Origin: Anaeramoeba ignava BMAN
Taxonomy: Eukaryota > Protista > Anaeramoebae
Direction: 5' to 3'
Assembly: GCA_028826165.1 (NCBI GenBank)
Contig: JAPDFW010000044.1
Span: forward strand, 496,001 to 560,000
Length of the DNA stretch: 64,000 nucleotides
The notes under the pieces are model-generated. The model was not told the DNA's origin, did not search any database, and was given only the letters and a program-made list of their open reading frames with translations. Positions 1 through 64,000 of this stretch are shown piece by piece (the stretch's first letter is position 1; each line of letters starts with the position of its first letter). Made by a program: the position numbers and the translations under genes.

Positions 1-298
1 CTGACCCAAAATTTAAGTTTTGTGAAACTGAAGTTTTTTCAAGAGGAAAACGAAAAAAAGATTATGGAGAATCAGATATAATTGAAAAAATATCTTTATT
101 TAAAGTAGCCCGATCATTGAGTAAAAAAGAAGTGGATCCACTTGTGATGAAATTTGGATCCAGATTTTTTTGATTTGGAAAAAAAAATAAAAGGAGAAAA
201 AAAGAAAAAAGTTTGAACGAAAACTATTCAAGAATCAAATTTCTCAAATTTCAGTTTAAAAGCAGAATGAAAATTTTTTTTTCTTTCATTTCTCTTTA

Positions 299-580
299 AT
301 GAGATCTGTTGAAGATTATAAAAAAAAAAAATTCCCATAAACACATAAAAAGCAATTAATGTAATTGGGGATAAATGGGAAACTTTTTTAAAAGCCGAGA
401 ATATTATTTTAGAACAATCAGACCTTAGAGATACTATTTGTAGATTTTTCATCCAATTAAAAAGAAAAGATGGAAAAGAATATAAACTAAAAACTTATAG
501 GAGTTATTGCTCTAACCTTTTATCATTTCTCAATCAAAAAAAATTAGATTCGTTAATTAAATTTTTGAAAAAATTTTTTT
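299..580 (+). mobile_element. Crypton-type tyrosine-recombinase transposase, decayed N-terminal fragment
   Basis: Manual translation (frame from 331): IPINT*KAINVIGDKWETFLKAENIILEQSDLRDTICRFFIQLKRKDGKEYKLKTYRSYCSNLLSFL. IPxNT and FFxxxxxKDGxEY match the Crypton/DUF3504-associated N-terminal region. In-frame stop at 346. Confidence 0.7.
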
Positions 581-706
581 TTTTCTTTTTTTTTAAATAA
601 TAAAAATCAACTTTCCCACATTACATTTCATTTTTAATTTTTTTCATTTTTATTTTCAAATTTTTTCTAAGTTGGTTTTTCTCTTCCTTTCCCTTCTTGT
701 TAAAAA

Positions 707-1036
707 ATGGAAACCCAAGAAATTTATCAAATATTACAGGATTTAAATAAATTGGCAAAGTGGGATGAAATTTGTTCATTATTTTTAATTTTTTCAGAAA
801 TTGTATCTCCAAATATCCAAATAGAGAAAATTGGTGAAATTTTAGAAACCCTTCAAGAAATAACTAAAAAAGAATACATTTCATCTCAGGTCCATTATTG
901 GGCAATTTCTTCTCTTGAAAAATTCATCCACCAAAATCTCCTGACACAAATTTCTCAATCATTTCCCGACTTGGATATCGAGAATATCCTTTATCATACA
1001 CACAAATTTTGTATATTTTTCTCTAATAAATATTAA
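707..1036 (+). other. Coding-like ORF fragment of unknown identity inside the transposon-fragment block
   Basis: 109-aa ORF of normal complexity with no motif recognised. Confidence 0.25.
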
Positions 1037-1119
1037 AAAAAGCCTTACTTTTTTATTTCTCAAAAAACTCAAAAATTGTTTCTCGGAGACAATAGGAATG
1101 AAAAAGAAAAAGAAAATCA

Positions 1120-1830
1120 AAAACAAAATGAATTAAAAAATTCAGAAAATTGTATGAAAACGACCACGAAATGAGATCAGCATTTAACATCGGAACCAAA
1201 ATTGTAGGAATCAGTATCTCGAAATTTTATAGATTCCTCAACTTATTTGATATTAAAACACAAAATAGATTACAAGATTATTGTGACGAAATCAAATTCA
1301 AATTAACTCCAATCGTTAATCACATGGCAGAATCAATTCTAGATTCATCTGCAGAGGAACTAGAACAATCTACTGATCCTTCATCAACACAAATCATGGA
1401 ACACATGAAAAATCATTTTATATCTGATAAAGATATTGATAAAATCGCTAACTGCTCAAGAAAGTTATTTATTAATAAAGAATTGACAGATTGATCTTCT
1501 CTTCTAGATCTCAAAGAAAAAATACATCAATTAGTCACAAGTAAGGAAAGAAAAAATCCAAAAATCAAAAGAAAAAAAACATTCAACAGATAAAAAAATC
1601 ACAAACAAAGAGGAGGAAGCATTTTTCGAAATTATTCTCTCAGATTTCACTATTATCAAAAAATTAATATTTTGTCGGTATGATCTCTCCACTCGTCATT
1701 GTGAATCTTTTCTCAGCATTTTAAATAATTATAGAGAGAAATCAAAAGATTTTCCAAATTATGATCTTCTCAATAAAATCCCAATGATAGATGGGAATTC
1801 CAATCACAAATCAGAAAAAAATAAATTGAT
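1120..1830 (+). mobile_element. Mutator-like transposase remnant, internally deleted
   Basis: ORF 1150-1494 (..IGTKIVGISISKFYRFLNLFDIK..MAESILDSSAEE) resembles the Mutator-like N-terminus and is paralogous to 12608-13300. 1660-1800 translates as CRYDLSTRHCESFLSILNNYREKSKDFPNY..IDGN, the C-terminal T-x-x-x-E-S-F motif. The catalytic middle is missing. Confidence 0.65.
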
Positions 1831-1979
1831 GGAATATGAAAAGAGAAGTCGATCAAAGAAAATCACTTCAACCGAAAAATCTCAGAAAAAAAAAAGAAAA
1901 AAAATTGAGTATGGAAACCACTTTTTAATATTTTTCTTTCCAAAATTTATACGTCTCATTCAAATTCATGTTTAACCTA

Positions 1980-2550
1980 TTTGTTCCGTTAATAGAAGGT
2001 TACTTGAACAGAATAACAACATCCAGGATAAGTTTCGTCAATTTTTATCAAATCCTATTACACTATTTGCTTCCTTCTGGATAGGTCTGTCATCCATTTT
2101 CTTTCTTTCCCCTAATGAAAATGGCAAATCAAGATCAAAAATTAGGATTACTACAAGAAAGAGTACAAAAAATTATTTGCTGGGAAGGAAAACTCGTTCA
2201 TAATCCTGAAAATTGGGCAAATATTTTAGGATCTTTGTTTGTTTAAAAAACCAATATTCTCAAGAAATAAATCATATAACGGACCAATTTTTTAATGGAA
2301 TACAACCTCTGAAACAAGCAAATTATTTATCTGAAGAAATAGAAGAGGATGTAAGTGTTGTGATCAGTCTCTGGGGAGAAACTGTTAAAAAAAAATTTTA
2401 GTATCATTGCAAAAAGTTCTTAATTGAACTTACAGATCAGGAAAAAACCTTAAGTGTGAAAGGTAACACACGCTTAATGGAGAGATTGTTTACTTTAATT
2501 ATCCCTATAACACCGCAATCTGAAACAAATATACAACTAATAGATTCCCT
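1980..2550 (+). mobile_element. Possible DDE (hAT-like) transposase C-terminal remnant
   Basis: Broken + strand frames ending ..GNTRLMERLFTLII.. (ERxF catalytic-Glu-like motif) at about 2460-2500. Confidence 0.3.
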
Positions 2551-2552
2551 CA

Positions 2553-2587
2553 TGAAAAAAAAAAATGAAAAAAAAAATGAAAAATTT
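2553..2587 (-). promoter_or_regulatory. Tandem TTTTCATTTT (Inr-like) motifs facing into block A
   Basis: tgaaaaaaaaaaatgaaaaaaaaaatgaaaaattt is the reverse complement of the motif cluster seen upstream of host start codons. Confidence 0.4.
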
Positions 2588-3020
2588 AATTATAATTAAG
2601 AAATGATTTTAAAACCTTTTTATTATTAATATAAAAATAAAGTTAAAAATAATGAAATAAATTTAATTAAAATATTTTATTTATTATTTATTTAATTTTT
2701 AATAATAATTAATTTATTAATATTAAATAAATATTATTAAAAATAAAAAATAAAAATTTAAAATTATTTAAAATATTTTATTTATTATTTTTTTATTTAA
2801 TTTTTTTAATATTAATAAAAATAAATATAATTAAAAATAAAGAAATAAAATTAATTAAAAATATTTTTATTTATTATTTTATTTAATTTTTAATAATAAA
2901 ATGATAAAATTAATTAAATGATTTTAAAATGTTTTTTTATTATTAATATTAAATAAATATTATTATATTAAAAATAAATATTATTTAAAATAAAAGAAAT
3001 AAATTTAAAAAGAAATAAAA
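2585..3020. repeat. AT satellite family 1 (~144-bp unit), about 3 degenerate copies
   Basis: Contains aagaaatgattttaaaa..ttattattaatattaaataaatattattaaaaataaagaaataaaattaattaaaatattttatttatt, as in 13.7-16.3 kb. Confidence 0.85.
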
Positions 3021-3023
3021 AAA

Positions 3024-3051
3024 ATTTTTTTCATTTTTCATTTTTCATTTT
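3024..3051 (+). promoter_or_regulatory. Tandem TTTTCATTTT (Inr-like) motifs facing into block B
   Basis: ttttttcatttttcatttttcatttt directly after the satellite. Confidence 0.4.
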
Positions 3052-3289
3052 AAAATATTTAGTATCCTTTTGTAAATTTATTTCAATTTTTTCTTTTTTT
3101 GATTAATTGTTTTCTTTCAAAATTTTGAGAGCTTCTCAGTTTGTTGTTTGATTTTTTTTGTGATAATTTTTTGTTTTCGATCTTATTTTGATTCTTTTCC
3201 TTTTTATATCTCTTCTCCTTAATACATTTTTCAGATTTATCATCTAAATTGAAATATCTTTGTTCAAAAAAGCGGATCAACCCTTCTCA

Positions 3290-4060
3290 AACTTCATTCC
3301 ATCTAATCTGCGAAATACAAACTCGAAGAAGATAACTTCGCCACATGTTCCTGGCTTTTGGGCAAACATTTGCGATTAAGGCATTGGCGAATTCGCACAA
3401 CGTCGTTGTCGAATAAGTAGAAATTAATTTGTGTTCGTAGGTTTCTGTAAGATCATCCAATTTCTGTGTGAGAAAAGATGCTGCATCTTTAAGATCCAGG
3501 TTATATGGGTTTTTTTTGGGTATTTCGTGATTGTATTTCGTAGGATTGAGGAAATCATGAGTTTTCTCTTCTTTGCTTTTCCAGATTTGTTCGCCTTGTT
3601 ACTGGCTTTAAAAGGACAGAAATCGGGGTAACAAGAGTGATTTCCCTTCCAATGGTCTAAACATCCCATCAATCGTTCCTTGAAATCAGTCACATTTCGA
3701 GAAGAGAAAATGGAATGACTGATCCAGTTGAATAGATGGGATGCAAAGGCCGTTTTGAAGGAAAAATTTTTTAATGCTTTGTCAAAATTCCCACCTTTTT
3801 CGATCCAAGATTTGATTGTGTTTGTGCGGAGATTTTTAATAAAGTGACGCCGATCTCTGAATTGTTGCAAAGTATGGTGAAAGTCCTCAGCCATTTTGGA
3901 AGTATCTGCTAAAGTGGTTTTGGATCTATCCCATCTGGAAAGCAATCCAAAGTATAAAATAACCCGAAACTTGTTTGTATCGCTCTTTTCTTCATCAAAG
4001 AAGAATCATGTGAGAAATCGTTGTCAACCACAAAATAAAGTTTGGGTATAGACAAACTAT
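3290..4060 (-). mobile_element. Mutator-like transposase remnant (core to C-terminus)
   Basis: ORF 3424-3945 has DRRHFIKN (DxxHxxKN) and DHWKGNHSCYPDFC (H-x-x-G-x-H-x-C). After a frameshift it continues TTTLCEFANALIANVCPKARNMWRSYLLRVCISQIRWNE. Confidence 0.7.
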
Positions 4061-4599
4061 TTTTCCTTTTTTTAAAAACCGAGCACTAATAAAAGATTTT
4101 TCCTTTTAGATGCTCAGATCTTTCTAAAATGATAGATAGGTGATTTAACGAACTTCTGTAATTTTATATCTCCATACAAAAAACATCACCTATGATTTAT
4201 TCATCAAAAAAATGTATTTTTTCCGTTCTTAATTTTATCATAATGAAAAGAGAAAAATAAAAAAAAATTGAAATTCTTTTCTTAATTTGAAGATTATGGA
4301 TAACGAAAAAAAACCATAAATTAGAAAAATGAGATTAAATTAGAAGTTTTGTTATATCAATTTTTGTCTTATATGGAGTTATGATTTCATGATTAAATTC
4401 AACAAAAAATAAAAAATAAAATTTTAAATAAAACAAAATTCAAAATAACTTATTAATTTCGAATTGATTCATATTTTTATTTCAGTATTTCATTTCAAAT
4501 TCATTTTTTTGGTATTTTCAAAACTTAATTTGGTGCCATTCAAAAAATTAAATTAATTTTTGAAGTTTTTGATTTATCTATTCAGCTAGAAAGAAAATC

Positions 4600-5025
4600 T
4601 TGTTGAGGAGGAAAACGATAAATTTTAACTTAACCAAAAATGGATATATGAATTCAATACCTTCGATTCAATCATTTCTAATGATTGATAATTGCTCTGT
4701 TATGACATAGCTAAAAGATATATTCAATTCTTCTTTCGTTTTTAGCTTTTTCTGCCCAAATATGTGTAATATTTTTTTGTAACCAAAAAAACAATGCTTT
4801 AAATTCTTCTCTTGAAATAGGATCTCTTTTTCGATTGGGTTCATTGATACTACAAACATCATCACAGAGATCATGATATCCCAATAAATGAAATGGGAGA
4901 ATAAACATTTTCCTTCTTAATAATTCTGCTTTCCCTTCACAATATGATATTGAATTTAGGATCCAAGTTTTCAAATAAGAATCAGGCAGTTTTTGAAGGT
5001 TAGGGTATTTATATAGAGATTTCAA
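4600..5025 (-). mobile_element. Mutator-like transposase remnant
   Basis: ..FILPFHLLGYHDLCDDVC.. carries the same HxxGxHxxC..C motif as 3424-3945 and is frameshifted downstream. Confidence 0.55.
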
Positions 5026-5402
5026 TTTTGAATTTTTGAATATATTATTCCAAAAAGAAGCAAAACAAAATTATCTGAAGGAATAACATATCAACCGATT
5101 TGGATCTTTTGAAAATACTCTATTAAATAGGATGGAAATAATTCATCTTATTGATCTCAGTTCTATTTTTGAGATTTAGATTCCTTGGTTTTTTCTTTCT
5201 TTTTGAGATAGCTCAAAAGATTCTGTAACGAGGTATTTTTGAAACCTAAGCAATGAGTTGGAGGATTGAATCTTTATGAAGTTTTTTCTTCCTAATCTTG
5301 GAGTTTCCTGTGAAATTTTCCTCATTAATTCTTTTAAATGCGGATCTTGTTTAATTTTTCTGGAAATTTCCATGTTTCTGATTTTGGAATTGATTCAGAT
5401 GC

Positions 5403-5790
5403 TTAAATGATTGAATTTTCCTTTGTTTGAGGATCAAAATGTTGTAGATCATGGAAACGTGATTTTAGTTTGTGAAAAAATGAATTATCTAATGGGCTTA
5501 AATCACAAGCAATATAAGCAGGGAAAAATCTAATTTCAAATCCAAGTTCTTGTAATATTGAAACAATAACTTTTGCATGATGAACTCGGAGATTGTCCAT
5601 CAATAAGATTTTTCTTTCAGAAGGATCTAAATTTGGTTCAAGAATCTTGGAGATATAGTCCAAAAATAAGTTAATATTCATTCCATTAATTGCTTTATCT
5701 TGTACTTGATGATTTTTAAACTAGATTTTTTATGCACAATATAATAAAGAGGTAAATTCTTTCCATCTCCTCTTAATGTTGAATGAAGAA
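5403..5790 (-). mobile_element. pogo/Tc1-mariner superfamily DD35D transposase remnant
   Basis: HSTLRGDGKNLPLYYI / GMNINLFLDYI..ILLMDNLRVHH..IRFFPAYIACDLSPLDNSFF, with 35 residues between the MDN aspartate and the SPLD aspartate. Confidence 0.85.
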
Positions 5791-5929
5791 TTTTTTCAAG
5801 ATTATTTTGAGATTTTATAATTAATTTTTTAGATATTTTATAATTTATTTTTTTGGATTTTTTTTTAATTAATTAAAAATAAATTTTCAATTTTTTTTTT
5901 TTGGAAAATTTTATTTTGAAAATATTTTC

Positions 5930-6110
5930 AAATCAAAATTAAAATTAAAATTAAAATTAAAATCAAATCCAAATTCAAATTAAAATTAAAATCAAATCAA
6001 AATTAAAATTAAAATAAAAATCAAAATAAAAATAAAAATCAAAATTAAAATTAAAATCAAAATTAAAATCAAAAATTAAAATTAAAATCAAAATCAAAAT
6101 AAAAATCAAT
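5930..6110. repeat. (AAAATY)n hexamer tract at the strand-switch point of block B
   Basis: Directly visible. Confidence 0.85.
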
Positions 6111-6125
6111 TTTAGAGATTATGTC

Positions 6126-6650
6126 CATCTGAAACTAGCGTTACAAGATTTATTAAAGAGGAACCATTAAGCTATAAAATTGTAAATGCTTTTTTAATGA
6201 GAGATGGAGTGCATATAATAATAGGCATGGATGAAGGGTCTTTATTCATTGAACCACTTATTGCTCTCATGTCCGAAATCCAGATGAGAAATCAAGCAGG
6301 AAAAAATAACTTTAATCAAAATAATGAAAATAACATAAAATCAATTATGAAGCAGAGAATCCTTGGGATTATAACGATAATAATAACTAATTTATTACAA
6401 GAATACGAAGATCTTCTGCAAAAAGGTAAGGAAAAAAAATTTCGCCAATTATTTCGGATAATTGTAACAAAATGAGACAAGGAGAGAATTCAGTTGCAAC
6501 AGGATTTTTCGAATTTCTGAAAATAAAGGACTATATAAGATTTATCACCATTGGATGCATGGAGCATTTTGCAAATATAGTATATGATCACTTAAATAAG
6601 TTTCGGGATATTTTTGGTATGTTGTTCGACAAGAAAGAAATGAAAAGCTA
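6126..6650 (+). mobile_element. DDE transposase remnant (probably CxxH/hAT-like)
   Basis: PSETSVTRFI..IIIGMDEGS.. followed, after a frame break, by ..FITIGCMEHFANIVYDHL (CxxH). An overlapping frame reads DLSPLDAW, so the superfamily is ambiguous. Confidence 0.45.
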
Positions 6651-7325
6651 ATTGAAAATATGAATGAAAATGTAAAAAAATTTCTGATCAGAATCCAATT
6701 TTTTTTGATGAAATTTCTTCATTGAAAAAAACTTGATCAATAAAATCTTAATTTAATTCAATTTAAATTTCTTGTTTTTTCTTCCATTCTTAATAAGATA
6801 GAAATGAAAATCAGAACAGAGTGTTTTAAAGAAGAATCACAAAGAAAAAATTAATTCATTTTTGGATCCTTCGGATTACTGAGTTGGATCCAAAAATCAA
6901 AGAAATTAATTCATTTTGAACAAGAAGCAAAAAAAAATTTATTGGAAAAAATAAGTGAGGTTTTCTTTTTAAAAAAATTCCAAAATACTTCTCTTGAATT
7001 TCTTAATGAAAATTCATTCATTTTTTTCTTCAAATGTCAAAGTTTGAGAAAGCTAAAGAAAATCAAAAAAGAAGAGTTGGAAATCCAAAAAAGAAAATTT
7101 CAGAAAGTACAGATCCTGAAAAAATGTTGATTCGGAGAATGGATAAAAATAAAGAAAAATTCAAATTAAAAAACTTCAAGAATCGGTAAGAAATCATGAT
7201 ATAACAATAGAAAAATTAAAAAAGAAAATTGAAAAAAAAAAGAAAAATGGAAATCAAAAACTTTCAATAATCCAAATCATCCCTTTATAATCTCATTTAA
7301 AAAAAAAGGGAAATATGAAGATAAG

Positions 7326-7640
7326 ATGATAAGAATTGGAGGATTTTTAGTAAGTGTAACTAAAAATGCGACGGCGGCTCACAATAGTTTAAAGTTAATA
7401 AAAAAATTATATAAAAGTATTTTGAAAAAAAATAACATTTATATTCGATTTAATGATGCTTCTCCATGTCCAAATACACTAAATACTTTTGTTCAAGAAG
7501 GTTCCGTTCTCTATCAATATACAACTGCGTATTTGGTGAGTCAATCCGAAAATTTACAACTTTGCCTCGATCAAGTATCCAAAATGGGAGCGAGAAATCT
7601 CGGTATCCTAGTTTATATACAACAAAAAGTTGACGATGAG
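7326..7640 (+). mobile_element. Possible hAT-like transposase N-terminal remnant
   Basis: PCPNTL..LQLCLDQVSKMGARNLGILV resembles the PSxxT...L-x-x-D first-aspartate region. Confidence 0.3.
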
Positions 7641-7659
7641 AAAGAAGATGAGAAAGAAA

Positions 7660-7905
7660 AACAAAATCAAAATCAAATTCAAATTCAAATTCAAATTAAA
7701 ATCCAAATTCAAATTCAAATTCAAATCCAAATCCAAATTCAAATTCAAATTCAAATTCAAATTCAAATTCAAATTCAAATTCAAATTCAAATTCAAATTC
7801 AAATTCAAATTCAAATTCAAATTCAAATTCAAATTCAAATTCAAATTTAAATTCAAATTCAAATTCAAATTCAAATTCAAATTCAAATTCAAATTCAAAT
7901 TCAAA
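7660..7905. repeat. (CAAATT)n microsatellite
   Basis: About 40 near-perfect hexamers that generate spurious QI/FK/LN ORFs. Confidence 0.95.
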
Positions 7906-8289
7906 ATTAAAATCTGGTAATGAATCAAATGAAACTATCGATCAAGATCCAAAAGAAAAAAGAAAAAAGAAAAAAAAAAAGGATCTGTAGCCTTTGTAAT
8001 GGGATCCAAGAAAAAAATCACAGAGAAAAGTATCTTCCCATACAAGAAATGAAAGCAAATTCCACATATCACATTTATAAAAATTGTGTAAGGAATATTC
8101 AATCATTAGAAAAAAGAAAATATGCATACGCTATGTGCATGGAAAATACAGATAAAAAGAAACTCGAAGAAATGATTCAAGAAGAATTCTTTAAATGGAA
8201 TGCGACTAAAACAAGGTTATCAAATCAAAAGAGATTAATGAAAGTAAAAAAAAAATGAAAAAAATTTTTTTATTTTTTTTCTTCACAAA

Positions 8290-8438
8290 AATAAACATAA
8301 AAAATAAAAAAGTAATTTATTTAAAAATATTATTTTAAACATAAATTATTTATCTAAATTATTTAAATAATAAAAATATTTATAAATTATTTATTAAAAT
8401 TATTAAATTTCAATTTATTTTATTTATTGAAAAAAAAT

Positions 8439-8471
<33 letters not shown>

Positions 8472-9280
8472 AAGTAATTTATTTAAAAATATTATTTTAA
8501 ACATAAATTATTTATCTATATTATTTAAATAATAAAAATATTTATAAATTATTTATTAAAATTATTAAATTTCAATTTATTTTATTTATTGAAAAAAATA
8601 TAAAAAATAAAAATAAAAATAAAAACAAAAAGTAATTTATTTAAAAATATTATTTTAAACATATATTATTTATCTAAATTATTTAAATAATAAAAATATT
8701 TATAAATTATTTATTAAAATTAATTAATTTAAATTTATTCTATTTATTGAAAAAAATATAAAAATAAATAAACATAAAAATAAAAATAAAAATTAATTTA
8801 TAAAAATATTATTTTAAACATATATTATTTATCTAAATTATTTAAATAATAAAAATATTTATAAATTATTTATTAAAATTAATTAATTTAAATTTATTTT
8901 ATTTATTGAAAAATATAAACAATAAAAATAAAAATAAAAATAAAAGTAATTTATTTAAAAATATCATTTTAAACATAAATTATTTATCTATATTATTTAA
9001 ATAATTAAAATATTTATAAATTATTTATTAAAATTAATTAATTTCAATTTATTTTATTTATTGAAAAAAAATAAAAAATAAAAATAAAAAGTAAAAAGTA
9101 ATTTATTTAAAAATATTATTTTAAACATAAATTATTTATCTATATTATTTAAATAATAAAAATATTTATAAATTATTTATTAAAATTAATTAATTTAAAT
9201 TTATTCTATTTATTGAAAAAAATATAAAAATATAAATTATTTAAAATATTTATTAAAATTAATTTCAATTTATTTTATTT
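8290..9280. repeat. AT satellite family 2 (~155-160-bp unit, about 6 copies)
   Basis: gtaatttatttaaaaatattattttaaacataaattatttatct recurs near 8311, 8474, 8632, 8790, 8947 and 9098. Confidence 0.9.
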
Positions 9281-9672
9281 AATAAAAAAACAACAGAAAC
9301 AAATTTCATCAATATTTAATCAAGAAAACACTTCAGATATCCAAATTTATTGAGGAATTGATAAAAGAATACTTTATTGCCATAAATATATATTTGACTG
9401 CTCGTTCATTAACTTTTTTAACCAAAATTTCTGAAAAACAACAGAAAAAATTAATATTTGATAATTTTCATTCAAATATTGTTACACCGATAATGGAATA
9501 TACTTATAGTTGAGAATTATCTTTTAATAAAGAAGAATTTGATAAATATTGGGAATTTGCTAATCAAAACCCAAAAAAGAAGTATGAAAAAAATTAAATC
9601 TTATTCCATTAATTACCTTTTTTTTTGATTGGAAAGACAATTTCTTAAGGTTGAAATCATCAAGTGTTTTTT

Positions 9673-10097
9673 TCATTCTCTCTTCTGAGTATTATAGGTA
9701 TATTTGATTTTTCTGTTTCTGTTTTCTTCCCAATCAAGAGCTGGCATTTGATAGATAACGTTATAGTATTTATAATGTTTAGTCTTGTTTCTATAGATAT
9801 TTACAACATTAAACCAGAATTCATTGTGGTTTGTGGAGTAATTGAATCGACAAAAGAGAAGTTTAATCAGAATTTTCTTCGAAAACATAAATTTTACAAG
9901 GATTTGAATGCCCAAATATGTAATTTTCTAGTCACTTTTTTCCAAATCTGAGCAGGGAACTAATTCTACGTTTTCATTCCCTTCAGTCACACAAAATTGA
10001 TGAATATCTTGTATGTGCAGTAAGTATGCCCCCCAATTTTGTATCAATTCCAAAATTTTTTCATATATTATTGTATGACCCGATAAAAATGGGATTC
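9673..10097 (-). mobile_element. Mutator-like transposase C-terminal remnant
   Basis: ..LLHIQDIHQFC..*..LFCRFNYSTNHNEFWFNVVNIYRNKTKHYKYYNVIYQMPALDWEENRNR, the same C-terminal motif as 1660-1800 and 3290-3420. Confidence 0.65.
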
Positions 10098-10339
10098 AAT
10101 TCCCAATATTTTTTATTTTTGTAAAATTGCAATGAAATAAGCATTTTATTATCGAGGAAAAAAGTGAAAGTTGAGTCAAATCCAATTGTGTATTGGAATT
10201 TTGATAAGGAAGTGGTTGATATTCTGTAAAATTCGAAAGAGGAGGTGAAACATATTTAGCTGGTTCTTGTAATGAGTTTTTTAATGAATTTTGTAATGAT
10301 CTTTGTAATGATCTTTGTAATGATTCTTCTACTTCAAAT

Positions 10340-10640
10340 CCAAATTTATATCCACAATGAAAAAAGCAATTTCTAACATGTTCATGTGGGATCTGTTTAT
10401 ATGCCTTGAATATTGCAACTTTTTTTCTTTGTTGGGGTATCATGTTCAATTGAAAAAAAACTTGTTTTCAAGTTCTGAAAAGAAATTATTATCACAAGGA
10501 CTCAATTTACATGCTCTTCCCACTGAAAAAAAACGGCATTCAAACCCAATTTTTAATGGTTTGAAAAGAGACACCAAAATGATCTCCAATTTTAGAATAA
10601 TTTCCAAAAAAAATCTTGATCAGGATCCAAATACATTTCA
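10340..10640 (-). mobile_element. pogo-type transposase remnant: HTH joined to the C-terminal end (internal deletion)
   Basis: YSKIGDHFGVSFQTIKNWV (HTH) directly abuts GFECRFFSVGRACKLSPCDNNFFSELENKF and ..AYKQIPHEHVRNCFFHCGY. Paralogous to 5403-5681. Confidence 0.7.
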
Positions 10641-10992
10641 ACTGTTTGCTTTTTGATCTTAAATGAAGAATACCATCTTTAATGCCGATAAAAAATAACA
10701 CCAATAACAAAGATTTTTTTTCTTTTTTTCTTTTATTTTTCATTAAATATTATTTTTATGTTAATTATTGAATTTATCTTGATTTTTACGATCACCAATT
10801 TTTTTATAATTTTGAAAAATATAGAATTGTTTTTTTGGATTTTTTTTCTTTTCTTTTTTACTTCAAACTAATCTTTTTGGGAGATCTTCAAAAAAAGAAA
10901 AAAAGGAAATCAATTGAATTTTGTTAAAAGTGTAAATTAAACTAAAATTTTCCAATAAAGATATCTCCGATAAATCATTTGAAATGGAGAAA

Positions 10993-11440
10993 TTAAATTA
11001 TTCTTGTATTCCTGAAAAACGAATCCATAGAAGTTTTTAGATTTATTTCGAAATCGATAGTGATAAATTCTGTTTCAATTCGGGGAGTAATAAACTGAAG
11101 CAGTGAGAAGAACTCTAGATAATTGTTCAGTTCTTTTGTTTGCATAACCCCATAAAGGACTGGCAGAAACATATTTGTATCATTGTTTCTAGCCCTTATC
11201 ACAATGAATTGTTTAAAACCAGTTGGAGCTACTCGGAAAGTCTCGTCAAGGAATAATTGTCGAGCTCCAGATAAATGATTAAGCATCTTAGTACTCGTCA
11301 ATATTACAACATTATACGGATAGATGCATTGAGTCTGAAAGAATTCTTTGTTATCGAAAGTTTGCATTCCGTATGAATTCGCCCTAGGTAAATAATTTCT
11401 TTCCCTACTTCGTATCCTCGTACCATATCGTGTGATCTCT
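10993..11440 (-). mobile_element. MULE transposase domain remnant
   Basis: LFLDETFRVAPTGFKQFIVI..FLPVLYGVMQTKELNNY..ITIDFEINL..FF matches the MULE DGTF..PxxY..K..Y..DFE signature. Truncated just before CxxH. Confidence 0.85.
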
Positions 11441-12479
11441 CTGTAGAAGGGACCTTTAAAAACAGTTTATTTGCTATGTGAAATTTTTTTTTGTAATTTC
11501 CTTCACATTGAATTATCTCTTTTAGATTCGATTACATGATTCCAACAATTAAAGAATTAATGGAATTTGAACTAATTGAAAAATGTGGATCGAAAAAGAA
11601 ATTTCTCTTTGTTCAGAAATTACTCAAATATCTGGACGAGGATTTGGATAAAATTTTTGGCACTCCCAATTGGGAGATCATCCCAAAAAGTTTTGATTTG
11701 GGGGTTAATCTTATTGAATTTTTGAAAAAATAAAAAACTCAAAATAAATCCCAAATTATTTTTCTTTTTGATTTTATTGATTAATTTGTTAAAATAAAAC
11801 AAAATAAAACAAAACAAAACAAAAGATAGAATTTTAAATAAATTGTAATTTTAAATTATTGATTTAAATATTTGTCAATTTTTTAATTAATTCATGTTTT
11901 TTAGCAAGCGAAATGCTTTTTATTTGTCTTCTTTGCATCTCTTGGTAAATCTTATTCCTACTCAAATCAAAAATTGAATCAGTATTCACTATCTTCTCCC
12001 AATCTATTTTATCGATTTTCTGGGAATCATTAAAGAGTTTTTTCCTCATTTTTTTGCGTGCTTTGTAATATAGTATCGAATTTTTCATTTCCGCAATCTT
12101 TTCTTTTTTTTTGTCGAAGAGATATTAATGTCTAATTGTTTGTTTGCATTCTTCTGTAGGAAATAACTAGAATAAATGGAAAAAAAAACAACTATTATCA
12201 GGTTTTTTTTACTTCATTTTCGATTGGAAAGGAAGAGAATTGGATTCAATTTTTGGGCTGATTAATTTCTCCTTTAACTTTGGAATCAGTTTCAAAGATT
12301 AATCATTGTGAATATTCAAAATGTTAGGATTAGAGTCTGAATTTGATTCTTTCTCAATTTGTTGGTATTATCAGATTGGGCTCAATTAGTGTGAGAACCT
12401 CAATTTTTAGTAACAAACTTCTCTCGAAATCACAAGTAATTATTTGAAGGGTTTGGGAGCAATTAAAAAGGTCCCATCA

Positions 12480-13140
12480 AAAAAAGATTGAGAATTTTGC
12501 AATAACAGACCAGACAATTTATCAGTTGTCCAAATAATAAATGATTCCTTTTTGTTTCCTATCATTATGGAATTGGATGATCTCCAAAAAATTAAATTTG
12601 GGATCTTTTGGTATCAAAAAAAATACTGAGAAAAACCAAGATTCATTATATAAATCCAGAAAATCACCACAAGAAACTCGTCAATCTATACAAAATTTTC
12701 AAAGAGTCATACGAAACAGATAGAAATTTTCGTTCAATTTTCAATATAGGAGCCAAAATAAATGAGCTCGCCATTTCCAAACTTTATCGTGTTCTCAATA
12801 TGTTGAATATCAAAACACAAGAAGGACGACAAGAATATTATCAGGATGTCAAATACAAGTTAACTCATAACGTTGAAGAAATATATCAAACAAAAATTAA
12901 AGAAATTGATAATAAAATCGGAGAAGAAACAGACCCTGAACAACTGGACATGATCAAGCATATGAAAGAAAATTTTATTTCGAATGAACAAATTCCAAAA
13001 ATTGCGAAACTTGCGAAACTTGCGAAATCACTTTTCTTAGGAAATAAATTGGAAGAAAAAGAAGAAATCTTGAATTTTCAAACTGAACTAACTGAAAAAG
13101 TCATTCATTGTATTGAAAATAAAGAAGGAACATGTAAGAA
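12480..13140 (+). mobile_element. Mutator-like transposase N-terminal remnant
   Basis: RSIFNIGAKINELAISKLYRVLNMLNIKTQ..TDPEQLDMIKHMKENFIS aligns by eye with ORF 1150-1494. Ends in an (AAGAAT)n tract. Confidence 0.6.
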
Positions 13141-13689
13141 TAAGAATAAGAATAAGAATAAGAATAAGAATAAGAATAAGAAGGCGAAAAAATATCATCA
13201 CAAGGATTCTCAAAATCAGGAAAGTAATCAAAATAATCAAAATAATGAAAATCAAGTAAAATATAAAGTGGAAATAGAATTTGGAGAAGAAATTTCATAA
13301 TATCACTCGAGTCGATATTTTATGTAGAAATGGCAAGAAAATTCATATCCAAAACACTGATGAATTAAAGCTTTTTCAGTTTCTCTGTGAAGATAAGAAA
13401 TCAAATTTAGAAAGTTCAGATGATAAGCTACTTCTTTTCATAGAGGGAATAGAAAAAAAAAGGAATCAACAAACCACAGAAAGGAATAGCCAAGGAGTGA
13501 TCGAAACATACAAGGAACTTGATCCAATATAAAACTCAAAACAGGTCAAATGCTTAATTTGCGATATCACATTTTCTCCAAGTTAACAACAAAAATCCTC
13601 AAATTGAATTTTGGGAGAAAAATCAGCAGCTCTATTAATTTAGTGATAAGTGCATTGGGCAAAAATTTCGCTCAAAAAATCCGAATTAT

Positions 13690-16315
13690 TTAATTTTTAA
13701 TTACAATTATTTGAAATAAATTAATAAAATTAATAAAGAAATGATTTTAAAACCTTTTTTATTATTAATATTAAATAAATATAATTAAAAATAAAGAAAT
13801 AAATTTAATTAAAATATTTTATTTATCATTTTACTTAATTTTTAATAATAATTAATTTACCATTTTGTAATAAAATTAATTAAGAAATAATTTTAAAAAG
13901 GAATTATTATTAATATTAAATAAATATTATTAAAAATAAAGAAATAAAATTAATTAAAATATTTTATTTATTTTTTTTTTAATTTTTAATTTAATTATTT
14001 TTAAATTAATAAAATTAATTAAAGAAATGATTTTAAAAAGGAATTAATAATATTAAATAAATATTATTAAAAATAAAGAAATAAAATTAATTAAAATATT
14101 TTATTTATTATTTTTATTTAATTTTTAATTATAATTAATAAAAATAAATTAATAAAATTAATTAAGGAATGATTTTATTTCATTTTTTTATTAATAATAA
14201 ATAAATATTATTAAAAATAAAGAAATAAATTTAATTAAAATAATTTTCATTTTTACTTAAAATAATTATTATTAATAAAAATAAGTTAATAAAATTAATT
14301 AAAAATGATTTTAAAAAGGAATTATTATTAATATTAAATAAATATTATCAAAAATAAAGAAATAAAATTAATTAAAATATTCTATTTATTATTTTATTTA
14401 ATTTTTAATTATAATTAATAAAAATAAATTAATAAAATTAATTAAGGAATGATTTTATTTCATTTTTATTATTAATATTAAATAAATACTATTAAAAATA
14501 AAGAAATAAATTTAATTAAAATATTTTATTTATTATTTTATTTAATTTTTAATTATAATTATTTAAAAATAAATTAATAAAATTAATTAAAAATGATTTT
14601 AAAAAGGAATTATTATTAATATTAAATAAATATTATTAAAAATAAAGAAATAAATTTAATTAAAATATTTTATTTATTATTTTATTTAATTTTTAATAAT
14701 AATTAATTTACCATTTTGTAATAAAATTAATTAAAAATGATTTTAAAACTTTTTATTATTAATATTAAATAAATATTATTTAAAAATAAAGAAATAAATT
14801 TAATTAAAATATTTTATTTATTATTTTATTTAATTTTTAATAATAATTAATAAAAAAAATAAGTTAATAAAATTAATTAAGAAATGATTTTAAAATGTTT
14901 TTATTATTAATATTAAATAAATATTATTAAAAATAAAGAAATAAAATTAATTAAAATATTTTATTAATTATTTTATTTAATTTTTAATAATAATTAATAA
15001 AAATAAATTAATAAAATTAATAAAAGAAATGATTTTAAAAAGGAATTATTATTAATATTAAATAAATATTATTAAAAATAAAGAAATAAATTTAATTAAA
15101 ATATTTTATTTATTATTTTATTTAATTTTTAATTATAATTATTTATTATTTTACAATTAAATTAAGAAATGATTTTAAATTATTATTAATAAATAAATAT
15201 TATTAAAAATAAAAGAAATAAATTTAATTAAAATATTTTATTTATTATTTTACTTAATTTTTAATTATTATTAATTTACCATTTTGTAATAAAATTAATT
15301 AAAAATGATTCTAAAAAGAATTTTATTATTAATATTAAATAAATATTATTAAAAATAAAGAAATAAATTTAATTAAAATATTTTATTTATTATCATTTTA
15401 TTTAATTTTTAATTATAATTAATAAAAATAAATTAATAAAATTAATTAAGAAATGATTTTAAAAATTGTTTTATTATTAATATTAAATAAATATTATTAA
15501 AAATAAAAGAAATAAATTTAATTAAAATATTTTATTTATTATTTTATTTAATTTTAATAATAATTATTAAAAATAAATTAATAAAATTAATAAAGAAATG
15601 ATTTTAAAAATGTTTTTATTATTAATATTAAATAAATAATTATTAAAAATAAAGAAATAAAATTAATTAAAATATTTTATTTATTATTTTATTTAATTTT
15701 TAATTATAATTAATAAAAATAAATTAATAAAATTAATTAAGAAATGATTTCAAAAACTTTTTATTATTAATATTAAATAAATATTATTAAAAATAAAAAT
15801 AAAATTAATTAAAATATTTTATTTATTATTTTATTTAATTTTTAATAATTATTATTAAAAATAAATTAATAAAATTAATTAAGAAATGATTCTAAAAAAG
15901 GAATTAATATTATTAATTAAATAAATATTATTGTAAGAAATAAAATTAATTAAAATATTTTATTTATTATTTTGTTTAATTTTAATAATAATTAATAAAA
16001 ATAAATTAATTAAATTAATTAAGAAATGATTTTAAAAAGGAATTAATATTAATATTAAATAAATAAATAAAAATTAATTAAAATATTTTTATTTATCATT
16101 TTATTTAATTTTTAATAATAATTAATAAAAATAAATTAATAAAATTAATTAAGAAATGATTTTAAAAAGGAATTATTATTAATATTAAATAAATATTATT
16201 TAAAAATTAAAGAAATAAATTTAATTAAAATATTTTATTTATCATTTTGATTTAATTTTTAATTATAATTAATAAAAATAAATTAATAAAATTAATTAAA
16301 AAATGATTTTAAAAA
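13690..16315. repeat. AT satellite family 1 (~143-145-bp unit, about 18 copies)
   Basis: The (g)aaatgattttaaaa anchor recurs about every 144 bp. Confidence 0.95.
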
Positions 16316-16415
16316 TTTTTTTTTTTCATTTTTTTTCAATCTTTTAGACAAGAAAATTTATCTATTTTGTGAAAGAAAAGAATGAGAAGAATCTCCAATC
16401 CAATTTCTCCAATAA

Positions 16416-16760
16416 TTGAAGATTTTTTTTCTAAAAGGATCGAGTGGAGTAGAAGTAGAAAGTTCACAAAAAACAACTCGGTGCACTTTTGTATCAACTT
16501 TAAGAGGAGATGGAGAAATTCTACCAATTTACTATATTGAGCACAGACCTCAAACAATTTTAAATGGTCAAATTTGGAAAAAAGCTATAAAAGGAATAAA
16601 TGTAGAACTATTTGTGGATTATATTTGTAAAACCCTTTCAAATGTAGACAAAAAAAAACCAAAACTATTTCTTATGGATAATCTTAAAGTTCATCATTCT
16701 AAAGGTGTGCTAGATAAATTGGCAAATCTTGACTTCTAAACAAGATTTTTTCCAGCTGGT
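16416..16760 (+). mobile_element. pogo-type transposase remnant
   Basis: RCTFVSTLRGDGEILPIYYI..KGINVELFVDYI..LFLMDNLKVHH..*TRFFPAG. Paralogous to 5403-5790. Confidence 0.85.
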
Positions 16761-16979
16761 GGAACTAAATCATTAATTTGAAAAGAAAATTTTTCAAAAA
16801 AGAAGTAATTTTCAGTTTATTTGAAGAATAAAATTTTGATTGAAGAAATAACCTATACTTCTAAGACTCAATCAAAAAAAAAAGGAACTTTTCAAAAAGT
16901 TATCAAATTTTATTCCAAAATTTTTTCATTTTTTTCTGGAATTAATCCAAATAAATTCATAAATTTTTCAAATTATTTT

Positions 16980-17765
16980 TGGGGTTTCTCCAAATTAATT
17001 ACGGGGTACTGTATCTTAACCAAAAGAAATTGATTAATGTAGATCTAAAAAATTCTAATTTCGAAGATATCAAGAATACAATGGAAAATCGACTAAAACA
17101 GATTATTTCAGGAGAAGAAGGTTTCGTTGAGCATTATCAAGAATTCAAGGAAAGCGAGAAATAGCGATTAAGGAATTAACTCCAATTAGAAAAACCAAAA
17201 ATTTAACATTTGCGGTTGAGAGAGATCCATTTTGATCACAAAAAAGGATAAGATTATATTGAATTTGTACAAGGAGAATGCAAGAATAACCAATCTAGGT
17301 ATATCAATTCAAATTACGAACCGAAAATGGCAAAATTCTTTAAACTTCCAGATGAAGAAAAGGATTCCTATCATATTATTTTGAAATAGATCCCTTTTCA
17401 AAAAGTAATGATCAAGTTGATCAAAAAGATGATAACATATTTTTTTTCGAGCGATCAATCATAACAACAAGTAGAAGCCTCTCAAAAATCACGTAATTAC
17501 ATCAACTACTTTAAGAGCATATTTTCAGGAAAAATCTACTCAATGTGGTGTTACTGAAAAGATTGGGTTACATTTTATTAGAGTTACGAGTATGAATCGT
17601 TTAGTAAATAAAGGAATTTCTGATGAGGATATAATGAAAATCAAAAGTGGATACAAATCTTCATCTGCTCTTCAAACTTACAAAAGAATTTCACTAAAAA
17701 AAGAGAAGGTAATTGATCAAACTTTAAATTTAAATGAACAATCACTTCCAAAATATCATTCTTAA
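16980..17765 (+). mobile_element. Crypton-type tyrosine-recombinase transposase, decayed catalytic domain
   Basis: HLRLREIHF..*DYIEFVQGECKNNQ.. then KIGLHFIRVTSMNRLVNKGISDEDIMKIKSGYKSSSALQTYKR, giving HxxR, G(H>Y)xS and the catalytic Tyr-K-R of tyrosine recombinases. Missed by the ORF track. Confidence 0.85.
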
Positions 17766-17890
17766 AATTCAATGAATCATTGGAAAAAAAATTGGAATTT
17801 CCAGATGTTATGTTTAATTTCAATTTTAAAAAACTCTTTTTTTAGTTAATGAAAACTTTCATTTATAAAATTTGAAAATTTAGCAATTTA

Positions 17891-18364
17891 ATACGAGCGA
17901 TTGATGGAACCGAACATCCTAGAGATCGACTAGTGGTAAAAGAATCTACCTATCACACTGGAAAGAAGAAATTTTCCACATTAATGTCACTAGCTATTTG
18001 CGATTTTAAAGGAAAACTAATCGCTTTTGAAACTGGAATTGATGGCCAAAATAATGATTCGGGCGCTTACAAAATAAGGGAAATGAAAAAAAAAGTTAAG
18101 GCATCTGGGTACAAATTGTTAGTTGATGGAGAATTTGGAGAAAAAGAGATGATCAAACCATTCCAAAAAAAAAATCAAGAAAGATTAAGCCAAATTGAAT
18201 GGGAAACAAAACAAAAGCAATGCATAACAAGATCAGTAATTGAAAATGTTTTTGCATATATGAAAAAATACAAGGTAGCCAAATACCAAGTAAAAATTAG
18301 TGTAAAACTTCAAACAAGAGCACTCAAATCGATTGCAGTTTGTTATCAAATCCAAAAAACTTAA
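17891..18364 (+). mobile_element. PIF/Harbinger-like (DDE_Tnp_4) transposase remnant
   Basis: AIDGTEHP..YHTGKKKFSTL..ICDFKG..GQNNDSG..LLVDGEF..RSVIENVFAYMK. All three catalytic positions are visible. Confidence 0.85.
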
Positions 18365-18534
18365 TTTGCCTAAATTGGATGAAGAAAAGATTCAACAAGA
18401 AATTCAGAGAATTATACAAAGAAAAAAAAGAAGAAAATCAAAATGAAGAAAAAAAGGAAAAGGAAAAAGAAAAAGAAAAAAAGAAAAAAAGGAAAAAAGA
18501 AAAAGAAAAAAGAAAAAAGAAAAAATCGAAGATC

Positions 18535-18720
18535 AAACCGATGTTGATATAGCAAAATTGATGCAAAGATGGGTATATGTTTTGAATGACAGATATAATC
18601 GTTCGATCAAAAGTGGGCAAAAACAGGTATGATTTTGTACAGATATTATGTAACATCTTGTGATGGGGAAAATTGTAGATTATGAAATCATTAGCACAAA
18701 CTTAAATAAACAATGGATAA
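18535..18720 (+). mobile_element. Mutator-like transposase short remnant
   Basis: GKIVDYEIIST resembles the TGKVLDYEVLSK motif after the first catalytic aspartate. Confidence 0.4.
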
Positions 18721-18825
18721 AAAAAATTGTATAATTAACACAAAATTTTTTTCTTATTCATAAAATAAAATAATATCAATTTCAAATACAAAAAGAACGT
18801 ATTTATGATGTTCATTTTTTTAAAA

Positions 18826-18857
18826 AATGAAAAAAAAAAAATGAAAAAATTTTTTTT
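18826..18857 (-). promoter_or_regulatory. Tandem TTTTCATTTT (Inr-like) motifs facing into block D
   Basis: atgaaaaaaaaaaaatgaaaaaattttt, mirrored by tttttcattttttttca at 16320-16338. Confidence 0.4.
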
Positions 18858-21105
18858 ATAATTAATTTACCATTTTGTAATAAAATTAATTAAAAAATGA
18901 TTTTAAAAAGGAATTATTATTAATATTAAATAAATATAATTAAAAATAAAGAAATAAATTTAATTAAAATATTTTATTTATTATTTTATTTAATTTTTAA
19001 TTATAATTAATAAAAATAAATTAATAAAATTAATTAAGAAATGATTTTAAAACCATTTTATTATTAATATTAAATAAATATAATTAAAAATAAAGAAATA
19101 AAATTAATTAAAATATTTTATTTATCATTTTATTTAATTTTTAATAATAATTATTTGAAATAAATTAATAAAATTAATTAAGAAATGATTTTAAAACTTT
19201 TTTATTATTAATATTAAATAAATATTATTAAAAATAAAGAAATAAAATTAATTAAAATATTTTATTTATTATTTTATTTAATTTTTAATAATAATTAATA
19301 AAAATAAATTAATAAAATTAATTAAGAAATGATTTTAAAACCTTTTTATTATTAATATTAAATAAATATAATTAAAAATAAAGAAATAAAATTAATTAAA
19401 ATATTTTATTTATCATTTTATTTAATTTTTAATAATAATTAATAAAAATAAATTAATAAAATTAATTAAGAAATGATTTTAAAACCTTTTTTATTATTAA
19501 TATTAAATAAATATTATTAAAAATAAAGAAATAAATTTAATTAAAATATTTTATTTATCATTTTTATTTAATTTTTTATAATTAATTTACCATTTTGTAA
19601 TAAATTTAATTAAGAAATGATTTTAAAAACTTTTTATTATTAATATTAAATAAATATTATTAAAAATAAAGAAATAAATTTAATTAAAATATTTTATTTA
19701 TTATTTTATTTAATTTTTAATAATAATTAATTTAATAAAATTAATTAAGAAATGATTTTAAAACCATTTTATTATTAAAAATGATTTCTAAAAAGAAATA
19801 AAAAAAATAAAATATTTTAAAATAAATTTTTATTATTAATTAAATAAAATATTATTAAAATAAAAATTAATTAAAAATTTTAAAATTAATTAAAATTTAA
19901 AATTTTATTATTTTAATAAAATTAAATTATAAAATTTTTTATTTTTTTATTTATTATTTTTAAAGAAATTTAATTAAAATATTTTATTTACCATTTTTGT
20001 AATAAAATTAAAATAAAGAAATAAAATTTTAAAAATGATTTTAAAACTTTTTTATTATTAATATTAAATAAATATTATTAAAAATAAAAGAAATAAAATT
20101 AATTAAAATATTTTATTTATTATTTTATTTAATTTTTAATTATAATTAATAAAAATAAATTAATAAAATTAATTAAAAATGATTTTAAAACTTTTTATTA
20201 TTAATATTAAATAAATATTATTAAAAATAAAAGAAATAAAATTAATTAAAATATTTTATTTATTATTTTATTTAATTTTTAATTATAATTAATAAAAATA
20301 AATTAATTAAAATTAATTAAGAAATGATTTCAAAAACTTTTTATTATTAATATTAAATAAATATTATTAAAAATAAAGAAATAAAATTTAATTAAAATAT
20401 TTTATTTATTATTTTATTTAATTTTTAATTATAATTAATAAAAATAAGTTAATAAAATTAATTAAGAAATGATTTTAAAACTTTTTATTATTAATATTAA
20501 ATAAATATAATTAAAAATAAAGAAATAAAATTAATTAAAATATTTTATTTATTATTTTTATTTAATTTTTAATTATAATTAATAAAAATAAATTAATAAA
20601 ATTAATTAAGAAATGATTTTAAAAAGGAATTATAATTAATATTAAATAAATATTATTAAAAATTAAAGAAATAAAATTAATTAAAATATTTTATTTATTA
20701 TTTTATTTAATTTTTAATAATAATTAATAAAAATAAATTAATAAAATTAATTAAAGAAATGATTTTAAAATGTTTTTTATTATTAATATTAAATAAATAT
20801 TATTAAAAATAAAGAAATAAAATTAATTAAAATATTTTATTTATTATTTTGTTTAATTTTTAATTATAATTATTTATTATTTTACAATTAAATTAATTAA
20901 AAAATGATTTTAAAACCATTTTTTATTATTAATATTAAATAAATATAATTAAAAATAAAGAAATAAAATTAATTAAAATATTTTATTTATTATTTTATTT
21001 AATTTTTAATTATAATTAATTTATTATTTTGTAATAAAATTAATTAAGAAATGATTTTAAAACTTTTTTATTATTAATATTAAATAAATATTATTAAAAA
21101 TAAAT
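18855..21105. repeat. AT satellite family 1 (~144-bp unit, about 15 copies)
   Basis: Anchor near 18895, 19037, 19180, 19324, 19469 and 19612, with a degenerate patch at 19770-20030. Confidence 0.95.
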
Positions 21106-21138
21106 TTAAATCAATCAAATTCTTCATTAAATTATTTA

Positions 21139-22805
21139 TCATTTTCCTGACATTAATCTGATTGAAAGAATTAATAAGATTACATTTAAGAGCCATGAAG
21201 GAATTAATAAAGGAAGAGAAACTAAAGACCATTTAATATTTATTTTCCCAATCAAATTCAGAAGAATCAACAATTCGTAAACAAAGAAGAAAATATTGGC
21301 AATTGAAAACGAGATATTCATTGAGTAAAAATCTTCATGAACATGCCTGAATTTGTTGAAAATTGCAAGAAAAATCAAGGCAATTAGAGGGATCGAATCG
21401 GCCATAAATAAAGGAATAAAAACGGAAGTCCAAGAGATTTTCTTATCATAATTTTGGAAATCGAGTTTCAAAGGAAAGAAGAATCAGGGAAACAATCAAA
21501 AAAAATAACATGATTAAGGGGAAAGTTAATAAATAAGTATCAACAAAAAGCGTGCTTCGATTTTCAAGTCGATCTTTTTCGTATTGAAGAGTTTTTATCA
21601 TGTTATACCAGCCAATTATAAAAAAAAGAAAAACGGGAATTAAAATGTAAATCAGTTTTAAATTCTTTACAATATTTTCCGTTCTCAATCCCAATAAAAT
21701 TAGGAAAACAGAAATAATCACGCTTGATTGATAAAATAATCTGAATAAAAAATGTTCATCAGTTATCACGACTGATTTTAAACACATCAAAAAAGAACCA
21801 GTAAATGAATAAACAAGAGCAATAAAAAAAGGGATGTAAATCAAGAACCAAGAACTCTTTATGATTGAATCCAATTTCAATGAGATCAATAATAAAGGGA
21901 TTGGAAGCATGCAAAGAAAAGCCATTGCAACAAAAAAGGGAGTGCAAAGAATTTCTACTTTGCCTTGGATTCTTTGGTTTCTTTTTGATTTTTTCTCGAT
22001 TTGTTGTTTGTCTTTCATGACTTTTTGGAACTTATTTATTTGTTGGATAAAAATTTCTTTTGGTTTCTTCACTAAATCTTGTGATAATTTATTTTGAGAA
22101 TCCAACAATAATTTATTTGTTTCATTTTCTTGATAATTTTGTTCTTTTTGGGTAAATATGTTTGCTAATCCAAGTTTTCCATGTTGAAAAATGTTTCCGT
22201 TGTTATCGATTGATAAAGTTTTAAAATCCAGAATTTGATGGTGATTTCCAATCATGTTTTTCCATGTGAACCAATCTTGTGATCCTCTATAGAATTGTTG
22301 ATTAACAGAAGAGCAAATTGCAATTTGATAAAAATTATCTAGGTAACTAAATATTGTCAGAAGAACTTGAGAAAGGATATTTTTTATATTTTTTTTTAAA
22401 ATTGATTTAAAATTAAAATTGATTTAAAATTAAAATTAAAATTAAATTAAAATTAAATTAAAATTAAAATTAAAATTAAATTAAAATTAAAATTGATTTA
22501 AAATTAAAATTAAAATTAAATTAAATTAAATTAAAATTAAAATTAAAATTAAATTAAAATTAAAATTAAATTAAAATTAAAATTGATTTAAAATTAAATT
22601 AAAATTAAATTAAAATTTGATTTGGAATTAAATTTGAAATCGAACTTTCATCAGGAAGCCAAGAAAAACAATCTCCTTCATTCTCATTTCCATTCACATT
22701 CTTTTGCTCTAAATTTTCTAATTTTTTATAATTTATATTTTTTGGTTGAATTAATTTTTGAAAAGTTTCAAAAGGAAATTCCTTTTTTTCTTCAAAAAGA
22801 TGCAT
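21139..22805 (-). CDS. F-box plus TMEM185/FAM11-like multi-pass membrane protein (intron 22366-22645; frameshift near 21470)
   Basis: Splicing the GT-AG intron gives FSWLPDEILLTIFSYLDNFYQIAICSSVNQQF..W (F-box). Downstream are repeats LKLDSIIKSSWFLIYIPF, LKLD..ISWTSVFIPLF and IKWSLVSLPL (Tmemb_185A). Confidence 0.8.
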
Positions 22806-22887
22806 TTATTATTTATTATTTTTCGAATTAAAATGAAAAAAATGAAAATGAAAAAAATGAGAAAAAATTTTTTGGATTTTTAAATTT

Positions 22888-23129
22888 AAATCTTGAAAGT
22901 AATTCCTGAACAAAAAGAAACAGCATTAATTTATTATTCAAAAAGAGGTCCAATTTTTGGAGATGGTTGGGATTTATCAATTTCTGGTAATTTGAAAAAT
23001 GGATTTTCTAATTTGGGATTAAATTATCAACTTCCAGATGATATTCAATATAATTCAAAGAAAGCAAAAAGTTTCTTTACTAATCAATATGGAGAATGGA
23101 AAATTGAAAGAATTGAAGTTTATTTTTAA
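22888..23129 (+). pseudogene. Orphan 3' fragment of a BTB-TLDc gene
   Basis: Near-identical to 26037-26278 with no upstream coding part. Confidence 0.85.
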
Positions 23130-23605
23130 AACTTTATCAATTTAATTTTCCTTTTTTCTTTTTTTAATTCTTTTCTTTTTTTAATTTCAATTCAATTCAA
23201 AAACAGGAAAAAAAAAAATTTAAATAAAAAAAAAAAGAAAAAATTTAATTGATTTTTTATTTAAATTTTTTTAAATTAAAAAAAAAGGAAAAATAAATTT
23301 TTTTTGCTTTTTTTTTTTTCATTTTTTTCCTTTTTTATTTTCCATTTAAAAACAAAACAAAACTTTTTTAAAATTTAAATACAATTTTAAATTCATTTTA
23401 AAAAGAGAAAATAAAAGAAATGGAAAAGTTAATATTTTAAAAAATACACAAAATACATTTAAAATATATTTTTATTTTTAAAAACAAAAGATAATTTAAT
23501 ATTTTTTCAGTTCCAAATTTTTATTTTTAAAAACTAAAAACTAATTTTCCTTTTTTAATTTTTTTAATTTTTAATTTTTAGTAAAAAATCAAAAGAGCAT
23601 CATAA
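22888..23605 (+). repeat. Segmental duplication (TLDc end, intergenic region, first exon and intron), repeated at about 26037-26757
   Basis: Intergenic 23130-23600 and 26279-26750 are nearly identical. Confidence 0.9.
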
Positions 23606-26278
23606 AGATAAAGATAAAGATAAACATAAGCATCGCCATAATAAAGAAAAAGATAAAGAAGATAAAGAAAAAGATAAAGAAGATAAAGATAAAGAAAAGA
23701 AAAGATAAAGAAAAAGAAAAAGATAAAAAAGATAAAGATAAAGATAAAGAAAAGAGAAAAAGATAAAGATAAAGAAAAAGATAAAGAAAAAGATAAAGAA
23801 AAAGATAAAGAAAAAGATAAAGAAAAAGATAAAGAAGATAAAGAAAAAGATAAAGAAGATAAAGATAAAGATAAAGATAAACATAAACATAAACATCGCC
23901 ATAATAAACATAAACATAAGAATCGCCATAATCGAGATAAAGATAAAAAAGATCCTAAAAAAGATCCTAAAAAAGATCCTAAAAAAGATTCTAAAAAAGA
24001 TCCTAAAAAAGATCCTAAAAAAGATTCTAAAAAAGATCCTAAAAAAGATCCTAAAAAAGATCCTAAAAAAGATCCTAAAAAAGATCCTAAAAAAGATCCT
24101 AAAATAGACGAAAAAGAAGATGAACAAGAAACTCTAGATACACAACGACTTTCACTTTACATAAAAAAGAAAAATAATGAATTAATTTTGAAAAAAAAAT
24201 ATTCAAGACTTCCAAAATTTGCACTTGAATTAAAATCAACACTTTTTGATCCAAAACGTCAACAAGATCTAAAAGTAGAAACAGGAACTAAATCACAACC
24301 TAAACTAGAAAATAAAGAAAATAAAACAGAAAAAGAAAAAGAAAATAAAAAACAATCTAAAAAACAAACAGAAAAAGAAAAAGAAAAAGAAAAAGAAAAA
24401 GAAAAAGAAACTAGAATAAATTCATTTCATTTATTTGAATCAATTTTAAAAGCTCGATTATCATTAAACAAAAATGAAGACCTACAAAAGAAAAAATTCA
24501 TAAATCAAAATTATTATGTTGCACAAAAGTTTTTTGAATATATTTATACTGGATATTTTGATCTTCCTGTTGTTGATCCTAATCCTAATGAAAAATATTT
24601 TTCTGATATTATTAAAAATCAATATTCAAATGATGTTAGTTATTATGATATTAAAATGGAATCATCATTCATTTTAACTTGCCAATTATATTGTTTATTC
24701 AAAGATTTTTCTCTTACTGAACCTTGTTTAAGATGCCAAAATTACATTCTAGACGAACTTGAAAGAAAACAATTTATTCATTTAGATATTAAAAATCAAA
24801 ATCAAAATCAAAATCAAAATCAAAATCAAAATCAAAATCAAAATGAAAATCAAAATCAAAATCAAAATGAAAATCAAAATCAAAATCAAAATCAAAATCA
24901 AAATCAAAATCAAAATCAAAATCAAAATCAAAATGAAAATGAAAATCAAAATCATTTAATTAAAAACAATGCATTAAGTAAATTGAAATATATCAAAAGT
25001 TTGAATAAAAATGATCTTACAGAACTTGCTATGAATATTATTGATAAGCAAATTGAAGAAATTATTATCAATCAAGATTATTTACTTATTGGAGATGATG
25101 ATCTTCGAGAAATTCTTCAAAGAAATACATTGAATATCTCAAGAGAAATTTTCCTTTTTAAAATGGTTTTTGATTATGTAACGAAAAAATATCCAAATAT
25201 AGTCCATCTAAATGAAAATGATCAAAAAAAAGATGATCAAAAAAAAGATGATCAAAAAAAAGATGATCAAAAAAAAGATGATCAAAAAAAAGACGATCCA
25301 AAAATATCATTGAATAATAAATCAAGAGATTTGTTGAATAACACTTTCCTGAATCACATTCGATTTGGATCAATGGATATTGAAGATATTGAATTTATTC
25401 GTGAAAAACAAATATTTTTAGAAAAAGATGATGAAAAGATTAATGATATTTTAGATTTTATTGAAAACTCTATTGATGGATATCATGAAGATAATAAAAT
25501 AATAATCGAAAAATATAAAAATAAAAATGAAAGTGAAAGTGAAAGTGAAAATGAAAATGAAAGTGAAAGTGAAAATGAAAATAAAAATGAAAATCAAAAT
25601 CAAAATCAAAATCAAACAGTTGATTGGTTTAAAAGCAAAAGATATTTTTTTGACGAGAAATTATTTGATTTAACAAAAGAATTAAATTTGGAATCAAATT
25701 TAATCAAAATTGAAAAATTAAATTTACCAATTACAAAAAATTGCTTTTTTGCAACTTATGATTCAGTTATATTAAAATGGATTGATAAAGAAATTTGTGA
25801 TAAATTAAAACTACAATTTGTTTCAGATTCAAATGATAATTATAGTTGCAAAGAATTTCATGAAATTTGCGATAATCAAGGACCAATAGTTGTTATTATT
25901 AAAACTGGAGGATATATTTTTGGAGGATTTAGTTCAGTTGGTTGGATTAAAAATCAAAATCAAAATCAAAATCCTTATTTTATTGAAGATGATAAAGCTT
26001 TTCTTTTTACTCTCAAATCATACAATAAAGAACAACAAATCTTGAAGGTAATTCCTGAACAAAAAGAAACAGCATTAGTTTATTATTCAAAAAGAGGTCC
26101 AATTTTTGGAGATGGTTGGGATTTATCAATTTCTGGTAATTTGAAAAGTGGATTTTCTAATTTGGGATTAAATTATCAACTTCCAGATGATATTCAATAT
26201 AATTCAAAAAAAGCAAAAGGTTTCTTTACTAATCGATATGGAGAATGGAAAATTAAAAGAATTGAAGTTTATTTTTAA
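23420..26278 (+). CDS. BTB-BACK-TLDc protein, copy 1 (intron 23428-23581; frameshift in the KD repeat)
   Basis: ATG GAA AA|gt..actaat..ag|T AAA; KD/KKDP repeats; BTB (FFEYIYTG), BACK (HIRFGSM), TLDc (FHEICDNQGP..IFGGF..GPIFGDGWDL..IEVYF). Confidence 0.85.
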
Positions 26279-26570
26279 AACTTTATCAATTTAATTTTCC
26301 TTTTTTCTTTTTTTAATTCTTTTTCTTTTTTTAATTTCAATTCAATTCAAAAACAGGAAAAAAAAAATTTAAATAAAAAAAAAGAAAAAATTTAATTAAT
26401 TTTTTATTTAAATTTTTTTTAAATTAAAAAAAAAGAAGGAAAAATAAATTTTTTTTGCTTTTTTTTTTTTCATTTTTTTCCTTTTTTATTTTCCATTTAA
26501 AAACAAAACAAAACTTTTTTAAAATTTAAATATAATTTTAAATTCATTTTAAAAAGAGAAAATAAAAGAA

Positions 26571-28869
26571 ATGGAAAAGTTAATATTTTAAAAAATACAC
26601 AAAATACATTTAAAATATATTTTTATTTTTAAAAAAAAAAGATAATTTAATATTTTTTCAATTCCAAATTTTTATTTTTAAAAACTAAAAACTAATTTTC
26701 CTTTTTTAATTTTTTTAATTTTTAATTTTTAGTAAAAAATCAAAAGAGCATCATAAAAGACATCAAAAAAAAGATGATAAAAAAAATAGCAATAAAAAAA
26801 ATAGCAATAAAAAGAATAGCAATAAAAAGAATAGCAATAAAAAGATGACAATAAAAAGAATAGCAATAAAAAAGATGATAATAAAAATAATAATAATAAT
26901 AATAATCAAAATAATCAAAATAATCAAAATCAAAATCAAAATGAAAATCACTTAAATTCAGAAAGATCTTCAATTACAAAAAAAAAGAAAAATAATGAAG
27001 CAATTTTCAAAAAAAAATATTCAAGACTTCCAAAATTTGCACTTGAATTAAAATCAACACTTTTTGATCCAAAACATCAACAAGATCAAGAAATAAAAGC
27101 ACGTACAAAAAAAGAAACGAAAAAAGAATCAAAAAAGCAATCCAAAAAAAAAAGTAAAAAAGACATTCAAAAACGAATCCTAACGGAAACAGAAACGGAA
27201 ACAAAAACAGAAACGGAAACAGAAACAGAAACTCAAACAGAACCAAAAAATTCATTTCATTTATTTTCAACAATTTTGCAATCTCGACTTCCTAATAATG
27301 AAATTTTACAAAAAAACATGGAAAAATTAGGAAATCCAAATTATTATGTTTTACGAGCATTTTTAGAATATGTTTATACTGGATATTTTAGTCTTCCTGT
27401 TTTCGATCCTAATCCTGATATCAAAGTTAATACTTTTCAAAACCAATATCCAAAAAATGCTAATTATCATGATATTAACATGGAATATTCTTTCATTTTA
27501 ACTTGCCAATTATATTGTTTATTCAAAGATTTTTCTCTTGATGAACCTTGTTTAAGATGCCAAAATTACATTCTAAATGAACTTGAAACAAAAGAATTTA
27601 TTCATTTTGATATTCTAAATCAAAAATCAAAAACAAAATCAAAAATCAAAATCAAAATCAAAACCAAAATTATTTAATTAAAAATAATGCATTAAGTAAA
27701 TTGCCACTTATGAGAAGTTTTGATAGAAAAGATCTTACAGAACTTGCTATGCATGCTATTGATAAACAAATTGAAGATATTATTAGTAATCAAGATTATT
27801 TACTTATTGGAGATGAGGATCTTCTAGAAATTATCAAAAGAGATACATTGAATATTTCAAATGAATTCGATCTTTTTAAAATGGTTTTTGATTATTCGAT
27901 CAGGAAATATCCAAATATAGTCCATCAAAAAAAAGATGATCAAAAAAAAGATGATCAAAAAAAAGACGATCCAAAAATATCATTGAATGATAAATCAAGA
28001 GATTTGTTGAATAACACTTTCCTGAATCACATTCGATTTGGATCAATGGGTATTGAAGATATTGAATTTATTCGTGAAAAAACAAATATTTTTAGAAAAA
28101 GGTGATGAAAAGATTAATGATATTTTAGATTTTATTGAGAACTTTGCTGATGGAGATAATAAAGATAATATAAGAATAATCCAAAAATATCAAAATCAAA
28201 AAATTGATTGGTTTAAAAGCAAAAGACATTTTTTTGACGAGAAATTATTTGATTTAACAAAAGAATTAAATTTGGAATCAAATTTAATCAAAATTGAAAA
28301 ATTAAATTTACCAATTACAAAAAATTGCTTTTTTGCAACTTATGATTCAGCTATATTAAAATGGATTGATAAAGAAATTTGTGATAAATTAAAACTACAA
28401 TTTGTTTCAGATTCAAATGATAATTATAGTTGCAAAGAATTTCATGAAATTTGCGATAATCAAGGACCAATAGTTGTTATTATTAAATCCGAAGGATATA
28501 TTTTTGGAGGATTTAGTTCAGTTGGTTGGATTAAAAATCAAAATCAAAATCAAAATCAAAATCCTTATTTTATTGAAGATGATAAAGCTTTTCTTTTTAC
28601 TCTCAAATCAAAAAACGAAGAACAACAAATCTTGAAAGTAATTCCTGAACAAAAAGAAACAGCATTAGTTTATTATTCAAAAAGAGGTCCAATTTTTGGA
28701 GATGGTTGGGATTTATCAATTTCTGGTAATTTGAAAAGTGGATTTTCTAATTTGGGATTAAATTATCAACTTCCAGATGATATTCAATATAATTCAAAAG
28801 AAAGCAAAAAGTTTCTTTACTAATCGACATGGAGAATGGAAAATTGAAAGAATTGAAGTTTATTTTTAA
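26571..28869 (+). CDS. BTB-BACK-TLDc protein, copy 2 (intron 26579-26732; several homopolymer frameshifts)
   Basis: ORFs 27276, 27701 and 28038 are colinear with copy 1. Breaks fall in A-runs, so these are either errors or a young pseudogene. Confidence 0.75.
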
Positions 28870-29043
28870 AACTTTATCAATTTAATTTTCCTTTTTTCTT
28901 TTTTTAATTCTTTTCTTTTTTTAATTTCAAAAAAAAAAATAAAATCAAAAAAATAAAAAAAGTGGATTTTTATTTTAAAACAAGAAAGAAAAATATTATT
29001 TTCAAAAAATTTTCTTTTCATTTTTCTTCTTATTTTAAAAATA

Positions 29044-30850
29044 ATGAAAGGGTTTGTTTTAAAAATTTAAATTTTGAAATGAATAAGAATAAAAATAAAA
29101 ACTAATTCAAATTTTCAAAAAAAAAAATGCAAAAAAAAGGTTAAATACAAAAAGATATGATAGATCTGAAAACTTCACAAAAGATTTCCGACTTTCTTTA
29201 TATAAAAAAGGACTTGGACAAGACGTTGAAATTGTGACAAAAAACGGAACATTTTATGGATATTCAGCAATATTATTAGTTCGTTCAGCATTTCTCGCAA
29301 CACAAATTGAACAAAGCAAGAAAATTCAGACCGAGTATAGTTATGAAGCTGTAAAAGAAGCACTTGAGTTCATCTATACAGGCGAATTTCGGATTCCAAG
29401 TGCAGAAAACAGCAAATCAGGACAAAATCAGTTTGATTTAGCTTGTGAGCTATTTAGTCTTTCAAAAAAATGGATTCTTCCCGAAATCAAATTGCGATGC
29501 CAGAAATATATATCCTCTGATCTAGAACTATTGGAAATAACAAAAGAGACGGAGTTGGAAAATTCAAAGGGTATCAAGAATAAAGCATTGAGTAAATTGG
29601 ACCCGATCCAAAAACTTGAATATGAAGATTTAAAAGAACAAGTACTTAAAGTGGTTGACAAGCAAATGCCCTCAATCATAGCAAACAGAGACTATATCCA
29701 TCTCAAAGACACCGACCTCTCAATGATTCTCCAGAGAAATACTTTGAATATTTCAAGTGAATTGTCACTATTCACAATGATTATTGACTATGCCTGTCAA
29801 GTTTATGATTCTCAATCAGATCCAAATGAACTAACTGACAAAAGAAAAAAGGGTTTAAGGGATAATCTTCTCAATCGCATTCGTTTTGGCTCAATGGATC
29901 TCGACTCCTTTCTTATTGTTGAAAATTATGAGATTCTTACTGAAGATGAAAATAATGACATCGCAGATTATATTGAAATGATTGGTGAAAATAATGAATC
30001 TGGAATAGAAACTATTCTCGATATTTATAAAGAGAAAGATGTCGATTGGTTCAAACCAAAAAGATGCCATCTCGATGACAACTTCGCGAAAGTTCAAAAG
30101 GAACGCCATGATACCCTTCTCAAAGACTTGAAACAATTAAACAAGGAAATTGAACAAGAAGATCCTCTTTATGTTTATTTACCTTATTTGAGAGACAAAC
30201 TCGAAAATATCAATTTGGATGAATTTAAACTTCAATTTGTTTCAGAACCAAAAGATATTTATACTTGCACAGAATTCCATCGTATTTGCGATAACAAAGG
30301 CCCAACAATAGTTCTTATTGAATCGGAAGGCGCGATTTTTGGAGGTTACACTTCGGTTGGCTGGATAACAAAAAAACAGATAAATCAACAAGAAGCGGAA
30401 GAAAAAAAAATTCAAAAAAAAGTTGACAAACAAGATTTTGAAATAGTACAAGATGATGAAAAAAAACCTGAACATGAAAACCAAAACAATACTTCAACTT
30501 CTTTTTTCGACATAAACGAACCAAGATTTGAAAAAATTACTCCTATTGAAGATGATAAAGCTTTTCTTTTTATTCTCAAATCATCCGATAAAGAACAACA
30601 AATCTTGAAAGTAATTCCTGAACAAAAAGAAAATGCATTAGTTTATTATTCAAAAAGAGGTCCAATTTTTGGAGATGGTTGGGATTTGGCAATTTCTGCT
30701 GATTTGAAAAATGGTTATTCTGATTTGGGTTTAACTTATCAACTTCCAGATGGTATTAGACATAAATCAAGATATGCGAAAAGTTTCTTAAATAATCAAT
30801 ATGGGGAATGGAAAATTCAGAGACTTTTAGTTTATTTTCGGGATTATTAA
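29044..30850 (+). CDS. BTB-BACK-TLDc protein, copy 3 (intron 29052-29139)
   Basis: ATG AAA GG|gt..actaat..ag|G TTA joins in frame to the 538-aa ORF; ALEFIYTG, RIRFGSM, FHRICDNKGPT. Confidence 0.88.
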
Positions 30851-31143
30851 ATTTTCCTTTCCTTTTTTTTTTTATTCCAACTAATTTCCAAATTTAATTT
30901 CCAAATTTAATTTTTAATTTTTAATTTAAATTAAAAAGTGGAATTTTTAATTTCATTTTTTTCATTTTTTTTCTTTTAAAAAATTTTAATTTTTTTGCTT
31001 TTTTTTTTTTAATTACTATTACTTGATTGATTTATTGATTTACAAAGTAAATTTTAAATTTTAAATTTTAAATTTTATTTAAAAAAAAAATTTTTTTATT
31101 TTTTTTAATTTTTAAAATAAAAAAAAAAGGAAAAATAAAAAAA

Positions 31144-33290
31144 ATGGAAGAAAAAGAAAAAGAAAAAGAAAAAGGAAAAAAAAAAAAGGAAAAAATAATT
31201 GCAAAAAAAAAATTTACACGAACAAGAAAGTTAGGATTTGAACTTTATCTAACAATATTTAATCCTTACATACAACATAATTTCACAATAATAACGAAAG
31301 AGAAAAAAAAATTATATGTTGATTCAATAATTTTATCAAGTCGTTCACCAGCTTTAAGTGCTCAAATTGATCGGAAAAATCAATTAAAACTTGATAATAA
31401 TTATTTTGTTGTTAAAACTGCTCTTGAATATATTTATACTGATCATTTTCAACTTCCTATTAAAGATTTAGAAGATGATTCTCCTGATTCTTTTGGTTTG
31501 ACTTGTGAATTGTATCAACTTTTTGATAAATGGATTCTTCCAAAAGCAAAATTAAAATGTGAAAATTTTATTCTGGCTGAATTGAGTTATATTGATCCAG
31601 AGTTAATTAGACAAATTGAAGAGAATGAAAGTAAATTTTGAAATTCATTTTGAAATTCATTTTAAAATCAAAATCAAAATCAAAATTAAAATTCATTTTG
31701 AAATAAAAATTAAAATTAAAATTAAAATCAAAATTAAAATTAAATCAAATTTGAAATTAAAATTCATTTTGAAATTATAATTAAAATTAAAATTAAAATT
31801 AAAATTAAAATTAAAATTCATTTTGAAATTAAAATTCATTTTGAAATTAAAATTAAAATTAAAATTCATTTTGAAATTAAAATTTATTTTGAAATTAAAA
31901 TTAAAATTATAATTCATTTTGAAATTAAAATTAAAATTATAATTCATTTTGAAATTAAAATTAAAAAATTTAAAATTCATTTTGAAATTAAAATTCATTT
32001 ATAAAATTCATTTTGAAATTAAAATTAGTTACAAGAGCAGAAGCATTTAGAACTCGAGTTTTACAGAATTTTGATTTTGTCAGAAACATCAGCGATGATC
32101 TTGCTCAAAAAGCATTACACATAATCGATGTTCAATTCCCAACAATTTACCGACTTGAAGATTATCTCCATTTAGATGACATAGATTTTAAAATGATTCT
32201 TCATCGCAACACATTACATATTCCAAGTGAAAAAACACTATTTCATATTGTTGTTAATTATGCATTATACAAATATAACGACAACAAACCAGTTACAAAA
32301 AACGATTCACCTTTTGAAGAAAAAGAAAGCAATGGAAAAAATGAATTGAGAAGAAAATTAAGAGAAAACTTGATAAAATATATTCGATTTGGAGTCATGA
32401 CTATTGAAGAAATGGAAAATGTGAAGGAATATAAGATTTTAACAGACAAGGAAATTGCAGATATTGAAGATTATATTGAAAACAAATCAAAAAAAAAAAG
32501 CAAAATTGCAGCAATTGTTGAAAAATATAACAATCAAGGAAATGAATGGTTTAAAGACAAAAGATTTGATTTCAATCAAGAAATTTATTTGGATCAGAAA
32601 ATGAAAACTTATGTCAAAAGAAATCCAGTTGTTAAACTCGATAAAAAATTGAGTCCAGAAGATATTCTTCATGAAAAAAAAGATTATTTCTCTGATAAAA
32701 TAAAAGAAGAAATTTTGAATAATTTCAAACTTCAATTTGTTTCAACAAAGGATGATAATTTGAATTGCAAAGAATTCCATGAAATTTGTGACAATAAAGC
32801 TCCAATCCTTATTATTATTCAATCAAAAACATGTATTTTTGGTGGATATTCTTCAGTTGGCTGGTTAACAAAAGAAGTTGAAGAAGAAAAGAAAAAAGAA
32901 AAGAAAAGAGAAAAGAAAAGAGAAAAGAAAAGAGAAAGAGAAAAAGAAAAAGAAAAAGAAAAAATCCCTCTTTTTAATGACAAAATGAGATTTATTGAAG
33001 ACGAGGACGCCTTTATCTTTATCATAAAATCCATTAATAATGAACAATATCAATTCAAAATAATTCCAGAAAAAAAAGAAACAGCTTTAGTTTATTATTC
33101 AAAAAGAGGTCCAATTTTTGGAAGAGGTTGGGATTTATCAATTTCTGCTGATTTGAAAACTGGATTTTCGAATTTGGGTTATAATTATCAACTTCCAGAT
33201 CGTATGAAAGTGAAATCAAAAGAAGCTAAGACAATATTCAATGGTCAATATGGAGAATGGAATATTGACAAACTTGAAGTTTATTTTTAA
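31144..33290 (+). CDS. BTB-BACK-TLDc protein, copy 4 (intron 31631-32028)
   Basis: A GT-AG splice joins ORF 31144 to ORF 32013 in frame (..ENE-I-TRAE..). Confidence 0.88.
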
Positions 33291-33294
33291 ATCC

Positions 33295-33730
33295 AAAATT
33301 TTAATTCAGAAAACAATTTAAAATTTAATTCAGAAAACAATTTAAAATTTAATTCAAAAATTAAATTTAAAATTAAATTCAGAAAACAATTTAAAATTAA
33401 ATTCAGAAAACAATTCAAAATTTAATTCAAAATTTAATTCAAAATTTAATTCAAATTTTAATTCAAAATTTAATTTAAAATAAATTTAAAATTTAATTCA
33501 AAATTAATTTAAAATTAAATTCAAATTAAATCCAAAATTAATAAAAAAAATTCAAATTAAATCCAAAATTAAATCCAAAATTAATTCAAAATTTAATTCA
33601 AAATTTAATTTAAAATTAATTCAAAATTTAAATCAAAATTTAATTCAAAAATTAATTCAAAAATTAGTTCAAAATTTAATTCAATTTTTAATTCAAAATT
33701 TAATTCAAAAATTTAATTCAAAATTTAATT
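33295..33730. repeat. (AAAATTTAATTC)n-like minisatellite
   Basis: Directly visible 11-12-bp unit. Confidence 0.85.
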
Positions 33731-33789
33731 TAAAAAAATAAAAAAGTTATTTTTCCGAATTTTCTTTTTCATTTTTTCTTTCTTTTAAA

Positions 33790-35949
33790 ATGCAAAGAAA
33801 TAAAAGGTTTTTTCCAATTTAATTAAATTATAAGAAAATTTAAAAAAAAATTTTGTTAAAATTAACAAGAAAAATATTTTTCCGTTTTTTTTTAAAATAA
33901 AGATTATTTGCAAAAAAATTTACAAGAATAAGAAAATTAAGTATTGAACTTTTTCAAACAATTTTTCAAAAAAATAAAGATTATGACGTTATAATCATAA
34001 CAAAAGGAAGAAAACAATTTTATGTTCATTCAATAATTTTATCAAGTCGTTCAGTAGTTTTAAGTTCTCAAATTGATCGGGAAAATCAATTAAAACTTGA
34101 TAATAATTATTTTGTTGTTAAAACTGCTCTTGAATATATTTATACTGATGATTTTAAACTTCCTATTAAAGATTTAAATAATGATTCTATTGATCCATTT
34201 ATTTTACTTTTTGAATTACTTCGACTTTTTGATAGATGGATTCTTCCAAAAGCAAAATTAAAATGTGAAAATTTTATATTAAGTCAACTTGAAATTGAAA
34301 ATCAAATTGAAATTAAAAATCAAATTGAAATTGAAAATCAAATTGAAATTAAAAATCAAAATCAAAATCAAAATCAAAATCAAAATCAAAATCAAAATCA
34401 AAATCAAAATCAAAATCAAAATCAAAATGAAAATGAAAATGAAATTGAAAGTGAAAATGAAAGTGAAAATGAAAATCAAAGTGAAAATGAAAATGAAAAT
34501 GAAAATGAAAATCAAAATGAAAGTGAAAATGAAAGTGAAAATGAAAATCAAAATGAAAATGAAAATGAAAATGAAAATGAAAATGAAAATGAAAATCAAA
34601 GTGAAAATGAAAATGAAAATGAAAGTGAAAATGAAAGTGAAAATGAAAATGAAAATCAAAGTGAAAGTGAAAATGAAAATGAAAATGAAAATTAAAAATG
34701 AAATTAAAAATGAAATTAAAAATGAAAATATCAAAAATAATACCTTAAGGAGATTACAAGAAATTACAAATCTCGAAGATGGAATTATTATTGAAAAATT
34801 TTACAAAATCATCGACAAACAAATTGAACAAATTATTGCAAATCGAGATTATATACATCTTAAAGATAAAGAAATCACAGAAATTATCAAAAGAGATACA
34901 TTAAATATTTCAAGAGAATTATTGATTTTTTATATGGTTATTGATTTTGCTTTTGTTGTTTATCGGAAAATTGAAGAAAAAGAAACAAAATCTCAAAAAG
35001 TTGAAGTTTCTAAAATTTTTTTGGATAAAAAATCAAAAAGACAATTGAGAAAAAATTTACTTAAAAGAATTCGATTTGGAGCAATGAGTTTGAAAGATTT
35101 TGAAGAAGTATTAAGTTATAATATCATTTCAGAAAAGGAAACTGAATTAATTCAAGATATTGCAGATTTTATTGAAAACAAAATGGATGGATTGTATGAA
35201 GAAAATAAAGAAATATCCAAAAAATATGAAGAAGAAGATGTTGATTGGTTTAAAAATAACAGAAATTTTTTTGATTTGGAATCTTTTGAATCAAATAAAA
35301 AAACCAGAGAAATGCAAATCAACGAAAATATTCAATTGATTTCCCAAAATGTAAATGAAAATTACTTGAATAGGTATAATGTAGCTTTACAACAATGGAT
35401 TGATAAAGAAATTTTGAATAATTTCAAACTTCAATTTATTTCAATAAAGAATGATAATTTGAATTGCAAAGATTTTCATGAAATTTGTGACAATAAAGCT
35501 CCAATACTTATTATTATTGAAGCTCAAGGATCTGTTTTTGGAGGATTTAGTTCAATTGGTTGGACAACAAAAAAAGAAGAAAAAAAAGTGTCAAAATAGA
35601 AAATAAAGAAAATAAAGAAAATAAAGAAAATAAAGAAGAAGAAGTAAGATTTATTAAAGATGATAAAGCTTTTATTTTTGTCCTAAGATCCTTCGATTCA
35701 AAACAACAAATCTTGAAAGTAATTCCTGAAAAAAAGAAAACTGCTTTAATTTATTATTCAAAAAGAGGTCCAATTTTTGGAGATGGTTGGGATTTATCAA
35801 TTTCTGCTGATTTGAAAACTTGTTTTTCTAATTTGGGTTATAATTATCAACTTCCAGATGGTATTAAATATAAATCAAAAGAAGCAAGACTGCTTTTTAC
35901 TGGAAGATATGGAGAATTGGATGTTGAAAGATTTGAAGTTTATTTTTAA
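33790..35949 (+). CDS. BTB-BACK-TLDc protein, copy 5 (intron 33807-33902; frameshifts near 34690 and 35585)
   Basis: MQRNKR|LFAKKFTRIRKL.. is paralogous to copy 4, with a long NQ/ENES tract and a TLDc end ERFEVYF. Confidence 0.8.
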
Positions 35950-36050
35950 ATTTCAAAATTAAATCAAATTAAATTAAATTAAATTAAATTTAAATTTTCA
36001 AAAATATTTTTTTCATTTTTTAATTTTTTAATTTAATTTTAAAATTTAAA

Positions 36051-38391
36051 ATGAATTCTTTAAATGAAAATCAAAATGAAAATGAAAATGAAAATGAAAA
36101 TGAAAATGAAAATGAAAATGAAAATCAATTAGTTTTCTCAGCAAAACTTATTTCTTTAACAAAAATAAATCAAACAAATTCTCAATTTGAAAATATGGGA
36201 AAAGTTATTGTAGCAATTACAGGAATTCCTGATTTATTTAATTATCAAATTATTTTTTATCAAGATAAAAGAAATCCAATCTCAACAATTTTTTTGAATA
36301 AATCCTTTAATTTTCAAGTAAAAATTAAAATTAAAAATATTAAAAAATTTAAAATGATAAAATTTATTTTCTTGTTTTTTTTTAGTCTCAAAACCAAAAT
36401 TTTTTAACTTTTTATGAAGAAAATAATCAAAAATGGATTTTAAATTTTAATAATTCTCAAGATTCTATTGAATTTTCAACTCAACTTGCTTTCATTTTAA
36501 TATTATTAAAAACTCAGATTTTGATTTAGATTTTGATTCAGAAAAATTAATTATTTTGATATTTATTTTGGAAATGATGAAAAAGTTATTGAAGGAACAA
36601 AAATTAGAATTAATTATATTGGATGGATTGTTTTATGATATTTCAAATCCTAAAAATTCAAACCAAATTCGATACAACTTATGAAAAAGAAATTAAATTT
36701 GGATGTCAAATTGGTGATTCAACAATTAGTAAAGGTATAAAATATATAAAATATAAATAAATATTTAAAATATAATATTTATTTTTATATTATTTAGTTT
36801 GGAATTTAGGTCTTCTTGGAATGCAAAAAGGTGGTCAAAGAATAATTTGTTCTCATCCTAAATTTCATTTCCAATATCAATATGAATATGAAAGAATGTT
36901 TAAACAAAAATTTTCAGAAAATTCAGTTATTGTTTATTTTGTTGATTTGAAAGAATTAATCCCATTAAATCAAATTAAAAATGATCAAAATGAATATTAT
37001 TATGATAATTATTTCTCATTTCAACCAACAGAACAAGTCATGCTTGACAAAAATGATCCCTTTCAATTTAATCAATTTAATCAATTTAATCAATTTAATC
37101 AATTTGAACAATTTGATTCAAAAGAATTTCCATTAATTGAAAATATTCAAGAACATGAAAACTTTGAAAATATCCAAAAACATGAAAGTGATGAAAAAAC
37201 TCAAAATAAAATTTATGATAATATTTTCGAAACAGATGAAATTAACAATTTAAACGAAGAAAAAAAACCAAAAGAAATTCCTCAAAAAGAAAAAGAACCA
37301 AAACAAATTTTCATTCAACAAAATTATCCAAAACAACCATTAATGAATATTAATGAAATATTAGATTTACTAATTGATACAAGAAGAAATGGAGTGGATA
37401 GTAAAATTCTTATCAATAGTCTTTCCTTTTCATTTGATTCAATTTCTCAAAAAATTCAACAATTTCTTCATTCAATTCAAAAAATGGAAAATCAAAGTGA
37501 TAAATCAAAAAGAAATCAAAGCTTGAATCAAAAATTGATAATATAACAAATCAACAAACAAATATTGAAAGTCAATATTTACAAATTCAATCCAAAATGG
37601 AAAATCTTTATAAACAATTTGATATCATTGAAGATGAAAGTTATTTTGATTCAATTTCTCAACAAGAAACAAAAGATAAAATGAAAGAATTAGAACAAAG
37701 TATTCATAATTTAAAAGAAGAAAATGAAAAACTCAAAGAAAATGAAGTTCAACTTCAAAATTTTAGATCAATTAATGATTCTAATGAAATTTCAATTCTT
37801 CAAGAAAAATTAGATGAAAAAGATGAAGAAATTTTAGAATTAAAAAAGAAAATTGAAGATATTTCAATTAAATCAAATGAAGAATTTGAATTAAAACAAA
37901 AAGAGTTTGAACAAAAACAAAAAGAATTTGAACTAAAACAAGAAGAATTTGAATTAAAACAAAAAGAATTTGAACAAAAGCAAAAAGAATTTGAATTAAA
38001 TCAAAATCAAAATCAAAATCAAAATCAAAATCAAAATCAAAATCAAAATCAAAATCAAAATCAAAATCAAAATCAAAATCAAAATCAAAATCAAAATCAA
38101 AATCAAAATCAAAATCAAAATCAAAATCAAAATCAAAATCAAAATGAAAATCAAAATCAAAATGATTTATTAAAAGAACGTAAAAGAATGGAAAAAAATA
38201 TAACAAAATTAATGAATTGGATTTTTTTACAATTACAAAAAATTTTTAAAAATGAAGAGAAATATGATGGAAAAACAATTTTAAAAACAAGTGCTGAAAT
38301 TATAAAACATGGAACTACACAATTAGTTTCAAATATTAATCCAAAACAAGAAGAAAATTTAGAAAATAAAAAAGACAAAAAGAAGAATTAA
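36051..38391 (+). CDS. FKBP15-like protein (PH/WH1-like domain, FKBP domain, coiled coil); introns 36318-36385 and 36735-36797
   Basis: ENMGKVIVAITG..YQIIFY..; GTKIRINYIGW..IGDSTISK|WNLGLLGMQKGGQRII..; long coiled coil; some homopolymer frameshifts. Confidence 0.7.
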
Positions 38392-38644
38392 AATTAATTA
38401 AAATTAAAATTAAAATTAGAATTAAAATTAAAATTAAAATTAAAATTAAAATTAAAATTAAAATTCATTTTAAAATTAAAATTAAAATTAAAATTAAAAT
38501 TAAAATTAAAATTCAAATTAAAATTAAAATCGAATTTAGTTCAAATTTAATTTTTTTCTTTTTAAAAAATAAATCAAAATTTTTTTCATTTTTTAATTTT
38601 CATTTTTTTATTTTCAAATTTTCATTTTTTTTTTTTAAATAAAA

Positions 38645-41600
38645 ATGTTTTCAAATTCTCCACTTAAAGATGCAGTTGAAAAAGCAACAGATAATTTATT
38701 AGATGCAGATTGGACTTACAATTCTAAAATAATTAATTATGTTAGGAGACATCCAACAGAGTAAAATAAAAAACAAAAAAATAACAAAAAAAAATTTTAA
38801 AAATTTAAAATTTAATTAATAAAAATAATTTAGAGAAGAACATCTTGTTAATGCAATTAAAAATCGTTTAGGCAAAAATAATGCAAAAACTAAATCTCTT
38901 TCATTAATTGTAAACAAATTAAAATTAAAATTAAAATTCATTTATAAAATTAAAATTAAAATTAAAATCAAAATTAAAATTAAAATTAAAATTAAAATTA
39001 AAATTAAAATTAAAATCAAAATTAAAATTAAAATTAAAATTAAAATTAAAATTAAAATTAAAATTAAAATTAAAATTAAAATTAAAATTAAAATTAAAAT
39101 TAAAATTAAATTTAAAATTAAAATTAAAATTAAAATTAAAATTAAAATTAAAATTTAAAATTAAAATTAAAAATTAAAATTAAAATTAAAATTAAAAATT
39201 AAAAATTAAAATTAAAATTAAAATTAAAATTAAAATTAAAATTAAAAATTAAAATTAAAATTAAAATTAAAATTAAAAATTAAAATTAAAATTAAAATTT
39301 AAATTAAAATTAAAATTTAAAAATTAAAATTAAATTTAAATTAAAATCAAAAATTAAAATTAAAATTAAAAATTAAAATTTAAAATTAAAATTAAAATTA
39401 AAATTAAAATTAAAATTAAAATTAAAATTAAAATTAAAATTAAAATTAAAATTAAAATTTAAAATTAAAATTTAAAATTTAAAATTAAAATTAAAATTAA
39501 AATCAAAATTAAAAATTAAAATTAAAATTAAAAATTAAAATTAAAATTAAAATTAAAAATTAAAATTAAAATTAAAATTAAAATTAAAATTAAAATTAAA
39601 ATTAAAATTAAAATTAAAATTAAAATTAAAATTAAAATTAAAATTAAAATTAAAATCAAAATTTAAAATTAAAATTAAAATTAAAATTAAAATTAAAATT
39701 AAAATTAAAATTAAATTTAAAATTAAATTTAAAAATTAAAATTTAAATTTAAATTTAAATTAAAATTAAAATTTAAAATTAAAATTAAAATTAAAAATTA
39801 AAATTAAAATTAAAATTAAAATTAAAATTAAAAATTAAAATTAAAATTAAAATTAAAATCAAAATTAAAATTATAATCAAAATTAAAATTAAAATTAAAA
39901 TTAAAATTAAAATTAAAAATTAAAATTAAAATTAAAATTAAAATTAAAATTAAAATTAAAATTAAAATTAAAAATTAAAAATTAAAATTAAAATTAAAAT
40001 TAAAATTAAAATTAAAATTAAAATTCATTTTAAAATTAAAATTAAATTTAAAATTAAAATTAAAATTAAAATTAAAATTAAAATTGAAATCAAAATCAAA
40101 ATCAAAATTAAAATCAAAATTAAATTTAAAATTAAAATTAAAATTTAAAATTTAAAATTAAAATTAAAATTAAAATTTAAATTAAAATTAAAATTAAAAT
40201 TAAAATCAAAATTAAATTTAAAATTAAAATTAAAATTAAAATTTAAATTTAAATTAAAATTAAAATTAAAATCAAAATTTAAAATCAAAATTCATTTATA
40301 AAATTTAAATTTAAAACAATAAAGCTTTTAGATGCATGCTTAAAAAATATACCAAGTTTAATTAAATATATTGAAAAAGATAATTTTATGAAAAAATTAA
40401 TGAGTATTTCCAAAAGTGATAAAGCACCAGAAGCAAGAGATAGAGCAAGATATTTGATTCAAAAATATTCTAAAAATAACAAAAAAATTGCAAAACATTT
40501 ACAAAATTTACTTAAAATTGGAGCAAAGCTTCCACCAGAAGGAACTTTTGAAGAACCTCCAGATATTCCAAAACCAAAAGAATCAACTCAAAATACAACT
40601 AGAAATTTTCAATCAATTCCTATGGCAATGGGAATGTATGGTGGAACTTATCCTGTTTTTTCTCCTCAAATTCCTCAAAATTATTATTATTATCAACAAC
40701 AACAATTTCAACAACAACAATTTCAACAACAACCTCAAATGGTAAACAATTTAAAACAATTTCCAAAAATATTTAAATTAAAAGAAATATTTAAATTAAA
40801 GGAATATTTAAATTAAAAGGATATTTAAATAAAAAGAAATATTTAAATTAAAAGAAATATTTAAATAAAAAGAAATATTTAAATTAAAAGAAATATTTAA
40901 ATTAAAAGGAAATATTTCCAAAAATATTTAAATAAAAAGAAATATTTAAATTAAAAGAAATATTTAAATTAAAAGAAATATTTAAATTAAAAATATTTAA
41001 ATTAAAAAGAATATTTAAATTAAAAGGAAATATTTCCAAAAATATTTAAATAAAAAAGAAATATTTAAATTAAAAATATTTAAATTAAAAATATTTAAAT
41101 TAAAAGAAATATTTCCAAAAATATTTAAATTAAAAGAAATATTTCCAGAAATATTTAAATTAAAAAGATATTTAAATTAAAAGAATATTTAAATTAAAAA
41201 GAATATTTAGATTAAAAGAATATTTCCAAAAATATTTTAAATTAAAAGAAATATTTCCAAAAATATTTAAATTAAAAAGGAATATTTAAATTAAAAGAAA
41301 TATTTAAATTAAAAAAGAAATATCTAAATTAAAACAATTTCCAAAAATATTTAAATTAAAAATAATATTTAAATTAAAAGAATATTTAAATTAAAAGAAT
41401 ATTTAAATTAAAAGAAATATTTAAATTAAAAGAAATATTAAAATTAAAAGAAATATTTAAATTAAAAGAATATTTAAATTAAAAGAAATATTTAAATTAA
41501 AAGAAATATTTAAATTAAAAGAATATTTAAATTAAAAAGAATATTTAGATTAAAAGAATATTTCCAAAAATATTTAGATTAAAAGAATATTTCCAAAAAT

Positions 41601-43144
41601 ATTTAAATTAAAAAGAAATATTTCCAAAAATATTTAAATTAAAAAGAAATATTTCCAAAAATATTTAAATTAAAGAAATATTTCCAAGAATATTTAAATT
41701 AAAAGAAATATTTAAATTAAAAGAATATTTAAATTTAAAGAAATATTTAAATTTAAAGAAATATTTAAATTAAAAGAAATATTTAAATTAAAAGAAATAT
41801 TTAAATTAAAAGAAATATTTAAATTAAAAGAATATTTAAATTAAAAAAAATATTTAAAATCAAAAAAATCATTTTTATTTTTGATTCTATTTTAGATGAT
41901 GTCAAACATGACAAAAGAACAAAAAGCAGAAAAAATTAGAAAAGATTTAAAAGTAGTAAAAGAAACAATCCAATTATTAACAGAAACTTTAAAAGCTGTT
42001 CAACCTACAGATGATATTAAAAAAGATGAAACAATACAAGAATTATATTTAACTGTGAAACAAATTAGTTATTTAATGATTCGTTTAGCTGGAAAAATAA
42101 CTGATAATGATGAATTATTAACAGAAGTTTTGATTTATAACGATATTGTTAATACTGCAAAATTAAATTATCAAAAAGCTTTGAAACATGAACCAGTTGA
42201 TGAAATTCGTAAATTAATTTTTCATTTTAATTAATTTTAATTTAATTTAATTTAATTTAATTTAATTTAATTTTGAAATAAAGATTTTCCTGGAGATTCT
42301 GAAAAAAAAGAAGAGAAATCATCTGATGAAAGTATTAGTGATAATGAATTTAAAAGTGTATCAGATGATAGTGATATTGAATCTGATGAAAAAGATGAAC
42401 AAAAAAAAGAAAAATCAACAAATCAAAAACCAACTAAAATTGAATCAAATCAACAAAATAATTTAATTGATCTTGATATTAATCCAAAACCAAATCCACA
42501 ATTAAATCAACAACAAAATCAATTTAATCAACCAAATCAATTTAATCAACCAAATCAACAATTAAATCAATTTAATCAACCAAATCAATTTAATCAACCA
42601 AATCAATTTAATCAACCAAATCAACAATTAAATCAATTTAATCAACCAAATCAATTTAATCAACCAAATCAACAATTAAATCAATTTAATCAACAACCAA
42701 ATCAATTTAATCAACCAAATCAATTTAAACAAAATCAATTTAATCCACAATTAAATCAACCAATAAATCAATTTAATCAACAACCAAATCAATTTAATCC
42801 ACAATTAAATCAACAACCAAATCAATTTAATCAACAATTAAAATTATTTAATCAACCAAATCAAGTTAAACAACAACCAATAAAACAAGTTAATCAACAA
42901 AAACAAAATCAACCAAAAGAAAAAGATCCTTTTATTGATGGAATTGAATATCTTGAATCAATAAATTCAAAAAATCAAAATCAAAATCAAAAATCAAAAT
43001 CAAAATCAAAATCAAAATCAAAATGAAGAAAATCAAAATGAAGAAAAAGATGAAAAATCTTCAAATAGTGAAGATGATTTTGATAGTTTTTTCTCAACTC
43101 GTTCTAAAAAAAAGACAACAAAAAAAACAGCTTTATTTAATTAA
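38645..43144 (+). CDS. TOM1-like VHS-GAT protein; introns 38761-38833, 38910-40324, 40742-41895 and 42209-42283
   Basis: VEKATDNLLDADW..AIKNRL..LLDACLKN (VHS); KIRKDLKVVK..ELLTEVLIYND (GAT); tail with NLIDLD, DPF and DDFDSFF trafficking motifs. Confidence 0.85.
38915..40315. repeat. (AAAATT)n microsatellite filling a 1.4-kb intron
   Basis: Directly visible. Confidence 0.95.
40760..41860. repeat. ~18-bp minisatellite (AAATATTTAAATTAAAAG) filling a 1.15-kb intron
   Basis: Directly visible, with ATATTTCCAAAA variant units. Confidence 0.95.
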
Positions 43145-43421
43145 AAAATTTTTAATGAAATGAAATGAAAAATTCAAATTAAATCAATCAATTAAATTAT
43201 TATTTCTTTTTTTTTTTTTCCTTTTTTAAAAAAGAGAAGAAAAATATTATTTGAACAAAACAAAAGAAAACAAAAGAAAATAATTTCAAAATTGAAGAAT
43301 TTCTTTTTTTCTTTTCCTAAATTTATTCTTTTTATTCTTTCAAAAAAAAAATGAATTGAAAAATGAATTGAAAATTGAAAATTGAAATGAAAATTTTTTA
43401 GATTTTGTTTGTGTCTTGTTT

Positions 43422-45362
43422 TTAAATTAATCCATTTGCAAAACTTTGAATTATTCCAGGAGCACTTGAATCAAATCCAACAACATCAAGCATATAAGGA
43501 TCAGAAGGATCTGCAATTGAAAATTTTGTAGCAGTAAATCCAATAACAACTAATTTAGCATCAGGAATATTCATTTCTTTTCTATAATTCTTTATTGCTT
43601 GAAAAGGATGAATATTTCCAGAATAAGTCTCATTATCAGTCATTACAACAAAAACATCAACAGGAATTCTCTTTTCCAAAGCATAAATCATAGGTTGAGC
43701 ACAATCAGTTCCACCAAAAGCAAAACCTGACATTTTTGAAATTAAACCTTCAAGTTTTTTTTCTTTCTTGAGATAATCAACATTTTGGAAAGTAGTTGAA
43801 AATGCACATAAATGAGTATCTTTTTCCACTCTTGTAATAACAGACATCATTGCAGCAGCAGCATCACGAGCACAAACAGCAGGATTTCCACTGATAAAAG
43901 CACATGACATACTTCCAGAAACATCAACTCCAAGAAGCCATCTCTTGTTTGTTGGTTCGACATAATTGAAGGTTAAGTAAAAAGCTTCATCAAGTGCATT
44001 AAGAATTTTTGGAACAGGTTTCCAAGTTAAATTTCCTTTTATACCTTTTCCTCTTCCATAAACTTTGAGAGCAACAAAAACATTGAATGGATGAATTCTT
44101 GATTTCTTCAAATATTCTTCATTCAAAAAATTCCGAACAACAATATCATTGTATTTTTGACTATCCTTTGAATCAGCTGAAAGTAATCCTATTTCAGTCA
44201 TCTTCCCAAGATTCCGAATTGTTGCTGTAAGTGGCATTGATTCAAGAAGAGCTGCCCAGATTTCTTTTGTGTTAAGCCATACTGTTGGAATATGTTCTCG
44301 TGCAAGATTTTGTTCTTTTATCAATTCAATCACATTTTCTGCTGTTTCTGATTTTTTGATTTTTTCAACTGTTTCAAGAAATTGGAAAACTTGTTGGAAT
44401 TCTTTGTCATTTGCAATATCGTTAGTATAAACTGGATATTGTTTAGGTTTTTTCTTTTTGTCTGTTTCTTCAATTTTCATTTCTTTTTGATCTTTATCAG
44501 TTGAAATTGTCATGTTCTTGTCTTTTTCTTTTTCTTTTTCATTTTCATTTTCATTTTCATTTTCATTTTTATCAGTTGAAATTGTCATGTTCTTGTCTTT
44601 TTCTTTTTCATTTTCATTTTCATTTTGTTTATTAGAAATTTCTTGATTGGTTTTCAATTCATTTTTTTCATTGCTCAATTGAATCAAATTTTGAGGAATT
44701 CTCACAAGAGCATCTTTTCCATTAACAATATAATCAAAAATAAGTTTCAAGGAATTTGTAGAAGGTTTTGGATGAATAAGTCTCAAAAGATCACGATGAC
44801 TCCAACCTTCTCTTGATTGGTATTTAGTAATCAAGTAAGCAAGTTTCTTAGCATCATGATCATTTTTGTACCATTTGGCTAAAGATTCTCTGTGTTTTCT
44901 TCCCCAACCTTTTGATTTCGATTGAAGCTTAGAAAATTGCAAACAATATTTAACAAAAAGAAAAAGTGTTGTAGGAATTCTGCACACTTTTGGAACAGCA
45001 GCATAAGCAGCATCAATTGTATCTTTGAATTTCTTTCGATCCGCCAACTTGGCACAAATTGCAAGAGCAAAAATCCCTGGTTCTTGTTTTGCTGCTCTTC
45101 CTTCAACTGAGTATTCTACAATTGTTTCAACTACTTCTAATCCTCTTCCTTTATCAATGAGTTCAGTGATTGATTTTGTGTTTTCTAATTTTAATTGAGG
45201 TGCATTTTGATAATATGTTCCTGTTTCACATCCTAAAGTGAGAAATCTTCGTAATCGTACCATATCATCTACTTCGAAAACAAATCCACCTGCATTGTTT
45301 CGAACCATGTCATTTTCTCTCCCTTTTTCTGGTTGTTGTTGATTTGTGAATTTTTTACTCAT
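43422..45362 (-). CDS. RO60: Ro60 (TROVE + vWA) RNA-binding protein, intronless
   Basis: NNAGGFVF..RLRRFLTLG.E.GTYY; KQEPGIFALAIC; TKYQSREGWSHRDLLRLIH; MPLTATIRNLGKMT; DVSGSM (MIDAS); GGTDCAQPM; TDNET; VVGFD. Confidence 0.97.
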   Translation of the reverse strand: MSKKFTNQQQPEKGRENDMVRNNAGGFVFEVDDMVRLRRFLTLGCETGTYYQNAPQLKLENTKSITELIDKGRGLEVVETIVEYSVEGRAAKQEPGIFALAICAKLADRKKFKDTIDAAYAAVPKVCRIPTTLFLFVKYCLQFSKLQSKSKGWGRKHRESLAKWYKNDHDAKKLAYLITKYQSREGWSHRDLLRLIHPKPSTNSLKLIFDYIVNGKDALVRIPQNLIQLSNEKNELKTNQEISNKQNENENEKEKDKNMTISTDKNENENENENEKEKEKDKNMTISTDKDQKEMKIEETDKKKKPKQYPVYTNDIANDKEFQQVFQFLETVEKIKKSETAENVIELIKEQNLAREHIPTVWLNTKEIWAALLESMPLTATIRNLGKMTEIGLLSADSKDSQKYNDIVVRNFLNEEYLKKSRIHPFNVFVALKVYGRGKGIKGNLTWKPVPKILNALDEAFYLTFNYVEPTNKRWLLGVDVSGSMSCAFISGNPAVCARDAAAAMMSVITRVEKDTHLCAFSTTFQNVDYLKKEKKLEGLISKMSGFAFGGTDCAQPMIYALEKRIPVDVFVVMTDNETYSGNIHPFQAIKNYRKEMNIPDAKLVVIGFTATKFSIADPSDPYMLDVVGFDSSAPGIIQSFANGLI

Positions 45363-45589
45363 TTTGAAAATAACTTGGTTAAATTTTTAATAATTATTTT
45401 TGTTTAATTAATTATTAATTTATTAAGCAAGTGATTAAGAATGAAAAAATGAAAAAAAAAATATATTTTTTCTTTTAAACTTGAATAAATAAAAATGACA
45501 TATTTCTATATTATTTCCTATACATATTAATTTATATTTTTTCTCTTTTTTTTATTTAATTTTTATTTCTCCTTTTTTTTTTCTATTTA

Positions 45590-46320
45590 ATCTTTAAATA
45601 AATTTAAAAAATAAAAAATTATTAATTAATATATTATAAAATAATTTATAAATAAATATTAAATTAAAATTATTATAAATATTTATATAAATTTATTTCA
45701 AAAAAAAGTGGAATAAAAATATTTTAATAAATAAATATAAATAAATTAAATAAATATTAATTAAATTTAAAAATAAAAATTATTAATTAATATATTTTAA
45801 AATAATTTATAAATAAATATTAAATTAAAATTATTATAAATATTTATATAAATTTATTTCAAAAAAAAGTGGAATAAAAATATTTTTATAAATAAATATA
45901 AATAAATTAAATAATAATTAATTAAATTTAAAAAATAGAAAATTATTAATTAATATAATATAAAATAATTTATAAATAAATATTAAATTAAAATTATTAT
46001 AAATATTTATATAAATTTATTTCAAAAAAAAGTGGAATAAAAATATTTTAATAAATAAATAAAAATAAATTAAATAAAGATTAAATAAATTTAAAAAATA
46101 AAAAATTATTAATTAATATAATATAAAATAATTTATAAATAAATATTAAATTAAAATTATTATAAATATTTATATAATTTTATTTCAAAAAAAAGTGGAA
46201 TAAAAATATTTTAATAAATAAATATAAATAAATTAAATAAATATTAATTAAATTTAAAAAATAAAAAATTATTAATTAATATAATCTAAAATAATTTATA
46301 AATAAATATTAAATTAAAAT
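45590..46320. repeat. AT satellite family 3 (~161-bp unit, about 4.5 copies) between divergent genes
   Basis: ttcaaaaaaaagtggaataaaaatatttt near 45697, 45858, 46021 and 46185. Confidence 0.9.
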
Positions 46321-46506
46321 TAAAAGAAAAAATGAAAAAAAAGATCAAATTATTTTCGAAAAAAAAAAAAATTTTTTTTTAATTAATTTTTAATTTAAAT
46401 TGATCAGTTTTTTTTCTTTTTAAAATAAAAAAACAAAAAAAAACAAAATAACCATTTTTTTTAATTTAAAATTTAGTTTATTCAAAAAGCAAAAAAAAAA
46501 ATTAAA

Positions 46507-46553
46507 TTTCATTTTTTTTCATTTTTTTTCATTTTTTTCATTTTTTTCATTTC
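46507..46553 (+). promoter_or_regulatory. Tandem TTTTCATTTT Inr-like cluster upstream of the RhoGAP gene
   Basis: About five tandem copies roughly 120-160 bp before the ATG. Similar clusters precede several other genes. Confidence 0.5.
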
Positions 46554-46665
46554 AATTTATTTTATATTTTTTATATTTTTTTTAAATTTAAAAAAACAAA
46601 AACAAAAAAAATTAAAAATTATTTTTTAAAAAAAAATAACGGAATAAATAATAAAAATAATAAAA

Positions 46666-48976
46666 ATGTCAGAATGGAGTGAACATATTGATCCAAGTTC
46701 AAATAGAATTTATTATTACAATTCAAGAACAGGACAAAGTGTATGGACAAAACCAGCAGAATTAGAAGAAAAAAAAGAAGAAAAAAAAGAAGAAAAAAAA
46801 GAAGAAAAAAAAGAAAATGAATGGGAAGAAATATTCGATCCAAATACAGGAAAAAAATACTATTATAATCACAAAACTGGGGCAAGTGTTTGGACGAAAC
46901 CAAAAGAATTAGAAGAACAAAAAGAAACTAAAAAAACTGAAAATATTGAAAATTTTGGAAATCAATCAATTGATTTACCTCCTATATTGAATGAAGACTT
47001 ACCACCACCAATTCTTAATGATGATATCCAACTGCCTTCTTTAGACATGGATTTACCACCTCCAATATTTGATGGTGATATGCCACCGCCTGTTTTTGAC
47101 GGAGACTTACCACCGCCTATTCTGGATGAAAATTTTTCAATTCCACAAATTGAATCAATTCCAAATAATAATTTTGATCAACAATTAAATCAAATTCCTC
47201 CACCTATAAATACTTCTCCAAACATAACAAAATCTCCTTCACCTACTAAAGAAAGAAAGTGGCCGCCTTGTTTTGGTTATCATGAAATTCCTGATGATAT
47301 TATGAATGAAAATCCTGAATTAAGAATTACTGAATTTGCAAGAAAATTTTTTAATAATCAAAAATCTTTAAAAAAAGCTACTCCAAAACAATTACTCTCT
47401 TTCTCTTCAAAACCTATTAAGAAACCTTTACTTTTATCTGTTAATAAATCTAAAACTCCAAAAATATCTTCTGAAGCTGTTGATAATTTCAAAAGTAATT
47501 TGAAATCTAAATTAAAATTCATTTATAAAAATAAAATTAATTTATAAATATAAAATTAAAAATAAAATTAAAATTAAAATTAAAATTAAAATTAAAATTA
47601 AAATTAAAATTTAAATTAAATTTAAAAATTAAAATTAAAATTAAAATTAAAATTAAAATTATTTTAAAGATATTTTGAGTTATATTGGTGAAAAAGGAAA
47701 AAAATCAGCAGGAGATCCTGAAGTTGCCAAAAAAATTTTAACAAGAGGACTTCAATATCCAGAATTATGGGATGAAATTTATATTCAACTTTTAAAGCAA
47801 ACACAAGGAAGAATTGAAATGTAAAATTAAAATTAAAATTTAAAATAAAAATTTAAAATTAAAATTAAAATTAAAATCTAAATTAAAATCTTTCTAATTA
47901 TGTTATAAAAGGACAACTTTAAAGAGAGTTTGGGAACTTTTAGTTTTATGTTGTAGTACATTTCCTCCATCAGAAGATTTAGAAAATTATTTGAAAAATT
48001 TTGTTTGTTTAAATATTAAAAATGAAAGGGTTGAAATATCTGAATTTGCACAATATTGTATTCTTAAATTATTTCCCATTTCCAAAGCTCGAAATTCTAA
48101 AAAATTTTCAATTCCACCTGATCGAACAATTCAATCAATTAATGTTTGAATCAATTATTTATTATTTTTTAAATTATTTTTTAATTTTTTAAATTATTTT
48201 TTAAATTAGGTTGCTCCTTATCAACAATCTAGACTTTTTGGAATAACTTTTGAAGAAATATTATGGTATCAAAAAGATTGGGATCCTGATCTTAAAATTC
48301 CCAAAGTTATTAAATTTTTATGTGATCAAGTTAAAGAAACTGGAGGTTAATAATCTTTAAAAATAATCTTTAAAAAAATATTCAAAATTTAAAAAAATTC
48401 AAAAAAAAAATTATAAAGGAATGTCAACTGTTGGAATTTTTAGAATTCCAGGTCAAAATGAAGAAGTTAATTATGCAAAAGATTTACTTGATAGAGGAAG
48501 TTTAGAAGTTAAATTCTCTCAACCAACAACTCCTGCATCTTTATTAAAACAATTTTTTAGAGAATTATATGAATCTTTAATTCCAGAAGAATTTTAGTAA
48601 ATAAAAAATTAAATTGAAAAACGAAATTAAATTGAAAAAATAATTTTGTTTCTTTCTTTCAAAAAAAAAAAGTGATGATTGTTTAAAATGCGCAGGAAAA
48701 TTAGATGAAGAAGAGAAAATTATTCAAAAATTACGTCCAATTAATTTAGCTGTTTTAACTTACTTGATTCGATATATCAGAGAATTTAGTCAACAAAGTG
48801 TTCTTTCAATAACAAAAATGGGACTTCCAAATCTTGCTCTTGTATTTGCTCCAAATTTATTACGTTGTCCACCAACAACAGAATTAAAATTAACTATGAA
48901 TCAACCAAGAGAGCAATTATTCTTTTTAACACTTTTAAAGAATTTGGATTGTAGTAAATATGAAAAGATGCTTTAA
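46666..48976 (+). CDS. WW-WW-MyTH4-RhoGAP protein (ARHGAP39/Vilse-like); five introns (47495-47669, 47821-47911, 48144-48209, 48346-48418, 48597-48672)
   Basis: Two WW domains (YYYN..TG.SVWTKP); MyTH4 (ELWDEIYIQLLKQT..CSTFPPS); RhoGAP (GIFRIPG, ASLLKQFFREL, KMGLPNLALVFAPNLLR). Confidence 0.9.
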
Positions 48977-49069
48977 TTTCAATTCTAAAATAATTTTTCT
49001 TTTCTTTTTTTTCTTTTTTTCTTTTCAAACAAAAAGGTTTATCTTCAATTTCGTAATAAAAGAACATTA

Positions 49070-51362
49070 ACTAAATTATTAATCTTTTTAAAATCAATTA
49101 TTTATAAATTATTTAATAATAAATTATTAATCTTTCATTTATTTATTTATTAATAAATTATTAATCTTTTATTTATTTAATAATAAATTATTAATCTTTT
49201 ATTTATTTAATAATAAATTATTAATCTTTTATTTATTTATTAATAATAAATTATTAATCTTTCATTTATTTAATAATAATAAATTATTAATCTTTTCATT
49301 TATTTATTTATTAATAATAAATTATTAATCTTTCTTTTATTTATTTATTTAATAAATAATAAATTATTAATCTTTCATTTATTTATTTATTAATAATAAA
49401 TTATTAATCTTTCTTTTATTTATTTATTAATAATAAATTATTAATCTTTCATTTATTTATTTATTAATAAATTATTAATCTTTCATTTATTTATTATTAA
49501 TAAATTATTAATCATTTATTTATTTAATAATAAATTATTAATCTTTTATTTATTTAATAATAAATTATTAATCTTTTATTTATTTAATAATAAATTATTA
49601 ATCTTTTATTTATTTATAATAAATTATTAATCTTTCATTTATTTATTAATAATAAATTATTAATCTTTCATTTATTTATTTATTAATAATAAATTATTAA
49701 TCTTTTATTTATTTAATAATAATAAATTATTAATCTTTTTATTTATTTATTTATTAATAAATTAATCTTTCATTTATTTATTTATTAATAATAAATTATC
49801 TTTATTTATTTATTTAATAATAATAAATTATTAATCTTTTATTTAATCAATAATAAATTATTAATCTTTTATTTATTTAATAATAATAAATTATTAATCT
49901 TTTATTTATTTATTTATTAATAAATTATTAATCTTTCATTTATTTATTAATAAATTATTAATCTTTCATTTATTTATTAATAAATTATTTATTTATTTAA
50001 TAATAAATTATTAATCTTTCATTTATTTATTTATTAATAAATTATTAATCTTTCATTTATTTATTTATTAATAATAAATTATTAATCTTTTATTTATTTA
50101 TTAATAATAAATTATTAATCTTTTATTTATTTATTAATAATAAATTATTAATCTTTTATTTATTTATTAATAATAAATTATTAATCTTTCATTTATTTAT
50201 TTATTAATAATAAATTATTAATCTTTTATTTATTTATTTAATAATAAATTATTAATCTTTCATTTATTTATTTAATAATAAATTATTAATCTTTTATTTA
50301 TTTATTTAATAATAAATTATTAATCTTTTATTTATTTAATAATAAATTATTAATCTTTTATTTATTTATTAATAATAAATTATTAATCTTTTATTCATTT
50401 ATTAATAATAAATTATTAATCTTTCATTTATTTAATAATAAATTATTAATCTTTTATTTATTTATTTTATAATAAATTATTAATCTTTCATTTATTTATT
50501 TATTAATAAATTATTAATCTTTCATTTATTTATTTATTTAATAATAAATTATTAATCTTTTATTTATTTATTAATAATAAATTATTAATCTTTTATTTAT
50601 TTATTAATAATAAATTATTAATCTTTTATTTATTTATTTATAATAAATTATTAATCTTTCATTTATTTAATAATAAATTATTAATCTTTCATTTATTTAT
50701 TTATTAATAATAATAAATTATTAATCTTTCATTTATTTATTTATTATTAATAAATTATTAATCTTTTATTTATTTATTTATTTATTTAATAATAAATTAT
50801 TAATCTTCCATTTATTTATTTATTAATTATTAATCTTTCATTTATTTATTTAATAATAAATTATTAATCATTAATTTATTTATTTATTTATTTAATAATA
50901 AATTATTAATCTTTTATTTATTTATTAATAATAAATTATTAATCTTTTATTTATTTATTATTAATAAATTATTAATCTTTTATTTATTTATTAATAATAA
51001 ATTATTAATCTTTCATTTATTTATTAATAATAAATTATTAATCTTTTATTTATTTAATAATAATAAATTATTAATCTTTTATTTATTAATAAATAATAAA
51101 TTATTAATCTTTTATTTATTTAATAATAATAAATTATTAATCTTTTATTTATTTAATAATAATAAATTATTAATCTTTTATTTATTTATTATTAATAAAT
51201 TATTAATCTTTCATTTATTTATTTAATAATAAATTATTAATCTTTTATTTATTTAATAATAATAAATTATTAATCTTTTATTTATTTAATAATAATAAAT
51301 TATTAATCTTTCATTTATTTATTAATTAATAATAAATTATTAATCTTTTATTTATTAAATTA
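49070..51362. repeat. ~27-31-bp minisatellite (AATAAATTATTAATCTTTYATTTATTT)
   Basis: Directly visible; unit length varies through ATTT and AAT copy number. Confidence 0.95.
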
Positions 51363-51921
51363 ATCTTTCTTTCTTCAAATTAAACTTTTACATTATTTTA
51401 AATAAAGAATTGAAGATTTAATTTATTTTTATTGTTTTGATCAAATAAAAAGATAATTTATTATTAAGAAATATTAGGGGATTAATTCAATTCAATTCAA
51501 TTCAATTTTTTTTAATTGCTTTTTGCTTTTTGCTTTTTGCTTTTTTTTTAAATTTAACAAAAAAAAACAATAAAAAACAAAAATTAAATTAAATTTTCAT
51601 TTTTTTTCTTTTAATTTCTTTGCAATTTCAAAAAAAAATTGCCTTCTTTAATAATTTTGAAGTAACAAAAAAAGAATAAAAAAAATAAAAGAAACTAAAA
51701 GAAGAAATAACAATAATTTAATTCTAAAATTTTAAAAAAAATTAAAAAAACACCTTTCCCGAAATTTCCAATAATTCAAAACATTAATTTCTGTGTTTAA
51801 AAAAAAAATTTTTTTTTGTTAAATAATTTTTTTTAAACAGAAAAAATTTTTTTCATTTTTTTTTTTAAATAATTTAAAATAAACAAATTATAAAAAAAAC
51901 AAAAACAAAAACAAAAACAAA

Positions 51922-54900
51922 ATGCAAAACTTAGCAAATGAAAATAATAATAAAAATAGTAATTCAAATTTATCTAGAAATGAAGTTCCTTATTTTTCTA
52001 ATTCGTTAATAAATACATTTCAACAAAAACAAAATCAAGAAGATCAAAATCAAGAAATAAAAGAAATAAATGAAATAAAAGAAATAAATGAACAAAAAAT
52101 TCTTAAATCAGAACAAAAGTAAGTTTAATAGTTAAAAAAAAAATTGATCAAATTTTTTATTCAAATTTTTTATTCATTTAAAATAGTAATAATCAAGAAG
52201 AAACGAGAAAAAAAGAAACAACAAACAAAATACTTGATTTAAATCAAATTCGATTATTTCTTAAAGAAGCACAAAATCAAAATGTTAATATTCCAGAAGA
52301 TTTAATAAATTCAATTGAAAAATATGAAAAAAATGAATTAACTTATGATGAAATTAGTCAAAAAATTGATTATACTTTCCAAAATAATTTTGATCTTTCA
52401 AGATTTTATCACTTCTTTTTTTCACAAAGAAGAATACAAAAACAACAACAGAAAAAAAGACCTAATCCATTTAGTGATTTAGATGTTCAAGCATATTATT
52501 TCAATAGATCAATTGATTTTATTCAAAAAGTGGAAAAAAAATATCAACCAAATTCAAATGAATTTTTACAATTTAAAATCATTTTAGACAAAATACTTTC
52601 AAAACAAATTAATTTGCAAGAAATTATAATTGAAATTCAAAATATTTTCCCATATAACTTAGATTTAATTCAAGAATTTTTAGAAATGATTCCTCCAAAT
52701 AATAAATATGAACAGCAATTAATACACTTTTCATTATTACAAATTCAAAGAAAAAGACAAGAAATGTTGAATAAATCAAATATTCATGTTGAAAAAGGAG
52801 AATCACAAAATGATTCAAATAATATTCAAAAAAATGAACAAAATCCTCAAATTTCATCTCAAATGAAACATCAACATTTCTTCAAGAAAATCAATCAATT
52901 ATTAAAACCTAATTATTATAATGATTTTTTGAAGTGCATAAATTCATTTAATCAAGGATTTTTAACAAAGAAACAACTTCTTTTGCTTGTAAAACCTTTA
53001 TTTGATAAAGATATTTTTACTGAATTTGAGAAATTGATATTATTTGATGATTCAACAGTTACTGAAATTGAAAAATTAGCTCCAGTGCAACAACTTAATT
53101 TCAAAAAATTAAAAAAATGTGGACCTTCTTATCGAGCATTACCTTCTCAAGTTAATATTTTAATTCAAAATTTAATTTAATTCATTTTAATTTTCAAAAT
53201 TTAAAATAAATTTATTTAGTATCATAAAATAAAATGTCAAGCAAGAGGAAAACTTGAAAAATCCATTTTAAATAATAAATGGGTTTCAACTGCTATTGGA
53301 AAAGAAGAAACAAATGCAGAACATGATTTGGAAGATGATCAATTTGAACAAGAAATGCAAAAATTTGAAGAAAAAAGATTTGAAGTTGATATGTCACTTG
53401 AAAGTTTATCAAAAATATTAAAAAGTTTAACAGAAATATCATTAAAAATTGATACAATTTCACAAGAAAAAATTGAAGAATTTGCAAAAAGTAATCAAAT
53501 AATAAGAAATAAATAAATAAATCAAGATCTCATTTCAATTATTTTATTAAATAAATAGATTTCTTAAAAGATCATGTTCATTTAAAAGTTATTAAATTGC
53601 TTTATCAAAAAAATTATAATGGATTTTTATCTTTATTTAATAAATTCCCAAAAGGAGGAATTAAAGTTATTTTAAATACTGCAACAGAAAAATATCAATA
53701 TTTGCAATTAAAGAAAAAAGAAATGAATAATCATTTTGGTAATCTTACAAAAAAATATGCTCAAAAATCAAGAGAAAATCAAATTATAAAATTTCAATCA
53801 CAACAAAAAAGGAAATTAAATGAGAAAAGTAAATTGTCTTATTTTTTTTAGATAATTTTAATTTTAAAAATAAGCAAATCATTTTTAAATTATTAATTCT
53901 TTTAATTTATTACAAAAAATAAAATAAATAGATTTATTAAAAGAAATTGAAATTAGAAAAAATCAAATTGAAGAATCAGATAATATGAATATTGAATCTA
54001 GTGATGAACTTTCAACAAGTGAAACTGAAGATTCTTCATTAAATTCTGAAGATACATTTTCATCTGAAGATTCAAATGAAAATCAAAATCAAAATCAAAA
54101 TCAAAATCAAAATCAGAATGAAAATCAAAATCAAAATCAAAATCAAAATCAAAATCAAAATCAAAATCAAAATCAAAATCAAAATCAAAATCAAAATCAA
54201 AATCAAAATCAAAATGAAAATTCAAATTCAAATGAAAATTCAAATGAAAATTCAAATGAAAATTCAAATGAAAATTCAAATCAAAATGAAAATTTAAAAA
54301 TTTTAGGAAATGGTGAATAATTCAAATGAAAATTCAAATGAAAATTCAAATGAAAATTCAAATCAAAATGAAAATTTAAAAATTTTAGGAAATGGTGAAT
54401 TATTTAATCAAGAAAGAAAAGAAAAAAAGATTCACTTTAAAAAAAGAAATATCAAATATTTAGTATTTGATTTTAATGATTCAATTATTTTTAATGCAAT
54501 ATCCAAAATTACTCAAATTGGAATAGAAAATATTTCAAATTTAAAGAACTTTGAAATAAATAATGAAAAATATTTTTCATCAGTTACAAATTTAATGAAA
54601 AAAATTGATAAAGAATTTGATATTAATAACATTTCCAGTTTTCTAAATGAAAAAGTTAATGAATTTATTAAAAATTTTTTCAATACAAAATCAGAATTAA
54701 CAAAAATTATTGATTTGAAAAATTCCAAAAATCAAAAAGATGAAAATGAAGAAGATCTTAATTATGTTTTAGGAATTTCATTTCCAACTTCAATTCAATC
54801 AAAAATCAAAGTTATTTCACAAATGAAAGGAAACAAATATTTATATTATTTCTTCCGTGTTTATCAAATATTTTATTCAATTCTTCAAAAAGCAAAAAAG

Positions 54901-55338
54901 ATCATTTCTCAAAAAAAAGAATTAGGAACACCAAAATATGATATTAATTCAACAATTCCAATTGATTTACTTCAACATGAATATTTGAAATCAGTCATTT
55001 CAAATCAAAATGAAAAAGCTTATTCTTTTGAATTTTTTCTTGCTTTAATTTCAAAAAGATTAAAAAAAGAAATTTCTAAAAACGAATTTAAACAAAAATT
55101 AAATGAAATATTTGGTCAATATGATTTTCAATTTAGTACTATTTGTGAAGTAATTGGAACATTAATTTTTTCATTTATCAAATTATTTTCAAATCAAAAT
55201 CAAAATCAAAATGAAAATGAGAATGAGAAAACCAAACAAAAACATTTTTTCAATTTCCAATTTCATGAAGTTATGAATTTATCACAAAATCAAGTTGGGA
55301 ATCGATATCAACTTTTAATTTTAAACAAAAAAAACTAA
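51922..55338 (+). CDS. SIN3: Sin3-like PAH corepressor; introns 52119-52186, 53151-53219, 53491-53558, about 53829-53931, and possibly 54313-54388
   Basis: PAH repeats (FIQKVEKKY..DLIQEFLEMIP; YNDFLKCINSFNQ); HDAC-interacting domain (CGPSYRALP..C..LNNKWVS..EEKRFEVDM); C-terminal YYFFRVYQIFY. Confidence 0.88.
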
Positions 55339-55364
55339 AATAAAAAGAAAAACAAAACACAATT

Positions 55365-56662
55365 TAAATTTAATAATAAAAAATGGAATAAATTTATTAA
55401 TAAAAAATGGAATAAATTTATTAATAAAAATATAATAAATTTATTAATAAAAAATGGAATAAATTTATTAATAAAAAATATAATAAATTTATTAATAAAA
55501 AATGAAATAAATTTATTAATAAAAAATATAATAAATTTATTAATAAAAAATGAAATAAATTTATTAATAAAAAAGTGGAATAAATTTATTAATAAAAATG
55601 GAATAAATTTATTAATAAAAAATAGAATAAATTTATTAATAAAAAATATAATAAATTTATTAATAAAAATATAATAAATTTATTAATAAAAATATAATAA
55701 ATTTATTAATAAAAATATAATAAAATTAATAATAAAAAGTGGAATAAATTTATTAATAAAAAGTGGAATAAATTTATTAATAAAAAGTGGAATAAATTTA
55801 TTAATAAAAATATAATAAATTTATTAATAAAAAAATAGAATAAATTTATTAATAAAAATATAATAAATTTATTAATAAAAATATAATAAATTTATTAATA
55901 AAAAAGTGGAATAAATTTATTAATAAAAATGGAATAAATTTATTATTAAAAATATAATAAATTTATTAATAAAAATATAATAAATTTATTAATAAAAATG
56001 GAATAAATTTATTAATAAAAATATAATAAATTTATTATTAAAAAGTGGAATAAATTTATTAATAAAAAATGGAATAAATTTATTAATAAAAATATAATAA
56101 ATTTATTAATAAAAATATAATAAATTTATTAATAAAAAGTGGAATAAATTTATTAATAAAAATATAATAAATTTATTAATAAAAAGTGGAATAAATTTAT
56201 TAATAATAAAATATAATAAATTTATTAATAAAAATATAATAAATTTATTAATAAAAATATAATAAATTTATTAATAAAAAGTGGAATAAATTTATTAATA
56301 AAAATGGAATAAATTTATTAATAAAAAAATGGAATAAATTTATTAATAAAAATATAATAAATTTATTAATAAAAATATGGAATAAATTTATTAATAAAAA
56401 ATTGGAATAAATTTATTAATAAAAATGGAATAAATTTATTATTAAAAAGTGGAATAAATTTAATAATAAAAAATGGAATAAATTTATTAATAAAAAATAG
56501 AATAAATTTATTAATAAAAAATATAATAAATTTATTAATAAAAAGTGGAATAAATTTATTAATAAAAAGTGGAATAAATTTATTAATAAAAAAGTGGAAT
56601 AAATTTATTAATAAAAAATATAATAAATTTATTAATAAAAAATATAATAAATTTATTAATAA
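55365..56662. repeat. ~22-bp minisatellite with palindromic core AATAAATTTATT
   Basis: AATAAATTTATTAATAAAAA followed by TAT, TGG, GTGG or TAG variants. Confidence 0.95.
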
Positions 56663-56778
56663 ATTAAATAAAAATGAAACAGATTTCTATAATGACGTTT
56701 TTATTTTTTTAATTTTTTTCAATCAAAAAAAATATTTTTTTTTCATTTTTTTTCATTTTTCATTTTTTTTCACAATCA

Positions 56779-58023
56779 ATGAAGAAAATTACAATTTATT
56801 CAACAATATTATTTCTTTTTTTAATAACAAAAACAAAAACAAAAACAGAAACAAAAGATGTAATTGAACTAAATTATTTAAATTTTGATTCAATCGTTTT
56901 AAAAAATTATGATCAAGATGTATTTGTAGTATTTGCAGCAGAATGGTGTCCCCATTGTCAAAAATTAATGCCTGAATGGAATAAAGCAGCATCTACATTA
57001 AAAGGATTAATAATATTTGGACATGTTGATTCTTCAGATCAAGTTTTAAATCAAAAATATCAAATAAAAGGATTTCCAACAATTAAATTATTCAAACATA
57101 CAAAAGAAGGAGGAGTTAAAGAAGTGATTGATTATAATGGACAAAGAGAATTTAACTCATTGAAAAATTTCGCACTTTCATTTCTTGAATCATATGTTGT
57201 TGATTTGCAAAATGTTGATCAATGGATTTCTTCTACTCAAGACAGAAAAAAAGTTGTTTTATTTCCTTCAAGTAAATTTAATGATGTTCCCCCTTTGTTT
57301 AAAGGTTTATCAAGAGATTTTAGAGGGGATCTTGGTTTCGGTGTTGTTTTCCAAAACAATCCTGATCATAAATATTTAATGCAAATGTTTGGTGTTGATA
57401 ATTCTCCAAAAATCGTTATTCTTGATAAAAATGGTTCTCCAATTTCTTATTATTCGGGAAAAACAGAATATAAACAATTAAAAAAATATTTGAGTTCTTT
57501 TGTTAGTTCAACTTCAGAAAATTTCGAAAATTTTGAAAATGAAAATGAACAAGAAAATGAACAAGAAAATCAAGAAAATCAAGAAAATCAAAAAAATCAA
57601 AATTTTATACATCAAATGACAAACCAAAATTATCAAGATATTTGTTTCCTTCAAAAAAAAGGTCTTTGTGTTATTTTAACTTTATCCGAATTCAACAAAA
57701 ACCAAAATGAAGAAGAAAAAATCTCACTTTTTGAACAAATGATGATTAAATTGAGAAAAGATCCATTATTTAAAAGCTTTTCTTATATTAATTTCCTTGA
57801 AAGTGATATCGATAATTCTAATGATTTTATGGAAAATTTGGGAGATATTACAGATTTATCAAAGAATCATGAATTATTTGTTATCAATCCAAAAAAAAGT
57901 AAAATGGTTGTTTTTGAAGGAAAATTAGAAGATGAATTAGAAGTTTATAATTTTTTGGATCATATCATTTCAGGAGAAGGAAAGTTTATTTCTTTAAATA
58001 AGAATCAAAAAAAAGAACTTTAA
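56779..58023 (+). CDS. Protein disulfide isomerase family protein (PDIA6/P5-like, one active thioredoxin domain)
   Basis: Signal-like N-terminus, FAAEWCPHCQKL, IKGFPTIKLF, DYNGQR, C-terminal KKEL ER-retention-like signal. Confidence 0.92.
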   Translation: MKKITIYSTILFLFLITKTKTKTETKDVIELNYLNFDSIVLKNYDQDVFVVFAAEWCPHCQKLMPEWNKAASTLKGLIIFGHVDSSDQVLNQKYQIKGFPTIKLFKHTKEGGVKEVIDYNGQREFNSLKNFALSFLESYVVDLQNVDQWISSTQDRKKVVLFPSSKFNDVPPLFKGLSRDFRGDLGFGVVFQNNPDHKYLMQMFGVDNSPKIVILDKNGSPISYYSGKTEYKQLKKYLSSFVSSTSENFENFENENEQENEQENQENQENQKNQNFIHQMTNQNYQDICFLQKKGLCVILTLSEFNKNQNEEEKISLFEQMMIKLRKDPLFKSFSYINFLESDIDNSNDFMENLGDITDLSKNHELFVINPKKSKMVVFEGKLEDELEVYNFLDHIISGEGKFISLNKNQKKEL

Positions 58024-58109
58024 AAATCAGAAAATAAGAATAAATCAAGAAAGCAAAAATTTTTTTTTTGAATTCCTTTTTTTTCTTTAATAATTTTAAA
58101 TTGGAAAAG

Positions 58110-61100
58110 AGCAATAAATAATAAATATAATAAATTTATTAATAAAAAATAGAATAAATTTATTAATAAAAAGTGGAATAAATTTATTAATAAAAAGTGG
58201 AATAAATTTATTAATAAAAAAATATAATAAATTTATTAATAAAAAGTGGAATAAATTTATTAATAAAAAATATAATAAATTTATTAATAAAAAATATAAT
58301 AAATTTATTAATAAAAAATATAATAAATTTATTAATAAAAAAGTGGAATAAATTTATTAATAATAAAAATGGAATAAATTTATTAATAATAAAAATGGAA
58401 TAAATTTATTAATAAAAAATGGAATAAATTTATTAATAAAAATATAATAAATTTATTAATAAAAAAGTGGAATAAATTTATTAATAAAAATATAATAAAT
58501 TTATTAATAAAAATATAATAAATTTATTAATAAAAAAAATAAATTTATTAATAAAAAATATAATAAATTTATTAATAAAAAGTGGAATAAATTTATTATT
58601 AATAAAAAATAATAAATTTATTAATAAAAATATAATAAATTTATTAATAAAAAATATAATAAATTTATTAATAAAAATGGAATAAATTTATTAATAAAAA
58701 TAGAATAAATTTATTAATAAAAAATGGAATAAATTTATTAATAAAAAATGGAATAAATTTATTAATAAAAATGGAATAAATTTATTAATAAAAATATAAT
58801 AAATTTATTAATAAAAATGGAATAAATTTATTAATAAAAATGGAATAAATTTATTAATAAAAATGGAATAAATTTATTAATAAAAATATGGAATAAATTT
58901 ATTATCAAAAAAAAGTGGAATATATTAATAAAAATATAATAAAATTTTATTAATAAAAATATAATAAATTTATTAATAAAAATAAAAAAAATTTATTAAA
59001 AAAATATAATAAATTTATTAATAATAAAAATATAATAAATTTATTAATAAAAATATAATAAATTTATTAATAAAAATATAATAAATTTTATTAATAAAAA
59101 TATAATAAATTTATTAAAAAAATGGAATAAATTTATTAATAAAAAAATGGAATAAAATTAATAAAAATTAATAAAAATTAATAAAAATATAATAAATTTA
59201 TTAATAAAAATGGAATAAATTTATTAATAAAAAATGGAATAAAATTTATTAATAAAAAAAAATGGAATAAATTTATTATTAATAAAAATATAATAAATTT
59301 ATTAATAAAAATATAATAAATTTATAATAAAAATATAATAAATTTATTAAAAAAATATAATAAATTTATTAATAATAAAAATATAATAAATTTATTAATA
59401 AAAATATAATAAAATTTTGAAATTCAAATTTATTAATAAAAATATAATAAATTTATAATAAAAATATAATAAATTTATTAATAAAAATATAATAAATTTA
59501 TTAATAAAAATAGAATAAATTTATTAATAAAAATATAATAAATTTATTAATAAAAAATATAATAAATTTATTAATAAAAATATAATAAATTTTTAATAAA
59601 AATATAATAAATTTATTTAGTGGAATAAATTTATTAATAAAAAATGGAATAAATTTATTAATAAAAATGGAATAAATTTATTAATAAAAATATAATAAAT
59701 TTATTAATAAAAATATAATAAATTTATTAATAAAAATATAATAAATTTAAAAAAAAAAATATAATAAATTTATTAATAAAAATATAATAAATTTATTAAT
59801 AAAAATGGAATAAATTTAATAATAAAAATAGAATAAATTTATTAAAAAAAATAAATAAATTTATTAATAAAAAAGTGGAATAAATTTATTAATAAAAATA
59901 TAACAAATTTATTAATAAAAAATATAATAAATTTATTAATAAAAATATAATAAATTTATTAATAAAAATATAATAAATTTATTAATAAAAAAATATAATA
60001 AAATTAATAAAAATATAATAAATTTATTAATAAAAAATGGAATAAATTTATTAATAAAAAATATATAAATTTATAAAAAAATATAATAAATTTATTAATA
60101 AAAATAGAATAAATTTATTAATAAAAATAAATAAATTTATTAATAAAAATGGAATAAATTTATTAATAAAAAATATAATAAATTTATTAATAATAAATAT
60201 AATAAATTTATTAATAAAAAGTGGAATAAATTTATTAATAAAAATATAATAAATTTATTAATAAAAATATAATAAATTTATTAATAAAAATATAATAAAT
60301 TTATTAATTATTAATAAAAATATAATAAATTTATTAATAAAAAAAGTGGAATAAATTTATTAATAAAAATATAATAAATTTATTAATAAAAATGGAATAA
60401 ATTTATTAATAAAAATGGAATAAATTTATTAATAAAAATATAATAAATTTAATAATAAAAATATAATAAATTTATTAATAAAAATTGAATAAATTTATTA
60501 ATAAAAAAATAATAAATTTATTATTAAAAATTTAATAAATTTATTAATAAAAAATGGAATAAATTTATTTAAAAAAATGGAAAAATTTATTAATAAAAAT
60601 TAATAAATTTATTAATAAAAATGGAATAAATTTATTAATAAAAATGGAATAAATTTATTAATAAAAATGGAATAAATTTATTAATAAAAAATGGAATAAA
60701 TTTATTAATAAAAAGGTGGAATAAATTTATTAATAAAAATATAATAAATTTATTAATAAAAAAATAATAAATTTATTAATAAAAAATAAAATAAATTTAT
60801 TAATAAAAATATAATAAATTTATTAATAAAAATATAATAAATTTATTAATAAAAATAAAATAAATTTATTAATAAAAATATAATAAATTTATTAATAAAA
60901 ATATAATAAATTTATTAATAAAAAGTGGAATAAATTTATTAATAAAAAAATATAATAAATTTATTAATAAAAATATAATAAATTTAATAAAAAATATAAT
61001 AAATTTATTAATAAATATAATAAATTTATTAATAATAAATATAATAAATTTAATAATAAAAATATAATAAATTTATTAATAAAAATATAATAAATTTATT

Positions 61101-61562
61101 AATAAAAATATAATAAATTTATTAATAAAAATATAATAAATTTATTAATAAAAAATAAATTTATTAATAAATTTATTAATAAAAAATGGAATAAATTTAT
61201 TAATAAAAATATAATAAATTTATTAATAAAAAGTGGAATAAATTTATTAATAAAAAAGTGGAATAAATTTATTAATAAAAATATAATAAATTTATTAATA
61301 AAAAAATAGAATAAATATATTAATAAAAATATAATAAATTTATTAATAAAAATGGAATAAATTTATTAATAAAAAGTGGAATAAATTTATTAATAAAAAT
61401 GGAATAAATTTATTAACAAAAGTGGAATAAATTTATTAATAAAAATATAATAAATTTATTAATAAAAAGTGTAATAAATTTATTAATAAAAAATATAATA
61501 AATTTATTAATAAAAATGGAATAAATTTATTAATAAAAAGTGGAATAAATTTATTAATAAAA
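58110..61562. repeat. ~22-bp minisatellite, same family as 55365-56662
   Basis: Directly visible. Confidence 0.95.
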
Positions 61563-61688
61563 AATTATTTAAAAAAAAATATTTTTTCATTTTTAATTTT
61601 TCATTTTTTTTCTTAATAAATTTATTTTAAATTTAAAAAAAATTTTTTTTTTTAGAATTAATAAATAAAAATAATAAAGAAATAATAA

Positions 61689-63965
61689 ATGAATTCAGAT
61701 TCAGATCAAGAAGAAATTTGGGAAAAAAAACCACGTTCATTTCAAACAAAACAATTTCAAATTCCAGAAACACAAATTAAAAAATTACCTTTTAAAGATA
61801 GAAAAGGAAATTTAATTGAAAATGAAAATGAAAATGAAAAAGAAATTAATCAAAAAATAAAAAGAAAAAAAAATTTGAAAAAATAAAAAGATGAATATGA
61901 AAATGTTTATAATGAAAATGATAATGAAAATGGAAATGAAAACGAAAATGATGAAGATGAAAATGAAAATAAAAAAAATGAAGAAATTAATGAATATAAA
62001 TTATTTCAAATTTTGAAAGAAAAAAAAGAATTAATTGCTCAAATGTCATCAATAATAACTGAAGATCCAGAAAAAAGTGTTGAATTATTAAATCAAATAT
62101 TTAAATATTGCAAAGATAAATTTTATTCAATTAGAAAATATGCAATAATTTCATTAGTAGCAATATATATAGATATTATTCCTGGTTATACAATTAGAGA
62201 ACTTTCTGAACAAGAAAAAAATCAAAAATTATCAAAAGAAGTTTTTCAATTAAGAAAATTTGAAGAGAAATTATTACAAAATTATCATAAATTTATCCAA
62301 TATTTGATTGATATTCTCAAACAAGAACAGAAAAGAATCAATAGAAAGAAAAGAAAGAAAGATTATTTTTCAAATGAAGAAACAAAAAATAATGATTATA
62401 AAATTAATGGAGAAATAATTACATCAGAAAAAGAAGAAAATCAACTTGTTTTAATTTCATTGAAATCATTGAATAGTTTATTGAAAGCAAAACCTTATTT
62501 TAATTTTAATAATGAGATTTCAAAATCATTAGTTTCTTATATTGATGATTCAAGAGAAGATATTTCAAATGAATGTTTTGGATCAATTATTGAAGTTATT
62601 AAACATGATAAATCAAGAGATATTTCACTTGTAATTATAAAAGAAATTGCCAAAATTATCAAACAAAGAAATTATAAATCAAATCCTAAATTGGTTCAAG
62701 TATTTCTTCACATTTCAATTGATCCAGATGTTATTCTTAAACAGAAAAAAATGGAAGAAGAAGAAGAACAAAGAAATCTAAGTGAAAAATTAAAGAGAAA
62801 ACTTGAAAGAAAGAAAAGCAAAATGAAACAAAGAATGACTCAAAAACAAAAACTGAAGAAAATAGAAAACGATAAAATTGAAAAAAAATTGAAAAAAACA
62901 TTAGAAAACCAAGAAAAAGAAAGATCTCAAAGATTACAAATAGAAATGCTTAATGCAATATTTATAACATATTTCAGAGTTTTAAAAAGAGCAAAACATA
63001 GTGTATTGATGCCATTTGTTTTAGAAGGATTATCGAAATTTTCTCATTTAATCAATCTCAATTTTTGGAGATATAATTTCAACATTAAAAGAAACTGTGA
63101 AATACAAGAATATCAATTTGAAAATGACTATTCATTGCATTTTTACAGCAATAGCAATAATTACAAAACAAGGAAAAGTATAATTTCAACAGATTTCAAA
63201 GATTTTTACGATAAATTATATTCAAGAATGTTTCAATCATTCATCACACATCTATTACCAATATCCAAAGATAATTATGAATATTCCAACTCAAATAATT
63301 GTCTTGTTAGATTAGAAGGATATGTTCCAAATTTATCAATTTATAATTACAACAAAGAAATCAACTTATTACTTGTTAATTGTATTGAAAAATTACTATT
63401 TGGAATGAAAGAATTATCTAATGAAAGAATTGCAGGATTTATCAAAAGATTGGCATCGTTACTTTTACATCAATACGAAGGAGTTTCTCTTGGAATTTTA
63501 ATTTTGATGAAGGATTTAATGATGCAATATCCAAAAACTCAACAATTATTAGATTCAGAAAATTTAAGTTCAGGTGTTTATGATCCAAATATTAAATCAC
63601 CAGAACATTCAAATGCTTTTTCTTCAAATCTTTGGGAATTCTGTTTACTAAAAAATCATTATAATCCTCAAATTTCTAGTTATGTTCAAACTGTTTCAAA
63701 ATATATTGATGATATTGATTCTTTAGATTCTCATACTAAATATTTTTTAGATGATAAAAAGCCAAATCAAATTATTAATTCTTCAACTTCTTTTAATTTT
63801 ATTAATTCAGAATCTGATTTTTTAGATTTTCTTCAATTAAATGAACTTCCTCAAAATTTTAAGAATAAAATGAAACATAAAAAAGTTATTCATTATCATC
63901 ATCAAAGTTATATTTCTGATTCTCCTTTTCTTAGATTAATTTTAGAAGAAGAAAATAAACAATAA
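61689..63965 (+). CDS. NOC3: Nucleolar complex-associated protein 3 (frameshift near 61860; compensating indels near 63065 and 63180)
   Basis: KELIAQMSSIITEDPE; DIIPGYTIREL..KLSKEV..FEEKLLQNY; YFRVLK..VLEGLSKFSHLIN; GVYDPNIKSPEHSNA..LWE...HYNP. Confidence 0.92.
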
Positions 63966-64000
63966 ACTTTTAAATTTTTTAATTTTTTAATTTTTTTTTA

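Follow-up and report, generated by a model that had tools for sequence, protein, structure and literature searches.

A 35-kb island of broken DNA transposons and AT-rich arrays in Anaeramoeba ignava, probably a product of passive decay

The flamenco locus of Drosophila is a uni-strand piRNA cluster of ~180 kb with one promoter, in which most insertions lie antisense on one strand. In Trichomonas vaginalis, small RNAs of ~34 nt, sequenced and mapped to both strands of a 10-Mb region, have been reported together with putative piRNA clusters, and transposons were proposed to be the targets of small RNAs derived from repeat-rich regions (Warring et al. 2021, PMC7845603). The first-pass annotation of a 64,000-nt stretch of the A. 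ignava genome (hereafter the window, with positions counted from its first letter) proposed that its first 18.9 kb hold a flamenco-like archive of antisense transposon fragments. Our DNA-level tests lean against such an archive, and we favour a passive transposon-decay island, or graveyard, as the probable nature of this locus.

Content of the island

The very AT-rich genome of A. ignava carries a fragment island of ~35 kb (C35 ~481.5-517.1 kb, that is about -14.5 to 21.1 kb of the window), ~14.5 kb of which lie upstream of the window start. Host genes flank it on both sides and none lies inside; the first one past the island is on the minus strand and starts at ~21.1 kb. According to family searches, no other cluster of broken transposon pieces occurs on this 723-kb contig. 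Pfam and tblastn with intact ORFs from the same genome gave 17 transposase calls within 1-18.9 kb (Table 1), assigned to Tc1/pogo, MULE, two Mutator-like families, Harbinger and Crypton, hAT being a lead only, while MULE, LINE RT, Tc1 HTH, Harbinger and hAT-like pieces occupy the upstream flank. These searches bear out the earlier impression of a close packing of several unrelated transposase families with no intact element, since the longest open frame in 1-18.9 kb is 234 aa. The intact cognates whose existence elsewhere had been left as a question were found for every fragment family: Harbinger (700-1084 aa), Tc1 (400-700 aa), Crypton (437-507 aa), pogo (500-946 aa) and family A (1520 aa) frames, and a MULE.

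Table 1. Features of the island within the window
Feature	Position	Strand	Evidence or remark
Crypton (tyrosine recombinase) N-terminal fragment	322-597	+	77% aa identity, residues 50-127 of intact 437-aa ORF L041
Piece X	630-1132	+	blastn, tblastn to C26 small gene
Family A (large Mutator-like transposase) fragment	1141-1825	+	tblastn, 85% and 64% aa to C13 copy
Weak pogo-like piece (lead only)	1976-2200	+	blastp E=0.002, residues 444-499 of 804-aa pogo ORF
Tandem T(n)CAT(n) promoter-like cluster, 3 copies	2552-2584	-	left array edge, points left
Short array, genome-wide 144-bp AT-rich satellite family	2585-3020
Tandem (TTTTTCA)n promoter-like cluster	3028-3051	+	right array edge, points right
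Mutator-like (PF20700-type) transposase fragment	3275-4005	-	tblastn and own-genome search, 25-28% aa identity
Coding-like piece, weakly family A-like (candidate only)	4714-5070	-	blastp E=0.13
Tc1/pogo-type DDE fragment, C-terminal half of catalytic domain	5406-5872	-	Pfam
(AAATTA)n microsatellite	5930-6109		between minus block and plus block
hAT-like piece (lead only)	6116-6648	+	blastn and tblastn to L033
Piece Y	7657-8256	+	blastn 76%, tblastn 71% aa to C26 gene
158-162-bp AT-rich satellite	8287-9236		6 copies
Old family A fragment	9709-10047	-	tblastn, residues 539-652, 34% aa identity
Tc1/pogo-type C-terminal piece	10099-10553	-	tblastx self-match to 5454-5549, 53% aa; family inferred
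MULE transposase fragment	10978-11466	-	Pfam MULE E=7e-3 (10996-11466); tblastn E=6e-10 to C143 MULE ORF
Internally deleted MULE copy	11647-12639	-	88-95% nt identity to 2.74-kb MULE on C143
Young family A fragment, 5'-truncated	12619-13315	+	92% nt, 91% aa identity; tblastn match 12631-13315
144-bp AT-rich satellite	13686-16315		18.5 copies, GC ~4%
Single motif copy	16315-16335	+	right array edge, sense to fragments that follow
Tc1/pogo-type DDE fragment	16416-16757	+	Pfam DDE_3 E=3e-5 (16416-16736); self-match to 5517-5633
Crypton fragment, frame broken	16955-17732	+	residues 118-375 of 437, 50-70% aa identity
Harbinger DDE_Tnp_4 domain fragment	17876-18361	+	Pfam E=7.6e-15, residues 143-298 of 705
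Promoter-like cluster (2 copies, 18822-18849) and ~130-nt leader	18685-18849	-
144-bp satellite, closes island	18878-21104		15.5 copies

The Crypton match at 322-555(+) reaches E=3.7e-33 (tblastn) to L041, an ORF which itself matches Phage_integrase at E=1.6e-10, and 17475-17762(+) returns the same Pfam (Crypton) domain at E=2e-4. The family A fragment at 1141-1825, for which Atlas features indicate PF20700 Mutator (score 0.94), is truncated at its 5' end and covers residues 210-353 and 565-655 of 876, ~212 internal codons being deleted; the young one corresponds to residues 178-342 of the intact 1520-aa ORF (C68, C69). Residues ~288-520 of 576 are covered by the Mutator-like fragment at 3275-4005, a relative of which (L019) has a Pfam Mutator match at E=1.6e-7, and the DDE fragment at 5406-5872 matches DDE_3 (E=1.6e-11, over 5406-5720(-)) and DDE_1 (E=2.9e-5). 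The hAT-like piece shows Atlas matches to DUF659, ZBED RNase-like and Ac transposase (0.80-0.84), and pieces paralogous to it are found in the same island, 10 kb further upstream.

The first-pass annotation placed the tandem arrays correctly. Four arrays of the 144-bp family, 2.3-2.7 kb each, lie inside the island, and candidate sites for this family number in the thousands across the genome, the matches listed falling on ~30 contigs; the 6423 first-look candidates concern the whole 19-kb query, and the matches listed fall mostly on the 13686-16315 array. Spacers between ordinary genes of the same window are likewise filled with arrays of many unit sizes.

Junctions and decay

At the junctions we find truncated and internally deleted copies, a single true transposon end, and a Tc1/IS630 gene set that has been interrupted; most of the junctions join one truncation to another at A/T-rich low-complexity tracts. 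The true end belongs to the MULE copy at 11647-12639, which carries four deletions relative to C143, retains one 40-nt TIR (11647-11686) and is truncated at its opposite end against the next piece. The earlier remark that terminal inverted repeats are absent has to be amended for this TIR, although it is the sole true transposon end among the junctions, so that classical nested insertion is shown for just a small part of the island, which weakens the case for passive decay. The interrupted gene set comprises pieces X and Y, which are collinear and co-oriented and belong to a single C26-type Tc1/IS630 gene set. The distance between them is 1.1 kb at C26 and 6.5 kb in the island, a gap that fits later insertions between them. 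Fragment ages extend from 92% nt identity down to zero DNA similarity.

A decay island could have formed as follows. Copies from four or more DNA-transposon superfamilies would have inserted where no genes lie, in part into each other; the superfamilies are Tc1/IS630-pogo, Mutator/MULE, PIF-Harbinger and Crypton, to which a probable hAT and, in the flank, LINE pieces are added. Internal deletions, truncations and small duplications of segments would then have whittled the copies down. Tandem arrays rich in AT, which fill most intergenic spacers of the genome, may have grown or been copied between the pieces. The T(n)CAT(n) clusters on the edges of these arrays, the element found before ordinary genes, would most simply be relics or duplicated array-edge modules here. 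We infer this order of events, as well as the view that the layout needs no dedicated function.

Strand order, promoter-like clusters and small RNAs

The island might instead be a small-RNA source locus, in which array-edge promoters would give antisense non-coding transcripts, processed by Dicer, PIWI-clade Argonautes or both into guides against related transposons; we consider this unlikely. Fragment orientation is clustered, as such a locus would have it, yet the strands alternate in blocks of 2-4 kb and do not form a uni-strand array. The exact runs test gave P=0.025 for the 17 window calls, P=0.086 for the 14 confident calls and P=0.008 for 22 calls with the upstream flank included, neighbouring pieces not all being independent; the non-random orientation first noticed is thus modest, though taken over all calls it exceeds chance (P=0.008-0.025) and there speaks against passive decay. 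Of 10 edges, 8 have the fragment's 3' end toward the array, as had been claimed (one-sided P ~0.055), whereas two Mutator relatives, at C9 and C100, turn their 5' end toward their array.

In its reiterated form the T(n)CAT(n) motif behaves, as predicted from sequence, like a gene-start element. The clusters at 2552-2584(-), 3028-3051(+) and 18822-18849(-) resemble the motif repeats that precede host genes; none of the three, that at 3028-3051(+) included, has a sense ORF behind it, and all point into fragments of opposite orientation. Such well-formed clusters agree with a small-RNA locus and sit uneasily with passive decay. A second observation is also hard to square with passive decay: the cluster at 18822-18849, its leader and its satellite recur as a duplicate 21 kb further upstream within the island (C35:493.1 kb), and the cluster is nearly identical between the two paralogous copies while their flanks are ~70-77% identical only. 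The motif TTTTCATTTT occurs in 97 copies in the window versus 21 expected, and single copies (641, 8252, 16323, 16923) carry little weight because ~6 are expected by chance in 19 kb. The copy at 8252 aligns to, and is a mutated homologue of, an A-rich run within the coding sequence of a 508-aa C26 ORF, which speaks against a small-RNA locus. The motif first placed at array edges is thus borne out for the three tandem clusters and doubtful at 8252. Its proposed antisense direction relative to the neighbouring transposase fragment fits five cases versus two in sense, a meagre ratio for a small-RNA locus. Throughout the DNA examined, the motif faces outward at 19 and inward at 1 of 55 array edges; outward orientation is the rule for array edges in this DNA and not a property of the island, which suits passive decay and further weakens the small-RNA reading.

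The silencing machinery invoked by the first-pass annotation is partly present. At least three Piwi-domain genes occur in the genome, two of which, when compared, score ~195-235 bits to PIWI-clade structures versus ~130 bits to the AGO clade, and a Dicer-like frame has two RNase III domains; a search for RdRP gave no signal in this genome and none in control genomes either. The putative piRNA clusters of T. vaginalis offer a precedent (PMC7845603). Exact 21-mers common to other copies, also to be expected of a guide source, occur in the three youngest pieces and only there (1222-1603, 11659-12591 and 12637-13277), and ~11 of the 13 kb of unique sequence match no other copy at the DNA level, which argues against a small-RNA locus. 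For guiding silencing, most fragments are too diverged.

Composite element, chromatin and known systems

Pieces X and Y raise the question of whether the X-to-Y mosaic, and perhaps more, is the interior of one or several bloated composite Tc1/IS630 elements, a giant transposon seen from inside. X holds an intact 109-aa ORF (707-1036), preceded 56 nt upstream by a sense motif of its own (641), and shares 80.5% DNA and 70% aa identity (tblastn) with the small gene located 3' of the Tc1/IS630 transposase at C26, with a dN/dS of 0.26. Y, a fragment of this element type's second gene (residues 216-299 of 520 and the coding microsatellite), ends abruptly at the array. Their collinearity and similar divergence from the C26 gene set (80.5% and 76% nt), together with a Y-type gene 3' of a Tc1 ORF at C40, accord with a composite. 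We nevertheless find it quite improbable: upstream of X lies the Crypton piece and no Tc1 transposase, element ends were not found at C26 or in the island, no second copy of the arrangement occurs in the genome, and the internal DDE_3 piece at 5406-5872 is diverged and on the opposite strand. A heterochromatic or centromere-associated domain, tolerating insertions under low recombination, would suit a gene-free island with four 144-bp-family arrays and the only broken-transposon cluster of the contig, but is very unlikely, as this family is dispersed over many contigs, hence not locus-specific, and similar arrays lie between ordinary genes.

Among known systems, T. vaginalis belongs to a related lineage and shares PIWI-like Argonautes; its small RNAs have been sequenced, whereas the island is described at the level of DNA anatomy. 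With flamenco the island has in common a cluster of fragments from many families, promoter-like elements antisense to some of them and a host with PIWI-clade Argonautes. It differs from flamenco in that its strand flips every 2-4 kb, its several promoter-like clusters are small and face both directions, and most of its pieces match no extant copy at the DNA level. Unlike TE nests, its junctions are mostly truncation joins at A/T-rich tracts and not clean TIR/TSD-bounded insertions, and its pieces are interleaved with tandem arrays of ~4% GC, which characterise spacers of this genome in general. Like TE graveyards and nests (plant intergenic TE nests, Dictyostelium TE clusters), it assembles unrelated families in a gene-free stretch, as truncated and internally deleted copies of mixed ages, with at least one true element end inside other debris and an older gene set pushed apart.

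Composition and extent of the island

We judge the first 18.9 kb of the window to be probably part of an ordinary transposon-decay island. The first-pass annotation had seen here a mosaic of unrelated transposase fragments and had proposed a flamenco-like transposon-memory locus giving antisense RNA; a small-RNA source locus of that kind is in our view an unlikely reading. The mosaic itself is real: a Pfam search of pieces of the window gave five matches, tblastn with intact relatives from the same genome as queries added further pieces (see the table), and the list of families first proposed is borne out, with hAT by leads only. About 15 additional coding-like pieces gave no Pfam match, nor did the core of family A, a large Mutator-like transposase family whose closest named Atlas clusters are PF20700 Mutator (score 0.94) and whose C-terminus matches Ulp1 protease weakly (19.7 bits, below the cut-off of 20.7). 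The longest open frame among island pieces in the window is 234 aa, so that every element in it is defective, as had been claimed, and intact relatives were found elsewhere in the genome, where it had been proposed to look for them: Harbinger (frames of 700-1084 aa), Tc1-type (400-700 aa), MULE, Crypton (437-507 aa), pogo (500-946 aa) and family A (a protein of 1520 aa). The intact 1520-aa ORF lies at L006:4944-9503 (-), that is, contig C68 at about 366.9-371.5 kb, with a near-identical copy at C69:258 kb; it is Mutator-like, PF20700-like by Atlas features, and carries N/E/K/H low-complexity repeats that run to hundreds of residues, the weakly matching Ulp1 (C48) region being C-terminal. Many transposase matches fall within the terminal 5-60 kb of contigs (for example C51:3-38, C134:5-59, C20:9-27 kb, C68:467/470 kb), and transposons may be concentrated near chromosome ends or assembly breaks.

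Features of the island and of the remaining window (window positions unless a contig, C, or an extracted locus, L, is named; the upstream 20 kb is covered by L008 and L033)
Feature	Position	Strand	Basis
DDE_3	5406-5720	-	Pfam, E=1.6e-11
DDE_3	16416-16736	+	Pfam, E=3e-5
MULE	10996-11466	-	Pfam, E=7e-3
Phage_integrase	17475-17762	+	Pfam, E=2e-4
DDE_Tnp_4	17876-18361	+	Pfam, E=7.6e-15
Crypton	322-555 and 16955-17732	+	tblastn with own-genome relatives
Family A	1141-1825	+	tblastn with own-genome relatives
Family A	9709-10047	-	tblastn with own-genome relatives
Family A	12631-13315	+	tblastn with own-genome relatives
PF20700-type Mutator piece	3275-4005	-	tblastn; its relative matches Pfam Mutator, E=1.6e-7
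pogo-like piece, weak	1976-2200	+	comparison with own-genome relatives
hAT-type, leads only	6116-6648	+	Atlas
MULE, frameshifted	upstream 20 kb	-	
LINE reverse-transcriptase pieces	L033:433-756 and L008:9669-9998 (C35:485.7-486.8 kb)	-	RVT_1, E=7e-5
Tc1 helix-turn-helix piece	upstream 20 kb	-	
Harbinger pieces	upstream 20 kb	+	
Paralogues of the 6116-6648 hAT-like piece	upstream 20 kb	+	
Two further 144-bp-family arrays	upstream 20 kb		
144-bp-family arrays	13686-16315, 18878-21104, part of 2585-3020		
Spacer arrays	38916-40315, 40767-41874, 45594-46322, 49113-51364, 55365-56685, 58117-61565		
Motif clusters before host genes	22830-22854, 45446	-	
Motif clusters before host genes	30959, 36010, 46516-46544, 56740-56766, 61584-61607	+	
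Motif clusters with no ORF behind	2552-2584, 18822-18849	-	
Motif cluster with no ORF behind	3028-3051	+	

The window is C35:496001-560000, on a contig of 722,773 bp in an assembly of 42.8 Mb and 147 contigs, and its G+C content, roughly 20%, is consistent with the 80.65% A+T of the A. ignava BMAN genome (PMC11550330, a study for which RNA-seq libraries were also prepared). The island reaches beyond the stretch first described, the 20 kb upstream holding more transposon pieces and arrays; retroelement debris (RVT_1 and downstream LINE-like pieces) is also present a short way upstream of the window start. Long host ORFs set in again at or before C35:481.4 kb and at or after window 21.1 kb, those downstream of 21 kb being open under the standard genetic code. 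With own-genome relatives as tblastn queries, transposon matches were absent from window 19-64 kb and the next 10 kb, and neither tRNA genes nor Rfam families were found within the 64-kb window.

The 144-bp array family is spread across many contigs, and most of the listed matches of a 19-kb query (36 scored out of 6423 first-look candidates) are to this array. Arrays with units of 6, 18/35, 33, 23/46, 24/117 and 163 bp likewise fill other spacers of the window between ordinary genes, and it follows that adjacency to a satellite is normal in A. ignava. A heterochromatic or centromeric domain, to be weighed beside these array-filled spacers of ordinary genes, has a smaller chance than a small-RNA source. 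Nearly each host-gene spacer has its own AT-rich array of differing unit length, an unusual genome-wide spacer architecture. The order in a typical spacer is array, motif cluster, gene. That the arrays are mobile units with the motif as "TIRs" can be rejected, most arrays bearing the motif at a single edge or at no edge.

Breakage and age of the fragments

Deletions, truncations, a retained TIR and a split gene set bear the stamp of insertion and later deletion and truncation, not of any ordered assembly. The family A piece at 1141-1825 covers two parts, residues 210-353 and 565-655, of an 876-aa ORF that is uninterrupted at C13 (tblastn), and is thus 5'-truncated and internally deleted. Window 11647-12639 is a copy, at 88-95% nucleotide identity and with four internal deletions, of a 2.74-kb MULE at C143, whose G+C-containing 40-nt TIRs (L032 1522-1561 and 4221-4260) are 85% complementary. 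One TIR of this type is kept at 11647-11686, amid other coding-like debris (a 29-nt TIR pattern is matched at 11647-11675 with 2 mismatches, none being expected by chance); the second end was lost at the start of a family A piece (12619-12639), so that no TSD is readable, and the junctions other than this TIR are truncations. The C143 element itself (L032:1522-4260, C143:60522-63260) has a 313-aa MULE-domain ORF and is placed between two AT-rich arrays. Spliced introns, as in processed copies, are ruled out as the source of the "deletions", since the missing parts lie in continuous ORFs of intact copies, and capture of co-oriented fragments in the manner of Helitrons or Pack-MULEs is unsupported, as none of the composite blocks occurs a second time.

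At C26 a Tc1/IS630 transposase has two genes after it, and two gene pieces of the island, X (630-1132) and Y (7657-8256), correspond to these with conserved order and strand; the spacing is 6.5 kb in the island as against 1.1 kb at C26. Because their divergence from C26 is similar, we take X and Y to derive from one element copy, since split by younger sequence. A gene of the Y type also comes after another Tc1 transposase, at C40, which makes Y part of that kind of element; in the island Y ends at an array, and the C26 ORF continues for about 220 codons more. X keeps an intact 109-aa ORF (707-1036, +) with its own motif upstream and a dN/dS of about 0.26 relative to the C26 copy, and is possibly an accessory gene that is still alive; its identity to the 110-aa ORF beside the C26 transposase is 70%, and it shows a weak Death-effector-domain similarity (E=1.2e-3). 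At both transposase loci (L035, C26:51.2-55.6 kb; L023, C40:51.9-54.1 kb) a larger gene follows on the same strand, of 508 aa at C26 and with a 40% identical segment at C40, which suggests a multi-gene Tc1/IS630 element type. Inverted-repeat searches of 1-13.7 kb, 16.3-18.9 kb and the C26 locus returned low-complexity pairs only, and defined no ends for the Tc1/IS630, family A, Harbinger or pogo families; four Tc1 loci have no flanking DNA in common. That the island is the inflated inside of a giant Tc1/IS630 element, an idea to be weighed with the conserved X-Y order on one side and these searches on the other, is likewise less probable than a small-RNA source.

When 1-19000 was searched as DNA against the genome as a whole, matches came from the arrays and from only a few unique stretches. 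Exact 21-mers (at least 4 G/C each) shared with other copies sampled from the genome were confined to 1222-1603, 11659-12591, 12637-13277 and a coding microsatellite; the other pieces have 25-50% protein identity to their nearest intact relatives, without a DNA-level match, so that guides made from them would find no target among the matches found.

Strand orientation and the gene-start motif

Fragment orientation, described in the first-pass annotation as non-random, is clustered to a modest degree. After merging of collinear pieces of one family, the window series ++++---++----++++ has 17 calls in 5 runs (exact P=0.025), the island series with its upstream flank, ---++++++---++----++++, has 22 calls in 6 runs over about 35 kb (P=0.008), and the confident calls alone number 14 in 5 runs (P=0.086), some neighbouring fragments not being independent of each other (X and Y; duplicated segments of the island). 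These and all other statistics cover about 94 kb of C35 and some 45 short loci, many of which had been selected for their transposons. The strand switches every 2-4 kb, and the single orientation of a uni-strand cluster is not seen. The 3' ends, which had been said to point toward a flanking satellite, do so toward the nearest array at 8/10 edges (one-sided P about 0.055, hand count); the two relatives of the 3275-4005 Mutator piece, at C9 and C100, have their 5' end toward the array. Co-orientation with host genes was not established as the cause of the runs, 21 neighbouring host genes forming 7 runs against 8.6 expected (hand count).

The low-complexity motif T(n)CAT(n) is reasonably regarded, on its position, as a gene-start (core-promoter or initiator-like) element, as first suggested: reiterated sense copies lie 12-175 nt upstream of host start codons, and the motif also precedes intact Tc1 transposase ORFs (L021, L022). 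The window holds 97 copies of TTTTCATTTT against 21 expected, about half of them coding microsatellites; AAAATGAAAA as a 3'-end signal of genes is ruled out by its absence from host-gene 3' flanks in the window.

Three island clusters resemble these gene-start clusters with no ORF behind them. At AT-rich array edges the motif points outward in 19 cases and inward in 1 (55 edges, all sampled DNA), and its direction is thus determined by the array, not by the adjoining transposon. It had been claimed that the motif at satellite edges is antisense to the transposases; across the island 5 copies are antisense to the adjoining fragment but 2 are sense, and the copy at 8252 aligns with an A-rich stretch of coding sequence in the C26 ORF. 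The outward rule, the coding copy and the 5:2 count together leave less weight for the three orphan clusters. The cluster at 18822-18849, with about 130 nt beyond it and satellite, is duplicated at C35:493.1 kb, the cluster being nearly unchanged and its flank about 70-77% identical, which could reflect constraint or merely stable T/A runs in this genome.

Silencing genes and comparison with piRNA clusters

The genes for small-RNA silencing whose search had been proposed are in part present. Piwi-domain genes lie at C55:343.6-345.1 kb, C141:53.8-55.1 kb and C109:79.0-80.3 kb (L029-L031), and a Dicer-like gene at C64:839404-840654 (+), with two RNase III domains in a single open frame of 1182 aa (C64:839-841 kb); RdRP (PF05183) gave no match in the genome, the control genomes likewise being without signal. 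The C55 and C141 genes score 195-235 bits with solved PIWI-clade relatives (Piwi/Siwi/MILI) against about 130 bits with the AGO clade (AGO2), and by this top-hit comparison of two of the three genes the Argonautes of the free-living anaerobic amoeba seem to belong to the PIWI clade and not to the AGO clade. A literature search found no paper on RNAi in Anaeramoeba. Trichomonas vaginalis has PIWI-like Argonautes, small RNAs of about 34 nt over transposons and putative piRNA clusters (PMC7845603), so that the idea of a small-RNA locus is preceded in a related lineage and would not be a new category.

One could imagine that the island is transcribed, that T(n)CAT(n) promoters at array edges fire into oppositely oriented debris, and that the resulting antisense small RNAs feed the PIWI-clade Argonautes; we hold this full sequence of events to be quite improbable. 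If true, a free-living relative of parabasalids would have its own version of the animal piRNA clusters, laid out in blocks and served by several promoters. Under the preferred reading as a decay island, dead copies accumulate in gene-free islands, and the value of the locus is mainly one of annotation, as a record of the DNA-transposon families that have been resident in Anaeramoeba ignava; AT-rich arrays and the reiterated motif at gene starts occur generally, and too much should not be read into either. The PIWI-clade Argonautes and the Dicer-like gene make small-RNA control of transposons testable in this lineage, and the island, with its three orphan promoter-like clusters, would be a sensible first target for a small-RNA study.

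In a flamenco-type uni-strand cluster most insertions have one orientation, whereas the island has six runs over about 35 kb; a long precursor transcript, antisense to the insertions, starts there at a defined promoter, and what the DNA of the island shows is promoter-like motif clusters. Abundant small RNAs of 23-35 nt that map to the locus and are bound by PIWI-clade proteins characterise such a cluster; the PIWI-clade Argonaute that a piRNA cluster needs is, by top hits, present in the genome. With a transposon graveyard the island shares several unrelated TE families with all copies defective and, in X and Y, whose one-copy origin is suggested by their divergence, an older element split by younger sequence.
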